Positions 1-64,000 of a DNA stretch of 64,000 bases are shown here, piece after piece. The translations under genes and the position numbers were made by a program. This DNA comes from Thermodesulfobacteriota bacterium. GTDB lineage: Bacteria; Desulfobacterota; Desulfobacteria; Desulfobacterales; SURF-7. The notes beneath the pieces were generated by a model. That model was given only the letters and a program-made list of their open reading frames with translations, had not been told where the DNA came from and made no database searches. Location: the NCBI GenBank assembly GCA_049320885.1, contig JBMORA010000031.1, positions 58,245 to 122,244 on the forward strand. The letters run 5' to 3'. Positions within the stretch are counted from its first letter, which is position 1, and each line of letters opens with the position of its first letter.

Positions 1-227
1 AATGAAAATGGAGAGAGGAGAAGGAGAGCCGCCGCCCAGGGGTTTCCGGCAAATACCGCGCAACAGTCTTTTTCGCGGAGCAGTCCGTCCGTTTCCGGTT
101 TGAATCTACTTCCACTTTAAATGGAAAACCACCCTCAGTCAATACAAAACCAAGCAGTCGTCCCGGAACAACGATTCGATGATTTTTTCTCCGGCTCGGT
201 CACAGTGCGCTTCGGCAGGGGATGGAT

Positions 228-1022
228 TTATTGGCTGGCCGGATGGGCGCTTTTTTTCGCGGCAACGCTTTTCCTGATCCAGTCGATCCAGATGTCAAAT
301 CCCTCCCCGGTCTTGGCCGACAGGCGAAAAATCGGCATCTGCGGATGAATCTGGCGGATATGACCCTCCGCCGCCGCCACATCGAAATCGAGGTAGGGCA
401 AGAGGTCGACCTTGTTCAGCAAAGCCACGTCGCTCTCCCGGAACATCAGGGGATATTTCAAGGGTTTGTCCTCCCCTTCGGTGACACTCAGGACCACCGC
501 CCGGGCATCCTCTCCGATATCGAATTCCGCCGGGCACACCAGGTTCCCGATGTTCTCGACCACCAACAAATCCAAATTGTCGCTGTCGATCCCGTCAAAG
601 GCGGTCTGGATCACATGCGCGGTCAGGTGGCAGTCGCCGCCGAATTCGTCCGTATTGATCTGCACCACGGGCACACCGGCCCTGGCGAGGCGGTCCGCGT
701 CATTGGTGGTGCAGATGTCGCCCACAATCACGGCGCATTTCAGCTCATCCCGGAGCAGGTTCAGGGTTTTTTCCAGGGTGGTGGTCTTGCCCGATCCCGG
801 GGAACTCATCATGTTCAAAACAAAAATACCCTTGCCGGAAAAAATCGCACGGTTTCTGCGGGCCATTTCCTCATTGACGTCCAGCACCCGGCGGAGCACC
901 TTGATCTCCCTTCCGGCCGTGGTCTTGCTTTCCACCCCGCCGCCGTGACGGTGTTCATGGTGGTGTTTATGGGAATCCTCATGATGACGGAATCGTATCA
1001 TCTTCATTTCCACATCCAGCAT
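228..1022 (-). CDS. hypB: Hydrogenase nickel incorporation GTPase HypB
   Basis: His-rich N-terminus (HHEDSHKHHHEHRH), P-loop SSPGSGKTT, CHL motif, ENIGNLVCPAEFDIGE, EGEDKPLKYP, NKVDL. Confidence 0.95.
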   Translation of the reverse strand: MLDVEMKMIRFRHHEDSHKHHHEHRHGGGVESKTTAGREIKVLRRVLDVNEEMARRNRAIFSGKGIFVLNMMSSPGSGKTTTLEKTLNLLRDELKCAVIVGDICTTNDADRLARAGVPVVQINTDEFGGDCHLTAHVIQTAFDGIDSDNLDLLVVENIGNLVCPAEFDIGEDARAVVLSVTEGEDKPLKYPLMFRESDVALLNKVDLLPYLDFDVAAAEGHIRQIHPQMPIFRLSAKTGEGFDIWIDWIRKSVAAKKSAHPASQ

Positions 1023-1122
1023 GGCGATAACTCCTGTAAAATTGTAAATTGATCCGGATGGAACCCGATACCCATCATGCTTGCATCACGCGCTGAAATC
1101 AATCATTTTGTGCTGTCCACCG

Positions 1123-2544
1123 TCAAATACCGAACACCCGCTTCATGGGAATCCCCTCTTCCGGATCGCCCTTCAGCACGGCGTACGCCTTGACCCCCTC
1201 GAGTTTCTTGGACAGTCTGGGCACCAGGGAAGTGTTTTTCATCTGCAACTCCATGAAAATATCCGTGGGCGGCTGGAAGCCCGCCTTGCGGCTCAATTCC
1301 CGGGTGAAACAATAAACATCCTCCAGTTCGTCGACCTTGACGATCTGGTTTACATGCAGGAATATTTCCGGAAAGGTCTTGAAAGCCTCCCGGACCCAGG
1401 GCGTATTGGAAAAAGTCTCGGCATAGACCCGTTCAATGCCCATCTCTTCCGCCAGGCGCAGAATCTCCCGGATCACCTGATAGAAAATGGGCTCGCGGTT
1501 TTCCAGCAATCCATCCTGACACTGTCCACTCAGGTCGTCCCGAAGCGCCCGGACGGTTTCAATGGCGTCCACCGCCAGGGCCATGCGGCCTTCCCCGTTC
1601 CGGAGAATGAAAAGCGGCAGCAGGTGGGCCTTCATGACAAACACGCCCTGATGAAAAACTTTTAAAATCTGATAATTGCGATCCAGGATCCAGGGGAAAA
1701 CGGTCCAGTAAATGTTCTCCACATGGCGATCGGCCTGGAAGGTCTTTTTGTCCGCAGTGCAATCTCCGGTCTGTTTCCCCAACAAAAGGTACCGGGAATC
1801 GCGACGCGCGAATTCATAATCGATTTCACGTCCCGCCGGGCAGATCAGGCCACCGGTGCCGGCAAGGGGCGTGATTCTGCCGATCTCGAAAAGGGCCATG
1901 GCGATTTCATCGGCAAAAACAGCCAGCCGCTCACTCTTCGGATCGGCGACATCGAAGGACGTGGCCTGGAAAAGACGCGCAAGGATGTCCTTTGCCAACA
2001 CCAGGGCCAAGGCCTTCCGACAGGCGGCGCTTCTCTCGCCGGCCCCTATGCTGGCAATCTTTCTGGTCAGGATTTTAGCGGCTGCTTGGGGCAATTCTCT
2101 TTCCGGGATGGAATTGAGCACATCCCGGCGGATGAAGCCATCGGCCAGAAACGGCCGCAGATCCGTTTTCCCGGCCCGGAGCAGTTCCTCCTGATTGTCC
2201 CGGATGATGCGGCCCACCAGCGACGGCGGGTTCAGATTGCAGAAAGGCTCCAGGCGCAGATCGAATTCCCTGGCATAATCACGATGCCAGGTATCGAAAA
2301 AACCGAACACGGCGGCCTTCAGGTTGAATCCGGGCTTTTCCAGCAATTCCGTGATCAGCCTGCCGGCGGCCAGATTCAGGCCTTTCTTGTTTTTCCGGGT
2401 ATTTTTCGGGGAAACGAAGCGATAGTCGCTGGGCAGACGTCCATACAACCGTCTGGCCTCCTGCAAAGGGATGCAAACCGGTCCGTTATGTTCGGTGAAC
2501 CCGATAATATACGGGTTGTATTCAGGTCGCTCCGGTGTCGGCAT
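1123..2544 (-). CDS. Hypothetical protein, possible C-terminal GNAT-like fold
   Basis: Long ORF in same orientation as its neighbours; ATG at 2544 chosen (ORF open to 2595); segment ALAVDAIE...ILRLAEEMGIERVYAE resembles GNAT motifs. Confidence 0.6.
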   Translation of the reverse strand: MPTPERPEYNPYIIGFTEHNGPVCIPLQEARRLYGRLPSDYRFVSPKNTRKNKKGLNLAAGRLITELLEKPGFNLKAAVFGFFDTWHRDYAREFDLRLEPFCNLNPPSLVGRIIRDNQEELLRAGKTDLRPFLADGFIRRDVLNSIPERELPQAAAKILTRKIASIGAGERSAACRKALALVLAKDILARLFQATSFDVADPKSERLAVFADEIAMALFEIGRITPLAGTGGLICPAGREIDYEFARRDSRYLLLGKQTGDCTADKKTFQADRHVENIYWTVFPWILDRNYQILKVFHQGVFVMKAHLLPLFILRNGEGRMALAVDAIETVRALRDDLSGQCQDGLLENREPIFYQVIREILRLAEEMGIERVYAETFSNTPWVREAFKTFPEIFLHVNQIVKVDELEDVYCFTRELSRKAGFQPPTDIFMELQMKNTSLVPRLSKKLEGVKAYAVLKGDPEEGIPMKRVFGI

Positions 2545-2691
2545 GACAAATTCCGCCTGGGTTCGTTGGCAATCGGGTTGGTACTTACCCCCCACCGGGT
2601 TCTCCCCGCCCGGTGAAACGGAATCACTTTTCTATAATTCCGTCGAAAAGTCAAACGGTCCGAAGCGACCATCGCGCTGATTTTTCACGGG

Positions 2692-4482
2692 TCAGAACCC
2701 ATACCCGCGCCTTACGGTCTCCGGGTCCAGGGACGTCAGCAATTCCTTCATCCGCTGGGCGACTTCTTCGTACTTCAAGCGGACTTCCTCCCGGAAGTCC
2801 TCATGGATCGTATCCATGGCCGCCTTGCATTTTTCCATGATCCGCCGGCTCTGCCGCCACAGATTCTCGGCCTGCCGCACCGCTTCCTTGGAATTTTTCA
2901 TGACCGTGCCGGAATACCGGCTGACCTGCTCCTTCAAATATCGATAGCCGTCATCCAGATGGGAAGAGATCTCATCGACCTTCAGCGTTTCCTGGGTGAT
3001 CATGTGGAAATGATGCCCCATGATGCAGTATTTGATCACCTCGCCGAACACCTGCCGGTTTTTGAAAAAATGCCGGCCGACGAATTTCAGGTACTGCCAG
3101 CCGTAGGGGCTGAACGACTGCATGGAAAGCGACTTCAACAGCATGAGGATTTCCTTGCCGCCGATCTCCCGCTCAAAATGGGGTGCCTCCCCCAGATTGT
3201 CCAGAAACCGGGTACAGCGGGAGAAGTAGTTTTTCAGGTTTTTGTCGTAAATCGCCCCCAGCACCTCACGATACCCCGCCTTTAATCGCCCCGGCTCCAT
3301 CTTCGGCTCGAAATTCAGTCTCAGGCAATGGGTATTGTTGCCGTTGGAAGTCGACCGGATGCGGCCTTCGCGTTCCAGACGGTGGTACAGATCGGTGCCG
3401 GGCAGGGCGGTCAGCAGACCCACCATGGCCTTGGGGATGGCGGCCTGCTGGATGAAGGATATCTGACGTTGGAAAATTTCTTCCGTATCGTTGTCGAAGC
3501 CGAGGATAAACCCCGCCATGACTTCCATTCCATGCCGCTGGATGGATTGCACCGCTTCCCGTAAATCGGTTTTCAGATTCTGCAGCTTGCCGGTTTCCCT
3601 CAGGCTTTCCACTGAAGGCGTCTCGATGCCGATGAACACTTCGTTGAATCCGGCGTCCCGCATGCGGCTCATCAGCGCGGTGTCTTCCGCCAAGTTGATG
3701 CTGGCCTCGGTGAAGAAACGGAAAACAAACCCATGCTCGGATTGCCAGGTCTGCAACGCGGGCAGCAAATCCGTTTTCACGCTGCGTTTATTGCCGATGA
3801 AGTTGTCGTCCACGATGAAGACAGGCCCCCGCCATCCCAGATGGAAAAGGGTGTCCAGTTCCGCCAACACATCCCGCGGCGACTTGACCCGGGGACGGTT
3901 GCCGTAGACCTTCCAGATATCGCAGAACTCGCATCGGAACGGGCATCCACGGCTGTATTGGATGGACATGGAAGCATAGGCATCGAGGTTCAACAGGTCG
4001 AAACGGGGAATCCGGCTGCGGGTAATATCCGGTTTTTCCAGACACTGCACCAGGGCGGGAGCGGTTCCAGCCTCCAGCCGGGCAAAAAAGGACGGAAAAA
4101 TCTCCTCGATCTCGCCTGCCACAATATGGTCCACGCCGGTTATTTCCCGGAAATGGGAATTGGCGTAAGGCCCTCCCAGGATCGTCCTTTTTCCCAATCG
4201 CCGGCAGGCGGCGACGACCTGTTCCACCGATGCCTGCTGAACGATCATGGCGGAAATGAATACCGCGTCGGCCCAGCGGATATCGTCCTCCCGGAGCTCC
4301 TCGATGTTCATGTCCACCAGTTTCAACCGGCAGGGATCGGGAAAATACGCCGCCAGGGAGATCAGTCCCAGGGGCGGCTGGCCGCTCTTTTTCCCGATAA
4401 ACCGCAGGGCATATTTGAAACTCCAGTAAGTATTGTTCGGCACTTCAGGATAAACCAATAGAATATTTTGTAATTGCAGCAT
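2692..4482 (-). CDS. Cobalamin-binding radical SAM protein (HpnP/DUF4070-like family)
   Basis: N-terminal B12-binding domain (PPLGLISLA, ISAMIVQ, GGPY), CxxxCxxC motif GCPFRCEFC, VDDNFIGN, GIETP; GGAGG upstream of ATG at 4482. Confidence 0.88.
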   Translation of the reverse strand: MLQLQNILLVYPEVPNNTYWSFKYALRFIGKKSGQPPLGLISLAAYFPDPCRLKLVDMNIEELREDDIRWADAVFISAMIVQQASVEQVVAACRRLGKRTILGGPYANSHFREITGVDHIVAGEIEEIFPSFFARLEAGTAPALVQCLEKPDITRSRIPRFDLLNLDAYASMSIQYSRGCPFRCEFCDIWKVYGNRPRVKSPRDVLAELDTLFHLGWRGPVFIVDDNFIGNKRSVKTDLLPALQTWQSEHGFVFRFFTEASINLAEDTALMSRMRDAGFNEVFIGIETPSVESLRETGKLQNLKTDLREAVQSIQRHGMEVMAGFILGFDNDTEEIFQRQISFIQQAAIPKAMVGLLTALPGTDLYHRLEREGRIRSTSNGNNTHCLRLNFEPKMEPGRLKAGYREVLGAIYDKNLKNYFSRCTRFLDNLGEAPHFEREIGGKEILMLLKSLSMQSFSPYGWQYLKFVGRHFFKNRQVFGEVIKYCIMGHHFHMITQETLKVDEISSHLDDGYRYLKEQVSRYSGTVMKNSKEAVRQAENLWRQSRRIMEKCKAAMDTIHEDFREEVRLKYEEVAQRMKELLTSLDPETVRRGYGF

Positions 4483-4719
4483 TGTCGAGTCCTCCGACAT
4501 GTATGAAATTGAATTGGTTTTGATCGGTGTCCATTTCGTGCGAATCGTGGCCCCTGAATACTCATGTAGCCCGAAGATCACCTGCTGGCAATGTTTATAT
4601 GCTGCTTTTACAATAGTTTTACAAGGCCTGCATGTCGCCTTCCTACCGACGTTTTCCGCGAAAAGATTTCGCTGTCGTATCGGGCCGGAGCGCCTTTTTC
4701 CCGGCGCCGGCAATTTTCG

Positions 4720-4845
4720 GTGAATGTCCTTGATAAGAATGACATCTATGAATTGATTGAGAAGCAGTCCCGGATCATTTTCCGCATTAAACCGGACCGG
4801 ATCGATGTCCTATCAGTGATCCACGGAGCATGGCGGCTACCGCAA
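4720..4845 (+). pseudogene. C-terminal remnant of a RelE/ParE family toxin
   Basis: Translation DIYELIEKQSRIIFRIKPDRIDVLSVIHGAWRLP matches the typical ParE C-terminus (ELI..YRIIYR....V.VL.V.HGAR.L); no N-terminal half or antitoxin visible. Confidence 0.6.
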
Positions 4846-5191
4846 AAAAACAGCCGGGAAGTGGATTTCCCGGCGGTAAGGTACGATATGGATCTGTCTC
4901 TGTCTTTCCGCGGCCTCCTCCCGGGGTGCCAAGATCGCCAGCAAGAAGGTGCTGGATCTTTCCAAGTTGATATAAAACTGAGGGCGAGCCAAACATTCTT
5001 GATGAAATATCATTACCTATCGGTGAGCACGGCACGGCGGGACTGAATATATGTCAATTATTTTGTGAATCCAATGGATTAGTTTTTCAAATATCCCGCA
5101 AGATATTGACTTTTTAGTTACATCGGTCTATTCATTCTCTGCATTGCAGCAACTGTTTGGTAATGCTTAATTTCGATAAAGGAAGTACCCC

Positions 5192-5845
5192 ATGCCAACA
5201 ATTGTAATATATGGTGCCGGTGGATTCGCCAGAGAGGTCGCCTGGCTCATTCCCTCATCCAATATGAAACAATATGAAATCGCATGTTTTATTTCCGATA
5301 CCCCGGAAGAACAGGGTTTGGTGATCAACGGGATTGCCGTAATGAGCCTTGAAGAGACCCGAAAAAGATATCCATCCGCATCAGCCATTGCCGCCATTGG
5401 GAATCCCGCTGGCCGGGAAATCATCAGCAACAGGGCAAAAGAAAACGGGTTCTGCTTCGCAACCATTATACACCAAGAAACCCTGAAGTCCGAATGGATT
5501 AAGATCGGCGAGGGAACTGTAATTTGCGCTGGGAATATTTTAACGACAAATATTGAAATCGGGCGGCACGCCCAGATCAATCTGGGGTGTACCATTGGTC
5601 ATGATGTTATTATCGGTGATTATTCGACCCTCTCTCCAGGGGTGCATGTCTCCGGTAGAGTTCATATCGGAAACCGTGTGTATATCGGTACGGGTGCTGT
5701 CATTATCGCAGGGACCTCTGAACGTCCCATCGTGATTGAGGATGATGTCGTCATCGGCGCTGGTGCCTGCGTAACCAGATCACTTGCTGGCAAGCAAACC
5801 TATGTCGGTGTTCCGGCAAAATCCATCCGAACAGCGCACCTATAA
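5192..5845 (+). CDS. Sugar acetyltransferase, NeuD/PglD family (hexapeptide repeat)
   Basis: IYGAGGFAREV N-terminus, AIGNP..R, hexapeptide repeats with IGHD, GAGACV, YVGVPAK. Confidence 0.9.
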   Translation: MPTIVIYGAGGFAREVAWLIPSSNMKQYEIACFISDTPEEQGLVINGIAVMSLEETRKRYPSASAIAAIGNPAGREIISNRAKENGFCFATIIHQETLKSEWIKIGEGTVICAGNILTTNIEIGRHAQINLGCTIGHDVIIGDYSTLSPGVHVSGRVHIGNRVYIGTGAVIIAGTSERPIVIEDDVVIGAGACVTRSLAGKQTYVGVPAKSIRTAHL

Positions 5846-7081
5846 ATGACAACCAGAAACCGGCAAACTTCCGATCCTAATTATCCACCAAGCGATCTAT
5901 CCTGGTTGGGCAGGTTGCGAGGGGCAGCCATCATCATGATAGTCGCCTGGCATGTGAATCAATTGCCCTTCAGCGGATTGTTTCTTCATAAATATACCAG
6001 ATTTCTGCTGCCGTTTTTAGATCAGCCCGGATTTCAGGACCTGTTTACAACCACCTCCAGCGTGCAATTCTTTTTTCTGCCCATCGCCACATTTTGTAAT
6101 CTCGGATACCAAGGCGTGCATCTTTTTTTCGTTTTAAGCGGATTCGGCTTGGTTTTGTCCTGGAACGCCTCCTTGAGGAAACAGAAAATCGACCGGTTTT
6201 TCCTGTTCTCATGGATGCGCAGACGATTTATGCGGATTTCTCTTCCGCTGTGGTTTTCCTTGGTCATCGTACTTGTTTTTTTACTACTTTTCGGCCCTAG
6301 AAAAATATATTATGTTACCAACCTTCCGGATAGTCCGGTTGTCTGGCTGAGGTTATCCTTGCTCACGGCGTTGGGCCTAAATGGACTATTCCCAGGAACT
6401 ATATATAGTATCAATCCTCCCCTCTGGTTTATTGCGCCGCTTTTCCAGTTTTATCTCATTTTCCCAATCCTGGTCGTTCTTTTAGATCGATACGGACCCG
6501 GAAAATTTATGATTTTTTCCATCATTATCACTATTGTATCTCGCTTTATTTTTATATTTTATTTACAAAAATCCATCGGATGGCCTTTTGCTTTAGGCTC
6601 GTTCATCGGGTGCCGGCTGGCGGAGTTCGGTTTCGGCATGTCGATGGCGACATGGTATCCAGAACAACATCGGAAATGGATACCTAACCTGAAAAATACT
6701 CTCCTTACCCTGTCAGGTTATGCAATGGGTCTGGTTCTGGCAACGACTCTCTGGGGAGCCTTGTTTTCCGAAATGTTCATCGGCGTGTTTCTGTTCGTAC
6801 TCCTGTATTTTTTCTTTAATCGATTTAATTGGCTATCGATGGAACGGATCGGCAAATATTCATTGGGTATTTTTCTAATTCATTATCCCTTGATGTATCC
6901 ATTACAAAAATTATTTGGTTTGGTTTTACCGAATTATATCTTGTATGGTCAGCTGATAAATTTTATTTTGGTTATGATAACATTGTTTTATTTCGGGATC
7001 GCTTTTGAATGGTCCTTATCCCGACTGATGCCGTTCCTGCAGCCCACAAAATGCAACCATGGAGAAGGGAATGTATCTTGA
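5846..7081 (+). CDS. Acyltransferase family 3 (OafA-like membrane O-acyltransferase)
   Basis: LRGAAIIMIVAWH, GVHLFFVLSGF, RRRFMRI, LWFI...QFYLIFP, SLGIFLIH; multiple TM segments. Confidence 0.9.
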   Translation: MTTRNRQTSDPNYPPSDLSWLGRLRGAAIIMIVAWHVNQLPFSGLFLHKYTRFLLPFLDQPGFQDLFTTTSSVQFFFLPIATFCNLGYQGVHLFFVLSGFGLVLSWNASLRKQKIDRFFLFSWMRRRFMRISLPLWFSLVIVLVFLLLFGPRKIYYVTNLPDSPVVWLRLSLLTALGLNGLFPGTIYSINPPLWFIAPLFQFYLIFPILVVLLDRYGPGKFMIFSIIITIVSRFIFIFYLQKSIGWPFALGSFIGCRLAEFGFGMSMATWYPEQHRKWIPNLKNTLLTLSGYAMGLVLATTLWGALFSEMFIGVFLFVLLYFFFNRFNWLSMERIGKYSLGIFLIHYPLMYPLQKLFGLVLPNYILYGQLINFILVMITLFYFGIAFEWSLSRLMPFLQPTKCNHGEGNVS

Positions 7082-7183
7082 ATGAAATTCGACAATGATC
7101 TTTATTAAAATAAGATTTTTGTATATGCATCCATTGTGGATGCGGCTCCAGCCATCTGCATTTTTATAGCATAAGGATGAATC

Positions 7184-8398
7184 GTGATGATGGAAATCGA
7201 TGTTTCTGTAAAATCTGCGCCGAATGATTTCGCCATCTTGGGCGGAACTCCCGTTTTTCCGGAAAAACTCCATGTGGGAAGACCGAACATTTTAAACAAA
7301 GCCGCCCTATTGACCCGTATCAACCAGATGTTGGAACGATGCTGGCTGACCAATAACGGTCCCCTGGTTCAGGAGTTTGAACAAAAAATTACCGATATAA
7401 CCGGTGTAAAGCACTGCATCGCCATGTGCAATGGAACCATCGCCCTGGAAATCGTCATTCGCGCCCTCGGAATGACGGGCGAAGTCATCGTTCCCTCGGC
7501 AACGTTCATCGCTACGGCCCACTCCCTTCAATGGCAGGGTGTCACTCCGATATTCAGCGACATCGATATCCATACCCACAATCTGGACACCGCCAAAATT
7601 GAACGGATGATCACACCCCGGACAACGGGTATCATCGGTGTTCATCTATGGGGTCGGCCGTGCGATATCGAGGCCCTGACCGATGTGGCCAACCGACACG
7701 GGTTGAAACTGATCTTCGATGCGGCCCATGCCTTTGGATGCACATACAAAGGGAAAATGATCGGAAATTTCGGTAATGCCGAAGTCTATAGCTTTCACGC
7801 CACCAAATTCATCAACACTTTTGAAGGCGGCGCCGTGGTAACCAACGACGACCATCTGGCTCAAAAAATCCGGTTGATGAAAAACTTCGGTTTCGCCGGT
7901 TACGACAACGTCATTTATATCGGCACCAACGGTAAAATGAGCGAGATATCGGCCGCCATGGGTCTGACATCCGTTGAGAGTATGGACGAAATCATCAGCG
8001 CCAACAGGACCAACTACCATCTGTATCAACACCTGCTGGAGGCGATTCCCGGAATTTCCCTGATCAGCTATAATAAAAAAGAACGGATGAATTATCAGTA
8101 TATCATCATTGAAGTTGACGAGAAGGCCGCCGGCATAGCCCGTAACCGGATTGTGGAGATCCTCCACGCGGAAAACATTATCGCCAGGCGCTATTTTTTC
8201 CCCGGTTGCCATAAAATGGAACCGTATCGATCCTACTTTCCCCATGCCGGATTGTTGCTGCCGGAAACGGAGAAACTGCTGGATCGCGTCATCTCGCTAC
8301 CCACCGGCACAGCCATCACGGAAGAACATATCCGGAAGATATGCGCCACCTTGAGCGCCATCATCCACCACAGTGGTTCCCTGCGGGAAAGGGCTTGA
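7184..8398 (+). CDS. DegT/DnrJ/EryC1/StrS PLP aminotransferase (VioA/DesI-like NDP-4-keto-6-deoxysugar transaminase)
   Basis: LHVGRPN, NNGPLVQEFE, NGTIAL, DAAHAFG, SFHATK (PLP Lys), EGG, NGKMSE, RRYF, SLPTG. Confidence 0.92.
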   Translation: MMMEIDVSVKSAPNDFAILGGTPVFPEKLHVGRPNILNKAALLTRINQMLERCWLTNNGPLVQEFEQKITDITGVKHCIAMCNGTIALEIVIRALGMTGEVIVPSATFIATAHSLQWQGVTPIFSDIDIHTHNLDTAKIERMITPRTTGIIGVHLWGRPCDIEALTDVANRHGLKLIFDAAHAFGCTYKGKMIGNFGNAEVYSFHATKFINTFEGGAVVTNDDHLAQKIRLMKNFGFAGYDNVIYIGTNGKMSEISAAMGLTSVESMDEIISANRTNYHLYQHLLEAIPGISLISYNKKERMNYQYIIIEVDEKAAGIARNRIVEILHAENIIARRYFFPGCHKMEPYRSYFPHAGLLLPETEKLLDRVISLPTGTAITEEHIRKICATLSAIIHHSGSLRERA

Positions 8399-8402
8399 TG
8401 TC

Positions 8403-9347
8403 ATGAGCGAATATACCGTTGACTACTCCATTATTATACCGGTTTACTATAACGAAGGCAGTCTTGCAAAAACATTTGATATACTGAAAAAGGAAGTTAT
8501 TGGCAGGAATCCGGATTTAACGGCCGAGATCATTTTCATCGATGACGGCTCCGGAGACAATTCCTTCCAGGAAATGACCGAATTGAAAAATGCCGCCCCA
8601 CAACTGGTGAGGCTGATTAAATTTACCCGTAATTTTGGACAACTTCAGGCCATCATGGCTGGATTCAAACTAGCCAGGGGAAAATGCGTGATCAACATAT
8701 CGGCGGATCTTCAAGATCCTCCAGAACTGATCAATGAAATGATTTATTATCATTTCCAGGAACACCGCGAGATTGTCATCTGCACCCGTGAAGCACGGGA
8801 TGAATCTTTTTTCCGGCGGGTGACGTCGCAGCTTTTCTATTCCATCATGAAACGCCTGAGCTTTCCGAACATGCCGCAAAAAGGCTTCGATTTCGTACTG
8901 CTCAGCGACAAGGTGAAGCAAGTCATCCTGAACAGCCGGGAATCCAACGCATTTTTTCAGGGACAGATCCTTTGGACCGGATATTCCATACACTTTATCC
9001 CCTATGTCAGAAGACGCAGGGAAATCGGTAAATCCCGTTGGACGTTCGGGAAAAAAATCAAATACCTGATCGACGGGGTGATGAGTTATTCCTATTTTCC
9101 GATCCGGATGATGTCGGTCATCGGCGCCATCACGGCTTTGATCGGCTTCGGATATGCGTTTGTTATTTTCACGGCCTGGCTATTCGCCGGCGGGTCGGTG
9201 AAAGGCTGGGCTCCTCTGATGATCGCCATCCTCGTCCTGAGCGGCGTGCAAATGCTGATGATCGGTATTGTAGGGGAATACCTGTGGAGAACCCTGGACC
9301 AGGTGCGGGAGCGGCAACCGTACATCATTGACCGGATTATCGAATGA
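8403..9347 (+). CDS. GT2 polyprenol-phosphate glycosyltransferase (GtrB/ArnC-like)
   Basis: IIIPVYYNE, DDGSGD, RNFG, ADLQDPP, two C-terminal TM helices, GIVGEYLWR...R.PY. Confidence 0.92.
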   Translation: MSEYTVDYSIIIPVYYNEGSLAKTFDILKKEVIGRNPDLTAEIIFIDDGSGDNSFQEMTELKNAAPQLVRLIKFTRNFGQLQAIMAGFKLARGKCVINISADLQDPPELINEMIYYHFQEHREIVICTREARDESFFRRVTSQLFYSIMKRLSFPNMPQKGFDFVLLSDKVKQVILNSRESNAFFQGQILWTGYSIHFIPYVRRRREIGKSRWTFGKKIKYLIDGVMSYSYFPIRMMSVIGAITALIGFGYAFVIFTAWLFAGGSVKGWAPLMIAILVLSGVQMLMIGIVGEYLWRTLDQVRERQPYIIDRIIE

Positions 9348-9775
9348 GGATGGATTTGAATAAAAAATTGAAATTTCGCACCGGGGTGATCCAGTTTGAA
9401 AAATATGTGGCGGTGGGCATCCTGAACCTGTTTTTCACCCTGGCCGTCTATTTTGTTTTTCTCAAACTGCTCCACTCCCATTACCTGGTAGCCTATTCGG
9501 TATCATGGCTCGCCGGGGTTTTATTCACCTATGTCATCAATTTCGTCTGGGTGTTCAAACCGGAAAAGCAATTGGAATTCCGCTCCCGGTTGCCCAAATA
9601 TTTCATCGTCTACATTTCTTCATTTCTGATCAATTTCTTTTCCCTGAAACTGTTGACGGAATTCACAGGATGGGATCCGCTGATCGTTCAGATGTTTATC
9701 CTGCCCATTATCGTTTTTATCAACTTTTTTGGGATGAAATGGTGGTCGCTGAGACATCGTGAGGTTCCGGATTAA
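9344..9775 (+). CDS. GtrA family lipid-linked sugar flippase
   Basis: 143 aa, four TM helices, KY..VG..N and NFVWVF motifs; follows GtrB-like gene with ATGA overlap. Confidence 0.88.
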   Translation: MRMDLNKKLKFRTGVIQFEKYVAVGILNLFFTLAVYFVFLKLLHSHYLVAYSVSWLAGVLFTYVINFVWVFKPEKQLEFRSRLPKYFIVYISSFLINFFSLKLLTEFTGWDPLIVQMFILPIIVFINFFGMKWWSLRHREVPD

Positions 9776-11621
9776 ACCAGGGATCGACATATCCAAAGAA
9801 ACCCGGGAAAACGGCAGCAACTCCCTCTGGCAGGCCTTCGCCGCCACCGCCGTTTTGTTTCTGCTGATCTTGATTTTTTTTCCGGTTCGATATGAAACCA
9901 ACGACGATTTCGCCCTGGTATATGAATTATCTGGGCCTTCCGCAACGCCGGTGAGTTTTGTTCTCAATCCGATCACCAGTCATTTTCTTTTTTACGCCTA
10001 CCGGCTTTTCCCGGGAATCCCCTGGTACGGAACCTGGTTGTACGGTAGTATCTTTTTGGCAATATTTCTGATTATTTCAATTCTTATTCGGATCAGTCAT
10101 CGTTTGGTGCTTCTTTGGATCGGGCCCTTTTTTCTGATTCTTTTGTTTCGGACCATCGCCTTTCCCGGTATCACATCGGCAACCCTGCTGCTGTTGTTCG
10201 CCGTCTTTCTAAACATTCTGGATTGGGGCTTGACTGGGAGATGCCCATTTCCTCGAAAACGGATGCATCAGGCCCTCCTGATGATTGGATTATTCATGGG
10301 ATTCCTGTTGCGGTGGGAATTGGCGACTTACGCTCTTGTATTCCTCGTCCCGGTGCTCATCTGCTGTAAGCCCTCGCGGCAACTCTATTGCCGTTCCGTT
10401 CTTTCCGGAGTCCTTCTCATTCTGTTGCTGTATCCGGTCTTTTTGACTTATCTGAATTCCGGAAACAGACAGCCCTATAATGAATACAGTAAACTGAGGA
10501 AGATCTTTCACGATACGGAAAAAGGATATTACTACGAAGATATCACGCCGGCGGCCCTCGGTAAGGCAGGCTGGTCTTACAATGACTTCGTATTGTTCCG
10601 GAATTGGTGGTTCTTATATGACCACCTTCATTTCAATAAGGAAAAACTGACCGCGTTTTTACAGGAAAACACGCCTCTCCAGAAGAAACCGTTCCTCCGG
10701 CACGCTATAGAAAGGGTAACGGAAGCCTTTGGAAACAGCAAACAGCCAACCATTTTGTTCCTGTTGTCGGCAATGCTGCTTTTTCTATTTCGGATATTGT
10801 ATCCGCCGGGTGCAATGAAACAGGACTTTCTGAAACGGTCAATATCGATTTCCATGACGACGGCCGGTGTTTTATTTTTTGCGTATTACCGCTTTGAACC
10901 CCGCATTTATTTCCCCCTGTATGCCTATTTGCTCGGCATGATGGCGATCCTGCTGTATCATGACTGCCCCGGGATGCCAGCGCGTATATCGGTCTTTCAC
11001 AAAATGATATGGTGCGCCGTCATACCGTTTTCCATTGGAACTATTGGCTTGGTCTACATCATCGGCGACATCCAGTTGCAGGATCTATCCGCGTCTTACA
11101 GGAACAAACAATTTATCCGCCATCAGTTCGAAAAAGTTGATCCAAACCTGATCAACAAGGATAGTGCTCTCTTAATCGTATTGAACCCCCTGGATAATAT
11201 AATGATTGAGACCATCCACCCCCTTAAGGAAAAAAAGGATTATCCCGATTTTACAATATTGCCCTTCGGCTGGCAGATTAACTCACCTCAATATGTCCGT
11301 CTGCTGGAGGAGTTCGGCGTTTTCGACAAGGATTCCTTTTTACGCTGGACCTTGGACAACCGGAATGTTTTCTGGTTTCAGCTTTTCCGGGATTCGATAG
11401 ACGACCATCGGATCAGCCTGATAGAGAAGTATATCGGACGGTATGCCGCTAATGGGAAACCATGTGTTTTCCAGCCTGTTGTTGATTGCAGAAACCAGGA
11501 TGGAATCGGTTTTGTTTTTTTTAACCTGGTGTGCAACAATATAAAGCAAAGTCTTTTAAATTACATGGACACCGGGATAGAAGCGGTGCTTCCATGTGAG
11601 GACAACAGGTATGATCGCTGA
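9759..11621 (+). CDS. Polytopic membrane protein, putative GT-C (GtrC-like) transferase
   Basis: Many TM segments, acidic loop YETNDD after first TM, soluble C-terminal domain; directly after gtrB-gtrA. Confidence 0.6.
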   Translation: MRFRIKPGIDISKETRENGSNSLWQAFAATAVLFLLILIFFPVRYETNDDFALVYELSGPSATPVSFVLNPITSHFLFYAYRLFPGIPWYGTWLYGSIFLAIFLIISILIRISHRLVLLWIGPFFLILLFRTIAFPGITSATLLLLFAVFLNILDWGLTGRCPFPRKRMHQALLMIGLFMGFLLRWELATYALVFLVPVLICCKPSRQLYCRSVLSGVLLILLLYPVFLTYLNSGNRQPYNEYSKLRKIFHDTEKGYYYEDITPAALGKAGWSYNDFVLFRNWWFLYDHLHFNKEKLTAFLQENTPLQKKPFLRHAIERVTEAFGNSKQPTILFLLSAMLLFLFRILYPPGAMKQDFLKRSISISMTTAGVLFFAYYRFEPRIYFPLYAYLLGMMAILLYHDCPGMPARISVFHKMIWCAVIPFSIGTIGLVYIIGDIQLQDLSASYRNKQFIRHQFEKVDPNLINKDSALLIVLNPLDNIMIETIHPLKEKKDYPDFTILPFGWQINSPQYVRLLEEFGVFDKDSFLRWTLDNRNVFWFQLFRDSIDDHRISLIEKYIGRYAANGKPCVFQPVVDCRNQDGIGFVFFNLVCNNIKQSLLNYMDTGIEAVLPCEDNRYDR

Positions 11622-13269
11622 TAATCTCTCTTCAACTAGCGGGCGGGCCAGAAAAAGCCGAATTTTGCTGCCATCGGTTCTTTTGGTTTTTTTGACCCTG
11701 ATGGTTTACTGGCAAGTGAAGGATTTCGAATTTATCAATTATGATGATCCCACCTTCACGACTCAAAATTACCTTGTACAAAAGGGATTCACCGTAAAAG
11801 GCATCCGGGAGATCTTCTCCAACCCCGATTATTTTTGCATGCAGCTGAGTTTTTTGTCCCATATGCTGGATTGCCAGCTGTTCGGCCTGCAAGCCGGTTA
11901 CCATCACCTTACCAACCTTTTCTGGCATATCGCGAGCGCCGTTCTGTTGTTTTTATTCCTCCGCCACATGACGGGTGCCATGTGGAAAAGCCTTGCCGTG
12001 GCCATGCTGTTCGCCATCCACCCGGTCCATGTTGAATCCGTGGCCTGGATTGCTGAACGGCGGAATGTCCTGAGTACTTTTTTTTGGTTCGCGGCTCTGC
12101 TGGCCTACTGGCGTTACGCCCGTCAACCCGGGTTTCTTTCCTATCTGGCAGTGACGGTTCTGTTTACTTTGGGTTTGACTGCCAAGTCGATGCTGGTGAC
12201 ACTTCCTTTTCAACTTCTCTTGCTGGACTTCTGGCCCCTGGAAAGAATACATTTCAAATCGCAAAATTCAAATGTTAAATCTTTCCTCTCATGGGTTATG
12301 ATAGAGAAAATCCCCCTGTTCGCCATCTCGGCTCTCGCATGTTACCTTACCCTAATTTCCGCACGAAATCAGGGAGGGGTTAAAGGAATCGGCGGGCTGG
12401 TATCCTTTGAAGCCATTCCACTTTTTTCGCGCATGGCAAACGCTGCCATTGCCTATATCAACTACATGATTCATTTGGTTTTTCCTTTTGATCTGTCGGT
12501 TTATTATCCTTACCCGAATTCAATCCCTCTTTGGCAGGTTACCGGCGCATCTCTGCTGCTGATTTCCATGCTGATCGTTATCTTACGGTATGCTGTTCGT
12601 CTGCCCTGGTTGGTGACTGGCTGGTTCTGGTTCATGGGGACTCTGGTGCCTGTAATCGGTCTGGTTCAGCTCGGAGGCCAGGCCATGGCCGACAGATATA
12701 TTTACGTACCGAGTATAGGAATTTTTATCATCCTGGTCTGGGGAACAGCGACGATTTTCACGAAAACCGGTATCCGGCGGAAAACCACCGCATTATTGGC
12801 GGTCTTTTTTTTCACTATCTTGGCATCCAATACCTGGATGCAGCTGCAATATTGGAAAAACAGTCTGACACTATTCGAACGCACGGTGCGCATAACGCCG
12901 GACTACCCCGTGGCATACAACAACCTCGGAATGGCCCTGGCCAACGCCGGCCGACTGGAAGAGGCAAGCGACAATATCCAAAAAGCCATACAACTGATGC
13001 CGGTATTTGCGGAAGCATACAACAATTTAGGCAACATTCTCAGCACCCAAGGGAATATCGATGAGGCTGTCGAGAATTATCGCAAAGCCCTGGCGCTGAA
13101 CCCGGACTACTCCGAAGCGCATAATAACTTGGGAATCGCCTACTATACGAAACAGTTGACGGAAGAAGCCATATTCCATTTTCAACAGGCATTGCGTCTG
13201 TCGCCGGATTATCCGGATGCGCGCCACAATTTGGAAATCGTACTTAAAAAACGCTTAACCGGGAAATAA
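11611..13269 (+). CDS. TMTC-like GT-C membrane glycosyltransferase with C-terminal TPRs (paralog 1)
   Basis: NYDDP, HPVHVESVAWIAERRNVLS, LLLDFWPL, MADRY.Y.P, followed by TPRs (YNNLG). Confidence 0.85.
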   Translation: MIADNLSSTSGRARKSRILLPSVLLVFLTLMVYWQVKDFEFINYDDPTFTTQNYLVQKGFTVKGIREIFSNPDYFCMQLSFLSHMLDCQLFGLQAGYHHLTNLFWHIASAVLLFLFLRHMTGAMWKSLAVAMLFAIHPVHVESVAWIAERRNVLSTFFWFAALLAYWRYARQPGFLSYLAVTVLFTLGLTAKSMLVTLPFQLLLLDFWPLERIHFKSQNSNVKSFLSWVMIEKIPLFAISALACYLTLISARNQGGVKGIGGLVSFEAIPLFSRMANAAIAYINYMIHLVFPFDLSVYYPYPNSIPLWQVTGASLLLISMLIVILRYAVRLPWLVTGWFWFMGTLVPVIGLVQLGGQAMADRYIYVPSIGIFIILVWGTATIFTKTGIRRKTTALLAVFFFTILASNTWMQLQYWKNSLTLFERTVRITPDYPVAYNNLGMALANAGRLEEASDNIQKAIQLMPVFAEAYNNLGNILSTQGNIDEAVENYRKALALNPDYSEAHNNLGIAYYTKQLTEEAIFHFQQALRLSPDYPDARHNLEIVLKKRLTGK

Positions 13270-13282
13270 CCGTCTATACTCC

Positions 13283-15055
13283 ATGAATCAAATCTTTCGC
13301 GATTCCAATTCCCTCATTCGAAGACCCGGAACCTGGATATATGCCCTGCTGGTTTTACTTACCCTGATGCCCTACTGGCCGGTGACCGATAATCAATTTA
13401 TCAATTTCGATGACAATCAGTATGTTTATGAGAATGATCAGGTTATCAACGGCCTGAGCTTTCAGAACGTGATCTGGGCCTTTTCATCCACGGTGGCGGC
13501 AAACTGGCATCCGATGACTATGCTTTCCCACATGCTGGATGTTCATCTGTATGGACTAAATCCCGGCGGGCATCATTTCACCAGCTTGTTGCTTCATATT
13601 CTGAATACGCTACTCCTGTATCTTCTGTTGAATCGGCTCTCCAGCGAGCCATGGCCATCCCTGTTTGTCGCCATTCTTTTCGCCGTTCATCCTCTCCATG
13701 TGGAGTCCGTTGCCTGGGTCGCCGAACGTAAAGACGTCCTAAGCACTTTTTTCTGGTTTCTGACTGTCCTGAGTTATCTCCGCTTTTTGGAACATAAGAC
13801 CTTCATAAACTATCTGATGGCTCTAACCTTTTTCTCCCTGGGCCTGATGGCCAAACCCATGTTGGTCACCCTACCTTTTTCATTGCTGCTGATGGATTTT
13901 TGGCCGCTGGGGAGAATCGGACGTAAAACGAAAAGCGTCGCCCTCCAGGCAGACACAAAGACAGCAACGGAAAAAAACTGGAATTCGGGATTTCCCGTTT
14001 ATATCATATTGGAAAAAATACCATTTTTGATCATTGTGGCGGTTTTCTGCGTCATCGTTTTCAAAGTCCAGCAGATCGAAGGCGCGGTCGCTCCGCGGGA
14101 TATCATCCCGCTAGAATCCAGGCTGCTGAACGCGCTGATATCCTATTGCCGCTATCTGGTCAAAACGGCCTGGCCGTTTCAACTTTCCGTTTTTTATCCA
14201 TTTCCCCAGGTCATTTCCTTATGGCTACCGGTGTCTGCGGGGTTCGCATTGTTTTGTTTCTCTCTCTTTGCGCTGTTTCAATCCAGCAAAAGGCCTTGGT
14301 TGTTTTTCGGCTGGTTCTGGTACGTTGGAACACTGGTGCCGGTTATCGGCATCATCCAGGTCGGGGCTCAGTCCATGGCGGATCGGTACACGTACATTCC
14401 CTTGATTGGAATTTTTATCGCCATGGCATGGGAAATAGCTGAATGGGTGAAAAAACATCAGTTCCGAAAGAAGTTCTTGTTACCGACCGGCTCGATTCTG
14501 GTCGCCGCATTTTCCATCCTCACCTGGGTTCAGGTCCATCACTGGCGTGACAGCATCACGCTGTATGAACATGTTCTGAGAATCAACGATGACAATAGTG
14601 TGATCCAAAACACCATGGGGCTGGCCAAACTGGATCGCAACCGAGTCCAGGAGGCCATTCAGCATTTTTCGAAAGCCATCTGGTTGAAACCGGACAATGG
14701 AAAGCCGTATAACAATCTCGGCATCGCCCTTGTCCAGAACAATCAGCTTGCTCTGGCCGAGCAGGCCTTCCGGAATGCAATCGAATTAATGCCCGGCTTT
14801 GCCGATGCCCATGTCAATATGGGGATTGTAAAATTGCGACAAGGGGATACTCGTAACGCCATAGCTCATTTTTCCCAGGCGCTTGCACTGAACCCTATCC
14901 ATGCAAAAGCACATTTCAGCATGGCGCTGGCCTATGAAAAAGAAAATCGTGTTGACAGGGCGATCTCCCACTATGAGACCGCCATAAAGACGGAACCGAA
15001 ACTTGCCGCAATGGCATTGAATCGAATCCGTCAGTTGCGTAAATTCGGTGAATAA
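13283..15055 (+). CDS. TMTC-like GT-C membrane glycosyltransferase with C-terminal TPRs (paralog 2)
   Basis: NFDDN, NWHPMT, HPLHVESVAWVAERKDVLS, KPMLVTLP, MADRYTYIP, TPRs. Confidence 0.85.
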   Translation: MNQIFRDSNSLIRRPGTWIYALLVLLTLMPYWPVTDNQFINFDDNQYVYENDQVINGLSFQNVIWAFSSTVAANWHPMTMLSHMLDVHLYGLNPGGHHFTSLLLHILNTLLLYLLLNRLSSEPWPSLFVAILFAVHPLHVESVAWVAERKDVLSTFFWFLTVLSYLRFLEHKTFINYLMALTFFSLGLMAKPMLVTLPFSLLLMDFWPLGRIGRKTKSVALQADTKTATEKNWNSGFPVYIILEKIPFLIIVAVFCVIVFKVQQIEGAVAPRDIIPLESRLLNALISYCRYLVKTAWPFQLSVFYPFPQVISLWLPVSAGFALFCFSLFALFQSSKRPWLFFGWFWYVGTLVPVIGIIQVGAQSMADRYTYIPLIGIFIAMAWEIAEWVKKHQFRKKFLLPTGSILVAAFSILTWVQVHHWRDSITLYEHVLRINDDNSVIQNTMGLAKLDRNRVQEAIQHFSKAIWLKPDNGKPYNNLGIALVQNNQLALAEQAFRNAIELMPGFADAHVNMGIVKLRQGDTRNAIAHFSQALALNPIHAKAHFSMALAYEKENRVDRAISHYETAIKTEPKLAAMALNRIRQLRKFGE

Positions 15056-15261
15056 GCATCGGAAGAAAAACGGTTGAATAATTAGTCGGTTATTATTATA
15101 ATCAACAGGTTTGTTTTCGGCACAAGACAAATAGCGCCACTGATGGCATAATTTCCTTTCTGTTTATGATTTAGGACATTGGGATATAAGTGGATGGACA
15201 AGACAGAAAAAACAGTACCGCTTGGTGGAAATCTTAAAAGACACGACTAAAGGAGGAAAGA

Positions 15262-16326
15262 ATGAAAAAGTCTTACGCCGGTCTGCTTGTCATGATAGTT
15301 CTTCCCCTGATGATGAGCTGCGCAAAAGATCCGAAAATTGAATGGAACGAACTGAACAATCAGGTGGCAAGTCTTTATCAGGCCGGCAAATACGATGAGG
15401 CCATCCAGATCGGGAAAAAAGCCATCGAAGTTGCGGAGAAAGCATTTGATCCCGCGCATCCCAATGTGGCCAAAACCCTGTACAATGTTGCCGGATGCTA
15501 TTACATTCAAAACAAATTGGACGAAGCGGAACCGCTTTTTGCAAGGGCTCTGAGAATAAAAATCAAAGCCTTCGGCCCCATGCATCCGGAAGTAGCCGAC
15601 CTGCTCAATCTCCTGGGGAACATCTATTCCCTGCAGGATAAAAACCATCAGGCGGAAGCCGTTTACCGGGATGCTTTATCCATCAGCCTCCAGGTATACG
15701 GTAACAAAGACCCCAAGGTAGCCACCATATTCAGCAACCTGGCGGCTGTTTATTTTTCCCAGGGCAAATTTGCAAAAGCGGACAAATATTACAATACCGC
15801 GCTTCAAATCACGCCCGGAGAACAAAATCTGTTGAAAAACAAAGCCGAGCTGGACAAAACCAGACCCCAGATCGACACCATTCTTCAGCAGCAAATTGAA
15901 AAAGTTCAACAAAAACCTGACGATCCTTACCTGCAGTGGAAATTGGGCAACCTGCACTCGGAAAAAAATGACTTGGACAAGGCCATCGAGCACTATAAAA
16001 AAGCAGTTTCCATAAAACAGGATTATGTGGAAGCGATGCTGGATCTGGCTGACATTTACGAATATCAGAAAAATTTTGAACCGGCGCTTGAAATGGTGCA
16101 GAACGCCTTGAAGCTGCAACCGGAGAGAAATGACCTTATGTATCAGTGCGCCGCATTGTTTGCCCAGAAAGCGGATACCAAATCAGCTGTTGAATGGCTG
16201 GGGAAAGCAGTTCAAAAAGGCTATCGGAATCTATCACGGATAAAAACCGACAATCGACTGGCGAGCATCCGGGAGACCGAAGAATACAAAAAAATTATCA
16301 CCCCTCCGGCAGCTAAGCAGGAATGA
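15262..16326 (+). CDS. TPR lipoprotein
   Basis: AGGAGG RBS, signal peptide with lipobox LMMSC, kinesin-light-chain-type TPRs (HPNVAKTLYN, HPEVADLLN), terminal TPR cap. Confidence 0.85.
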   Translation: MKKSYAGLLVMIVLPLMMSCAKDPKIEWNELNNQVASLYQAGKYDEAIQIGKKAIEVAEKAFDPAHPNVAKTLYNVAGCYYIQNKLDEAEPLFARALRIKIKAFGPMHPEVADLLNLLGNIYSLQDKNHQAEAVYRDALSISLQVYGNKDPKVATIFSNLAAVYFSQGKFAKADKYYNTALQITPGEQNLLKNKAELDKTRPQIDTILQQQIEKVQQKPDDPYLQWKLGNLHSEKNDLDKAIEHYKKAVSIKQDYVEAMLDLADIYEYQKNFEPALEMVQNALKLQPERNDLMYQCAALFAQKADTKSAVEWLGKAVQKGYRNLSRIKTDNRLASIRETEEYKKIITPPAAKQE

Positions 16327-16530
16327 GAATGGGAATTCCAGGGATGGTTTTCGGCAGTCAAAGCGCTGCAATCGAACCGTGATATGCATTCGGCTGGAAA
16401 CCATCCCGGCTTTCGAGTATGAGAATATCGGACCCGGATTTTACTTTTTTATCCCGGGACGAATGAAACATATCAACCGAAGCAAAACGCTTTCCGATTC
16501 AACCAGACAAGGACAATCATTCGAAGAACA

Positions 16531-18588
16531 GTGAATATCGTCAAACACCAAACGACAGGATTGATCTGTGTCGCCCTTTTGATAGTTACCATTGCTGCAT
16601 ATGCCCAAGTGATGGGATTCGATTTCGTCGGTTTTGACGATCCGGCCTTCACCACCGAAAATCCCCTCATTCAAAAAGGCATAAGCCGGGAAGGGATCAG
16701 AGAGGTTTTCCGCAATCCGGACTACTTCTGCATGCAGTTGTCGGTATTATCCCATATGCTGGACTGCGAGCTGTTCGGGCTCGATCCCGGCAGGCACCAT
16801 TTTGTCAACCTGATTTTTCATCTTCTCAATGTGTTGCTGTTGTTTATTTTAATGAAACGCCTTGGCGGAGATATTCTGCCAAGCGCTGCTGTTGCGGCCC
16901 TGTTTGCCGTCCACCCGCTGAATGTGGAATCCGTGGCATGGATCGCCGAACGACGGAATGTGCTCAGCACTTTTTTCTGGTTCGCCGCCACACTTGCCTA
17001 TATCCGTTATACCGAACGACGCAGCCTGACATCCTATATCCTCATGACCGTTTTTTTTGTTTTCGGTCTCATGTCCAAAGCCATGCTGGTGACCCTGCCC
17101 TTTACATTATTGCTGCTGGATTTCTGGCCGTTAGAAAGGATCCAGCTAAACGGGGCGAGCTCAAAGCCGGAAGCAAAAATCTCAAATCTCAAATCTCAAA
17201 TCTCAAATTCCTATGGAATCGCCGTTTTAGAAAAGCTTCCGCTGATGATTATCTCGGTTGCGGCCAGTTACCTGACGTTGATCGCCGCACAAAACACCGG
17301 CGGCGCACCCGGGATTGGAGGTCTCATGTCGGCGGAGGAACTGCCCATCGGTTTCCGATTCGCCAATGCGATGGTTTCCTATTCAGCCTATCTCGTCAAA
17401 ACCGTCTGGCCCTTCGATTTGTCCTTGAACTATCCCCTGAATAAAAACCTGTCGTTATGGCAGATTCTGCCGGCCGCGGCTTTTCTGGTAGCGGTCACCG
17501 GGATCTCCTTTTGGACCATTCGCACCAGACCATGGCTTGCGGTGGGCTGGCTCTGGTATCTCGGCACCCTCACCCCGGTGATTGGCATTATTCAGCTTGG
17601 CCATCAGGCCATGGCGGATCGGTATGTTTATGTGCCGCTCATCGGAATTTTCATAATGGTCTCATGGACGGTCGCCGACTGGAATCGAATGCGTCCATTC
17701 CGGGGGAAAACCGTAATGGTTTGGGCCATGCTGCTGATCGCTCTCATGACGGTCAACACCATCCTCCAAAACCGATATTGGCGGAATACGGTGACCTTGT
17801 TCGAACATGTCATCCATATTTCCCCAACGTATACACTGGCCTATTATAATCTCGGGGTTGCCCTTCGGAAAATGGGGCGATCGGCGGAGGCCTTTCATTA
17901 TTTTTCAAAAGCAACCGCCATGGCGCCCGATTTTGCAGAAGCCAATTTTTTCATGGCCCTCTTTTTCACTGAATCGAATCAGCCCGACAAAGCCATCGCT
18001 TATTATCATAAAGCGCTTTCCCGAAAACCGGAACTTACCGAAGCCCGGTTCAATCTGGCTCGTCTTTTTACAAAACTCAGCCAATGGGAAGAAGCGGAGA
18101 ATCAGTACCGGAAAATTCTGACGACCAAACCCAACGACCCGGATACCCTGCATGCCCTGGGCAATCTGTTCGAGCGGCAAAATCAACCAGAAATAGCCGC
18201 ACAATATTACCGGAAAGCCATTCAAGGAAAGCCCGATTCCGCCATGTTCCATCAAAGTCTGGGCGCGTCCTTTGAAAAAATGGGAAATTTCGCGGAAGCT
18301 TCCCGGCAATACACCGAGGCCATCCGGATCGATCCGGGCAATACCAATTTATATAACCAGATGGCCATTCTGATGTTCAAACAAGGCAAGATGGAGGAGG
18401 CGTTCCGTTATTTTCACCGTGCCCTCACCATCAACCCGAAGGATGCGAACACTTATTATAACATGGCGGTTTCTTATTCCAAACTCAACCGTATTGAAGA
18501 GGCGATCCAACATTATACCAAAGTGATCGAAATCGACGAATCGTTTGCCGACGCCAGGAAAAAACGGGATATGCTGTTGAACAATTAA
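16531..18588 (+). CDS. TMTC-like GT-C membrane glycosyltransferase with extended TPR array (paralog 3)
   Basis: GFDDP, HPLNVESVAWIAERRNVLS, MADRYVYVP, about 7 TPRs. Confidence 0.85.
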   Translation: MNIVKHQTTGLICVALLIVTIAAYAQVMGFDFVGFDDPAFTTENPLIQKGISREGIREVFRNPDYFCMQLSVLSHMLDCELFGLDPGRHHFVNLIFHLLNVLLLFILMKRLGGDILPSAAVAALFAVHPLNVESVAWIAERRNVLSTFFWFAATLAYIRYTERRSLTSYILMTVFFVFGLMSKAMLVTLPFTLLLLDFWPLERIQLNGASSKPEAKISNLKSQISNSYGIAVLEKLPLMIISVAASYLTLIAAQNTGGAPGIGGLMSAEELPIGFRFANAMVSYSAYLVKTVWPFDLSLNYPLNKNLSLWQILPAAAFLVAVTGISFWTIRTRPWLAVGWLWYLGTLTPVIGIIQLGHQAMADRYVYVPLIGIFIMVSWTVADWNRMRPFRGKTVMVWAMLLIALMTVNTILQNRYWRNTVTLFEHVIHISPTYTLAYYNLGVALRKMGRSAEAFHYFSKATAMAPDFAEANFFMALFFTESNQPDKAIAYYHKALSRKPELTEARFNLARLFTKLSQWEEAENQYRKILTTKPNDPDTLHALGNLFERQNQPEIAAQYYRKAIQGKPDSAMFHQSLGASFEKMGNFAEASRQYTEAIRIDPGNTNLYNQMAILMFKQGKMEEAFRYFHRALTINPKDANTYYNMAVSYSKLNRIEEAIQHYTKVIEIDESFADARKKRDMLLNN
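17177..17210 (+). repeat. Heptamer tandem repeat (AAATCTC)x4 inside TMTC paralog 3
   Basis: aaatctc aaatctc aaatctc aaatctc aaattc read directly. Confidence 0.9.
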
Positions 18589-18676
18589 AATCAGTTTGCA
18601 AATTTGGGATGGAAACAGTGTATACAGGCGGCAGATGGTTTACGGCTCCGCCACCCTCTGAAAGGACTGATCGCGA

Positions 18677-19462
18677 ATGTATAAAAACCAGAAAGTAGTC
18701 GTCGTCATGCCGGCATATAACGCTGAATTGACCCTGGGTCGAACATATGATGAGGTAATGGCCCAGGAGATTGTCGACCTGGTGATTATCGTTGATGACA
18801 ACAGCCGGGACAGAACAGTGGAAATCGCCCGGCAACTCCCCAACGCCATCGTTCATCAACATCCGGTAAACACGGGATACGGCGGAAATCAAAAAACCTG
18901 TTATCGATTAGCTCTGGAACAAAGCGGCGACATCATCATCATGGTTCACCCCGATTATCAATATACACCCAAATTGATTCCCGCCATGGCGTCCATGATA
19001 GGCAACGGTCTGTATCACTGTGTTCTCGGTTCCAGAATTTTAGGCGGCTATGCCCTTAAAGGCGGGATGCCTATATGGAAATACGTTTCCAACCGTTTCC
19101 TGACACTTGTCGGAAATCTGCTGCTGGGCGCCAAGCTTTCGGAATACCACACCGGGTATCGGGCTTTTTCCCGAAGCCTTCTCGAGAATCTGCCATTGGA
19201 GAAAAATTCGGACGATTTTGTTTTCGACAACCAGATGTTGGCGCAAATCGTCTGGCAGGGATACATGATCGCAGAAATCAGTTGTCCAACGAAATATTTC
19301 CCGGAAGCCTCTTCCATCAATCTGATCAGAAGCATTCAATACGGTTTCGGTTGTCTCAGCACAGCCATCTCATTCCGTCTCGCCAAATCGAGCCTTGCCC
19401 ATTCGGGACTGTTCCCGCAAGCACTTTCTGGCCGCTATCCGACCATGGACAAAACGATGTGA
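18677..19462 (+). CDS. GT2 glycosyltransferase, Dpm1/polyprenol-phosphate-sugar synthase-like
   Basis: VVVMPAYNAE, VDDNSRD, GYGGNQKT, HPDYQY, GSR, HTGYRAF; no TM tail. Confidence 0.88.
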   Translation: MYKNQKVVVVMPAYNAELTLGRTYDEVMAQEIVDLVIIVDDNSRDRTVEIARQLPNAIVHQHPVNTGYGGNQKTCYRLALEQSGDIIIMVHPDYQYTPKLIPAMASMIGNGLYHCVLGSRILGGYALKGGMPIWKYVSNRFLTLVGNLLLGAKLSEYHTGYRAFSRSLLENLPLEKNSDDFVFDNQMLAQIVWQGYMIAEISCPTKYFPEASSINLIRSIQYGFGCLSTAISFRLAKSSLAHSGLFPQALSGRYPTMDKTM

Positions 19463-19488
19463 CCTGTTATGCAAAACAGCTGCTTCTG

Positions 19489-21426
19489 ATGAAATCCCAG
19501 CCGCATCGCTCCCTATTCATTATAATGTGTCTCATGGCTGCCGCTTTTGCGGTGTACCAGCCGGTCCGCAACCATCCCTTTATCGAACTGGACGACAATA
19601 TCTATGTCACCGCGAATTACCATGTCCGATCCGGCATCACCTGGGAAGGCATCAAAGAGGCTTTCCGTTTTACCGGAACCGGGGAACAGGTGTATTATCA
19701 TCCCTTAACCATGCTGTCCCACATGCTGGATGTCGAATTGTTCGGTTTGAACCCCTCCTCCCATCATCTGGTAAATGTAGCCTTCCATGCACTCAATGCG
19801 ATACTGCTTTTCTTGTTCCTGCATTTTTCCACCGGATCGACATATCGAAGCGGTATGGCGGCGATGTTGTTCACCCTGCATCCGATGAATGTTGAGTCCG
19901 TCGCCTGGATAGCGGAACGGAAAAACCTGCTTAGTTCCATGTTCTGGTTGCTTGCCTGCCTTGCCTACGCCCGGTATTCCCGCAAACGGGACGTGTTTTC
20001 CTATGCCGCCACGCTGGTGACAATGTTTCTTGGCCTACTATCCAAGCCCATGCTGGTGACCCTGCCGTTCGTCTTTCTGCTTCTGGATTTCTGGCCGCTT
20101 GGAAGGATCAGGTTGAAAAATGGCAGCCCGCAGGCACCGGTCTTTGTTCTATTGCTGGTTGAAAAAATCCCATTTTTCTCTTTGTCGGCCGTATGGGTGT
20201 GGATTGCCTCTCTTTCCGCCAAGCAGGCGGGGTTATTGATTTCAACCCATGCGGCGCCCATGCCTGTGCGCCTGCAGAACGCCATTCACTCCTATTGGAG
20301 TTATCTAAGCAAACTCATCTTCCCGCAGGATATGGCTGTTTTTTATCCATTCCCAGCTGAAACCGGACCGCTGGGGCAAACAGCCGTTTTCGTATTTTTC
20401 CTGCTGATCGTTACTTTCCTTGCAATTCGGTTGCGTTTATCCTCCCCCTATTTTTTTTCAGGATGGAGCTGGTTCTGCGGAACCCTGGTGCCGGTATTGG
20501 GCCTCAAGCAGCAGGGACTGTGGCCTGCCATGGCGGACCGCTGGACATATATTCCTGGTATCGGCATTTTCATCGTCCTGGTGTGGGGAGGGCACCAATT
20601 GGCCTATAGCAACATTCTGAGGCGATATCTGCTGGTCTTTTCTTCGGTCATAATCGTTCTGCTGGCAATTCTAACCCGGATGCAGCTGGGATATTGGCAA
20701 AACGATATCCGCCTTGCGGAGCATTGCCTTGCAGCAACGGAACGAAACCATGTCGCCCATCACCTCCTTGGCCTGGCATTGATAAAAAACGGACAAAAAG
20801 AGGAAGGAATCCGGCATGTCCATGAATCCGTTCGGCTGGGACCCGGTTACAATACCCCGCATATAACCCTGGGAGGTATTCTGGCGGAAACCGGATACTT
20901 GAAAAGCGCCATGGAACAGCTTTCCATTGCCCTGACCATCAACCCCAACGTCGCCATTGCCTGGAACAATCTCGGAATTGTTTATAAAAAAATGGGCGAG
21001 TTGGAGAAAGCGCTGGCGGCTTTTTCCAAGGCACTGCAATTGGATCCGTATTCCACTGATGTCTGCAACAATCTGGCGAATACATTGAAATTGAAAAACC
21101 GCTTCAGCGAAGCGGTCCAGTATTATCAAAAAGCGCTTCAGATCAACAACAACATACCAGAAATCCACAACAATATCGCCAATACCTACCTGGCGATGGA
21201 ACAGCCGGAAAAAGCCATTCAACATTACAAGAAAGCGATTCAACTTTCCCCTCGTCAACCGATCTTTTATCTCAACCTTGGCGAAATCTTGCGGAGTAAC
21301 GGAAAAAAGGAGGAGGCGATCGCCAATTACAACCAAGCCCTGCGGCTCATTCCTGACGACCCTGAGATCATCGGCCGTCTGAAGGAATTGCATGTTTCTG
21401 AGATTCCATCGAACCCGGAAAATTGA
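19489..21426 (+). CDS. TMTC-like GT-C membrane glycosyltransferase with TPR array (paralog 4)
   Basis: ELDDN, YYHPLT, HPMNVESVAWIAERKNLLS, MADRWTYIP, TPRs; start ATG 19489 or GTG 19459. Confidence 0.85.
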   Translation: MKSQPHRSLFIIMCLMAAAFAVYQPVRNHPFIELDDNIYVTANYHVRSGITWEGIKEAFRFTGTGEQVYYHPLTMLSHMLDVELFGLNPSSHHLVNVAFHALNAILLFLFLHFSTGSTYRSGMAAMLFTLHPMNVESVAWIAERKNLLSSMFWLLACLAYARYSRKRDVFSYAATLVTMFLGLLSKPMLVTLPFVFLLLDFWPLGRIRLKNGSPQAPVFVLLLVEKIPFFSLSAVWVWIASLSAKQAGLLISTHAAPMPVRLQNAIHSYWSYLSKLIFPQDMAVFYPFPAETGPLGQTAVFVFFLLIVTFLAIRLRLSSPYFFSGWSWFCGTLVPVLGLKQQGLWPAMADRWTYIPGIGIFIVLVWGGHQLAYSNILRRYLLVFSSVIIVLLAILTRMQLGYWQNDIRLAEHCLAATERNHVAHHLLGLALIKNGQKEEGIRHVHESVRLGPGYNTPHITLGGILAETGYLKSAMEQLSIALTINPNVAIAWNNLGIVYKKMGELEKALAAFSKALQLDPYSTDVCNNLANTLKLKNRFSEAVQYYQKALQINNNIPEIHNNIANTYLAMEQPEKAIQHYKKAIQLSPRQPIFYLNLGEILRSNGKKEEAIANYNQALRLIPDDPEIIGRLKELHVSEIPSNPEN

Positions 21427-21488
21427 GGGCATACCTCTAGTTCAACCCGAAACCATGAGCGTCTTTGTTTTTCAACTATCTGATATTA

Positions 21489-21577
21489 TGGTGCCTGGGA
21501 CCGGAATCGAACCGGTACAGCCACTGAGGACCGAGGGATTTTAAGTCCCTTGCGTCTACCTATTCCGCCACCCAGGC
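21489..21577 (-). tRNA. tRNA-Leu (anticodon TAA)
   Basis: Reverse complement GCCTGGGTGGCGGAATAGGTAGACGC AAGGGA-CTTAAAA-TCCCT, long variable arm, GGTTCGATTCC, ends CCA. Confidence 0.97.
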
Positions 21578-21754
21578 ATTCGGAGGTTCCAGCGGGAAAA
21601 CGGTCATCCAAACAAGGCAATCTTTTTAGCGGGAATTTGCCGGATTGTCAAGAATTCAAAGCGGTTTTCATCCGGATTCCCGGCCGGCGCTTCCCCATGG
21701 GTCCTGCATGGTTTCCAATTGTAAATCCGGACGCCATTTGATAAGAAAGCGCCC

Positions 21755-22390
21755 ATGTCCACGGCAAACCAACATCCGGCCATTATTCTGGCCTCCCAAT
21801 CCCCCCGCCGGCGGTACCTGTTGAAACAGGCCGGCCTGCAATTTTCCGTGATTCCCAGCGGAATCGACGAGAGCACCGTAGAATCCGGACCTCCGGAACA
21901 CTACGTGCGCACGCTGGCGGAAACCAAGGCCGCCGACATCGCCGACCGTTTTCCGGACAGCTGGGTCATCGGCGCCGACACCGTGGTGCTGATCAACGGT
22001 GCCGTCCTCGGCAAACCGGTCTCCCTTTCCGATGCCCGCCGCATGCTGATGCAGCTCAGCGGTCAGACCCATCAGGTGCTGACCGGTTTCGCTGTCATCT
22101 GTAAAACCAGACAGCATTTTCACAGCCAGGTGGTCAGCACCGACGTGCACTTCAAATCCCTTTCGGAAAAGGAAATCGAATGGTATATCCATACGAGGGA
22201 GCCCTTTGACAAAGCCGGCGCCTACGCCATCCAGGGGCTGGGCACATTCCTGGTCAAGGGAATCCGGGGTTCCTATACCAATGTGGTGGGCCTGCCGGTT
22301 TGCGAAGTCATCGAACACTTGATCCTGCATGGGGTCATCCGCCTGGAAGACCACCTGAACCATCCGGACGAAACAGGGGAACATTCGTGA
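21755..22390 (+). CDS. maf: Maf/YhdE nucleoside triphosphate pyrophosphatase
   Basis: ILASQSPRR, IGADTVV, LGKP, DKAGAYAIQG, GSYTNVVGLP. Confidence 0.95.
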   Translation: MSTANQHPAIILASQSPRRRYLLKQAGLQFSVIPSGIDESTVESGPPEHYVRTLAETKAADIADRFPDSWVIGADTVVLINGAVLGKPVSLSDARRMLMQLSGQTHQVLTGFAVICKTRQHFHSQVVSTDVHFKSLSEKEIEWYIHTREPFDKAGAYAIQGLGTFLVKGIRGSYTNVVGLPVCEVIEHLILHGVIRLEDHLNHPDETGEHS

Positions 22391-23070
22391 AGCGGCGCAT
22401 CGAAGCCCTCCGGCAACGGATACGGGAGGCGGCCGAACAATGCGGCCGGGACCCGGACGAAGTCCGTCTGGTGGCGGTTGCCAAGACCTGGCCGGCGGAA
22501 ACGGTCAGGCAAGCCGTGGCTGCCGGAATCGATCTGGTGGGGGAGAGCTACATCCAGGAAGCCCGCATGAAAATCGCGGAACTGGCGGACACCCCGGTTT
22601 CCTGGCATTTCATCGGCCATCTGCAATCCAACAAAGCCAAATACGCCGTCAGACTGTTCGACCTGATCCATACGGTGGATTCCGCGAAACTGGGCGCCGA
22701 ACTGGACAAGGAGGCGCAAAAAATCCATAAAATCCAGGACATCCTTTTGCAAGTCAATACCGGCATGGAAGCCTCCAAATCCGGCGTTTCCCCGAAGGAA
22801 GCCCCGGACCTGGCCAAGGCCCTTCAACGTCTCTCCAATCTGCGCCTGCGGGGACTGATGACCATTCCGCCGTTTTATGACGCTCCGGATCTGGCGGCGC
22901 CATATTTCCGGGAGCTGCGTCTGATCCGGGACCGTCTCCAAGAGGAAGGATTTCCTCCTGAAAACCTGAAGGAACTCTCCATGGGGATGAGCGGGGATTT
23001 TGAAGTCGCCATCCGGGAAGGCGCCACCTTGGTGCGCGTCGGATCGGCGCTTTTCGGTGAACGGGTATGA
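22387..23070 (+). CDS. yggS: PLP homeostasis protein YggS
   Basis: LVAVAK, GESYIQE, WHFIGHLQSNKAK, GLMTIPP, LSMGMSGDF, VRVGSALFG; GTG start overlapping maf stop. Confidence 0.95.
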   Translation: MKRRIEALRQRIREAAEQCGRDPDEVRLVAVAKTWPAETVRQAVAAGIDLVGESYIQEARMKIAELADTPVSWHFIGHLQSNKAKYAVRLFDLIHTVDSAKLGAELDKEAQKIHKIQDILLQVNTGMEASKSGVSPKEAPDLAKALQRLSNLRLRGLMTIPPFYDAPDLAAPYFRELRLIRDRLQEEGFPPENLKELSMGMSGDFEVAIREGATLVRVGSALFGERV

Positions 23071-23627
23071 AACTGCTGCTGCATACCTGCTGTGCCCCCT
23101 GCACCATCTATCCGCTGCGCGTGCTGCGGGAGTCGGGTGCGGACGTGATGGGTTTTTTCTATCCGCACAACATTCACCCTTACAGCGAATGCCTGAAACG
23201 CCGGGAGGCCCTCGCGGATTACGCGGCCAAGTCGGACCTGCGCGTGATCTTTCCGGAAGGCTATGACCTGGAGGATTTCATCCGCAAAATGGTCTTCCGG
23301 GAACAGGATCGCTGCCGCTTCTGCTACTACGAACGCCTGCGCGCCACGGCCCTGCTGGCCAGACAGGTCGGTTTCGATTCGTTTTCCAGCACGCTGCTCT
23401 ACAGCAAATTCCAACGCCACGACCTCATCCGGGAAGCCGGGGAAGCAGTAGCCGGAGAGATCGGCGTGCGTTTTCACTATCAGGACTTCCGGGAAGGCTG
23501 GAAGGAAGGCGTGCGGGTCTCCAGGGAGATCGGGATGTACCGCCAGCAGTATTGCGGCTGCATTTACAGCGAGAAAGAGCGCTATTGCCGCCCACAGAAA
23601 AAAACCGCCGCCCCGGAAGGAATCTGA
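23067..23627 (+). CDS. queH: Epoxyqueuosine reductase QueH
   Basis: LLLHTCCAPC, NIHP..E, RC..CY..RL, YRQQYCGCIYS. Confidence 0.92.
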   Translation: MKLLLHTCCAPCTIYPLRVLRESGADVMGFFYPHNIHPYSECLKRREALADYAAKSDLRVIFPEGYDLEDFIRKMVFREQDRCRFCYYERLRATALLARQVGFDSFSSTLLYSKFQRHDLIREAGEAVAGEIGVRFHYQDFREGWKEGVRVSREIGMYRQQYCGCIYSEKERYCRPQKKTAAPEGI

Positions 23628-23639
23628 AGGTCCAGAATC

Positions 23640-25481
23640 ATGTTCGGCAATATTCTCTACTTCATCATTGTCCTGCTCGTCTACGCCACCTATGAACCGG
23701 CGGAAAGCGCCGATTTCCCGCCGGTGGAAGCGGTCACGGTTTTTTTTCTAACGGCGGCCTTATTCGCCCTGATGGTGAAAGCCGCTTTCGCGCGCCTCGG
23801 AAAACAGATCCGCCAGGATGGACCCGCCGGTCAGGACCAGCGGCTGGAATCCCTCATCGCCCGGCAGTCGGTTCTCGCGCTGGTGCTGTTCGGCATCGAC
23901 ATCTACGGCCTGGAGCTCCCCCGCCATACGGCCCATCTGGCGGTTTTCAAGGCCTTCCCCACCCTGGAAGCCCTGCTTTTCCTGGCTGTCTTCGTCACCT
24001 ATCTGGTCCTGATATGGTCCGCCGCTTTCGGCTGCTATCGCCTGCTTCAGCCGGAAGCGGCTTCCCGCCGGGAATACATCCGTTCCCATCTTTCCTTTTC
24101 CATTCCGGTTCTGATTCCCTGGTTCCTGATCTCCGGGCTCACCGATATCCTCCTGCTCCTGCCGCTGGAAACCCCCGGGAAAATACTGGGATCTGCCTGG
24201 GGCCAGGCGGGATATCTTCTGGCGCTGCTGATCCTGGTGGCCCTTTTCGGACCGGTCCTGATCCAGCGGTCCTGGGGCTGTCTCCCGCTGGAGCCCGGTT
24301 TCGCCCGGCAGCGGATTGAAGCCCTCTGCCGCAAGGCCGGAGTGGGATATGCCGATATCCTGATCTGGCCCCTGTTCGGCGGGCGCATGCTCACCGCCGG
24401 TGTCATGGGACTGATCAGAAGGTTCCGTTATATTCTGGTGACCCCGGCCCTGCTCCGTTTTCTCACCCACGAGGAGATCGATGCGGTCATGGCCCATGAA
24501 ATCGGCCATGTCCGGAAAAAGCATCTGGTGTTTTATCTCCTGTTTTTCATCAGCCTGATGCCCACGGTCCTGCTTTCCTGCGCGCTCATCGGCCAGGCCC
24601 TTGTATTCCTGACGGTCTATTTTTTTTCCGTCGATCCGCTTACGGACCATCCCGGAATTCAGCTGCTGCTGCAAAATCCCACCGTCCACGCCGCCATCTT
24701 CCTGGCTGTTTTCTATATCTATTTCCGCTATGTCTTCGGGTATTTCATGCGCAATTTCGAACGCCAGGCGGACATCCATGTATTCGAACTGTTGCAAAGC
24801 CCCATCCCCCTGATCACTTCCCTGGAAAAAATCGCCCTGATCAGCGGGCAGGCGCCCGACAAACCCAACTGGCATCATTTCAGCATCCGGGAACGCATCG
24901 ATTACATCAGGAACTGCATCCTGGAGCCTGCCTGGATCCAACGCCACCACCGGAAAGTCCGGGCAGCCATGCTCCTGTATCTGGCCTGCATGCTCCTGGT
25001 GATCGGCGTCTTTCACCAGATGGAATACGGCGCCCCCGGGAAGAGAATCAACGCCTATCTGACCGAAACCGTCATCACCCGCAAACTGGAAACGAATCCG
25101 GATGATCCGGAGGCGTACCGGATGCTGGGTGATCTACGCTTCATCCTGATGAAACAATACGGGGAGGCGGTTGCGGCTTACGAAAAAGCGCTGCTGCTCG
25201 ATCCGGATGCCGCCGAAACGCTCAACAACCTTGCCTGGCTTTACGCCACCTGCGAGGATGAATCCTTCCGCAACCCGGAAAGAGCCCTTTCCCTGGCCAT
25301 CCGGGCGGCGGCGATCAACCCCTCCCCGCATATCCTGGATACCCTGGCGGAAAGCTACCATCGGAATGGAATGACACGACAGGCGGTGGAAACGGAACAG
25401 GCGGCCCTGGAAAAGCTCGGAAAGCAGGATGATCGGAGCCATTATGAGGAGCAGCTGAACAAATTCAGAAAAAGCAATTAG
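23640..25481 (+). CDS. M48 family membrane zinc metalloprotease with C-terminal TPRs
   Basis: Multiple TMs, AHEIGH zinc motif, FERQAD, H.SI.ERI, TPR (LNNLAW). Confidence 0.9.
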   Translation: MFGNILYFIIVLLVYATYEPAESADFPPVEAVTVFFLTAALFALMVKAAFARLGKQIRQDGPAGQDQRLESLIARQSVLALVLFGIDIYGLELPRHTAHLAVFKAFPTLEALLFLAVFVTYLVLIWSAAFGCYRLLQPEAASRREYIRSHLSFSIPVLIPWFLISGLTDILLLLPLETPGKILGSAWGQAGYLLALLILVALFGPVLIQRSWGCLPLEPGFARQRIEALCRKAGVGYADILIWPLFGGRMLTAGVMGLIRRFRYILVTPALLRFLTHEEIDAVMAHEIGHVRKKHLVFYLLFFISLMPTVLLSCALIGQALVFLTVYFFSVDPLTDHPGIQLLLQNPTVHAAIFLAVFYIYFRYVFGYFMRNFERQADIHVFELLQSPIPLITSLEKIALISGQAPDKPNWHHFSIRERIDYIRNCILEPAWIQRHHRKVRAAMLLYLACMLLVIGVFHQMEYGAPGKRINAYLTETVITRKLETNPDDPEAYRMLGDLRFILMKQYGEAVAAYEKALLLDPDAAETLNNLAWLYATCEDESFRNPERALSLAIRAAAINPSPHILDTLAESYHRNGMTRQAVETEQAALEKLGKQDDRSHYEEQLNKFRKSN

Positions 25482-25510
25482 GAATTACGAATTATGAATT
25501 ACGAATGTAA
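25476..25510 (+). repeat. Degenerate heptamer repeat (AATTACG-type)
   Basis: aattagg aattacg aattatg aattacg aatgtaa spanning the M48 stop codon. Confidence 0.8.
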
Positions 25511-25578
25511 GGTATTCTGTCATAGATAAAAATCTATCGATAGCCGGTTTTTGGTGTCCGTTCAACCAATCCAACCGA

Positions 25579-27885
25579 TTACTTGATACAGACCTTCCGC
25601 ACCTGCAGGAGGTCCGTGTGGCCGGCGAAAATCTTCTCGATGCCGTCCTGCTTGAGGGTGGTCATCCCTTCCTTGATGGCTTGGTCGCGGATTTCCTCCA
25701 TGGGCGCGCTGCGCTGGATCAGCCGTTTAATATCATCGGTGCCCATGAGCAACTCATGGATACCCATCCGGCCCCGGTAGCCGGTGTTGCTGCAGGCATC
25801 GCAGCCGGAGGCCTTGTACAGCATCAGGTCGTCCCCGTACTTGATTCCGAGCCTCTCGAACTCGTTCTGCCCGTATTCCCGCACCAGTTCATTGAATTCC
25901 GCCTCCTGGGGATGGTAGGCCTTCTTGCAGTTCTTGCAGAGGGTCCGCACCAGCCGCTGGGCCAGGATGGCCAGAATGGCATCGGCGAAATTGAAAGGGT
26001 CCATGCCCATATCGAGCAGACGCGTGACGCTTTCCGGGGCGCTGTTGGTGTGCAGGGTGGAAAAGACCAGGTGGCCGGTGAGGGAGGCTTCGATGCCGAT
26101 ATGGGTGGTTTCCTTGTCACGCATTTCACCCACCATGATGACATCCGGGTCGGCCCGGAGAAAGGCGCGCATGGCGGCGGCGAAATCAAACCCGATTTTG
26201 GGCTTGACCTGCACCTGCCGCAGGCCTTTCTGGGTGATTTCCACCGGATCCTCGGCCGTCCAGATTTTGGTTTCCGTGCGGTTGATATACCCGAGAGCCG
26301 AATGCAGGGTGGTGGTTTTTCCAGAACCGGTGGGCCCGCAGACAAAAACGATCCCGTACGGTTTGGTAATGGCGGACAGGAAATTCTCGTAATTCTTTTT
26401 GGCAAAACCCATCTTGTCCAGGGGCAGCGGCTCCCCGGCCGCCAGAATACGCATGACCACATCTTCCACGCCGCCCTGGGTGGGCACGGTGGCGACGCGC
26501 AGCTCGATATCCAGGCCGCCGTATTTTTTGAATTTGATCTTGCCGTCCTGGGGCAGGCGCCGCTCGGCGATATCCAGGTCGGACATGATCTTGATGCGGG
26601 AAACCACCGCCGCCTTATATTGGAAGGGGATGGTCTGGTAGAGGGTGCAGGCCCCGTCCACCCGGATGCGCACCTGGGTATTGTTCTTTCCGGGATACGG
26701 TTCGATATGAATATCGGAGGCACCCCGGGCATTGGCGTCCAGGATGATCTTGTTGACCAGCTGGACGACGGCGCTGCTCTCCTCGTCCATGGCGGAGACA
26801 TCTTCCTCGATGGCGCCTTCATCTTCCTGGAGCTGGGAGATGATCTCATCGATGGAGGCCAGTTCCTTCTCGTCCTGGGTGAACAGCTTGATGAATTCCA
26901 GGATGTCGTCCGGAAAGGCGATGGTGAATTTAATTTTCTTTCCGGGAAACAGGGATTTAATCTCACCGCTTTTCTGCAGGTCGTAGGGGTCGTCGATGGC
27001 GATCACCACCTGGCCGTCTTCGGTTTTCAGGGGGACCCAGACATTGTTCTTCATGAAGGGGACTTTCAGTCCCGCCAGGAGATCGCCAGGTATGGGATGG
27101 TTCTTGTTGAACAGAATATAGGGCACATTGTAATAACGGCTCAGGGATTCCAGAATATCCCGTTTCTGGATCTTGAATTCCGCGATCATCACCTCTTCGG
27201 GCGACATCCGCTTTTCCCGGGCCGTAAGCACGACCTTCTTCAATTCCTTCTGGGTCAGAATGTGATTTTCCAGCAGGTAATCGTATTTGTTCTTCCGTCC
27301 GCCCTTGGCCGTGGCCATGCGCTTCTGGTTGAACAGTCCGATGCCCATGGTTTCGGAGAGTTCCTTGACGTTCTTTTCATCCAGGGCGGTAAACGCCTTG
27401 TTGTCTTTGCGGTTGATCAGCTGAACGGCGCCGAGGAGCAGTTTCTTGAAAATAATCGGCACCACCAGCACCTGGCGGGTCCGGAGGCCGGTGCGGTCGT
27501 CCCAGCTGCGGTCAAAATGCAATTGCGGGTCGATGTTCCGCAGTTCCTCGTCATCATAGACATCCTTGATGTTGATCAGCTTCTGCTTGTAGGCCGCGAA
27601 ACCGACGATGCTGCTGGGAGCCAGGGGGACGCGGATTTCCTGAATTTCATCACCGGTTTTGAACCGGGAAACCAGTTCCCGCTTGATGCCGTCCACGTAA
27701 TAAATGGTCAGCCGCTCCGCTTCGAAAAGGGAAATGATTTCGCCCTGCAGATCAATGATGATTTCATCCAGATTGGAAGCCGCGAAAATCTTCTTGTTCA
27801 GGGACTGGGCTTTTTGCCGGTACTCAACTTCCGATTGGAGGTCCTGAACATCGGATGCGGGCTGATTGATTGTATTCGTCGTCAT
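25579..27885 (-). CDS. GAF-domain GspE/PulE/PilB family secretion/pilus ATPase
   Basis: N-terminal GAF (TRQVLVVPI..GAVQLINR), ASDIHIEP, ERRLPQDG, Walker A GPTGSGKTTT, RADPDVIMVGEMRD, TGHLVFSTLHTN, two CxxC pairs. Confidence 0.92.
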   Translation of the reverse strand: MTTNTINQPASDVQDLQSEVEYRQKAQSLNKKIFAASNLDEIIIDLQGEIISLFEAERLTIYYVDGIKRELVSRFKTGDEIQEIRVPLAPSSIVGFAAYKQKLINIKDVYDDEELRNIDPQLHFDRSWDDRTGLRTRQVLVVPIIFKKLLLGAVQLINRKDNKAFTALDEKNVKELSETMGIGLFNQKRMATAKGGRKNKYDYLLENHILTQKELKKVVLTAREKRMSPEEVMIAEFKIQKRDILESLSRYYNVPYILFNKNHPIPGDLLAGLKVPFMKNNVWVPLKTEDGQVVIAIDDPYDLQKSGEIKSLFPGKKIKFTIAFPDDILEFIKLFTQDEKELASIDEIISQLQEDEGAIEEDVSAMDEESSAVVQLVNKIILDANARGASDIHIEPYPGKNNTQVRIRVDGACTLYQTIPFQYKAAVVSRIKIMSDLDIAERRLPQDGKIKFKKYGGLDIELRVATVPTQGGVEDVVMRILAAGEPLPLDKMGFAKKNYENFLSAITKPYGIVFVCGPTGSGKTTTLHSALGYINRTETKIWTAEDPVEITQKGLRQVQVKPKIGFDFAAAMRAFLRADPDVIMVGEMRDKETTHIGIEASLTGHLVFSTLHTNSAPESVTRLLDMGMDPFNFADAILAILAQRLVRTLCKNCKKAYHPQEAEFNELVREYGQNEFERLGIKYGDDLMLYKASGCDACSNTGYRGRMGIHELLMGTDDIKRLIQRSAPMEEIRDQAIKEGMTTLKQDGIEKIFAGHTDLLQVRKVCIK

Positions 27886-27938
27886 GATCCTGTCCTCGAT
27901 CCCACCAACTGAGCTTGAGCGTCCTGTATCTTCTTGCG

Positions 27939-28178
27939 CTATTGTTTTTGCTGTTCATCCGGACGCCGCAGCTGGGCATACACCTTGCGCAGACCACCCA
28001 CCATGAGAATGGCGCCCATCAGATAAAAACAAAAGCGAATAACCCCGAGAACCGATGAAAAATAGTCGATCTCGGCGATGCGCGGCATGACCTGCGGGAT
28101 ACGAAAAAACACCCCCAGACCGGCCAGGGTCAGCGCAACGCCCCAGATCAGTGTCCGATTGTTTTTCTTGTCAGGCAT
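27939..28178 (-). CDS. Small two-TM membrane protein
   Basis: 79-aa ORF with two hydrophobic helices, upstream of the ATPase in same orientation. Confidence 0.65.
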   Translation of the reverse strand: MPDKKNNRTLIWGVALTLAGLGVFFRIPQVMPRIAEIDYFSSVLGVIRFCFYLMGAILMVGGLRKVYAQLRRPDEQQKQ

Positions 28179-28279
28179 AATATTCTCGCGTTGTCGGGCG
28201 GTATGCTCCATTCTCCTGCAACCGCTTTTTATCTATAGCGTTATTTACGAATCCATGTCAAATGAATCCCTCATGTTTT

Positions 28280-30160
28280 TCAGGTTTCCGCTTCCGTCTC
28301 CAGAACGGCGGCCTGGAGGTCCAGCTCGTTGCGTTCCTTTTCGTAGGTTTCGGTCACCTCGGTAAGTTCCTGGAATAAACCGTCGATTCGGGACTGGCAG
28401 CGATGAATGTCCTGGGACAGGGCCACAATCCGTTTTCCGTCCCCGGCCTGGGAGGCCGCCTGCATGGCGGCGTGATGCCCGGCCAATTCCTCTTCCAGGG
28501 CGGCGATGGCGTCTTCCGTCCGGTTGATCCTGGTTTCCAGCGGTTTCAGGATCTTTGACCGCAGCGCCGTGATCTCCGAACGCCGTTTGCGGAGCTCTTT
28601 CTTGCTGAGCTTGGCACCTTCCGTATCCCGGACCTCCGCCGGCTTGCTCAAAACGGTGTCCCCCAAGGCGGCACCTGACTCCCGCCATCCGTCCTTGTCC
28701 AGAAAATCCTGGTAGGTGCCCTCGAATACAACGGCCTGCTCGTCCTGAAACACGATCAGTCGCTTGGCCAGGGCATGCAGGAACATCTCGTTGTGAGTGA
28801 CCATCACCACGGCGCCGTCGAAATTGTCCACGGCGGCCAGGAGGGAATCGCAGGACTCCATGTCCAGGTGGTTGGTGGGTTCGTCCAACAGCAGCAGGTT
28901 CACCGGGGTCACCAGCAGTTTGCCGAGCATGACCCGGCTTTTTTCTCCGCCGGAAATGACGGCGATTTTTTTCAGGGCTTCATCCCCAGAAAACATCATT
29001 GCGCCGCAGATGTTGCGGGCCGCCTGCCGGTCGATGTCCGGATGGGCGTACAAAACCTCTTCCTCAACGGTCTTGTTGTCATCCAGACAATCCGTGTGGG
29101 TCTGGTCGAAAAAACCAACCTCCACGCCGGGGCTGTAAACGATATCCCCCCGGTGGGGTTTCATCTCGCCCGCCAGGAGCTTGAGCAGAGTGGTTTTCCC
29201 CTTGCCGTTCCGGCCGATGACGCCGATCCGGTCCTGGGCTTGAATGACGGTGCTCAACCCGCTGAACAGGGGACGTCCGGGTTCGTACCCGAAGGTCAGG
29301 TCGCGAAGGGACAGCATGGTTTTCCCCTTGTACGGTTTGCTGCGGAAGGAAAACTCCAGGTTCTGAACCTTTTCCAGCTTGTCCTTCTTCTCCAGCTTGG
29401 CCAGGGTCTTGATCCGGGATTGCACCATGTTCGCGAGACGGGCCTTGGCCCGGAACCGGCTGATGAACAGCTCCATTTCCTTGCGGCGGCGCTCGTCATT
29501 CACCCGGGTTTTTTCGTACACTTCCTCGTCCTGGGCGATCTGGCCGTAATATTTTCCGGTATCCCCGGGTATTTTCCGGATTTTCAGGCGATGGATGCCG
29601 GCGGTATGGGTCACCACCTTGTCCATGAAACTGCGGTCATGGGTCACCAGCAGCAACTCATGGGGCCAGTTCAGCAGAAACCCCTCGATCCAGCGGATGG
29701 CTGTAATATCCAAATAGTTGGTGGGTTCGTCCAGCAGCAGCAAATCCGGCTCCGCCACCAGGGCCTTGGCCAGATTCAGGCGCACCTGGTAGCCGCCGGA
29801 AAACTCCTGGGGACGGCGGTTCATGTCCGCCATGGAAAAACCGAGGCCGGCCAGGATCTTTTCCGCTTTCCAGGTGTTCTCCCGTTCGGCGGCCGGCATG
29901 TCCGCCATGCATTCGGCGATGACCGTGTCCCATTGGAAATCGAACTGCTGCTTCACATGTCCGATGCGATAGTGCCTGGGGATTTGGATAAGGCCCTTTT
30001 CGGGCTCCTCTTCGCCGAGCAGCAACCGCATGAAGGTGGTCTTCCCGTGACCGTTCCGTCCCACCAGACCGATGCGCTCCCTGGGATTGATGCTGAACTG
30101 GATGTCCTCCAGCAGAACCCGGCTGCCGAAGCTTTTGGTCATGTTTTCGATGCGGACCAT
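28280..30160 (-). CDS. ABC-F family ATP-binding protein (ribosome-associated)
   Basis: Two ABC domains (GRNGHGKTT, GRNGKGKTT; FSGG/ISGG; LLDEPTN), no TM segments, C-terminal coiled coil. Confidence 0.93.
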   Translation of the reverse strand: MVRIENMTKSFGSRVLLEDIQFSINPRERIGLVGRNGHGKTTFMRLLLGEEEPEKGLIQIPRHYRIGHVKQQFDFQWDTVIAECMADMPAAERENTWKAEKILAGLGFSMADMNRRPQEFSGGYQVRLNLAKALVAEPDLLLLDEPTNYLDITAIRWIEGFLLNWPHELLLVTHDRSFMDKVVTHTAGIHRLKIRKIPGDTGKYYGQIAQDEEVYEKTRVNDERRRKEMELFISRFRAKARLANMVQSRIKTLAKLEKKDKLEKVQNLEFSFRSKPYKGKTMLSLRDLTFGYEPGRPLFSGLSTVIQAQDRIGVIGRNGKGKTTLLKLLAGEMKPHRGDIVYSPGVEVGFFDQTHTDCLDDNKTVEEEVLYAHPDIDRQAARNICGAMMFSGDEALKKIAVISGGEKSRVMLGKLLVTPVNLLLLDEPTNHLDMESCDSLLAAVDNFDGAVVMVTHNEMFLHALAKRLIVFQDEQAVVFEGTYQDFLDKDGWRESGAALGDTVLSKPAEVRDTEGAKLSKKELRKRRSEITALRSKILKPLETRINRTEDAIAALEEELAGHHAAMQAASQAGDGKRIVALSQDIHRCQSRIDGLFQELTEVTETYEKERNELDLQAAVLETEAET

Positions 30161-30192
30161 GCTTCCTTCCTTTCATCCGCGAATCCAAAACG

Positions 30193-30909
30193 TTATCGTT
30201 TGAAAAGTTCATTCTTGAAGGCGCGGAAACCTTCCCGTTCATGGGCATATGCCGCGGCCAGGGTGGTCCCGTTCCGGTATTCGATCAGATTCTGAATATC
30301 CCCCAGGATGTTCTGGTGGACCGCGCAGATGTCGGCGGCGATCTGCCTGGCCCTGGGCAGGAGCATCTCATGGGGCACCACCTCGTTCACCAGGCCCCAT
30401 TGAAAGGCTTTCTGGGCGGATATGGGCTGGCAGGTGTAGGACATCTGGCGCGCGCGGCGCTGGCCGATGGCCTGCTGCAGCAACTGGGTCATTCCCCAGC
30501 CGGGATGAATGCCCACCTTGGCATGGGTGTCGGCAAAAAAGGCCTGTTCGCTGGCGATGAGGAAATCGCAGTTCAGGGCGATCTCGAACCCGCCGGTGAT
30601 GGCATATCCGTTGATCGCCCCGATGAGGGGTTTCCGGCATTCCGCAATGATGTCCGGAAGATCGCGGCCGTCATCCCGGGGATCGAACAGATTTTCCGTC
30701 ACGGCGGCCTCCAGGTCGATGCCGGAGCAGAAGGATTTGCCGTTTCCGGTAAGGATCGCGACCCGGATCTCTTCCTTGCGGCTCACGGTTTCCAGATGGT
30801 CGTACAGGCAGCACAGCAGGGCCTGGTTGATGGCATTGTGCCGTTTGGGGCGATTCAGGGTGATCAGGGCCACCTGATCGCGAACTTCGAACAGTACGGC
30901 TTGTTCCAT
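30193..30909 (-). CDS. Enoyl-CoA hydratase/isomerase family protein
   Basis: ITLNRP..HNAI, FCSGIDL, AINGYAITGGFEIALNCD, DTHAKVG.HPGWG. Confidence 0.92.
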   Translation of the reverse strand: MEQAVLFEVRDQVALITLNRPKRHNAINQALLCCLYDHLETVSRKEEIRVAILTGNGKSFCSGIDLEAAVTENLFDPRDDGRDLPDIIAECRKPLIGAINGYAITGGFEIALNCDFLIASEQAFFADTHAKVGIHPGWGMTQLLQQAIGQRRARQMSYTCQPISAQKAFQWGLVNEVVPHEMLLPRARQIAADICAVHQNILGDIQNLIEYRNGTTLAAAYAHEREGFRAFKNELFKR

Positions 30910-31270
30910 GGGGTTTCTCCTTGTTATCATTATGGGTGATGCCATGCATGCGCACCTTTCCGGCGCGGAGCGGATACGGTCAATCACCGCCGAATCATAC
31001 CCGATACAATTTGAAAAACAACCGCAAAATAGATCCTGTTCCCCATGGCAAACGGAATGCCCAACCGCCCATTTTTTTTTGCTTTTCCCTGCGGCTCTGC
31101 GTGAAGACAATTCTTTCACGCCATTGCGGGACAACCCCCGCAGGCGTTTGAGTTATCCCGCAGAGACGCCGGGACGAAGCGAAAAAACACGGCCATACGA
31201 TATCATGGTGCCACAGTTCCGGCTGTATCGAATGTATAAGCGATGGCCCTGAACGGACACCGGACACGGC

Positions 31271-31299
31271 TTGACACCGGCGACATATCCTGCCATAAT
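31271..31299 (+). promoter_or_regulatory. Sigma70-type promoter for XRE-cupin/oxidoreductase operon
   Basis: TTGACA-N17-CATAAT with extended -10 TG. Confidence 0.7.
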
Positions 31300-31471
31300 G
31301 TCATCATATTTCGTTTCCTTCAGCGACCCATAACCCATTCATCCGTCACCGAATTCATACCTGCCGAAAGGCACATTTGTTGCCCGTTCTGGCAGGCTGG
31401 CTGACGGAAGTTCCGGTTTTCCCGCAACCAAACGAACGGAAAGCAAGCGGGATGTGATCAGAGGAGGTCCC

Positions 31472-32071
31472 ATGACCGAGCCGACAACAGCGGGTCCGGC
31501 TGTCAACGCCTTTAAAATCGGAGATAAAATCAAGGAGCTGCGGGGGAAACACCGCTATACCATCCAGGACATGAGCGCCAAAACCGGCCTGTCCCAGGAG
31601 GAATTGACCCGGATCGAAAACAACGAGATCGTGCCCCCGGTGGCGACCCTCCTCACCCTGGCCACAGCCCTGCAGGTGGGCATGGTCTATTTTTTTCAGG
31701 AAACGGCCGGCAGCGGCAAGATCGCCGTGACCCGGAAAAACGAGCGGGTCCGCATCGAAAGACGGCCCCATCACCAGAAAGGGGAAGTCAATTACATTTA
31801 CGAAACCCTGGAAGCCAAAAAAACCAACAAGCACATGGAACCCTTCCTGGTGGAGTTCCCCAGACTGGATACCGCCGACATGATTTTCGTCAGCCACAAG
31901 GGGGAGGAATTCCTGCATGTGCTGGAAGGCCGGCTGGAGTTCCGCAGCGTGGATCAGGTGCACGTGCTCGAACCCGGAGACAGCATCTATTTCGAGTCCG
32001 ACATCGCCCACAGTTTCCGCTGCCTCAGCGATCAGACGGCCCGGGCCATCGTGGTGGTGTTTCATATGTAA
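31472..32071 (+). CDS. XRE-family HTH regulator with cupin domain
   Basis: IGDKIKELR...LSQEELTRIEN HTH; cupin HKGEEFLHVLEG, GDSIYFES..AH; GGAGG RBS. Confidence 0.92.
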   Translation: MTEPTTAGPAVNAFKIGDKIKELRGKHRYTIQDMSAKTGLSQEELTRIENNEIVPPVATLLTLATALQVGMVYFFQETAGSGKIAVTRKNERVRIERRPHHQKGEVNYIYETLEAKKTNKHMEPFLVEFPRLDTADMIFVSHKGEEFLHVLEGRLEFRSVDQVHVLEPGDSIYFESDIAHSFRCLSDQTARAIVVVFHM

Positions 32072-32075
32072 CTGC

Positions 32076-32102
32076 AATTACGAATTGGGAATTACGAATT
32101 CG
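32076..32102 (+). repeat. Degenerate heptamer repeat (AATTACG-type)
   Basis: aattacg aattggg aattacg aattcg filling the regulator-gamma subunit spacer. Confidence 0.8.
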
Positions 32103-32103
32103 A

Positions 32104-32670
32104 ATGATCGAAATCCGTTTCCATGGACGCGGCGGTCAAGGCACGGTGGTGGCCACCATCCTGCTCGCCAAGGCCTTCTTCAAGGCCGATTATCAGGTGC
32201 AGAGCTTTCCCCTTTTCGGCGTGGAGCGAAGGGGCGCGCCGGTGGAGGCCTATTTGCGCCTGGACAGGGAAGAAATCCTGATCCGCACCAATGTATATCG
32301 GCCCGATCATGTGGTGGTCATGGACCGGTCCCTCCTGCACTCCGTCGATGTCACCCGGGGCCTGAAAAAAGGCGGCTGGATTCTCATCAACACACCGGAT
32401 CCCCCTGAGCCGGATTCCGCCTTCGCGCCGTTCCGGACCGCTTGGATCGACGCCACCCGCATCGCCCGGGACAACGGTCTGGGAACCAGGACCCATCCCA
32501 TCCTGAACACCGCCATGATGGGGGCCTTTGCGCGGCTCCTGGGCATGCCGCCCATGGAAGCCGTGGTCGGAGCCATACGGGAGGAAATTCCGGATCAGGT
32601 TGAACCGAATATCCAGGCAGCCCGGGACGCCTTTGCGGCTGTCAAAACACCGGGCCCGGCAAGAGAATGA
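32104..32670 (+). CDS. 2-oxoacid:acceptor oxidoreductase gamma subunit (PorC-like)
   Basis: EIRFHGRGGQG, FP.FG.ERRGAPV, NTAMMGA. Confidence 0.93.
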   Translation: MIEIRFHGRGGQGTVVATILLAKAFFKADYQVQSFPLFGVERRGAPVEAYLRLDREEILIRTNVYRPDHVVVMDRSLLHSVDVTRGLKKGGWILINTPDPPEPDSAFAPFRTAWIDATRIARDNGLGTRTHPILNTAMMGAFARLLGMPPMEAVVGAIREEIPDQVEPNIQAARDAFAAVKTPGPARE

Positions 32671-34448
32671 TGCAGAACATGAAACCCAGTCGATCCCCTG
32701 ACAGACAACCGCCGATTCAGGAACCCCTGCTGATTTCCAGATCCCATATGACCTCGGAAAGCAACAAAACCGGGTCATGGCGCTACCTGATGCCGCGGTA
32801 TCACGACAAAACAGCGCCCTGCAGCGTCGCCTGCCCCGCCGGGGAAGACATCGGCCGCATCGAGATGCTGAACACCCAGGGGTTTTTCAAGGAAGCCTGG
32901 GAGACGATTCTGCTGGAGAATCCGTTTCCGGCGGTTTGCGGCCGCATCTGCTTCCACCCCTGTGAATCGGTCTGCAACCGTAAACGGTTCGATGAGGCCG
33001 TCTCCATCCGATCCCTGGAGCGGTTTGTCGCCGATACGGCCCAGCGCTACAAACTGGAGGCCTCCCTCCAGCCCGCCGCCCGCCGCGGCGAGAAGATCGC
33101 CGTGGTGGGAGCCGGTCCGGCCGGACTGGCGGCGGCCCATTTCCTGACCCTGCTGGGATATGCCTGCGATGTCTTCGAGGCCTTGCCGGAACCCGGAGGA
33201 ATCCTTCGTTGGGGCCTCCCGCGTTACCGGCTGCCCCTGGAAGCGCTGGCGCCGGAAATCGAACGCATCCGACAGGCGGGCGTCTCCTTCTTCTGCGGCC
33301 AACCCGTCCGGAAGGACTTTTTCCGGACCGCCGCCGAATCCTACGCCGCCATTTTCATGACCTGTGGCCTGGGCCGCATGCCGCGTCTGGGCATCCCCGG
33401 GGAGGAATCGGCGGGCGTCGGCGACGGATTCGCTTTTCTGCGCGCCATTGTCCAGGACGATCCTCCGGTCCTTTCCGGCCTGACGGCCGTCATCGGCGGA
33501 GGCAATACGGCCGTGGATGTGGCCCGTTGCGCCAGACGTCTCGGCGCCCCGGCCGTCATCCTGTATCGGCGCAGACGTCAGGACATGCCGGCCTTCGGGG
33601 AAGAAATCGAGATGGCGCTTTCCGAAGGCGTGGAATTGATGGAGCTCTGTGTTCCCGTCAACATCCAGCCGGTGGAAGGCGGCCTGGGCATCACCCTGCA
33701 GCAGATGAAACCGTCGACCCCGGACGCGGACGGACGAACCCGGTCGGTTCCGGACGGGAAACGAGTGCACACCATCACCGCGGCCCATGTATTCAAAGCC
33801 ATCGGCTTCGAGGCCGGGGAACCCTGGCATCTCCCGCCCCCGGAAAAAGAAAACCGGCTGAGACTCCGCCATTCCGTGCTGACCATGTTGCCGGACGCCA
33901 TCCCGGTGGTGTACTGCGGCGACCCGGTCACTGACATCCAAAGCGTGGTGCATGCCGTGGCCTCGGCCAAGGAGGGGGCCATGGCTTTGGATGTTCTGTT
34001 CCGCAAGGGCTTCCGGTCGATTCCCGAAGAACTTTCTTCCGCCGCCGCCGGCCAGGACGGCGCGCTCTCCATGGAATGCCACCTGAAAGGTCTGCGTTCC
34101 TCCCGCAGTCCCCATGTGGTCGCCTATGAGGAAATCAACATCGATTATTTCGAATATGCGCCGCGACTGGTCCAGCCGAGATTGCTGCAGTCCGAACGAC
34201 TGGAGTCCTTCGCTGAAATCGATTTGAAAATTTCCGCCAGCATGGCCATCCGCGAAGCGGAGCGCTGCTTCAACTGCGGACTCTGCAACCAGTGCGACAA
34301 CTGCCGGATCTTCTGTCCGGACCTCGCGGTGAAACTCGATGATTCCCTCCGGGGACGCGGGATCGATTACGACTATTGCAAGGGCTGCGGCATCTGCGTT
34401 GTGGAATGTCCGCGCAACGCCATGGTGCTCGAGGAGGAAAAGGAATAA
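32667..34448 (+). CDS. DsrL/GltD-like NAD(P)-dependent FAD/Fe-S oxidoreductase with C-terminal PorD-like ferredoxin domain
   Basis: PC..ACP and CGRIC.HPCE..C clusters, GAGPAG, GGGNTA, YRR, ERCFNCGLCNQCDNC..FCP, CKGCGICVVECP. Confidence 0.88.
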   Translation: MMQNMKPSRSPDRQPPIQEPLLISRSHMTSESNKTGSWRYLMPRYHDKTAPCSVACPAGEDIGRIEMLNTQGFFKEAWETILLENPFPAVCGRICFHPCESVCNRKRFDEAVSIRSLERFVADTAQRYKLEASLQPAARRGEKIAVVGAGPAGLAAAHFLTLLGYACDVFEALPEPGGILRWGLPRYRLPLEALAPEIERIRQAGVSFFCGQPVRKDFFRTAAESYAAIFMTCGLGRMPRLGIPGEESAGVGDGFAFLRAIVQDDPPVLSGLTAVIGGGNTAVDVARCARRLGAPAVILYRRRRQDMPAFGEEIEMALSEGVELMELCVPVNIQPVEGGLGITLQQMKPSTPDADGRTRSVPDGKRVHTITAAHVFKAIGFEAGEPWHLPPPEKENRLRLRHSVLTMLPDAIPVVYCGDPVTDIQSVVHAVASAKEGAMALDVLFRKGFRSIPEELSSAAAGQDGALSMECHLKGLRSSRSPHVVAYEEINIDYFEYAPRLVQPRLLQSERLESFAEIDLKISASMAIREAERCFNCGLCNQCDNCRIFCPDLAVKLDDSLRGRGIDYDYCKGCGICVVECPRNAMVLEEEKE

Positions 34449-35605
34449 TGAAACAAGTGCTCGAAGGCAGCCATGCCGTGGCGGAAGCGGTCCGACTGGC
34501 GAAGGTGCAGGTTATCTCCGCCTATCCCATCACTCCCCAGACCCACATCGTGGAACGTCTCTCCGATTACTGCGCCTCGGGCGCCATTCAGGCCCGCTTC
34601 CTGCGGGTGGAAAGCGAACACTCCGCCCTGGCGGTGATGATCGGTGCCGCCAGCACCGGCATGCGCACCTTCACGGCCACCTCCTCCCAGGGGCTGGCCC
34701 TGATGCATGAACTCCTCCACTGGGCCTCGGGCGCCCGCCTGCCCATTGTCATGGCGGAAGTCAACCGCGCCCTGGCGCCGGGATGGAACATCTGGACGGA
34801 TCAGACCGACAGCCTTTCCCAGCGGGACACCGGCTGGATCCAGCTGTACTGTGAAACCGGCCAGGAGGTGCTGGACACCACCCTCCTGGCCTTCCGGATC
34901 GCCGAAGCCGTGGACCTGCCGGCCATGGTGGTATTGGACGCCTTCTTTCTCTCCCACACCTATGAGCCGGTGGACATTCCCTCCCAGGAGGAAGCGGACA
35001 GGTTTTTGCCCGCCTTCTGCCCTCGCATTCAGCTGGATCCGGACAATCCCTGCGCCCTCAACCAGCTCTCGCCCCCTGGGGTCTACATGGAAATGCGCCA
35101 CCAGATCCACCAGGCCATGGAAAAAACCCTGGCGGAATTCGCCTCCATGGAGAAGGAGTTCCAGCAGGTTTTCGGCCGCGGGTACGGCATGGTGGAGGCT
35201 GTTCACTGCGAGGACGCGGAAACCATCCTGGTGGTTTCCGGCACCATCACCAGCACGTCGCGGCAGTTCGTCCGCAACCTGCGGGCCGAGGGAGAAAAAA
35301 TCGGGTTGCTCAAGATCAAGCTGTTTCGGCCGTTTCCGGTGGAGTTGGTCCGCCGGTATCTGAAAAAGGCCCGCAAGGTCGCCGTCATCGACCGCAATTG
35401 CTCCTTTGGCGCCGGCGGAATATTCGCCCAGGAAGTCCGGGCGGCTCTCTGCCGCCTGTCCCGCCGGCCCCACGTCTTCGGCTTTATCGCCGGGCTCGGC
35501 GGCCGCGATGTGACCATCGAAACCCTGGCGGATATCCATGGGTATCTCCGGAACCATGACCGGCCGGATGCGGAAAGCATCTGGATCGGACTGAAAGAGG
35601 TGTAA
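34448..35605 (+). CDS. 2-oxoacid:acceptor oxidoreductase alpha subunit (PorA-like)
   Basis: AYPITPQT, VESEHSA, TATSSQGL, NRA, FRPFP, GLGGRD. Confidence 0.93.
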   Translation: MKQVLEGSHAVAEAVRLAKVQVISAYPITPQTHIVERLSDYCASGAIQARFLRVESEHSALAVMIGAASTGMRTFTATSSQGLALMHELLHWASGARLPIVMAEVNRALAPGWNIWTDQTDSLSQRDTGWIQLYCETGQEVLDTTLLAFRIAEAVDLPAMVVLDAFFLSHTYEPVDIPSQEEADRFLPAFCPRIQLDPDNPCALNQLSPPGVYMEMRHQIHQAMEKTLAEFASMEKEFQQVFGRGYGMVEAVHCEDAETILVVSGTITSTSRQFVRNLRAEGEKIGLLKIKLFRPFPVELVRRYLKKARKVAVIDRNCSFGAGGIFAQEVRAALCRLSRRPHVFGFIAGLGGRDVTIETLADIHGYLRNHDRPDAESIWIGLKEV

Positions 35606-35606
35606 C

Positions 35607-36491
35607 GTGCGGGAACAAGCGCCTGATACGGATCACATGTATTCCGGCCATGTCGGCTGCGCCGGATGCGGCGCCGCCATCGCCATGCGTTTTTTTCTCA
35701 AGGCCCTGGGCGACCGGGCCATCATGGTGATGCCGGCCTGCTGCTGGTCCATCATCGCCGGCCCGTATCCCATGTCGGCATTGCAAATCCCCCTGATCCA
35801 CACGGCCTTCGAAACCGGCGGCGCGGTGGCCAGCGGGGTGCGCGCGGCCCTGGACATGAAGGGCGATACGGAAACCACCGTGGTCACCTGGGCCGGCGAC
35901 GGCGGCACCTTCGACATCGGCTTTCAGGCCCTCAGCGGCGCCGTGGAACGCAACGAAAACTTCATCTATGTCTGTTATGACAATGAAGCCTACATGAACA
36001 CCGGCGTCCAGGGAAGCTCCTCGACCCCTTATGGCGCCTGGACCACCACCACTCCGGGACGGGAATGGAAGAAAATGAGGAAAAAGAACATCGTGGAAGC
36101 CCTGGTGGCCCATCGGATTCCCTATGCCGCCACCGCCAGCATCGCCTATCCCGAGGATTTGATGCGCAAAGTTAAAAAGGCAAAGGAACTCAACGGTTCC
36201 CGTTTTCTCCATATTTTTTCGAGCTGCCCCACCGGCTGGCGCCTGCCCTCTGAAATGTCTGTCAAAATCGCCCGGATGGCGGTCCAGACCAATATTTTTC
36301 CGTTGTACGAGGTGGAAAACGGGACCAAATACACCATCAACCTGACGCCCAAGGGCTATCTCGTCCGGGAATATTTCAAACTCCAGGGCCGTTTCCGGCA
36401 TCTGACCGACAACGATCTGACGGCGATCCAGGAAATGGTCAATGAGGACTGGAAACTGCTGCTGCGCAAGGCCGGGATTTCTCCACCCTAG
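35607..36491 (+). CDS. 2-oxoacid:acceptor oxidoreductase beta subunit (PorB-like, TPP-binding)
   Basis: CAGCG, GDGGTFDIG, YDNEAYMNTG, CPTGW. Confidence 0.93.
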   Translation: MREQAPDTDHMYSGHVGCAGCGAAIAMRFFLKALGDRAIMVMPACCWSIIAGPYPMSALQIPLIHTAFETGGAVASGVRAALDMKGDTETTVVTWAGDGGTFDIGFQALSGAVERNENFIYVCYDNEAYMNTGVQGSSSTPYGAWTTTTPGREWKKMRKKNIVEALVAHRIPYAATASIAYPEDLMRKVKKAKELNGSRFLHIFSSCPTGWRLPSEMSVKIARMAVQTNIFPLYEVENGTKYTINLTPKGYLVREYFKLQGRFRHLTDNDLTAIQEMVNEDWKLLLRKAGISPP

Positions 36492-36814
36492 GGTTGATCC
36501 CTGGACAGGCATCTTTCTCCAGCAAGCCCCCTGGAATAAATAGGATTTACCTGCCGATATCTCCCATTTGGCTTCCTGGTGCACCGACGAGGCGATTCCC
36601 TATCTCATTGGGTGAAACGCCACGGTTCGGATGGATGGAGGCAACCGACCCAGAACGAAAAAACGGGATTGTTTCCATATTGACTCCAGTCCCATTTTTC
36701 CTGTAGATTTCATTCTGTTTTGTTTTTCATCGACCACGGGAGGTCCGGATTGTTCCAGGCCGATCCCGGATATGATGATATGTACGCGATCCGACAGTCC
36801 AGAGGAACAGCATC

Positions 36815-38212
36815 TTGCTTCCATTCCGCACATGGTATCATGAAAAATACCGGCATCTATGGCGCCGTTTTTTTCAATCCCCCGCCCGGGTTTCCATCCT
36901 GGGCTTCATGGTGCTGATTCTGCTGGGCAGCCTTCTGCTCATGCTGCCCCACTCCTCCACCGCCGCGCCGCTTTCCTTCATCGACGCCCTGTTCACCGCC
37001 ACATCGGCGGCCTGCGTCACCGGCCTGTCGGTGATGGATATCGGCCGGGAACTGACCCTGTTCGGTCAACTGACCGTCCTGGGGCTGATCCAGGTCGGCG
37101 GACTGGGCATCATGACCATTTCAACCCTGTTCATGCTCATTGCCGGAAAACAACTCAGCCTGACGGAGCTGTCCATCATCCGGGATAGCTTCACCCAGAG
37201 CGGCGAACGCAACCTGAAATCCATTCTCCGGGATATCATCGTCTTCACCCTGGTGATCGAAGCCGGCGGCGCCCTGATTCTGTTCCTGCGCTTCCTGCCG
37301 GGCCGGTCCGCTTCGGATGCGGCCTACTTGTCCGTGTTTCATGCCGTCAGCGCCTTCTGCAACGCCGGATTCTCCCTGTTTTCCGACAGTCTGACGGGGT
37401 ATGCCGGGGACTTGATTGTCAACCTCGTCATCGTCTTTCTGATCGTCAGCGGCGGCATCGGTTTTCTGGTGATGTCGGAGTTGAAACGGGGTTTTCCCTT
37501 GAACCATCGCAAATGGTCGCGCCTGAGCCTGCATTCCAAGCTGATGCTGTCCTCCACCGGGCTGATTCTTCTCATCAGCACCCTCGTCATCGCCTCCATG
37601 GAGTGGCACAACACCCTGGCCGACCTGTCGGCCCCGGAACGGATCCTGGCCGCTTTTTTCCAGGCCGCGACCACCCGGACAGCCGGATTCAACACCATTC
37701 CCATCGGCGACATGACCAGTGAAACCCTCTTTTTCATGATCCTGCTCATGTTTATCGGCGCCGGACCCGGGTCCTGCGCCGGCGGCATCAAAATCACCAC
37801 CCTGGCGACGATATCCCTCCTCGGGTTGTCACGCCTTCTGGGATACAGCCGGCCCCAGATCTTCCACCGCACCATCTCGGAGGAAAGCTCGGAAAAAGCC
37901 GTGGGTCTCGCGCTGCTCAGCGGCTTCATCGTCATTCTGGGAACCATGCTGATGCTGATGTCCGAACTGGGCGACATCCCCCATACCCAAAGCCGGGGCG
38001 GCTTTCTGGAACTTCTCTTCGAAACCGTCAGCGCTTTCGGCACCGTCGGTCTTTCCACCGGCATCACCGCCGCCATGTCGGCCCTGGGCAAATTCATCAT
38101 CACCTGCATCATGTTCATGGGTCGTCTCGGCCCCATGGTCATCGCCGTGGCCGTAAGCCGGACCATCGACAAAAACCACTACCATGCCACCGAGCACATC
38201 ATGATCGGCTGA
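36815..38212 (+). CDS. ktrB: Ktr/Trk potassium uptake membrane subunit
   Basis: DALFTATSA.CVTGL, SAFCNAGF, TRTAGFN, SAFGTVGLS, MFMGRLG; start codon uncertain. Confidence 0.93.
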   Translation: MLPFRTWYHEKYRHLWRRFFQSPARVSILGFMVLILLGSLLLMLPHSSTAAPLSFIDALFTATSAACVTGLSVMDIGRELTLFGQLTVLGLIQVGGLGIMTISTLFMLIAGKQLSLTELSIIRDSFTQSGERNLKSILRDIIVFTLVIEAGGALILFLRFLPGRSASDAAYLSVFHAVSAFCNAGFSLFSDSLTGYAGDLIVNLVIVFLIVSGGIGFLVMSELKRGFPLNHRKWSRLSLHSKLMLSSTGLILLISTLVIASMEWHNTLADLSAPERILAAFFQAATTRTAGFNTIPIGDMTSETLFFMILLMFIGAGPGSCAGGIKITTLATISLLGLSRLLGYSRPQIFHRTISEESSEKAVGLALLSGFIVILGTMLMLMSELGDIPHTQSRGGFLELLFETVSAFGTVGLSTGITAAMSALGKFIITCIMFMGRLGPMVIAVAVSRTIDKNHYHATEHIMIG

Positions 38213-38232
38213 CGCATTGAATGAGGCATTGA

Positions 38233-38892
38233 ATGAAAAAATTCACCATCATCGGATTGGGAAATTTCGGGTATTATCTGGCCACGCGATTGTATAAAAA
38301 AGGATATGACGTGCTGGCCATCGATAAAAATCCGGTCCAGGTGCAGGCCATCAAGGACAACGTGAGCCAGGCCGTCGTCGCCGACACCACGGACCGGGCC
38401 ACGGTGACGTCACTGGGCTTGAAGGAAATGGACACCATCGCGGTCTGCATTGGTTCGGATCTGGCCGCCTCCATACTGACCATCCTGAATCTCCTGGAGA
38501 TCGGGGTGAAGAAAGTCGTGGCCAAGGCCATCAGCGAACCCCATCAGCGCATCCTGCACAAGCTCGGCATCATGGAAACCTTTTTCCCGGAAAAAGACCT
38601 GGCGATTTCCATGGCGGAAAAGCTGCATAATCCCAACATGCTGGATTATCTTCCATTCATGGAAGGGTACGGTATCGTGGAATTCGCCACCCCGACCCAG
38701 TTCATCGGCAAGTCCCTCCGGGAACTGGACTTGATCAACAAGTTCGGCATTCAAATCGTGGCCATCAAGGAAATCGTGCCCGAACGCCTCAATGTCATTC
38801 CCACGGCCCAGTTCGTCCTGAAGGACAGCGACATCATGATCCTGATCGGACCAAACGAAAGCATTGAAAAACTGAGGAAAAAGGTATCCTGA
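38233..38892 (+). CDS. ktrA: Ktr/Trk potassium uptake RCK subunit
   Basis: IIGLGNFG Rossmann motif, single RCK-N plus RCK-C, 219 aa. Confidence 0.92.
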   Translation: MKKFTIIGLGNFGYYLATRLYKKGYDVLAIDKNPVQVQAIKDNVSQAVVADTTDRATVTSLGLKEMDTIAVCIGSDLAASILTILNLLEIGVKKVVAKAISEPHQRILHKLGIMETFFPEKDLAISMAEKLHNPNMLDYLPFMEGYGIVEFATPTQFIGKSLRELDLINKFGIQIVAIKEIVPERLNVIPTAQFVLKDSDIMILIGPNESIEKLRKKVS

Positions 38893-38894
38893 AC

Positions 38895-39854
38895 ATGATC
38901 TTTCCATCACCTGAAGAGCTTGGGCGGCGCATCCGGGAGGTTTCCGGCCGATTCAAGGGGGATCAGCCGCAAATCATCGAGGACACTTCGGACTTCATGT
39001 CCATCGACGAGGGCGGCGTACTACGGCTGGACGGAAACGACTACCTGGTGATGGGGAACGCTCGGGAAGGCCGCTTCGGTATTGATGAGCAGCCCAAATT
39101 CTGGGTCAAGAATGCCATCGACCTCACCACCCGTGAACGGAAGATCATCAAGCTGGTATTCCATGAATCCTTCACCAGCCGGATCGGCGCCGATGTTTTT
39201 CATTGCGTCCGCAACCCGGAAAAAGAAGCCGCAATCCTGCGGGAAATGCAGGGAGATCCGCATTTCATGCAGGGAATTTCCCTGCATGATGTGGTCGGTA
39301 ATATCGTAAGGGTGATCGATTTCATTCCGGGGCCGTCGCTTTTCGACTACCTGCGCCGTATCGAAATGCCCCATGAAAAATACTACCATGAACTGTTCGG
39401 AAGCATCCTGAAATCCGTAATCGCATGCATCGAAGCCTTGGCCCGGCTGCACTCCGGAGGCATGCACCACGGCGATATCCGGGCGGATCACATCCTGTTG
39501 TTCGACCGGAGCAGCCGATATGTCTGGATCGACTTCGATTATGAAATCAGTCATCCGGAATATGACTTGTTCTGTCTGGGGAACATCATTTCCCAGGTGG
39601 CGGGAAAAGGGCGGCACTCCCAGCACGACATCTCCCAGCGGCCGTCGGATTATCCCGACTTCAAAAGCCCGTTGGATCCGGGGGACATGTCCCTCATGTT
39701 CCCTCACCGGGTGGCCAATCTGGGCAAACTCTTCCCGCACCTATCACCGCAACTGTCCGACATCCTGGCGCATTTTTCAGCCGGGGCAACAAACCGCTAC
39801 CGCAGCATCGATGAACTCCTGACCGATTTACACCGCCTGGACCTCCCGGGGTAA
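38895..39854 (+). CDS. Atypical protein kinase-like protein
   Basis: IIK, E..IL, FIPGPSL, LH..GMHHGDIRADHIL, WIDFD, DLFCLG. Confidence 0.75.
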   Translation: MIFPSPEELGRRIREVSGRFKGDQPQIIEDTSDFMSIDEGGVLRLDGNDYLVMGNAREGRFGIDEQPKFWVKNAIDLTTRERKIIKLVFHESFTSRIGADVFHCVRNPEKEAAILREMQGDPHFMQGISLHDVVGNIVRVIDFIPGPSLFDYLRRIEMPHEKYYHELFGSILKSVIACIEALARLHSGGMHHGDIRADHILLFDRSSRYVWIDFDYEISHPEYDLFCLGNIISQVAGKGRHSQHDISQRPSDYPDFKSPLDPGDMSLMFPHRVANLGKLFPHLSPQLSDILAHFSAGATNRYRSIDELLTDLHRLDLPG

Positions 39855-40970
39855 TTTTTCCGTGAGGATATCGGCGGCCGTCGCCACCATCTCTTTCACC
39901 ACTTCGGCGGCCGGCTTGATGTCATGGATGAGACCGGACACCTGTCCGGCAAACCCCCCGACATACTCCGTCCGGCCGGCCTTGATGAAGCCCCCCAGCA
40001 GCGCCGAGGCCAGAAGAACCTGGAAGGGAAACGGCAGGGGCGCAAGGCCCGACCCGTCCCAGAGATCATGCAGGCGGGTGTAGCTGGTACGGGACGTTTT
40101 GCCGGTATACAACCTGCTGACCCGGGTGTCCTCATCCGCCGATTCCACGATGCGCTGCTTGCACAGGGGCATGGCGCCGCCTTCATTGGTGGCCAGAAAG
40201 CGGGTGCCCACCCACACCCCGACACACCCCATGGCCAGAGCCGCGGCCAGACCGCGGCCGTCGCCGATGCCGCCGGCGGCCAGCACGGGCACGGGCGCCG
40301 CCGCGTCGATGGCCTGGGGCAGCAGGGCCATGGTACCGATCCGTCCGGTGTGTCCGCCGCCTTCATGGCCCTGGGCCACAATGAGATCCACGCCGGATTC
40401 CGCCATGCGCCTGGCGTTCCGGGCGTTTCCGGAAATGCCCAGCACCTTGACGCCGCAGGCATGGGCGTCGGCCACCATGAAACCGGGGTTGCCCAGACCA
40501 GCGCAAAACAGGGGTACCTGCTCCTCCAGGATGATCCGGATGGCTTCCCGGGGCCGCATGGTGGTGGTGCCGGTCCTCACCGTCAACTCCGCATCCGGCA
40601 GGTCCAACTCCTTCTTGACCTTTTCGAACCAGGCCCGGTGCTGCTCGGGCATCATCTTCAAGACATCCGTGAGCGGCATGTCGCCCATCTCGGTGGTGCC
40701 CTCGGGAAGATTCTTGGGCAGCAGCAGATCCACGCCGAAGGGTTTTTTCGTCCTGGACTTGATTTCCCGTATGGCGGCGCGGAGTTCCTCGAGGGTGAAA
40801 CCGGCGCCGCCCAGCACGCCCAGGCCGCCGGCCTCGGAAACCGCCACCACCAGCTCCACCGGAGCGCCGTTGGGCTCGCCGATCAGGGTCGGTCCCATCC
40901 CCGCGCTGAGGATCGGATATTCAATGCCCAGCATGTCACACAACCTGGTTCGCAACTGTCTTTCCGCCAT
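39828..40970 (-). CDS. Nitronate monooxygenase/FabK-like FMN oxidoreductase
   Basis: YPILSAGMG, AVSEAGGLG, QGHEGGGHTG, AAGGIGDGRG, GTRFLAT.E, AGQVSGLI; GGAGG RBS. Confidence 0.9.
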   Translation of the reverse strand: MAERQLRTRLCDMLGIEYPILSAGMGPTLIGEPNGAPVELVVAVSEAGGLGVLGGAGFTLEELRAAIREIKSRTKKPFGVDLLLPKNLPEGTTEMGDMPLTDVLKMMPEQHRAWFEKVKKELDLPDAELTVRTGTTTMRPREAIRIILEEQVPLFCAGLGNPGFMVADAHACGVKVLGISGNARNARRMAESGVDLIVAQGHEGGGHTGRIGTMALLPQAIDAAAPVPVLAAGGIGDGRGLAAALAMGCVGVWVGTRFLATNEGGAMPLCKQRIVESADEDTRVSRLYTGKTSRTSYTRLHDLWDGSGLAPLPFPFQVLLASALLGGFIKAGRTEYVGGFAGQVSGLIHDIKPAAEVVKEMVATAADILTEKLPREVQAV

Positions 40971-41201
40971 GAGCCCTCCTTTATTGCAGAAAAATATTGT
41001 AAGGAAAACCACCTGTCAAGAATGAAAACCCGCGTTTAAACACCCTTCTGATTTTTCGTACAAAGTGGATTCGCGTCCCCCTCTTCCCCGAAATGCGCTA
41101 GCGGCTCCGTAATTCAAAGACAAGCGGCCGCGGATATGATATGAAGGCTGAAACACCATAGTCGTGATTCCATACGGAAAAAACGAGCGGAGGATGGATG
41201 G

Positions 41202-42536
41202 GTGAAAATGCCGGATTGTCTCCGTGAATTCGTGGCGGCGCATAAACGGGACGGGCGCTTGGGACTGACGTCGGTTTGTTCGGCGAACCGCTTGGTTGTC
41301 GAGGCTGTTTTGGTACATGCCGCAAAACGGAATCTCACCGCGTGCATCGAATCCACCGGGCAGCAGGTCAATCAATTCGGCGGGTACGTGGGCATGCAGC
41401 CGCGACAATTCGCGGAATATGTCCGGCAGACCGCGAGGGCCGCCGGGCTTCCAAATGAACGGCTCATTCCAGGAGGCGACCACTTAGGGCCGGAACCCTG
41501 GAAGCACGAAGCCGCCGAAACGGCCATGGCCAAGGCCCGGGAGCTGATCCGGCAATGCGTCCTGGCGGGGTACCGGAAGCTGCATCTGGACGCCAGCACG
41601 GCTTGCCGGGACGATGTCCGCGACGGACGCCCGTGGCTTTCCACCGAAACCATCGCCGAACGGACGGCCGCTCTTTGCAAGAGCGCGGAGGAAGCCGCCG
41701 GACCAGGCCCCGACGAGGTAAACCGACTCGCCTATGTCGTGGGGACGGAAGTTCCGCCGGCGGGAGGACACCACAAGGACCATCGCGAAATACCGGCCTC
41801 CTCCGCCGCCGACATGGCGGAAACCATCACCCTGATACGGAAAGCCTTTGTCGCCAAAGGCCTGGAACCCGCCTGGGAGCGCTGTATCGCGCTGGTGGCC
41901 CATCATGGGGCCGGGTTCGGACCGGAAGTCATTTGGGCCTATGACAGCGCGAAAACCGCGGAACTCAGGGCCTCCATCCGGAACCACGCCAACCTGGTCT
42001 TCGAGGCCCATTCCACCGATTTTCAGACCCGGGCGTCCCTGGCCGCCATGGTGCAGGATCATTTCGCGATTCTCAAGGCCGGCCCGTGCCTGACCTTCGC
42101 CATGCGGGAAGCCATTTTCGCCCTTGCGCACATGGAGCGGGAATGGCTGGGAGACCGCCGGGGGGTTACCCTGTCCCGACTTCCCGAAATAATGGGCAAT
42201 GTAATGCTGGCAGAACCAAAACACTGGCGGGATCACTATCGCGGCGGCGAGACCTACCTGCGGTATATTACCGCCTACGGCTTCAGCGACCGGCTGCGCT
42301 ATTACTGGTCGCATCCCCGGATCACCGAGGCGGTTTCCCTGCTGTTTCACAACCTGGCGCGCCACGGCATTCCCCTGCCCCTGCTCAGTCAATACCTGCC
42401 CGCCCAGTACGCAGCGGTCCGGGAAGGCCGTCTTGACGGCACCCCGGAAAGCCTGGTGACCGGCAAGATTTTCGAAATCCTGGACCGGTACGCGGCGGCC
42501 TGCGGTCATTCGGGTGAACGTTCCCGGAGCATCTGA
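41202..42536 (+). CDS. gatZ: GatZ/KbaZ family protein (tagatose-6-phosphate 4-epimerase-like)
   Basis: SVCSA, QVNQFGGY.GM, GGDHLGP, KLHLDAS, VGTEVP, FEAHSTD, HFAILK.GP.LTFA.RE, SDR.RYYW. Confidence 0.9.
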   Translation: MKMPDCLREFVAAHKRDGRLGLTSVCSANRLVVEAVLVHAAKRNLTACIESTGQQVNQFGGYVGMQPRQFAEYVRQTARAAGLPNERLIPGGDHLGPEPWKHEAAETAMAKARELIRQCVLAGYRKLHLDASTACRDDVRDGRPWLSTETIAERTAALCKSAEEAAGPGPDEVNRLAYVVGTEVPPAGGHHKDHREIPASSAADMAETITLIRKAFVAKGLEPAWERCIALVAHHGAGFGPEVIWAYDSAKTAELRASIRNHANLVFEAHSTDFQTRASLAAMVQDHFAILKAGPCLTFAMREAIFALAHMEREWLGDRRGVTLSRLPEIMGNVMLAEPKHWRDHYRGGETYLRYITAYGFSDRLRYYWSHPRITEAVSLLFHNLARHGIPLPLLSQYLPAQYAAVREGRLDGTPESLVTGKIFEILDRYAAACGHSGERSRSI

Positions 42537-44344
42537 AAATATTCCTCTTCGGTCAGGATGGCGACCCCCAGTTTTTTGGCTTTATCCAGCTTGGCCTGCC
42601 CGACTTTTTCACCACACACCAGATAATCCGTGCGGCCGCCCACGGCGGTCTGGACCTGGGCCCCCAGGCGGCGGGCCTGGGCCTGCATTTCCTCGCGGTC
42701 GCCGTGCCGCATTTTCCCGCTGAACACGATGCTCTTCCCGCTGAGCATTCCGGACCCGCCACCGTTGCCCGCCGGGGGGGTGCGCAGGATGGTGAATCCC
42801 AGGGCCAGCATGTGGGCCAGGGTATCGCGCACCTTGTCGAGCCCGGCGGCGACGGCCCGGCTGGTGATCTCCCCGAAGCCGTGAATTCCGGCGATCTTTG
42901 CGGCGTCCAGGGCCGGCAGTTCCTCGATGGCGAAATGGGACAACAGCTTGCGGCTGTCGCCTTTCCCCAGGTTGGAAATGCCGAAAGCCGCCAGAAAACG
43001 CCAGTCCTCGACCGGCTTGGCAAGACTGGTCCGCAGCGCGTCATGCAGATTCCGGGATTGGACCGGACCAAAACCCATGGCCGCGAAATCCTTTTCCGCA
43101 AGGGCGTACACTTTCTCGAGGCTGTCGTATCCTCCCGCCACCAGTTTCCGGATGGTCTTGATCCCGAACCAGTCCGCCGTTCCAAGGGTTTTGAAAAAAT
43201 GGCTGATCCCCTGCTCGATCTGCGCCGGACAGCTCGCATGGTCGCACCGGAGGAAATCGTTTTCCCACTGCAGCGGCAGACCGCAGGAAGGGCAACGGTC
43301 GGGAATTTCCACCCGGGAGGAAGGGGTGATGACCTTCTCCAGTTTCGGAATCACCTCGCCGCTGCGGATGATTTCGATCGAAGCCCCCGGGCCGATGCGG
43401 TCGTCGCGGATCCGGCCGGCGTGATGGGCCGTCACCCGCCGGATGGTGGCGCCGGAAAGCGAGACCGGCCGGACCTCCATCACCGGCGTGACGTTACCGG
43501 TGCGCCCCACCTGCCACAGAACATTTTCCACAACCGTTTCCGCCGTTTCCCCCTTGGTTTTCAGGGCGATCTGCCAGCGGTAGTGGTGGGTGGTGGCGCC
43601 CATTCTGGCCCGCACCCGTTCATCCAGCGCCATGACCACCATGCCGTCCATGGGATAGTCGGTGCGGGCCGCCAGCTCCATGGTGACGGCTTCCAGATCG
43701 GCCAGAAGTTGTTCGGCGGTGCCGGTCCAGGATGGCAGGCCGACATAGGGAACGAAATGAACCGCACCGTCGGAAAGCGTCTGCCGGGCGAACTCATTCA
43801 GGGTGTCCGAAGCCACGATTCCCACCACCATGTTGCGGGGGTGCTCGAATTTATCGGCCAGGTGCTCGTCGAAATAGGACTTCACGATGACGATCTCGCC
43901 GATCCCTTGACCCCTCCCGCCTACAGGAATCACGCCTTTCTGAAAAGCGCTGCTGATTTCATATCCCACCTCCCCGTTGCCCCGGGAGGCGAACACGGTG
44001 CCGTCGTCGCGACCGGCCAGGCCGTCCAGTTTGGGAGTCACCTGAAACAGAACCCCCGACGCCCCGATGTCGGCCGCTTCCTTCGCCACCCGGCTAAGGA
44101 AACGCTCCAGTTCCTCACGGGTATAGGCTTTTTCAATGGACAGCATGGGGGTGGGATGGCGGACTTCCAGTTTGGTGTCGAACACCTCCGGCTCTACGGC
44201 GCTCAGAAAAGGATGATCCGGCGCAAGAGATTTGAGTTCCGCTACGAGGCTGTCGTATTCATGATCGGAAACCAGGGGAGCCCCGCGTCGGTAAGCCACG
44301 TTATACATCCGGAGGCGTCGGACCAGTTCATCGAGGGATGTCAT
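42506..44344 (-). CDS. ligA: NAD-dependent DNA ligase (compact LigA)
   Basis: AY..G.P.VSD.EYD, H..PMLS, KLDG, DG.V, WQVGRTG, IIRSGEVIPK, C4 zinc finger, HhH, C-terminal BRCT. Confidence 0.85.
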   Translation of the reverse strand: MTSLDELVRRLRMYNVAYRRGAPLVSDHEYDSLVAELKSLAPDHPFLSAVEPEVFDTKLEVRHPTPMLSIEKAYTREELERFLSRVAKEAADIGASGVLFQVTPKLDGLAGRDDGTVFASRGNGEVGYEISSAFQKGVIPVGGRGQGIGEIVIVKSYFDEHLADKFEHPRNMVVGIVASDTLNEFARQTLSDGAVHFVPYVGLPSWTGTAEQLLADLEAVTMELAARTDYPMDGMVVMALDERVRARMGATTHHYRWQIALKTKGETAETVVENVLWQVGRTGNVTPVMEVRPVSLSGATIRRVTAHHAGRIRDDRIGPGASIEIIRSGEVIPKLEKVITPSSRVEIPDRCPSCGLPLQWENDFLRCDHASCPAQIEQGISHFFKTLGTADWFGIKTIRKLVAGGYDSLEKVYALAEKDFAAMGFGPVQSRNLHDALRTSLAKPVEDWRFLAAFGISNLGKGDSRKLLSHFAIEELPALDAAKIAGIHGFGEITSRAVAAGLDKVRDTLAHMLALGFTILRTPPAGNGGGSGMLSGKSIVFSGKMRHGDREEMQAQARRLGAQVQTAVGGRTDYLVCGEKVGQAKLDKAKKLGVAILTEEEYFQMLRERSPE

Positions 44345-45077
44345 TCTCGCCTCCTTCCAGGCGGCGGCAGATATCGGGAATCGCCTCCCGGATTTTGCGG
44401 CGGGCGGCTTTCAGGCGCTCGTCCCGGAATCCCGGGCGCCATTTCAGGGTGGACAGGTCATCGGAAACCGCCAGCACCGCGCCGACCTCCGCTTTCCGGT
44501 ATCGGCCGACGGCGAACAGGGCGGAGGTTTCCATCTCCACCGCCAAGGCCCCCCGTTGACGAAATCCCGTCACTTTCGCCGCCGTTTCCCGAAAGACGGC
44601 GTCCGTTGTCCAGACACCGCCTTCCTGAAACGGAACGGCCGCTTCGGACAGGGCATCCCGGACGGTACGCGCCAGGGAAGCGGACGGCCGTTCGGCCGTT
44701 GCGGGATTTCCGCCGTAATGCAGCGAGGTGCCTTCATCGATGAAGGCGGCATCGGGCAGCAGGATATCGCCGATGCCCAGGCGGGGACATAGCGATCCGC
44801 ACCAGCCGAAAAAAAGAATGTTCCGGGCTCCCCAGGCGATGAGGTTTTCCAGCAGGATGACCGCATAGGGCGCGCCCACCATGGGACCGACCAGGGCTGG
44901 TTTTCCGCCTTCCGGCAGGCAGAGCCGGCTCATCAGCAAGGGAGCTGTCGACGATCGTTCAGCGCCGATCTCCGAAGTCAGGGCCTCGAAGTCCTCGGCG
45001 GTGGCGATCATGACCGCTGTCCGAAGCTTCGGCGATTTCTTGCCGCGCCCCGGATTGATGACGGCATCGTGATTCAT
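44328..45077 (-). CDS. Nucleoside phosphorylase (PNP/UDP family)
   Basis: GAPYA, G.CGSL, DEGTS.HY, WTTDAVFRET, AVEME.SA, VSD. Confidence 0.88.
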   Translation of the reverse strand: MNHDAVINPGRGKKSPKLRTAVMIATAEDFEALTSEIGAERSSTAPLLMSRLCLPEGGKPALVGPMVGAPYAVILLENLIAWGARNILFFGWCGSLCPRLGIGDILLPDAAFIDEGTSLHYGGNPATAERPSASLARTVRDALSEAAVPFQEGGVWTTDAVFRETAAKVTGFRQRGALAVEMETSALFAVGRYRKAEVGAVLAVSDDLSTLKWRPGFRDERLKAARRKIREAIPDICRRLEGGENDIPR

Positions 45078-45108
45078 CGGGTTCCCGACGGCTATTGAAA
45101 AACGAAGG

Positions 45109-45363
45109 CTATTCCGGCTCCACCAGACGCTGCATTTCTTCCTTGATCTCGTCGATGATGCCGTAAAGCCACAGGAGATCTTCCATGCTCAGGCGTCCGG
45201 CCTTGGCCGGCGCACGGTCGCCGCCATCCTTTTTTTTCAGCATGCGGGGGCCGATCTGGACCTTGGGGCGCGAGTCCGCATACTGGTTGATGGAGACCAG
45301 CAGACCGGTTTCCTCGCAGCGCCATTGCTTCAACAGTTTATCCTTATCCGGATCAAAAGGCAT
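45109..45363 (-). CDS. Small hypothetical protein
   Basis: 84 aa, GGAGG RBS before ATG 45363, directly downstream of glyS. Confidence 0.75.
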   Translation of the reverse strand: MPFDPDKDKLLKQWRCEETGLLVSINQYADSRPKVQIGPRMLKKKDGGDRAPAKAGRLSMEDLLWLYGIIDEIKEEMQRLVEPE

Positions 45364-45404
45364 TGTTACCTCCATGTGATGTTATCGTTGAATGTTGCCT
45401 GCCG

Positions 45405-47483
45405 TCAGGTGGTGATTTTCGAAAAATCGGCGATGGTTTCGAACAGCGCCGCGATTGCGGCCAGCAGGGCAAACCGGTTGTTGCGGATCTCGATTTCCTC
45501 CGCCATGACCAGGACACCGTCGAAAAAACCGTCCACCGCCGGACGCAGGGAAGCGATCTCCCGCATGGCCTGATCGAAGTCCCCCTGCCCCAGGTGGCCG
45601 TCGACCTTCTTTCTGACATCCTCAAAGGCCTGCATCAGGGCCGATTCACTGGCATGCCGGAACAGGGACGGGTTTATCCGGGCCCTCTCAAATCCTTCGG
45701 ATTTCCGGATGATGTTGACCACCCGCTTGAAGGCCGTCGCCAATGGTTCGAAATCGGGCGCTTGTTTCAGGTTCGCAAGGGCCCGGGCACGGGCCCAGAC
45801 ATCCGGCACGCGGTCGACGGAGATGGCGGTCACCGCGGCCACGACGTCCTTGCTGTAGCCTTCCTCGATGAGCAGATGGGACATTCTGTCCCGCAGGAAC
45901 CCGTACACCGGATCGATGACCCTGGCGGGCTCGGCGGCATTCCCGCCAGCGAACAGGGAAACACTTTCCGCGACAAGGTTCCGCAGGTTGACAAGCAAAC
46001 GGCGATCCAGCAGGATCTGGATGATACCGATGCCCTGACGTCTCAAGGCGTAGGGATCGGAAGCGCCGGTGGGGGAAAGCCCCACGCTGAAACATCCGCA
46101 GATGGAATCCATCTTATCGGCCAGGGCCAGCAGCGCGCCGGTTGCGGTTTCCGGCAGGCGTCCGCCCGAGTAAGTCGGGCGGTAATGCTCCTCGATGGCG
46201 GTGGCGACTTCCCCGGGTTCCCCGGCCGCTGCGGCGTAAATCCGTCCCATGATCCCCTGCAGTTTGGGAAATTCAATGACCATCTGGGTGACCAGATCCG
46301 TCTTGCACAACCAGGCCGCCCGCAGAAGCAGGGCTTTCTCTTGGTCCGAGGCGCCGGTCTGTCCGGCCAGGAATCCGGCCAGGTGCCGCACCCGTTCGAT
46401 TTTCTCGCGCATGGAACCGAGCTTTGCCTGGAACATCACGCCGTCAAGCCGATCCACCAGATTTTCCGGTTTGCTTTCCAGATCGCTCCGGTAGAAGAAC
46501 CGGGCGTCCTCCAGGCGCGCCCGCAGAACCCGTTCGTGCCCCCTGGCCACGAGGCCCATGTCCCTGGCCTCCGTATTGTTCACGGCGATGAAATGGGGCA
46601 TCAAGCCGCCGTCCCGCCGCACCACGGCGAAATACTTCTGGTGCTCGCGCATGGCCGTGATCAAGACTTCCTTGGGCAATTCCAGAAATTTTTCATCGAA
46701 GTTCCCGACCACCGGAAACGGATATTCCACCAGGTTGGTGACGATATCGATCAACTCCTCATCCGGCATGACTTCTCCTCCGGCATGGACGGCCGCCTCG
46801 GTCACCAACCGCTTGACCTCCTGCCTGCGGCGTCGGATATCCGGAATGACCCGGCCCGCTTCCAAAACGGCGCCATATTCTTCGGGAGCATTCACTTTCA
46901 ACCGGCCGGACGAATGAAAACGGTGCCCCAGGGTATAGCGGTTTCCCTTGATGTCGCCGATGGTGACGGCAATCACCTGCTCGCCCCAGAGGGAAAGGAT
47001 CGACTGAATGGGCCGGGCGAATTCCACGGTAAGGGTGCCCCATTTCATGCGTTTGGGAAACGTCACAGACTGGATGACTTCCGGCAGGATGCGCTTCAGG
47101 ACGACGGGGGTGGGTTGCCCCTTCTCCGTTTTCACGGCACACAAATATCGGCCTTTGGGAGTTTCCTTGATGGTGATCCGCTGCACGGGAATCCCCGCCT
47201 TTTCGGCGAATTTTTCAGCAGCCACCGTGGGCCTGCCCTCGGCGTCGAACCCGACCTTCTCCGGCGGACCCGTCATTTCACTGGTCAGCGAGGTCTGTCG
47301 CGCCGCGACATCCCTGATCGCAACCGCCAGACGCCGCGGCGTTCCATAGGTTCCGGCCGTTCCATGGGCGATCCTGGCCTCATCGAGTTTTTTCACCAGA
47401 TTGTCCGCAAGGCTCGCGAGGGCCGGCTGGATGTATCCGGCGGGGATTTCTTCCGATCCGATTTCAAGCAACAGCGTTTTCAT
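45405..47483 (-). CDS. glyS: Glycine--tRNA ligase beta subunit
   Basis: [46 protein letters not shown]. Confidence 0.97.
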
Positions 47484-48364
47484 ATTCTCCTCGTCAATGC
47501 ATTCAAAAGCGGGAATCCCATGGTTTCCCGTTGCTGCAGGTAGGCCTCGGCGCAGGCCCGGGCGATATTGCGGATCCGGGCGATATAACCGGTTCTCTCC
47601 GTCACGCTGATGGCGCCCCGGGCGTCCAACAGATTGAACGTATGGGAGCACTTCAGGCAATGCTCATAGGCGGGTATCACCAGGCCCTGCTTCACCACGC
47701 GCAGGGCTTCCGCCTCATAGCGCGAAAAAAAATCCAGGAGCATGGCCACGTCGGCGGTTTCAAAATTATAGGTCGACTGCTCCACTTCCTGACGATGATA
47801 TACGTCGCCGTAACGGATATGGTCGTTCCATTTCAGATCATAGACATTGTCGATTCCCTGGAGGTACATGGCGATGCGCTCGAGCCCGTAAGTGATTTCA
47901 ACGGAAATGGGATGCAGCTCGATGCTGCCGGCCTGCTGAAAATAGGTGAACTGGGTGATTTCCATTCCGTCGAGCCAGACTTCCCAGCCCAGTCCCGATG
48001 CCCCGAGGGTCGGGGATTCCCAGTCGTCCTCCACGAAACGGATATCGTGTTCCAGCGAATCCACGCCCAAGGCCTTCAGGCTCTTCAAATACAATTCCTG
48101 CACATCGGCCGGCGACGGTTTCAATAAAACCTGGAACTGGTAGTAATGCTGCAAACGATTCGGATTTTCGCCATAGCGGCCGTCCGTGGGACGGCGGGAG
48201 GGCTGAACATAGGCCACCCGCCAAGGCTCCGGACCCAAAGCCTTGAGCAGGGTCGTCGGATGAAACGTCCCCGCGCCCACTTCCATGTCATAGGGCTGGA
48301 TCAGCACGCATCCCTTGCGCCCCCAGTATTGTTGCAGCGTCAAAATCACATCCTGGAAATTCAT
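47480..48364 (-). CDS. glyQ: Glycine--tRNA ligase alpha subunit
   Basis: [48 protein letters not shown]. Confidence 0.98.
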
Positions 48365-48391
48365 GAACCATTCCTTCATTTCAGTTGCAGT

Positions 48392-49474
48392 TTATCGGCC
48401 CCGGGAAGGCTTTCCCGACACAATCACGGAAAGGCCGGCGGCATCGATATGCGCGTCCAACAATCCGCCGGTTTCCCTTTCAGCCAGAATTTCCCGCCAT
48501 ACGGGTTGCAGACGTCGTATCCCTTCCGTTTCACCCAGGGCCCAGACGCATCCACCGCCGCCGGCGCCGGCGAAGCGGGCCCCGCAGCCATGCCGGGCAG
48601 CGCTTTCCACCAGCTTTTCCCCCACGGAATCAAAGACATCCGGTGTCATGCGCCTGCGGATCTCGGTTTCCCGGAGCATGGCCGAAGCTGCACCTTTATA
48701 GTTGCGATCCCGGATCGAATCAATAAATTTTTTCGTCCAGGCGACGATCTCGGCCCATTCCCGCCGGAACCGGCCGGATAAAAACTGGCCGACCCAGCGG
48801 CCGTTGATATTCCGGGATTCGTGGGGCACGCCGCAATAGGCGATCAGTATACGTTCCGCCATCTCCCGGTGTCTTGCGCGGGGCAGGAGCGTTTTCTTCC
48901 GGAACGCGGGTTCATCCGGTCCGCCCGGCCAGTGCCAGACGTTGGCGCCGCCGTACACCGCCGCCAGCTGATCCTGAAACCCGCAGGGAACGCCGGCGAC
49001 GGTTTCCTCGACGGCATGGGCCAGCAGAGCGATCCTCCGCCCGCCGAGTCCCTTTCCGCCGGTTTCCCGGATGACGGCGTCCAGGGCCGCGATCAAGGCC
49101 ACGGCCGCCACCGAGGAGCCGCCCAGAGCGCTGCGGGGAGGCGAGGCCGAATCGATGCGGATAACTACGCCGTGGGCCTGGAAATAGGTCGCCACCGCGA
49201 ACATCAGTCCCAGGGCATGATCGAAGGGTGCCTCGTTGAGGGGATATTCAGCCGCCGGAAACCCCCTGGATACGATCCGCACCTGGCCTTCCTCGTGGGG
49301 GCTCAGGGTAACCCGCGTGCGCAGATCAACGGCCATGTTCACCGTGCAGGGATGGAGGTGTCGCAGGGGGTAATGAAACGTGCGGATGTCCAGCGTGCCG
49401 CCAAGATCGATGCGGCAGGGCGCCGAGGCTTCGATGGTGCGGTTCTTCAGAAATTTTTTCAGTTTTTCGTGCAT
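48392..49474 (-). CDS. GHMP family sugar kinase (HddA-like)
   Basis: APCRIDLGGTLD, PP.SALGGSS, G.QDQ.AA.YGG, GAGGGG. Confidence 0.85.
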   Translation of the reverse strand: MHEKLKKFLKNRTIEASAPCRIDLGGTLDIRTFHYPLRHLHPCTVNMAVDLRTRVTLSPHEEGQVRIVSRGFPAAEYPLNEAPFDHALGLMFAVATYFQAHGVVIRIDSASPPRSALGGSSVAAVALIAALDAVIRETGGKGLGGRRIALLAHAVEETVAGVPCGFQDQLAAVYGGANVWHWPGGPDEPAFRKKTLLPRARHREMAERILIAYCGVPHESRNINGRWVGQFLSGRFRREWAEIVAWTKKFIDSIRDRNYKGAASAMLRETEIRRRMTPDVFDSVGEKLVESAARHGCGARFAGAGGGGCVWALGETEGIRRLQPVWREILAERETGGLLDAHIDAAGLSVIVSGKPSRGR

Positions 49475-49484
49475 GATTCCGTCC

Positions 49485-50249
49485 TTATGGCTTGCGCATA
49501 CTCCGTAGAAATTTCAAACTGTTCAGTTCTTTACCGAGGTGGTAGACCACAAATGTCTCCAGGAAAAAAAGTCCTTCCCGGATTCCTTGGGGGGCAAACC
49601 GGATCCGCTCCACTTTTTTCACGTCGGGGCTGTTGATCCAGAGCAGTTTTTTCATGGTGCCCTTGGAGAGGCTCGTCCCCCCCTCATTTTCCGGCCCGCA
49701 GTTCCGGCAGGTGACCCCGCCTTTCCGGAAGTCCGGAAACATCCGGCTGTCACCGATGTTCTCCAGCATGCACCGGCAGGCGCAGCATTCCACAAGATTC
49801 GGCAGCAAACCGGACAAGGACAAAAAGCGGATTTGAAAATAAATGCTCACGACTTCCGCCGGCAGGGTTTCGCCGTTCACCAGCTCAAGGGCGGTCCGGA
49901 GCAGATCGAACAGGGCCTCCTGACTCCTGCCCTCCTCCACCCACACATGGATGGTCTCGGCCCAGAAATTGGCGTAAGCGGTTTTGCGTATGTCGCCGCG
50001 GATACGATCGTTGGGCCGGATGAGGGCGGCTTCCTGCAGCACCATCAATCCGCCGCGCCCCTTTTCGCATACGGCCTGGACGACGGAAAACGGTTCCAGC
50101 GCCCCGGCGAAACGGCGGGTGCTCTTTTTGGCATTCTTGGCGATGACGGCGATTTTCCCCTGATCGCGGGTCAAGAGCGTCAGGATCAGATCATGGTCGC
50201 CGTGAGCGATGCGGCGGAGCAGAATAGCCGGTGCGGAAAAACGGGACAT
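49485..50249 (-). CDS. recO: DNA repair protein RecO
   Basis: D.IL..LT...GKI...AK.A.KS.RRF, two CxxC zinc pairs, L.SL.FL C-terminus. Confidence 0.93.
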   Translation of the reverse strand: MSRFSAPAILLRRIAHGDHDLILTLLTRDQGKIAVIAKNAKKSTRRFAGALEPFSVVQAVCEKGRGGLMVLQEAALIRPNDRIRGDIRKTAYANFWAETIHVWVEEGRSQEALFDLLRTALELVNGETLPAEVVSIYFQIRFLSLSGLLPNLVECCACRCMLENIGDSRMFPDFRKGGVTCRNCGPENEGGTSLSKGTMKKLLWINSPDVKKVERIRFAPQGIREGLFFLETFVVYHLGKELNSLKFLRSMRKP

Positions 50250-50254
50250 GGACC

Positions 50255-51607
50255 TCAACCGGGAAGCAGGGTCATGGCGATCCTGAAATACAGAAACACC
50301 CCGATGATGTCGATGGAAGTGGTGACGAACGGGCCGGTGGCCACCGCCGGATCGATTTTGATCCGCGCAAGAACCATGGGAATGGCCGAGCCGACAAGCG
50401 CGGCGACGGACATGGAGGAAATCACCGCCAGTCCCACCGAAACCGCCATGAGCCAGACACCGCATTCCCAGTGCGCCACCAGACCCATCATGGTCCCGTA
50501 GACACAGCCCAGGAGCAGGGCCACCGAGATCTCCTTGAGCACCACTTTCCAGAGGTCGCGAATGATGATGCGGCCCGTGGCCAGCCCCCGGACCACGATG
50601 GTGGATGACTGGGTGCCGATATTTCCGCCCATGCCGGTGATAACCGGTATAAAAGCCGCGAGATAGGCGAATTCCTTCAAACCCGCTCCAAACCGGCTGA
50701 TGACCATGGAAGCGATAATTCCGCCGATGCAGCTGGCGAACAGCCAGGGCAGGCGGATGCGGGTGCTGTTGTAAATGGATTTGGTCTCGACGAACTCTTC
50801 CCCGGCGCCCGCCATTTTCAGCATGTCTTCCGTGGCTTCCTCCCGGAAGACGTCGATGACATCATCAACGGTTATGATCCCCACCAGGCGATTGCTTTCG
50901 TCCACCACCGGCACCGCCAGGATGTTATAGCGGGCCACCATTCTGGCCACTTCCTCCTGGTCCACATCCGTACGCACCGAAATCACCTCGGTGGTCATGA
51001 AATCCTTGAGTTTTTTATTCGGCGGCACCACCACCAGCTGGCGCAGGGAAATGACGCCCACCAGTTTCTCATATTCGTCGACCACATAGATATAGAACGG
51101 CATCTCCACGTCGAGATGCTCCTTCTGCAGCGATTCAATCACTTCCCGGGCGGTCATCTCCTGTTCCAGGGCGATGAAATCCGGAACCATGATCCGGCCG
51201 GCGGTGTCGTCCTCGTAGCGGAGCAGGTCCTCCACCTCCGCCGATTCCTCCTTCTGCATCTTGGTCAGGATGGCGTCGGCCTGCTCCTCGGGAAACCGGT
51301 CGATGACATAGGCGGCGTCGTCAGCGGGCATGCTTTCCAGGATTTCCACGATCTCGTCGATGTCCATCCCCTTGACAAGGTCGAGGAAGGTATCCTTGTC
51401 CAGTTCACCGAACAGCATGCCCTTTTGTTCCAGGCTGTCGATCAGACCGAAAAGCTGCTGCTGATGAGCCAGGGAAAGGGAACGAAAAACAGCGGAAAGG
51501 TCCGCGGCGTGGGTTTTGTTGACGATCTTACGCAGGTGTTGGACGGCGTTCCGCCTGGACAGGCGCTTGACGCTTTCCAGCAGCATTTTGTTTTTTTCGC
51601 TCAACAT
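50255..51607 (-). CDS. mgtE: Magnesium transporter MgtE
   Basis: CBS domains, RLPWL, GMGGNIGTQ, DPAVATGPFVTT..D. Confidence 0.96.
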   Translation of the reverse strand: MLSEKNKMLLESVKRLSRRNAVQHLRKIVNKTHAADLSAVFRSLSLAHQQQLFGLIDSLEQKGMLFGELDKDTFLDLVKGMDIDEIVEILESMPADDAAYVIDRFPEEQADAILTKMQKEESAEVEDLLRYEDDTAGRIMVPDFIALEQEMTAREVIESLQKEHLDVEMPFYIYVVDEYEKLVGVISLRQLVVVPPNKKLKDFMTTEVISVRTDVDQEEVARMVARYNILAVPVVDESNRLVGIITVDDVIDVFREEATEDMLKMAGAGEEFVETKSIYNSTRIRLPWLFASCIGGIIASMVISRFGAGLKEFAYLAAFIPVITGMGGNIGTQSSTIVVRGLATGRIIIRDLWKVVLKEISVALLLGCVYGTMMGLVAHWECGVWLMAVSVGLAVISSMSVAALVGSAIPMVLARIKIDPAVATGPFVTTSIDIIGVFLYFRIAMTLLPG

Positions 51608-51651
51608 GGATGCCACCCTTACAACAGAAGCCACGTTTGGCCCAAAGGCCG

Positions 51652-52392
51652 CTAGGGCAGATCCAGCGTCACGATTTGCCCGTTTTTTGCCGGAAATGTC
51701 ACCGGATTCCCGTTCAGGTTCAGTTTCACCGCCGCGGAATTCCCGATCAGTACATTGAAACGTTCACCCGCCATCAATTCCAGGCGCTCGTTCTTTTTCA
51801 GCTTATATTCCCTGGAGGCCTGATCGTCAATAATGACCTTCAGCCAGGTGTCGTCGACCGCCGCGACCTCCAGAATCCATGATTCCAGCGCCTTTCCCGA
51901 TGGGGACTTGTCCTGCTGGCTCTTTTGGGTTCCCGGCTCCGACGGTGGAGCCGGCTCGGAAACGGTTTCAACGGGATACTCCGGCGGTTCCTCCGCCCGT
52001 TTGGGAATTCCGGCATCGGAAATCATATACATGGAAAGGGCGATGACGATTCCCAGGGCTCCGACGGAAATGAGCATGTTCACCCAGAACCGACCACCGT
52101 TGGAATATCCGGCGGCGGACATGGCCGCCATCCGTTCATATTCCAAGCGGCTTTTCAAATACGACCGCACGGTCTCCTCTTCATCGACGTTCACAGCCGC
52201 GGCGTACAATCGCAAAAATCCTTTTACATAGGCCGGGTCCGGCAGACCGCCATGATCTTCATTCTCGATCTGGCGCAGAACCTTTAGGGAAATCTTGGTT
52301 TTGTCGGAAAGCTCGCGGAGGTCCGATCCCTTGGCCGTTCTGGCCGATTTCAGGAGTTGACCGAAAGAAACGCCGACCGGTTGCTCAACCAT
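51652..52392 (-). CDS. rodZ: RodZ-like HTH membrane protein
   Basis: N-terminal HTH (G.LLK.AR..., YVKGFLR.YA), single TM, C-terminal DUF4115-like (WLKV..D, IGN...V.L..NG). Confidence 0.85.
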   Translation of the reverse strand: MVEQPVGVSFGQLLKSARTAKGSDLRELSDKTKISLKVLRQIENEDHGGLPDPAYVKGFLRLYAAAVNVDEEETVRSYLKSRLEYERMAAMSAAGYSNGGRFWVNMLISVGALGIVIALSMYMISDAGIPKRAEEPPEYPVETVSEPAPPSEPGTQKSQQDKSPSGKALESWILEVAAVDDTWLKVIIDDQASREYKLKKNERLELMAGERFNVLIGNSAAVKLNLNGNPVTFPAKNGQIVTLDLP

Positions 52393-52397
52393 ATGCC

Positions 52398-53423
52398 TCA
52401 ATTCATGATTTTGATATGGGAGTTCTTGCGTAAATCCGCCACCCATTTCTTGAAGCGTTTTTCCATCATCTGGTTGTAGAGCTTTTCCTCGATCAGTGGT
52501 TTGACTTCTTCCATGGTTTTGCCCTGATCCGAGGAAACCTCCGCCAGGAAAAAAATCTGATACCCCTGTTCCGTCTCCAGGATACCGGTGTATTGACCGG
52601 AACTGATTTTCTCCAGAGCCGCCTGGATCTGGGGTGTCAGGTCTTTTTTATTGAAAAAACCGAGATCACCCCCTTCAGCGGCAAAAGGCGATTCCGAATA
52701 CTGTCTGGCCAACTCTTCAAAGGATTCGCCGTTTTCAAGGCGTTCCATGACCGCTTCCATCCTGTTCGATACCGCCTTTTTTTCCTCCTCATCCGCCGAT
52801 GATCCCACCTTCATGATGATGTTCCGCAGATGATACCGCGTGTCCCCGCCGAACTCATCCTGGTGCTCCTCGTAATAATTCTCCAGATCCTTGTCCGTAA
52901 TGACGATGTTGGATTTCACTTCGCGCTCCACTAGCTTGGCGCGCAGAATCTGGCCCTTCATTTCGCTGCGGTATTCCTCCATGGTCAGTCCTTCGTCGCG
53001 CAACCGTTTGCGAATGTCCTCGTCGGTCATCAGGTTCTTTTCTTTGATCCGCTCGATGGCGCTGTCGAGTTCCTCCTCGCTCACGTTGATGGATAACCGG
53101 ATGATTTCCTGCTCCGTCAGTTTTTTTTCGATCATCTGGTTGAGGATGCTTTCCCGCAGCTTGAACATCATTTGGCGTTCTTCGTCCGGCGGGTACCCAT
53201 AGTCTTTGATTTTCTCCGCCAGCGGGTTGTAGTTCTTTTCGAATTCGGTCAGGGGGATGATATCGTCATTGACGACGGCCACGATCCGGTCGACGATTTC
53301 AGCACCGATCGCCTGATCCGTCCGGCAAATCCCGACTGTCAGGCTGGAAAACACCAGTATCAAAACGCCTCCGACGGTGATCCAATTCCGCTTTCGGTAC
53401 TCATTCTCCATTGCTTCTCCCAT
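52398..53423 (-). CDS. surA: SurA-like parvulin peptidyl-prolyl isomerase
   Basis: VDRIVAVVNDDII, FEELARQYSE, GGDLGF. Confidence 0.88.
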   Translation of the reverse strand: MGEAMENEYRKRNWITVGGVLILVFSSLTVGICRTDQAIGAEIVDRIVAVVNDDIIPLTEFEKNYNPLAEKIKDYGYPPDEERQMMFKLRESILNQMIEKKLTEQEIIRLSINVSEEELDSAIERIKEKNLMTDEDIRKRLRDEGLTMEEYRSEMKGQILRAKLVEREVKSNIVITDKDLENYYEEHQDEFGGDTRYHLRNIIMKVGSSADEEEKKAVSNRMEAVMERLENGESFEELARQYSESPFAAEGGDLGFFNKKDLTPQIQAALEKISSGQYTGILETEQGYQIFFLAEVSSDQGKTMEEVKPLIEEKLYNQMMEKRFKKWVADLRKNSHIKIMN

Positions 53424-53433
53424 GGTCGTCCCG

Positions 53434-54162
53434 TCATCCTTCCATGATGGTTTGCCACAGCTTCTGATTCAGCTTCACGGGATATTGGTTCCGGATGCTT
53501 TCCACCCATTCCGTATAACCCGCCTCGGCCTTTTGGCGCCGGATCTCCCGGATGATTTTGTCCCGGACATCCTGTTCGCTGAAAAGCTCGGCGGTTTCTT
53601 CCCGGAAATGCTCCTTGTAATAACCAGCGATCTCACCGGCGGTGACCTGGATGCCGGCTTCATACGCCACTGCCACCACTTTTTCCATGAGCAGCCGTCT
53701 CCTCAGTTGTTCCTTCCAGGACTCATAGGAGACGGCGTTCTCGAGAAACGTATCCTCAAAGGTCTTGTCCGGATAATCCTTCCGTATTTCCTTCACCGCC
53801 TTTTCCAGTTCCTCATCGGTGATGCGGATGTTCATTTCCCCTGCCTTGGCGAGCAGAACGAGTTCCTCGGTGAGTTGACCCAGCAGCCGGATCTTGATGT
53901 CGCCGGCCGTCTTCGGATTCTGCATGGCATTATGCGGGTAGGCGGTTTTGGCTAATTCCAGGGCCTGGTTGAAATCGAGAACCGTCACCACATGATTCCC
54001 GACGCGGAGAAGCGCTTTTTCCTTCGGTTGGGGCGGGGTTTTTGAGCAGCTCGTCAGGGAAGCCGGACCCTGGAGGGCAATCCAGACGATCAGCAGGGTC
54101 ACGCTGCTGACATGCGAAGATTGCCGGCCGAAGCCCGGTGAGCGTCTTTGAATTGTCCGCAT
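53434..54162 (-). CDS. SurA N-terminal domain (lipo)protein
   Basis: Hydrophobic stretch plus LTSC lipobox, SurA_N-like helices; start uncertain. Confidence 0.7.
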   Translation of the reverse strand: MRTIQRRSPGFGRQSSHVSSVTLLIVWIALQGPASLTSCSKTPPQPKEKALLRVGNHVVTVLDFNQALELAKTAYPHNAMQNPKTAGDIKIRLLGQLTEELVLLAKAGEMNIRITDEELEKAVKEIRKDYPDKTFEDTFLENAVSYESWKEQLRRRLLMEKVVAVAYEAGIQVTAGEIAGYYKEHFREETAELFSEQDVRDKIIREIRRQKAEAGYTEWVESIRNQYPVKLNQKLWQTIMEG

Positions 54163-54268
54163 GGCAAAAATCCGTATCCTTCCGCCTCCGGCCTCCTTTC
54201 CCCGATTGACGGAGGACGATTTTCCAAATGATCGGCCGAAGAGTATCGTCATAGCCCCGGGCTGACGT

Positions 54269-57200
54269 TCAGCAGTTAACACGGCGTGCTATTTCTTTCA
54301 AGATGTTTTTGGTTTCCGCCAGACACTGATTGGGGTTGCCGGCGGGAAGCCGGATTTTCAGTCCGCTGTCGGAGGTGAACTGGAATCGGCCGGGGGCCGT
54401 GGACACCAGTTCCACGATCCCGAGGGGATTTTTCTGGTGGATGGCGGAAAATGCCAGGGTCAGTTGTTGCCCCACCAGGTCCAGACGCTTGATGCCGCCG
54501 TTTTTCGCCAGTATTTTCATCATGATTTTCAAAAGCAGGCTGGTGGCCGGTTCCGGCAGAGCACCGAAACGATCCTGCAGTTCCTCCTTGAAGGCGTTGA
54601 TCTCCTTTATCTCCGTCAGTTTGGCCAGTCTTCTATAGGCCGACAGGCGCTGATCGATATCCGGAATGTAGGCTTCCGGAATAAACGCCGACAAGGCGAT
54701 GTTGATTTCCGGCTCCAGGGGCTCCAGCACCGGTTTGCCTTTCAATTCCATAACGGCGTTCTCCAGCAGCTGTAAAAACATGTCGTATCCCACGGCGGCG
54801 ATGTGGCCCGACTGGGATACGCCCAGGGCGTCGCCGCCGCCCCGGATCTGGAGATCGCTCATGGCGATCTGGAAGCCGGCGCCCAGATCGCTGTGTTCCA
54901 TGAGCACTTTCAGTCTTTTCTGGGCGTCCTTGCCGAGAATCGTTTCCTTGGGAATGAAGAGATAGGCGTAGGCCTGCTCTTCCGCCCGGCCCACCCGGCC
55001 CCGCAGCTGGTAAATCTGGGCGAGACCGAAGCGGTCCGCCCGGTTGATCAGGATGGTATTGGCGGAAGGAATATCCAGACCCGACTCGACGATGGTGGTG
55101 CATACCAGCACATCGATTTCCCGGGCGATGAAACGGATCATCACCTTTTCCAGTTCGTCCTCGGCCAGGCGGCCGTGGGCCACGGCCAGACGCGCCTCGG
55201 GCACCAGTTTGCGGATGTGTCCGGCGATCTTCTCGATGGAGTGAATGTTGTTGTGCACGAAAAAAACCTGGCCCTGGCGTTTCAACTCATTGCGGATGGC
55301 GTCGGCGACGATTCCGTCGTCGAACTCGGAAATATAGGTGATGATGGGGTGGCGCTGCTCCGGGGGCGTCGAGATCACGCTGATATCGCGGATGCCCATC
55401 AGGGACATGTGCAGGGTCCGGGGTATGGGCGTGGCCGTCAGGGCCAGGACATCCACCGTGGCCCTCAATTTCTTCAGCTTTTCCTTGTGCTTCACTCCAA
55501 AGCGCTGTTCCTCGTCCATGATGATGAGCCCCAGGTCCTTGAAGGCCACGTCCTTCTGCAGCAGCCGGTGCGTGCCCACCACGATGTCGATGACTCCCTG
55601 CCGGAGACCTTCCACGATCTGCTTCCGCTCCCGGGGCGACCGGAAACGGTTCAGGCACGCGAGCCTGACCGGGTAACGCCGGAAACGTTCCTGGAAGGTT
55701 TTGTAATGTTGTTCGGCCAGCACCGTGGTGGGAACCAGCACCGCCACCTGCTTGCTGTCGCTGACGGCCTTGAAGGAGGCCCGCAGGGCCACTTCAGTCT
55801 TGCCGTAGCCAACGTCGCCACAGACCAGCCGGTCCATGGGGGTGGAGGACTCCATGTCGTCCAGCACATCGTCGATGGCTTTCAGCTGATCGGGCGTTTC
55901 GTCATAGACGAACCCGGCCTCGAAATCCCTAAAATAGCTGTCGGCCTTCTCGAAGGCGTGCCCCTGCTGGGCCTTGCGGGTGGCGTACAATTCCAGCAGT
56001 TCTCCGGCGATTTTCTCCACCTCTTCTTTGGCCTTTTTTTTCGTTTTCTCCCAGGCCTTGCCGCCCATCTTGTCCAGCACCGGCACGATGCCGTCCACGC
56101 CGATATATTTGCGCACCATGTTCATGCGCTCCACCGGCAGATAGAGTTTGTCGTCATCCTGATAAAGAATCAGGAGGAAATCGCCGGCGGCGCCGTTCAT
56201 TTCCAGTTTCACGAGACCCTGATAGCGACCGATGCCGTGATCGGAATGGACCACCAGATCCTCCTGCTTGAGATCCTCGATGTTGAGCAGTTCCGCGCGG
56301 ACATCCTGCTTGGATCTGGCTCGCCGCCTGCGCTTTTCCCCGAAAATCTCGTCCTCGGTGATCACCGAAAGGGCCGCCTCCGTCCAGACGAAACCGCCGG
56401 ACAGGCGGCCGATGCAGCAGTACACGATGCCGCGGCTGCGCCCGGGTTCCGGCAAACCGTCGGCGGTCCTGGGGCGGATATCATAGGGCTGCAGAAGGCT
56501 CTGCAACCGCTCCATCTGGGGCTTCGTGCTGCAGACCAGCAGCACCGTGTTACCGCTCTCCTTCTGACGTTCAATCCAGTCGGCCAGGGGTTTGAGCAGA
56601 TGCTCCTTTTCCACCGGATTCCGCAGGGCGGTGCGCACTTCCCCGTTGTCCTCGATCCGGAATTGCACGTCAGCCGCCTGCCCGATCCAGGATGGGGTGG
56701 CCTTCCCCATGGGGAGCAGTCCCAGGGTCAGGGTCGGCTTCCGCCCGAGGGCTTCCGCCAGCCCGGTCCAGTCGAGATAGAGCTGTTGCGGGGGGACGCA
56801 CAGGCGGTTCTCCTGACAGGCGCCGACATAATGGGACTCCGTCAGTCCGTAGGTTTCCACCGCGGCGATTTCCAGGCCCGCAGGTTCCACCAGCACGTAC
56901 CCGGTGTCGGCGGGCATGTAGTCCATCAGGGTGTCCAATCCCGGATAAATGAGGGGGAGCATGCTTTCAATGCCGGGGAAAAGGCCCTCGTTGCGGATGC
57001 GCTCGATGAGGCCGCGCACCTCCCGGGAAGCCGCCTGCTGCTCGGCGGCCAGGGTTCGCACCCGGATGATGAAATCCTTCAAATCCGATTGCCGGAGGAT
57101 GGTCTCCCGGGCGGGCAGAATCACCGCTTCCCCCAGGTCTTTCAGCTTGCGCTGATTGCCCGGGGAAAAAAACCGCAGGGAATCCACGGTATCCCCGAAC

Positions 57201-57784
57201 AGCTCGATGCGCAACGGGTCTGGATACAGGGGGGAAAAGACATCCAGGATCGCCCCGCGCACGCAGAAGTCGCCGGGTTCTTCCACAATGGCGGAGCGGA
57301 CATAGCCGCCGGAAATCATTTTCTCCACCAGGGCGTCCCGGTCGATCTCCTCCCCCGCCATGATCAGTTCCACGAAGTCCAGCAATGCCTGCTTGGGCAT
57401 CAGCCGGCGCATGACCGCCCCGACGGTGGTCACCAGGATCCAGGGTTTGGCAGACTCCATTGTCTGAAACAACACCCGAATACGGTCGGCGGTGGTTTCG
57501 GCATGATAGGAAACCATTTTATACGGGAGCAGGTTGTAGGGCGGGAAATAGTGCACGGGTGTGTGGTCGTCGTTCAGGAAAAACCGCAGGTCAAGAAGGA
57601 ACTGTTCCGCCTCTCGGCTGGTGGCCAGGATCACCACCAGGTGTTGCGGCCGGTGCCGAAACTGCCGGGCGATCAACAGGGCCCGTTCCGCTCCCCCCAG
57701 TCCGCTGACCGCCACCCGGCCGCCGCGGTTCCGCAGCAAATCCGCCACGACCGAAAAACAATCCGTATCGGAATATCGATTCAT
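54269..57784 (-). CDS. mfd: Transcription-repair coupling factor Mfd
   Basis: UvrB-homology module, RID (HGIGRY.G), GDVGYGKTE, DEEQRFG, QLRGRVGR, TRCF domain. Confidence 0.97.
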   Translation of the reverse strand: MNRYSDTDCFSVVADLLRNRGGRVAVSGLGGAERALLIARQFRHRPQHLVVILATSREAEQFLLDLRFFLNDDHTPVHYFPPYNLLPYKMVSYHAETTADRIRVLFQTMESAKPWILVTTVGAVMRRLMPKQALLDFVELIMAGEEIDRDALVEKMISGGYVRSAIVEEPGDFCVRGAILDVFSPLYPDPLRIELFGDTVDSLRFFSPGNQRKLKDLGEAVILPARETILRQSDLKDFIIRVRTLAAEQQAASREVRGLIERIRNEGLFPGIESMLPLIYPGLDTLMDYMPADTGYVLVEPAGLEIAAVETYGLTESHYVGACQENRLCVPPQQLYLDWTGLAEALGRKPTLTLGLLPMGKATPSWIGQAADVQFRIEDNGEVRTALRNPVEKEHLLKPLADWIERQKESGNTVLLVCSTKPQMERLQSLLQPYDIRPRTADGLPEPGRSRGIVYCCIGRLSGGFVWTEAALSVITEDEIFGEKRRRRARSKQDVRAELLNIEDLKQEDLVVHSDHGIGRYQGLVKLEMNGAAGDFLLILYQDDDKLYLPVERMNMVRKYIGVDGIVPVLDKMGGKAWEKTKKKAKEEVEKIAGELLELYATRKAQQGHAFEKADSYFRDFEAGFVYDETPDQLKAIDDVLDDMESSTPMDRLVCGDVGYGKTEVALRASFKAVSDSKQVAVLVPTTVLAEQHYKTFQERFRRYPVRLACLNRFRSPRERKQIVEGLRQGVIDIVVGTHRLLQKDVAFKDLGLIIMDEEQRFGVKHKEKLKKLRATVDVLALTATPIPRTLHMSLMGIRDISVISTPPEQRHPIITYISEFDDGIVADAIRNELKRQGQVFFVHNNIHSIEKIAGHIRKLVPEARLAVAHGRLAEDELEKVMIRFIAREIDVLVCTTIVESGLDIPSANTILINRADRFGLAQIYQLRGRVGRAEEQAYAYLFIPKETILGKDAQKRLKVLMEHSDLGAGFQIAMSDLQIRGGGDALGVSQSGHIAAVGYDMFLQLLENAVMELKGKPVLEPLEPEINIALSAFIPEAYIPDIDQRLSAYRRLAKLTEIKEINAFKEELQDRFGALPEPATSLLLKIMMKILAKNGGIKRLDLVGQQLTLAFSAIHQKNPLGIVELVSTAPGRFQFTSDSGLKIRLPAGNPNQCLAETKNILKEIARRVNC

Positions 57785-58001
57785 TATCGTTGAATTTCCC
57801 GGCGCAACGACGCACATCCGCCTTTGGAAGGCCGATCCGGTTCCGGCGTCCCCTGGCGCGTTTCCTGTCCATGAATGGGCGGCCGCTTTTCAACAACCCC
57901 GCCATTGTCTACGGTTGTCCTTATATACCCTGTCCGGTTGAGGCGCAAGGGGGATTCGCCTTTTTCCATCCGGTTCCATTCGGCCGGCTCCCTCCGTCGG
58001 C

Positions 58002-58039
58002 GGATTGTCAACCATTATTTTTTTTCCGGTTGACAATCC
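58002..58039. promoter_or_regulatory. BirA operator (bioO)
   Basis: Perfect 12-bp inverted repeat GGATTGTCAACC-N14-GGTTGACAATCC upstream of birA-bioAFDB; fits TTGT.AACC-N14-GGTT.ACAA BirA box. Confidence 0.9.
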
Positions 58040-58058
58040 AGGCGGCAACCGATATAAG
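58030..58058 (+). promoter_or_regulatory. Sigma70 promoter of the bio operon
   Basis: TTGACA-N17-TATAAG; the -35 lies inside the right operator half-site. Confidence 0.75.
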
Positions 58059-58188
58059 CCGGGGCACTGCACCGCATCCGAGACCAAGCGGTCCGGTAAG
58101 GCGGCCGTCCGGTTTCCGAATCCATGCGGATCACGGCGGCGGATCACGGCGGCAGCCGCAACGGATTTCGAAGGGGACCACCGTCCAT

Positions 58189-59160
58189 ATGTCCACCCAG
58201 GCCAGCATTCTTTCCCGGTTGAAAAACCGGATCGGTCAATGGGTATCCGGCGAGGAATTGAGCGCCGGTTTGTCCATCAGCCGCTCGGCGGTCTGGAAAC
58301 ACATCCGCGGGCTGCGGGAAGCGGATTATGTCATCGATTCTTTGCCCCGCAAGGGCTACCGACTGCGCAGGGCCTCCGAGCACCTGTTGCCGGACGAAAT
58401 CCGCGACCGTCTTCACACCCGCGTGATGGGCCGTGGAGGCATCCACACGTTTCCCCTGGCGGACTCCACCAACACTCTGGCCAAGGACCTGGCGGACCAT
58501 GGCGCCCTGGAGGGAACCATCGTGCTGGCCGAAACCCAGACCGGCGGCCGGGGGCGCAAGGGCCGGAGCTGGTTTTCACCGGAACGGGAGGGGATCTATC
58601 TGTCCCTGATCCTGCGGCCCGACATATCGCCTTTCGAGGTCCAGGGCATTACCCTGCTGTCCGCCGTGGCCCTGACCGATTCCCTGGGTCGGCGGACGTC
58701 CCTGAAAGCCGCCATCAAATGGCCCAATGATGTCTTCGTGGGCTCCCGAAAAATAGCCGGCATTCTGACGGAAACCAGCAGCGAGATGGATATCACCAAT
58801 TATGTGGTCGTGGGTCTGGGGGTGAACGTCAACACCCGCCGGTTTCCGGAACCCCTGGACCGGAGCGCCACCTCCCTGTTTCTGGAAACCGGCCGGCATT
58901 TTTCCCGGGTGGAGCTGTTGCGGGACTTTTTGGAGGAATTCGAGACCTTGTATCTGTCGGCCCAATCCCGGGGATTTGCCGGGGTCTTCGACCGCTGGCG
59001 CTCCCTGACCAACACCATCGGCCGGCGGGTGCGCATCACGATGCATCAGGGAAGCCGGTCCGGGATCGTACGGGATATCGACACCGACGGCGCGCTGATG
59101 ATTACCGATGATCAGGGCCGGACCAGCCGGATCCTGTCGGGAGATCTGAGTTTTGAATAA
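58189..59160 (+). CDS. birA: Bifunctional biotin ligase/repressor BirA
   Basis: HTH ([18 protein letters not shown]), [28 protein letters not shown]. Confidence 0.96.
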
Positions 59161-59182
59161 AGCACCATCCGGCCGCGACAAG

Positions 59183-60484
59183 ATGGAAAATCCGCCCATC
59201 CGGGACATGCTCCGTTTCGACCGCGAGCATGTCTGGCACCCGTACACCTCCATGACCGCTCCCCTGCCCGTCTATCCCGTGCAGTCGGCCCGGGGCGTAC
59301 ACCTGTTCCTGGAGGACGGGTCCGCGCTCATCGACGGCATGTCTTCCTGGTGGGCCGCCATCCATGGCTACAACCATCCGGAACTGAACGCCGCCGCCAC
59401 GGAGCAGCTCCAGCGGATGTCCCATGTCATGTTCGGCGGGCTCACCCATGCCCCGGCCGTGGAACTGGCCGGACTGCTCCTCACCATCGCGCCGCCGGGT
59501 CTCGACAAGGTCTTTTTCTGCGACTCCGGCTCGGTGGCCGTGGAAGTGGCGGTCAAAATGGCCCTGCAGTACTGGCAGGCCCGAAGACGGCCCGGAAAGC
59601 ACAAACTGCTCACCGTGCTGGGAGGCTATCACGGTGATACCTTCGCGGCCATGTCCGTCTGCGATCCGGTCAGCGGCATGCATGAGCTTTTTCAAGGGGT
59701 CCTGCCGCGACATTATTTCGCCCCGGCTCCGCCCCCGGGGCATGGCCGCCCTTTCCAAGAGGACGATCTCGCCGAAATGCGGGCCCTTCTCCGGGACCAC
59801 CACGGGGAAATCGCCGCCGTCATCCTGGAACCCATTGTCCAGGGCGCCGGCGGCATGCGCTTTTATGCGCCCGCCTATCTGAAACAGGTCGCGGGACTGG
59901 CCCGGGAACACGATGCCCTCTTGATCCTGGATGAAATCGCCACCGGTTTCGGCCGCACCGGCACCCTTTTCGCCTGTGAACAGGCCGGCGTCGTTCCGGA
60001 CATCCTTTGCCTGGGCAAGGCCCTCACGGGAGGCTACCTGAGCCTGGCCGCCACCCTGTGCACCGCCGAGGTCAGCGACGGCATCAGCCGGGGAAACCCG
60101 GGTCTGTTCATGCACGGCCCCACCTTCATGGCCAATCCCCTGGCCTGCGCGGTGGCCGGCGCCAGCCTGCGCCTGCTCCTGTCCTCCCCCTTCCGGGAAC
60201 GCGTCTCCCGGATGGAACGGCAGATGACGGCGGAGCTGTCCGCCTGCCGCGACCTGCCCCAGGTGGCGGATGTCCGGGTCCTGGGAGCCATCGGCGTGGT
60301 GGAACTCCATCGCCCCGTGGACGTGGCCGCCATGCAGCGCCGCTTCGTGGAACGCGGTGTCTGGGTCCGGCCCTTCGGCAGGCTGGTCTACATCATGCCG
60401 CCGTATATCATCACCGAATCGGATTTGAGCATCCTCACCGGCGCCATGGTGGCGGTGATCGCCCGGGAAAAGGTCGCACCATGA
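59183..60484 (+). CDS. bioA: Adenosylmethionine-8-amino-7-oxononanoate transaminase
   Basis: [52 protein letters not shown]; alternative TTG start at 59153. Confidence 0.97.
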
Positions 60485-61659
60485 CCATAAACGACCGCCG
60501 TTTTGACTTCATCCGGCAGGAACTCCATCAGCGCCGGGAAAACCATCTCCTGCGCCGGCTGCGCTCCGTCACGCCCCTCTCGGACACCCATGTGGACGTG
60601 GAGGGCCGCCCCATGCTCAATTTCTGTTCCAACGATTACCTGGGGCTTTCCAAGCACCCCCTGCTCCGGGAACGGGCCGCGGCTTTCATGGAGACCTACG
60701 GCATGGGCGCCACCGCCTCCCGGCTCATCTGCGGCAGCTTCGACTGCATGGCCCGGGTGGAAAACAAGCTCGCCGGTCTCAAAGGCGCCGAGGCGGCCCT
60801 GATCCTCAATTCCGGATTCCAGGCCAATGTATCGGTGCTGCCGGCCCTGGCGGACAAGCAATCCCTGATCCTCTCGGACGCCCTGAACCACAACAGCCTG
60901 ATCAACGGCACCCGGCTCTGCCGGTGCCGGATCGAGCGCTTCCGGCACAACGACCCGGAGCATCTCCGCGACCTCCTTGTGGAAAACCGCGACGCCGGAC
61001 ATTCCCGGATCCTGATCATCACCGAATCAATCTTCAGCATGGACGGCGACTGCAGCGACATCCCGGCCCTGACGGCCCTGGCGGATGAGTTCGGCGCCCT
61101 GCTCCTCGTGGATGAAGCCCATGCCACCGGCGTCTGCGGGCCCCAAGGCATGGGCCTGACCTGCGGCCACGGCGCGGCCCTTACCATCGGCACCTTCGGC
61201 AAGGCCTGCGGTTCCTTCGGCGCCTATGTGGCGGCTTCCAAGAACATGTGCGACTACCTGGTCAATTGCTGTCCGGGGTTCATTTACTCCACGGCCCTGC
61301 CGCCCGCCGTGATCGGCGCCATCGACGCGGCCCTGGATCTCATACCGGGCATGGAGGCGGAACGGCAACGGCTTCACGACAACGCCCGTTTGTTGCGCCG
61401 GGAACTGAACGCCCTGGGTTTCCAAACCGGCAATTCCAGCACCCAGATCATTCCCGTGCTCACCGGCGGCGAGCAGGCGACCCTGGCCCTTTCCGCCTGG
61501 CTGGAGGAAAACGGCGTCCTGGCCGTGGCCATCCGGCCCCCCACGGTGCCCCGGGGGGAATCCCGCATCCGGATTTCCCTGTCGGCGGCCCATACCCGGG
61601 AAGATGTCCGGCAATTGGTCGGCCTGTTCGGCGAATGGAGGAAACGGCATGGCGCGTGA
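60481..61659 (+). CDS. bioF: 8-amino-7-oxononanoate synthase
   Basis: [42 protein letters not shown]. Confidence 0.96.
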
Positions 61660-62323
61660 CTGGCCGGAAAAACTCTTCGTTGCCGGCACGGACACCGGGG
61701 TGGGGAAGACCCTGGTCTGCGCCGTCCTGACGGCCGGGCTGCGCGCCGATTACTGGAAACCCGTGCAGAGCGGACTGGACGAACCCACGGACACGGAGTG
61801 GGTTTACCGTCACACAGGGCTTGGCAAGGACCATTTCCATCCGGAAACCTACCGCCTGACCCGGCCGCTTTCCCCCCATGCCGCGGCGGAACAGGACGGC
61901 ATCCGCATCCGCCTTAACCGGTTCCGCCTTCCGCGGGTCCAGCCGGGCAGGAGTCTGGTGGTGGAGGGCGCGGGGGGCGTCATGGCCCCGCTGAACAGGA
62001 CCCGTTTCATGCTCGACCTCATGAAACGACTGGAGTTGCCGATCCTGCTGACGGCCCGCAGCACCCTGGGCACCATCAACCACACCCTGCTATCCCTGGA
62101 GCAGCTCCGGCGGCATGGTCTTGCCATCCTGGGAGTGGTCATGAACGGTCCGCGGAACGAGGTCAACCGGAAGGCGCTTGAACATTATGGCAAAACCCGC
62201 GTGCTGGCGGAAATCGAACCGTTGCCCCGCATTGATGCCTCGACCCTGACAGCGGAGTTTCGGAAAATGAACTCAAAACCACATGTAATTCACCTTGGCC
62301 ATGAACGCAAAAACCCTTTTTGA
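61649..62323 (+). CDS. bioD: Dethiobiotin synthase
   Basis: [36 protein letters not shown]. Confidence 0.96.
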
Positions 62324-63296
62324 ACTGGCGGAAGCCCTCACCGCGGGAGCCGACCCGGACCCCGCGCAATTGGAGGAAATCGCCCGGCTGCCCGAAGCGG
62401 ACACCCTGACGCTGCTTGCCGGCGCGGATCGGATCCGGGAGCATTATTTCGGGAAAACCGTCCATCTGTGCTGCATCTGCAACGGCAAGTCCGGTCGCTG
62501 CAGCGAGGATTGCCGCTTTTGTTCCCAATCGGCCCATGCCCGCACCGACGCCCCCGTATACGGCCTGATGCCGGCAGCCGAATTGCGGCAGATCGGTCTG
62601 CGGGCCGCCTGCACCCCCATCAACCGCTATTCCATCGTCACCAGCGGAAGGGGGCTGCCCCGGGAGGAAGTCCGCTCCGTGGCCGACGCCCTGGCCGGCC
62701 TGAATGGAGAGGAAATCGCCACCTGCGCCTCCCTGGGAATCCTCGATCCAGAATCCCTGGCCCTGCTGACAGCCGCCGGGGTCAGCCGCTACCATCATAA
62801 CCTGGAAACCGCCCGCAGTTTCTTCGACCGGATCTGCGGCACCCATACCTACGAGGAGCGCGTGGAAACCATCCGCGCCGCCAAGGCCGCCGGAATGTCC
62901 GTCTGCGCCGGCGGCATCTTCGGCCTGGGCGAAAGCGACGCCCAGGTCCTGGAACTGGCCCTGGCCCTGCGGGAACTGGAGGTGGACTCCGTGCCCGTGA
63001 ATTTTCTGGTGCCCATTCCCGGCACTCCGCTGGAAAACCGCCGGGATCTGACCCCCCTGCGCTGCCTGAAGATCATCGCCTTGCTGCGCTATGCGCTGCC
63101 GGACCGGGATATCCTCGTCTGCGGCGGCCGCGAGGCCAATCTCCAGGACCTCCATCCGCTGATTTTCTTCGCCGGCGCCAGCGGTGTCATGACCGGTAAT
63201 TACCTGACCACCACGGGCGTTTCCCTGGAAAGCGATCTGGCCATGCTGCAACGCCTGGGATTCACGCCGCGGCCCAAGGCCGGAGCCGGCCATTGA
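62301..63296 (+). CDS. bioB: Biotin synthase
   Basis: KSG.CSEDC.FCSQS, YHHNLET, CAGGIFG.GE, VPVNFL...GTP, GNYLTT. Confidence 0.97.
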
Positions 63297-63364
63297 TAAA
63301 AAAGGCCTTGACCCCATTTGCGGCCATATGGTAATAGCCTCTCACTTTCCATCTGCGGTATGCC

Positions 63365-63440
63365 GCCGACGTAGCTCAGCCGGTAGAGCAGCTGATTCGT
63401 AATCAGCAGGCCCGCGGTTCGATTCCGCGCGTCGGCTCCA
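63365..63440 (+). tRNA. tRNA-Thr (anticodon CGT)
   Basis: GCCGACGTAGCTCAG...GCTGA-TTCGTAA-TCAGC...GGTTCGATTCC...CGTCGGCTCCA, 76 nt. Confidence 0.97.
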
Positions 63441-63448
63441 ATAAAAAC

Positions 63449-63490
63449 AATGGTTTATGAGAATTGCCTCATAAGCCATTTTTTATTTTT
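63449..63490 (+). terminator. Stem-loop plus T tract after tRNA-Thr
   Basis: AATGGTTTATGAG-aattgc-CTCATAAGCCATT followed by T-rich run. Confidence 0.75.
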
Positions 63491-63496
63491 AAGCTT

Positions 63497-63518
63497 CTGG
63501 TCCCCCACTGGTCCCCCA
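63497..63518 (+). repeat. 11-bp tandem direct repeat (CTGGTCCCCCA)x2, possible integrase arm site
   Basis: Repeat seen directly about 57 bp after the tRNA 3' end; arm-site role is inference. Confidence 0.55.
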
Positions 63519-63551
63519 TAAAATGGATTGACCGCGCAGCGTCATATCTGC

Positions 63552-64000
63552 CACCAGGATGCACCAGCAGTTCCACCAGCTCATGGGCTCCTGGTCGCCG
63601 GGGTGATCGATCATCGATCCTGACAAGCGCATCCACCAGCAGGCGGTGCTGCGACGGCGGCATGGTCACCAGGATGCACCAGCGGTTCCACCTTTTCCGG
63701 TGTTACCAGTGTTACCACTATTTTCCTTCTCTTTTCCGCCTGTTGGGGCTTGTGGGTGAATTCCACCCACCAGCTCGTGGGCTCCTGGTCGCCGGGGTGA
63801 TCCGGTCCTCGACCATGACCGGCATCCACCAGCAGGCGGTGCTGCGACGGCGGCATGGTCACCAGGATGCACCAGCGGTTCCACCAGCTCATGGGCTCCT
63901 GGTCGCCGTGGTGATCGATCATCGATCCTGACAAGCGCATCCACCAGCAGGCGGTGCTGCGACGGCGGCATGGTCACCAGGATGCACCAGCAGTTCCACC
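63552..64000. repeat. 115-bp tandem repeat array (3+ units, truncated by window end)
   Basis: Units start at 63552, 63667, 63860, 63975; unit 2 carries an insertion and a substituted central segment. Confidence 0.95.

What the first reader, a model, noticed from the sequence alone, without database searches (positions are those of the whole stretch)
5192..21426. Self-contained candidate bacterial protein O-glycosylation system with four TMTC-like transferases and two lipid-donor synthases
Seen: four paralogs with a GT-C-type membrane domain (DD acidic pair after TM1, HP..VESVAW..ER, ADRY.Y.P) fused to TPR arrays. They are co-oriented with a Dpm1-like GT2, a GtrB-like GT2, a GtrA flippase, a fifth GT-C-like protein, an amino-sugar transaminase and two acyltransferases. 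Established: eukaryotic TMTC1-4 have this GT-C+TPR architecture and O-mannosylate cadherin domains from Dol-P-Man made by Dpm1; GtrAB make and flip Und-P-sugar. Inference: the locus supplies donor synthesis, flipping and several TPR-targeted transferases for periplasmic or surface protein glycosylation. I know of no biochemical characterisation of such a bacterial pathway. No wzx/wzy/ABC exporter or PglB/PglL is present in the block.
Basis: partly seen in the sequence, partly recalled or inferred. Interest (0 to 1): 0.85.

Follow-up and report, generated by a model that had tools for sequence, protein, structure and literature searches.

The report
Two-module membrane sugar-transferase gene block
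This gene block joins four membrane sugar-transferases with protein-binding tails, which likely attach a lipid-carried sugar to exported proteins encoded elsewhere, to a separate cassette that likely adds an amino sugar to a surface glycan; it is an untested variant of a design already known from the Pseudomonas pilin glycosylase TfpW.

Summary
The genes are there, plus an overlooked TPR lipoprotein. One of the four paralogues was modelled: 11 membrane helices, GT-C fold (Z 19 to Pmt2, AglB, STT3), TPR tail.

(1) A characterised bacterial precedent exists: TfpW (GT-C + TPR, GtrA-like partner, pilin acceptor). (2) The block is not self-contained: no obvious acceptor gene, and rmlA/rmlB lie on another contig. 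(3) It looks like two modules. The Dpm1-like GT2 travels with the TPR transferases (13 of 29 orthologue loci, against 0 of 29 GtrB-like controls). The amino-sugar/GtrB/GtrA genes have their own GT-C, whose family occurs without TPR transferases in 14 of 14 outside loci.

The four belong to a very large bacterial subfamily that, by positional mapping, lacks TMTC's two proposed metal ligands and PF08409: TMTC relatives, not shown members. The core order is conserved in two congeners; here it sits at a tRNA-Leu integration site. Sugar and acceptor are unknown; Fil-type fibre subunits and PilA are candidates. The scan has noted such arrays repeatedly on other DNA. Verdict: real, common, untested; a new variant of a known kind.

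The parts
5192..5845 (+). NeuD/PglB/VioB-family sugar N-acetyltransferase; variable gene, not found at this position in the two congeners
   Evidence: TIGR03570 193.5 bits, cut-off 160.8; congeners carry a different hexapeptide acyltransferase upstream of the aminotransferase; no DNA match in them
5846..7081 (+). Acyltransferase-3 membrane O-acyltransferase; variable gene
   Evidence: PF01757 E 2.8e-33; absent from this position in G001 and G002
7184..8398 (+). DesI/VioA-like C4 aminotransferase; predicted to make dTDP-4-amino-4,6-dideoxyglucose
   Evidence: PF01041; TIGR04427 529 bits, under its cut-off of 650; best PDB match 2po3, E 4.5e-127, next best 1.6e-61
8373..9347 (+). GtrB/ArnC-like polyprenol-phosphate glycosyltransferase (likely start ATG 8403)
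   Evidence: Best PDB match sll0501 GtrB E 7e-58, ArnC 1.5e-36
9344..9775 (+). GtrA-like putative flippase
   Evidence: PF04138 E 3.9e-22
9759..11621 (+). ORF7: GT-C-fold membrane protein without TPR, of an unnamed family; likely the cognate transferase of the GtrB/GtrA cassette
   Evidence: No Pfam or NCBIfam family; model pLDDT 76.8; 19 of the top 20 structural rows are GT-C-type, best DPY19 Z 11.8, rmsd 6.3, 440 aligned; DD pair invariant in 10 aligned relatives
11596..13269 (+). T1: KP-subfamily GT-C + TPR, 557 aa; variant first-loop motif shared with T3
13283..15055 (+). T2: canonical KP-subfamily GT-C + TPR, 590 aa; the modelled paralogue
   Evidence: PF13231 E 1.8e-9; model pLDDT 90.1; Z 19.3 to Pmt2, 19.1 AglB, 19.0 STT3B, 18.6 ArnT
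15262..16326 (+).
   Evidence: TPR families, NF047558 over cut-off; 72% and 62% identical orthologues between T2 and T3; Ser+Thr only 6.5%
16531..18588 (+). T3: KP-subfamily GT-C + TPR, 685 aa, longest TPR array
   Evidence: PF13231 E 2.3e-7, 7 TPR_1 stretches
18677..19462 (+). Dpm1-like soluble GT2; likely polyprenol-phosphate sugar synthase for the TPR transferases; sugar unknown
   Evidence: PF00535; best PDB match archaeal DPM synthase E 4e-11; all NCBIfam hits under cut-off; orthologues adjacent to KP-type genes in 13 of 29 loci
19489..21426 (+). T4: KP-subfamily GT-C + TPR, about 645 aa
   Evidence: PF13231 E 1.3e-4, under cut-off
21489..21577 (-). tRNA-Leu(TAA) whose 3' end faces the block; a site with different cargo in each congener

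Best explanation
The block holds two glycosylation modules: four GT-C/TPR membrane enzymes that likely transfer a single sugar from an undecaprenyl-phosphate donor, likely made by the neighbouring Dpm1-like GT2, to Ser/Thr residues of exported proteins encoded elsewhere, and a GtrB/GtrA/GT-C cassette that likely adds a 4-acetamido-4,6-dideoxyhexose to a surface glycan. Shown: gene content, GT-C fold of the T2 and ORF7 models, conserved order in two congeners, recurrent pairing of the Dpm1-like gene with KP-type enzymes, occurrence of the ORF7 family without them. Inferred, module B: the GT2 loads a hexose or HexNAc on Und-P; the donor is flipped (by the GtrA or a housekeeping flippase); each paralogue binds a folded acceptor through its periplasmic TPR array and transfers the sugar at the DD-containing site. 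Candidate acceptors are the Ser/Thr-rich Fil-type (DUF6160) subunits and PilA, which neighbour paralogues elsewhere in this genome. Inferred, module A: RmlA/RmlB (contig C30) supply the 4-keto sugar, the aminotransferase and acetyltransferase convert it, GtrB loads it, GtrA flips it, ORF7 transfers it, and the Acyl_transf_3 protein may O-acylate the product.
For: Fold and topology: 11 membrane helices then TPRs; Lys/Arg bias puts the DD loop and TPR tail on the outer side in all four (3-5 against 11-13); GT-C matches Z 17-20. Precedent: TfpW has the same architecture and O-glycosylates pilin; TMTCs O-mannosylate proteins. Catalytic-type residues are near-invariant in 154 KP-type sequences (D43 153, D44 150, R149 153, K191 152, R368 153). 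Donor pairing: 13 of 29 best Dpm1-like orthologue loci, from 11 families, have a KP-type gene within 1.5 kb; 0 of 29 GtrB-like control loci do. 5 of 72 KP-type loci from other lineages carry a 65-77% identical Dpm1-like gene. Module A alone: 0 of 14 outside ORF7-family loci had a KP- or KE-type gene in the DNA fetched; a GtrB-like gene was near in 4 of 6 genomes and a DegT enzyme in 5 of 6. GtrA + GtrB + GT-C is the classical three-component glycan-modifying cassette (PMC11127046). Each paralogue has a one-to-one orthologue in both congeners, which fits distinct maintained roles.
Against: No activity, donor, acceptor or expression was measured. The fold does not separate protein from lipid acceptors: ArnT (lipid A) scores Z 18.6, within 1 of Pmt2. 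No pilin, Fil or other Ser/Thr-rich acceptor gene lies in the block, and KP-type genes are mostly not beside one: 1 of 72 loci was flanked by confirmed pilins and 0 of 72 had a FilA-like hit. By positional mapping the KP subfamily lacks the two acidic metal ligands proposed for TMTC. Against strict independence of the modules: ORF7 and T1 overlap, the joined order is kept in both congeners, and the two non-congener genomes with close aminotransferase orthologues (of 150 searched) both have a KP-type gene within about 3 kb. 16 of 29 Dpm1-like loci lack a KP-type neighbour; two flanking genes tested there hit another GT-C family. The GtrB controls are only 32-39% identical, and kin are not independent.
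Confidence: 0.45

Rival explanations
1. One integrated pathway on the same glycoproteins: TPR enzymes initiate on Ser/Thr with the Dpm1-made sugar, and ORF7 (or the variant T1/T3) extends or caps it with the acetamido sugar, so that an O-glycan is built stepwise in the periplasm from monosaccharide lipid donors.
For: The aminotransferase-to-T4 order is conserved in both congeners although the flanks differ; ORF7 overlaps T1; close aminotransferase orthologues in G092 and G149 sit beside KP-type genes; T1 and T3 share a variant of the first-loop motif, seen in only 7 of 179 sequences, all in this genus; one ORF7-family locus (G350) lies upstream of a pilA.
Against: The ORF7 family occurs without TPR transferases in 14 of 14 outside loci; GtrA and ORF7 were hit in 0 of 72 KP-type loci; the KP-type genes of G092 and G149 have the ordinary motif, so the variant does not track the amino sugar.
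Confidence: 0.2
2. T1-T4 decorate non-protein envelope polymers (O-antigen, lipid A, EPS) as ArnT or Gtr enzymes do; the TPR arrays scaffold export or modification complexes.
For: ArnT ties with the protein transferases structurally; in congener G002 the core lies about 8 kb upstream of a wzm/wzt polysaccharide locus among MBOAT and acyltransferase genes; no acceptor protein gene in the block.
Against: The characterised enzymes I could find with this GT-C + TPR architecture (TfpW, TMTC) act on proteins; most KP-type genes lie among housekeeping genes, not polysaccharide loci; only 10 of 72 loci had a polyprenol-phosphate sugar synthase hit within the DNA held.
Confidence: 0.25
3. Some or all KP-type paralogues are not transferases but GT-C-fold scaffolds or lipid-sugar-binding assembly factors.
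For: Loss of the M4 glutamate and M5 aspartate; a paralogue on contig C57 has DT in place of DD; genomes keep up to 18 matches.
Against: DD, the phosphate-binding Lys and both Arg residues are near-invariant, and two subfamily-specific glutamates (E141 145 of 154, E148 147 of 154) could replace the lost ligands; persistent pairing with a donor synthase.
Confidence: 0.1

Closest known systems
TfpW of Pseudomonas aeruginosa group IV strains (Pa5196, PA7), pilin D-arabinofuranosyltransferase (bioRxiv 10.1101/2020.04.19.049825; passages and part 2 of 4 of the text read)
   Same: About 650 aa, cytoplasmic N-terminus, 11 predicted membrane helices, DDx in periplasmic loop 1, Tyr/Pro motif in loop 4, periplasmic TPR tail, lipid-linked sugar donor, GtrA-like partner.
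   Different: tfpW lies directly after pilA, as a single gene, and uses D-Araf made by DprE-like enzymes. Here there are four paralogues, no pilin in the block, a Dpm1-like GT2, and a loop-4 spacing one residue shorter. Direct sequence comparison was not possible.
Animal TMTC1-4 (CAZy GT105), ER protein O-mannosyltransferases (PMC7801869, passages and part 1 of section 9; PMC6801728, passages)
   Same: 11-helix GT-C domain plus TPR tail, DD, conserved Lys in loop 3, (E/D)RxxY; a eukaryotic DUF1736 cluster is among T2's feature neighbours (score 0.92, 191 shared features).
   Different: No PF08409 match; KE becomes KP/KS/KA, DW becomes (F/Y/N)Y, SHKSYRP becomes WHP/YHP/CMQ. Other bacterial subtypes keep these motifs better (L084, L107). 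Donor and acceptor unknown.
Three-component periplasmic glycosylation systems (GtrA/GtrB/Gtr*, ArnC/ArnEF/ArnT; PMC11127046, passages)
   Same: GtrB-like synthase, GtrA and a GT-C in a row, preceded by genes for an amino sugar.
   Different: The GT-C (ORF7) belongs to an unnamed family, the predicted sugar is a 4-acetamido-4,6-dideoxyhexose, and the cassette is joined to a GT-C/TPR array.

Membership tests
TMTC / GT105 | GT-C fold | tested here: met
   T2 model Z 19.3 (rmsd 5.2, 354 aligned) to Pmt2; 19.1 AglB; 18.6 ArnT. Only T2 was modelled; T1, T3, T4 by 41-44% identity.
TMTC / GT105 | 11 membrane helices, N-in, TPR tail outside | tested here: met
   Helix count from the model; Lys/Arg bias. 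Predicted, not measured.
TMTC / GT105 | M1 DD in the first outer loop | tested here: met
   4 of 4. Its distance to the other motifs in 3D could not be measured.
TMTC / GT105 | M2 SHKSYRP (proposed mannose contact) | tested here: not met
   WHP (T2), YHP (T4), CMQ (T1, T3) at the matching position. Mapped by position through bacterial KE-type proteins and the paper's table, not by alignment to a human sequence.
TMTC / GT105 | M3 RxD | tested here: inconclusive
   RKD in T2; RxN in T1, T3, T4.
TMTC / GT105 | M4 KE(T/Q) and M5 DW, the proposed metal ligands | tested here: not met
   Lys kept, next residue P/S/A; M5 position (F/Y/N)Y in all four; P follows K in 127 of 154 KP-type sequences, whereas 15 of 16 KE-type keep KE. 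Positional mapping as above.
TMTC / GT105 | M7 ERxxY | tested here: inconclusive
   DRxxY in all four, a conservative change.
TMTC / GT105 | PF08409 (DUF1736) | tested here: not met
   No hit in the four or over cut-off in the genome; 1 of 48 aligned relatives hits weakly, a non-KP member (E 0.008).
TMTC / GT105 | Polyprenol-P-mannose donor, cadherin-type acceptor, CAZy GT105 assignment | not testable with these tools
   No dbCAN or assay. The genome has a ManC over cut-off on contig C50, which permits but does not show mannose.
TfpW | 11-helix GT-C with DDx in loop 1 and periplasmic TPR tail | tested here: met
TfpW | YX6PFX7P in periplasmic loop 4 | tested here: not met
   YX6PFX6P in T1-T3, YX6PQX6P in T4: a near miss by one residue.
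TfpW | Gene directly downstream of pilA | tested here: not met
   No pilin in the block. A KE-type paralogue on contig C64 does follow pilA.
TfpW | Sequence orthology to TfpW; D-Araf donor pathway | not testable with these tools
   No tool returned a TfpW sequence. No dprE-like gene in the block; the genome was not searched for one.
Three-component Gtr/Arn system (module A) | Polyprenol-phosphate glycosyltransferase, flippase and GT-C together | tested here: met
Three-component Gtr/Arn system (module A) | Acceptor is a lipid-linked glycan or lipid A | not testable with these tools
   Needs glycan analysis.
DesI/VioA aminotransferase | TIGR04427 equivalog cut-off | tested here: not met
   529 of 650 bits, but far ahead of the next family (242 bits).

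The most novel reading that the evidence does not exclude
A bacterial pathway that builds protein O-glycans stepwise in the periplasm from two different lipid-monophosphate monosaccharide donors: several TPR-targeted transferases of a subfamily with a rewired metal site initiate on distinct folded acceptors (Fil-type fibre subunits, pilins, adhesins), and a fifth GT-C caps the sugar with an acetamido-dideoxyhexose, with no preassembled lipid-linked oligosaccharide and no PglB/PglL.
Probability: 0.2. Interest if true: 0.8.

Novelty: new variant of a known kind. Interest (0 to 1): 0.45.

Why it matters
The membrane domain alone matches 47,490 clusters at 50% identity (E up to 1e-10), across many phyla, yet my ten literature searches found no assay of this subfamily. 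If these enzymes glycosylate exported proteins, a very common bacterial protein-modification route is being overlooked, and it would be a simpler model for how TPR domains choose folded acceptors in TMTC enzymes. This locus is one of many examples and names no acceptor, so it is not the best test case. Its useful additions are the conserved Dpm1-like donor partner, the KP/KE subfamily split, and the separation into two modules.

Tried and rejected
Sequence and profile searches of the PDB with the membrane domain found nothing. Foldseek on the whole T2 model listed only TPR proteins among the rows shown; the GT-C matches came from VIA-align. No TMTC or TfpW chain was listed there, which is inconclusive. 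NCBIfam has no model for the membrane domains. No match for KP- or KE-type domains in the plasmid collection. No RNA holder listed. Laying DNA contigs gave full cover only from a run that may be the source; it served only to point to the tRNA. The promoter scan was at chance level (25 found, 23 expected). No second copy of the tRNA 3' end in the window and no integrase in the block, so a self-mobile element is rejected. Recent tandem duplication is rejected: the four are not one clade and each has orthologues in both congeners (FastTree, 179 sequences, 407 columns). A link between the T1/T3 motif variant and the amino sugar was not supported. The first GtrB control was too strict and returned only this genome; it was repeated at E 1e-40. 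No STT3/PglB match in the genome, which is 98% complete; four Wzy_C/O-antigen-ligase-family genes exist elsewhere and were not examined. Literature searches with no paper. Searches that listed papers without a bacterial assay of this subfamily in the listing; one search found TfpW. Complex prediction was not used, as an enzyme-acceptor pair is a poor case for it. Supplements of the TfpW preprint and Additional Files of PMC7801869 were not seen and may hold alignments that bear on the motif mapping.


Full report
1. What is there. From the aminotransferase to T2 the genes abut or overlap; gaps of about 200 bp flank the lipoprotein. The block is 47-49% GC against 55.8% for the genome and ends 62 bases from the 3' end of tRNA-Leu(TAA). 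Named relatives of T2 are Desulfobacterales and other Deltaproteobacteria, so the host is probably of that group (inference).

2. The four paralogues are GT-C enzymes with TPR tails. A T2 model from 106 sequences has mean pLDDT 90.1 and shows 11 membrane helices followed by TPR hairpins. Against 48,161 PDB representatives its membrane part matches Pmt2 (Z 19.3, rmsd 5.2, 354 aligned), AglB (19.1), STT3B (19.0), ArnT (18.6), Pmt4 (18.4), ALG12 (17.5) and PglB (16.9). These scores do not tell a protein acceptor from a lipid one. Lys/Arg counts put the DD loop and the TPR tail on the outer side in all four. Three of four hit PMT_2, two over the cut-off. ORF7 is also GT-C-like: 19 of the top 20 rows are GT-C-type, though at Z 12 or less with a pLDDT 77 model.

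3. TMTC relatives, not shown members. A eukaryotic DUF1736 cluster is among T2's feature neighbours (0.92), and Eisenhaber et al. already note homologues 'even among prokaryotes' (PMC7801869). Against that paper's motifs, an alignment of 170 membrane domains (of 181 hits; 11 dropped for length) splits into two groups. The KE group (16) keeps RP, KE and mostly an acidic residue at M5; it includes this genome's pilA-adjacent gene. The KP group (154) includes all four window genes: DD, the M3 Arg, the M4 Lys and DRxxY are near-invariant, but the proposed metal ligands (M4 Glu, M5 Asp) are replaced, and two other glutamates are conserved instead. PF08409 is not hit. Two non-KP proteins (L084, L107) resemble the TMTC motifs most closely, and one hits PF08409 weakly. 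This mapping is positional; no human sequence was aligned.

4. A characterised precedent exists. TfpW is a 646-aa protein with a cytoplasmic N-terminus, 11 predicted helices, DDx in loop 1 and a periplasmic TPR domain. It puts D-Araf on Ser/Thr of pilin, needs a GtrA-like protein in E. coli, and has been reconstituted (bioRxiv 10.1101/2020.04.19.049825; passages and part 2 of 4 read). The window genes differ in lacking an adjacent pilA and in a one-residue offset of the loop-4 motif.

5. The family is very common. The membrane domain matches 80,219 clusters at E up to 0.001 and 47,490 at 1e-10. 26 of 31 related genomes (this one included) have a match, up to 18 each. This genome has eight KP-type and three complete KE-type genes plus two contig-end fragments. 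Among 72 loci from the species collection (3 of 64 parts scanned), 24 have two or more copies, 10 a polyprenol-phosphate sugar synthase hit, 2 a DegT hit, none a GtrA, ORF7 or FilA-like hit. Four had a pilin-pattern hit; only L058 was confirmed as pilin-flanked. In the Pfam scan of 128 of 147 picked neighbours, most were housekeeping genes. Arrays of four are thus ordinary.

6. Two modules. Module B: of the 29 best orthologue loci of the Dpm1-like gene among 300 genomes of the phylum (47 had a match), 13, from 11 families, have a KP-type gene within 1.5 kb; 0 of 29 GtrB-like control loci do (Fisher p 4e-5, overstated because kin are not independent and the controls are distant). Five of the 72 loci, titled Gemmatimonadaceae, Saccharibacteria, Vicinamibacterales, Sedimentisphaerales and Chlorobiaceae, carry a 65-77% identical Dpm1-like gene. 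One locus reads KP-type, Dpm1-like, pilin-pattern, pilin-pattern (L145). Module A: ORF7-family genes in 6 of 250 other genomes and 8 metagenome loci (several near-identical) had no KP- or KE-type neighbour in the DNA fetched; in the six genomes a GtrB-like gene was near in four and a DegT enzyme in five. This is the three-component pattern of glycan side-chain addition (PMC11127046, passages). Against full independence: the joined order is kept in both congeners, and the two other genomes with close aminotransferase orthologues (G092, G149; 150 searched) have a KP-type gene within about 3 kb.

7. Not self-contained. The aminotransferase is DesI/VioA-like (the reading of PDB 2po3 as DesI and of the product as viosamine is recalled) and needs RmlA and RmlB, which are on contig C30. 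No obvious acceptor gene lies in the block; the lipoprotein has only 6.5% Ser+Thr. PilA and the four FilA-like proteins have 15-18%, above the genome's 95th percentile of 14.3%, and neighbour other paralogues on C64 and C57. In G001 and G002 the aminotransferase-to-T4 core keeps its order with one-to-one orthologues, but follows a second ORF7 paralogue and a different acyltransferase. In G002 it lies inside a surface-glycan region of more than 100 kb that also holds wzm/wzt and the Fil cluster. In this genome the second ORF7 paralogue is on C12 without the core, and the core sits at tRNA-Leu, where the congeners carry unrelated cargo. The block is therefore a relocated or re-acquired piece of a larger system, with exchangeable acyltransferase genes (inference).

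8. Mechanism. Most likely (0.45): T1-T4 transfer one sugar from an Und-P donor made by the Dpm1-like GT2 to Ser/Thr of exported proteins chosen by their TPR arrays, while GtrB/GtrA/ORF7 add a 4-acetamido-4,6-dideoxyhexose to another surface glycan. Rivals: one stepwise pathway on the same glycoproteins (0.2), non-protein acceptors (0.25), non-catalytic scaffolds (0.1). Protein glycosylation in some form thus stands at about 0.65. Nothing here identifies the hexose; mannose is possible (ManC present) but the proposed mannose-contact motif is not kept.

9. Novelty. Ten searches of the paper library listed no assay of the KP subfamily; the library lacks most subscription journals. The scan has reported similar arrays on other genomes many times; these notes were leads, and the TfpW comparison was checked in the paper. 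Verdict: a real, common and untested variant of a known kind; interest 0.45.

Noticed in passing
L001:10469-19301 and L002:3284-14844 (G000 contig C57): A second array of four GT-C/TPR genes lies upstream of a cluster of FilA-like DUF6160 genes, a 2,192-aa Ig-domain protein and a C39 peptidase; the same pairing is seen in G001, G002 and G022. One of the four has DT instead of DD.
   Followed up: partly
L004:7782-11837 (G000 contig C64): pilR, pilA, then a KE-type GT-C/TPR gene and a VKOR-DsbA fusion: a closer TfpW-like arrangement than the window's block, conserved in both congeners and in three genomes of another genus.
   Followed up: partly
L104:2025-14523 (G000 contig C12): A second ORF7 paralogue divergent from a second GtrB-like gene, methyltransferase-GT2 fusions and an MBOAT; in the congeners this is where the window's core block sits.
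   Followed up: partly
window 25579-27885 (-): PilB/GspE-like ATPase with an N-terminal GAF domain.
   Followed up: no
window 2692-4713 (-): B12-binding radical SAM protein with DUF4070, divergent from the block; unlinked to it in the congeners.
   Followed up: no
window 63365-63440 (+): tRNA-Thr(CGT) near the contig end.
   Followed up: no
L107:10732-12789 and L084:6308-8452: Bacterial GT-C/TPR proteins whose motifs match the published TMTC motifs better than either main subfamily; better candidates for true TMTC orthologues.
   Followed up: partly
L049, L056, L070, L072, L075: In five Acidobacteriota loci the KP-type gene is convergent with a DUF2911 gene.
   Followed up: no
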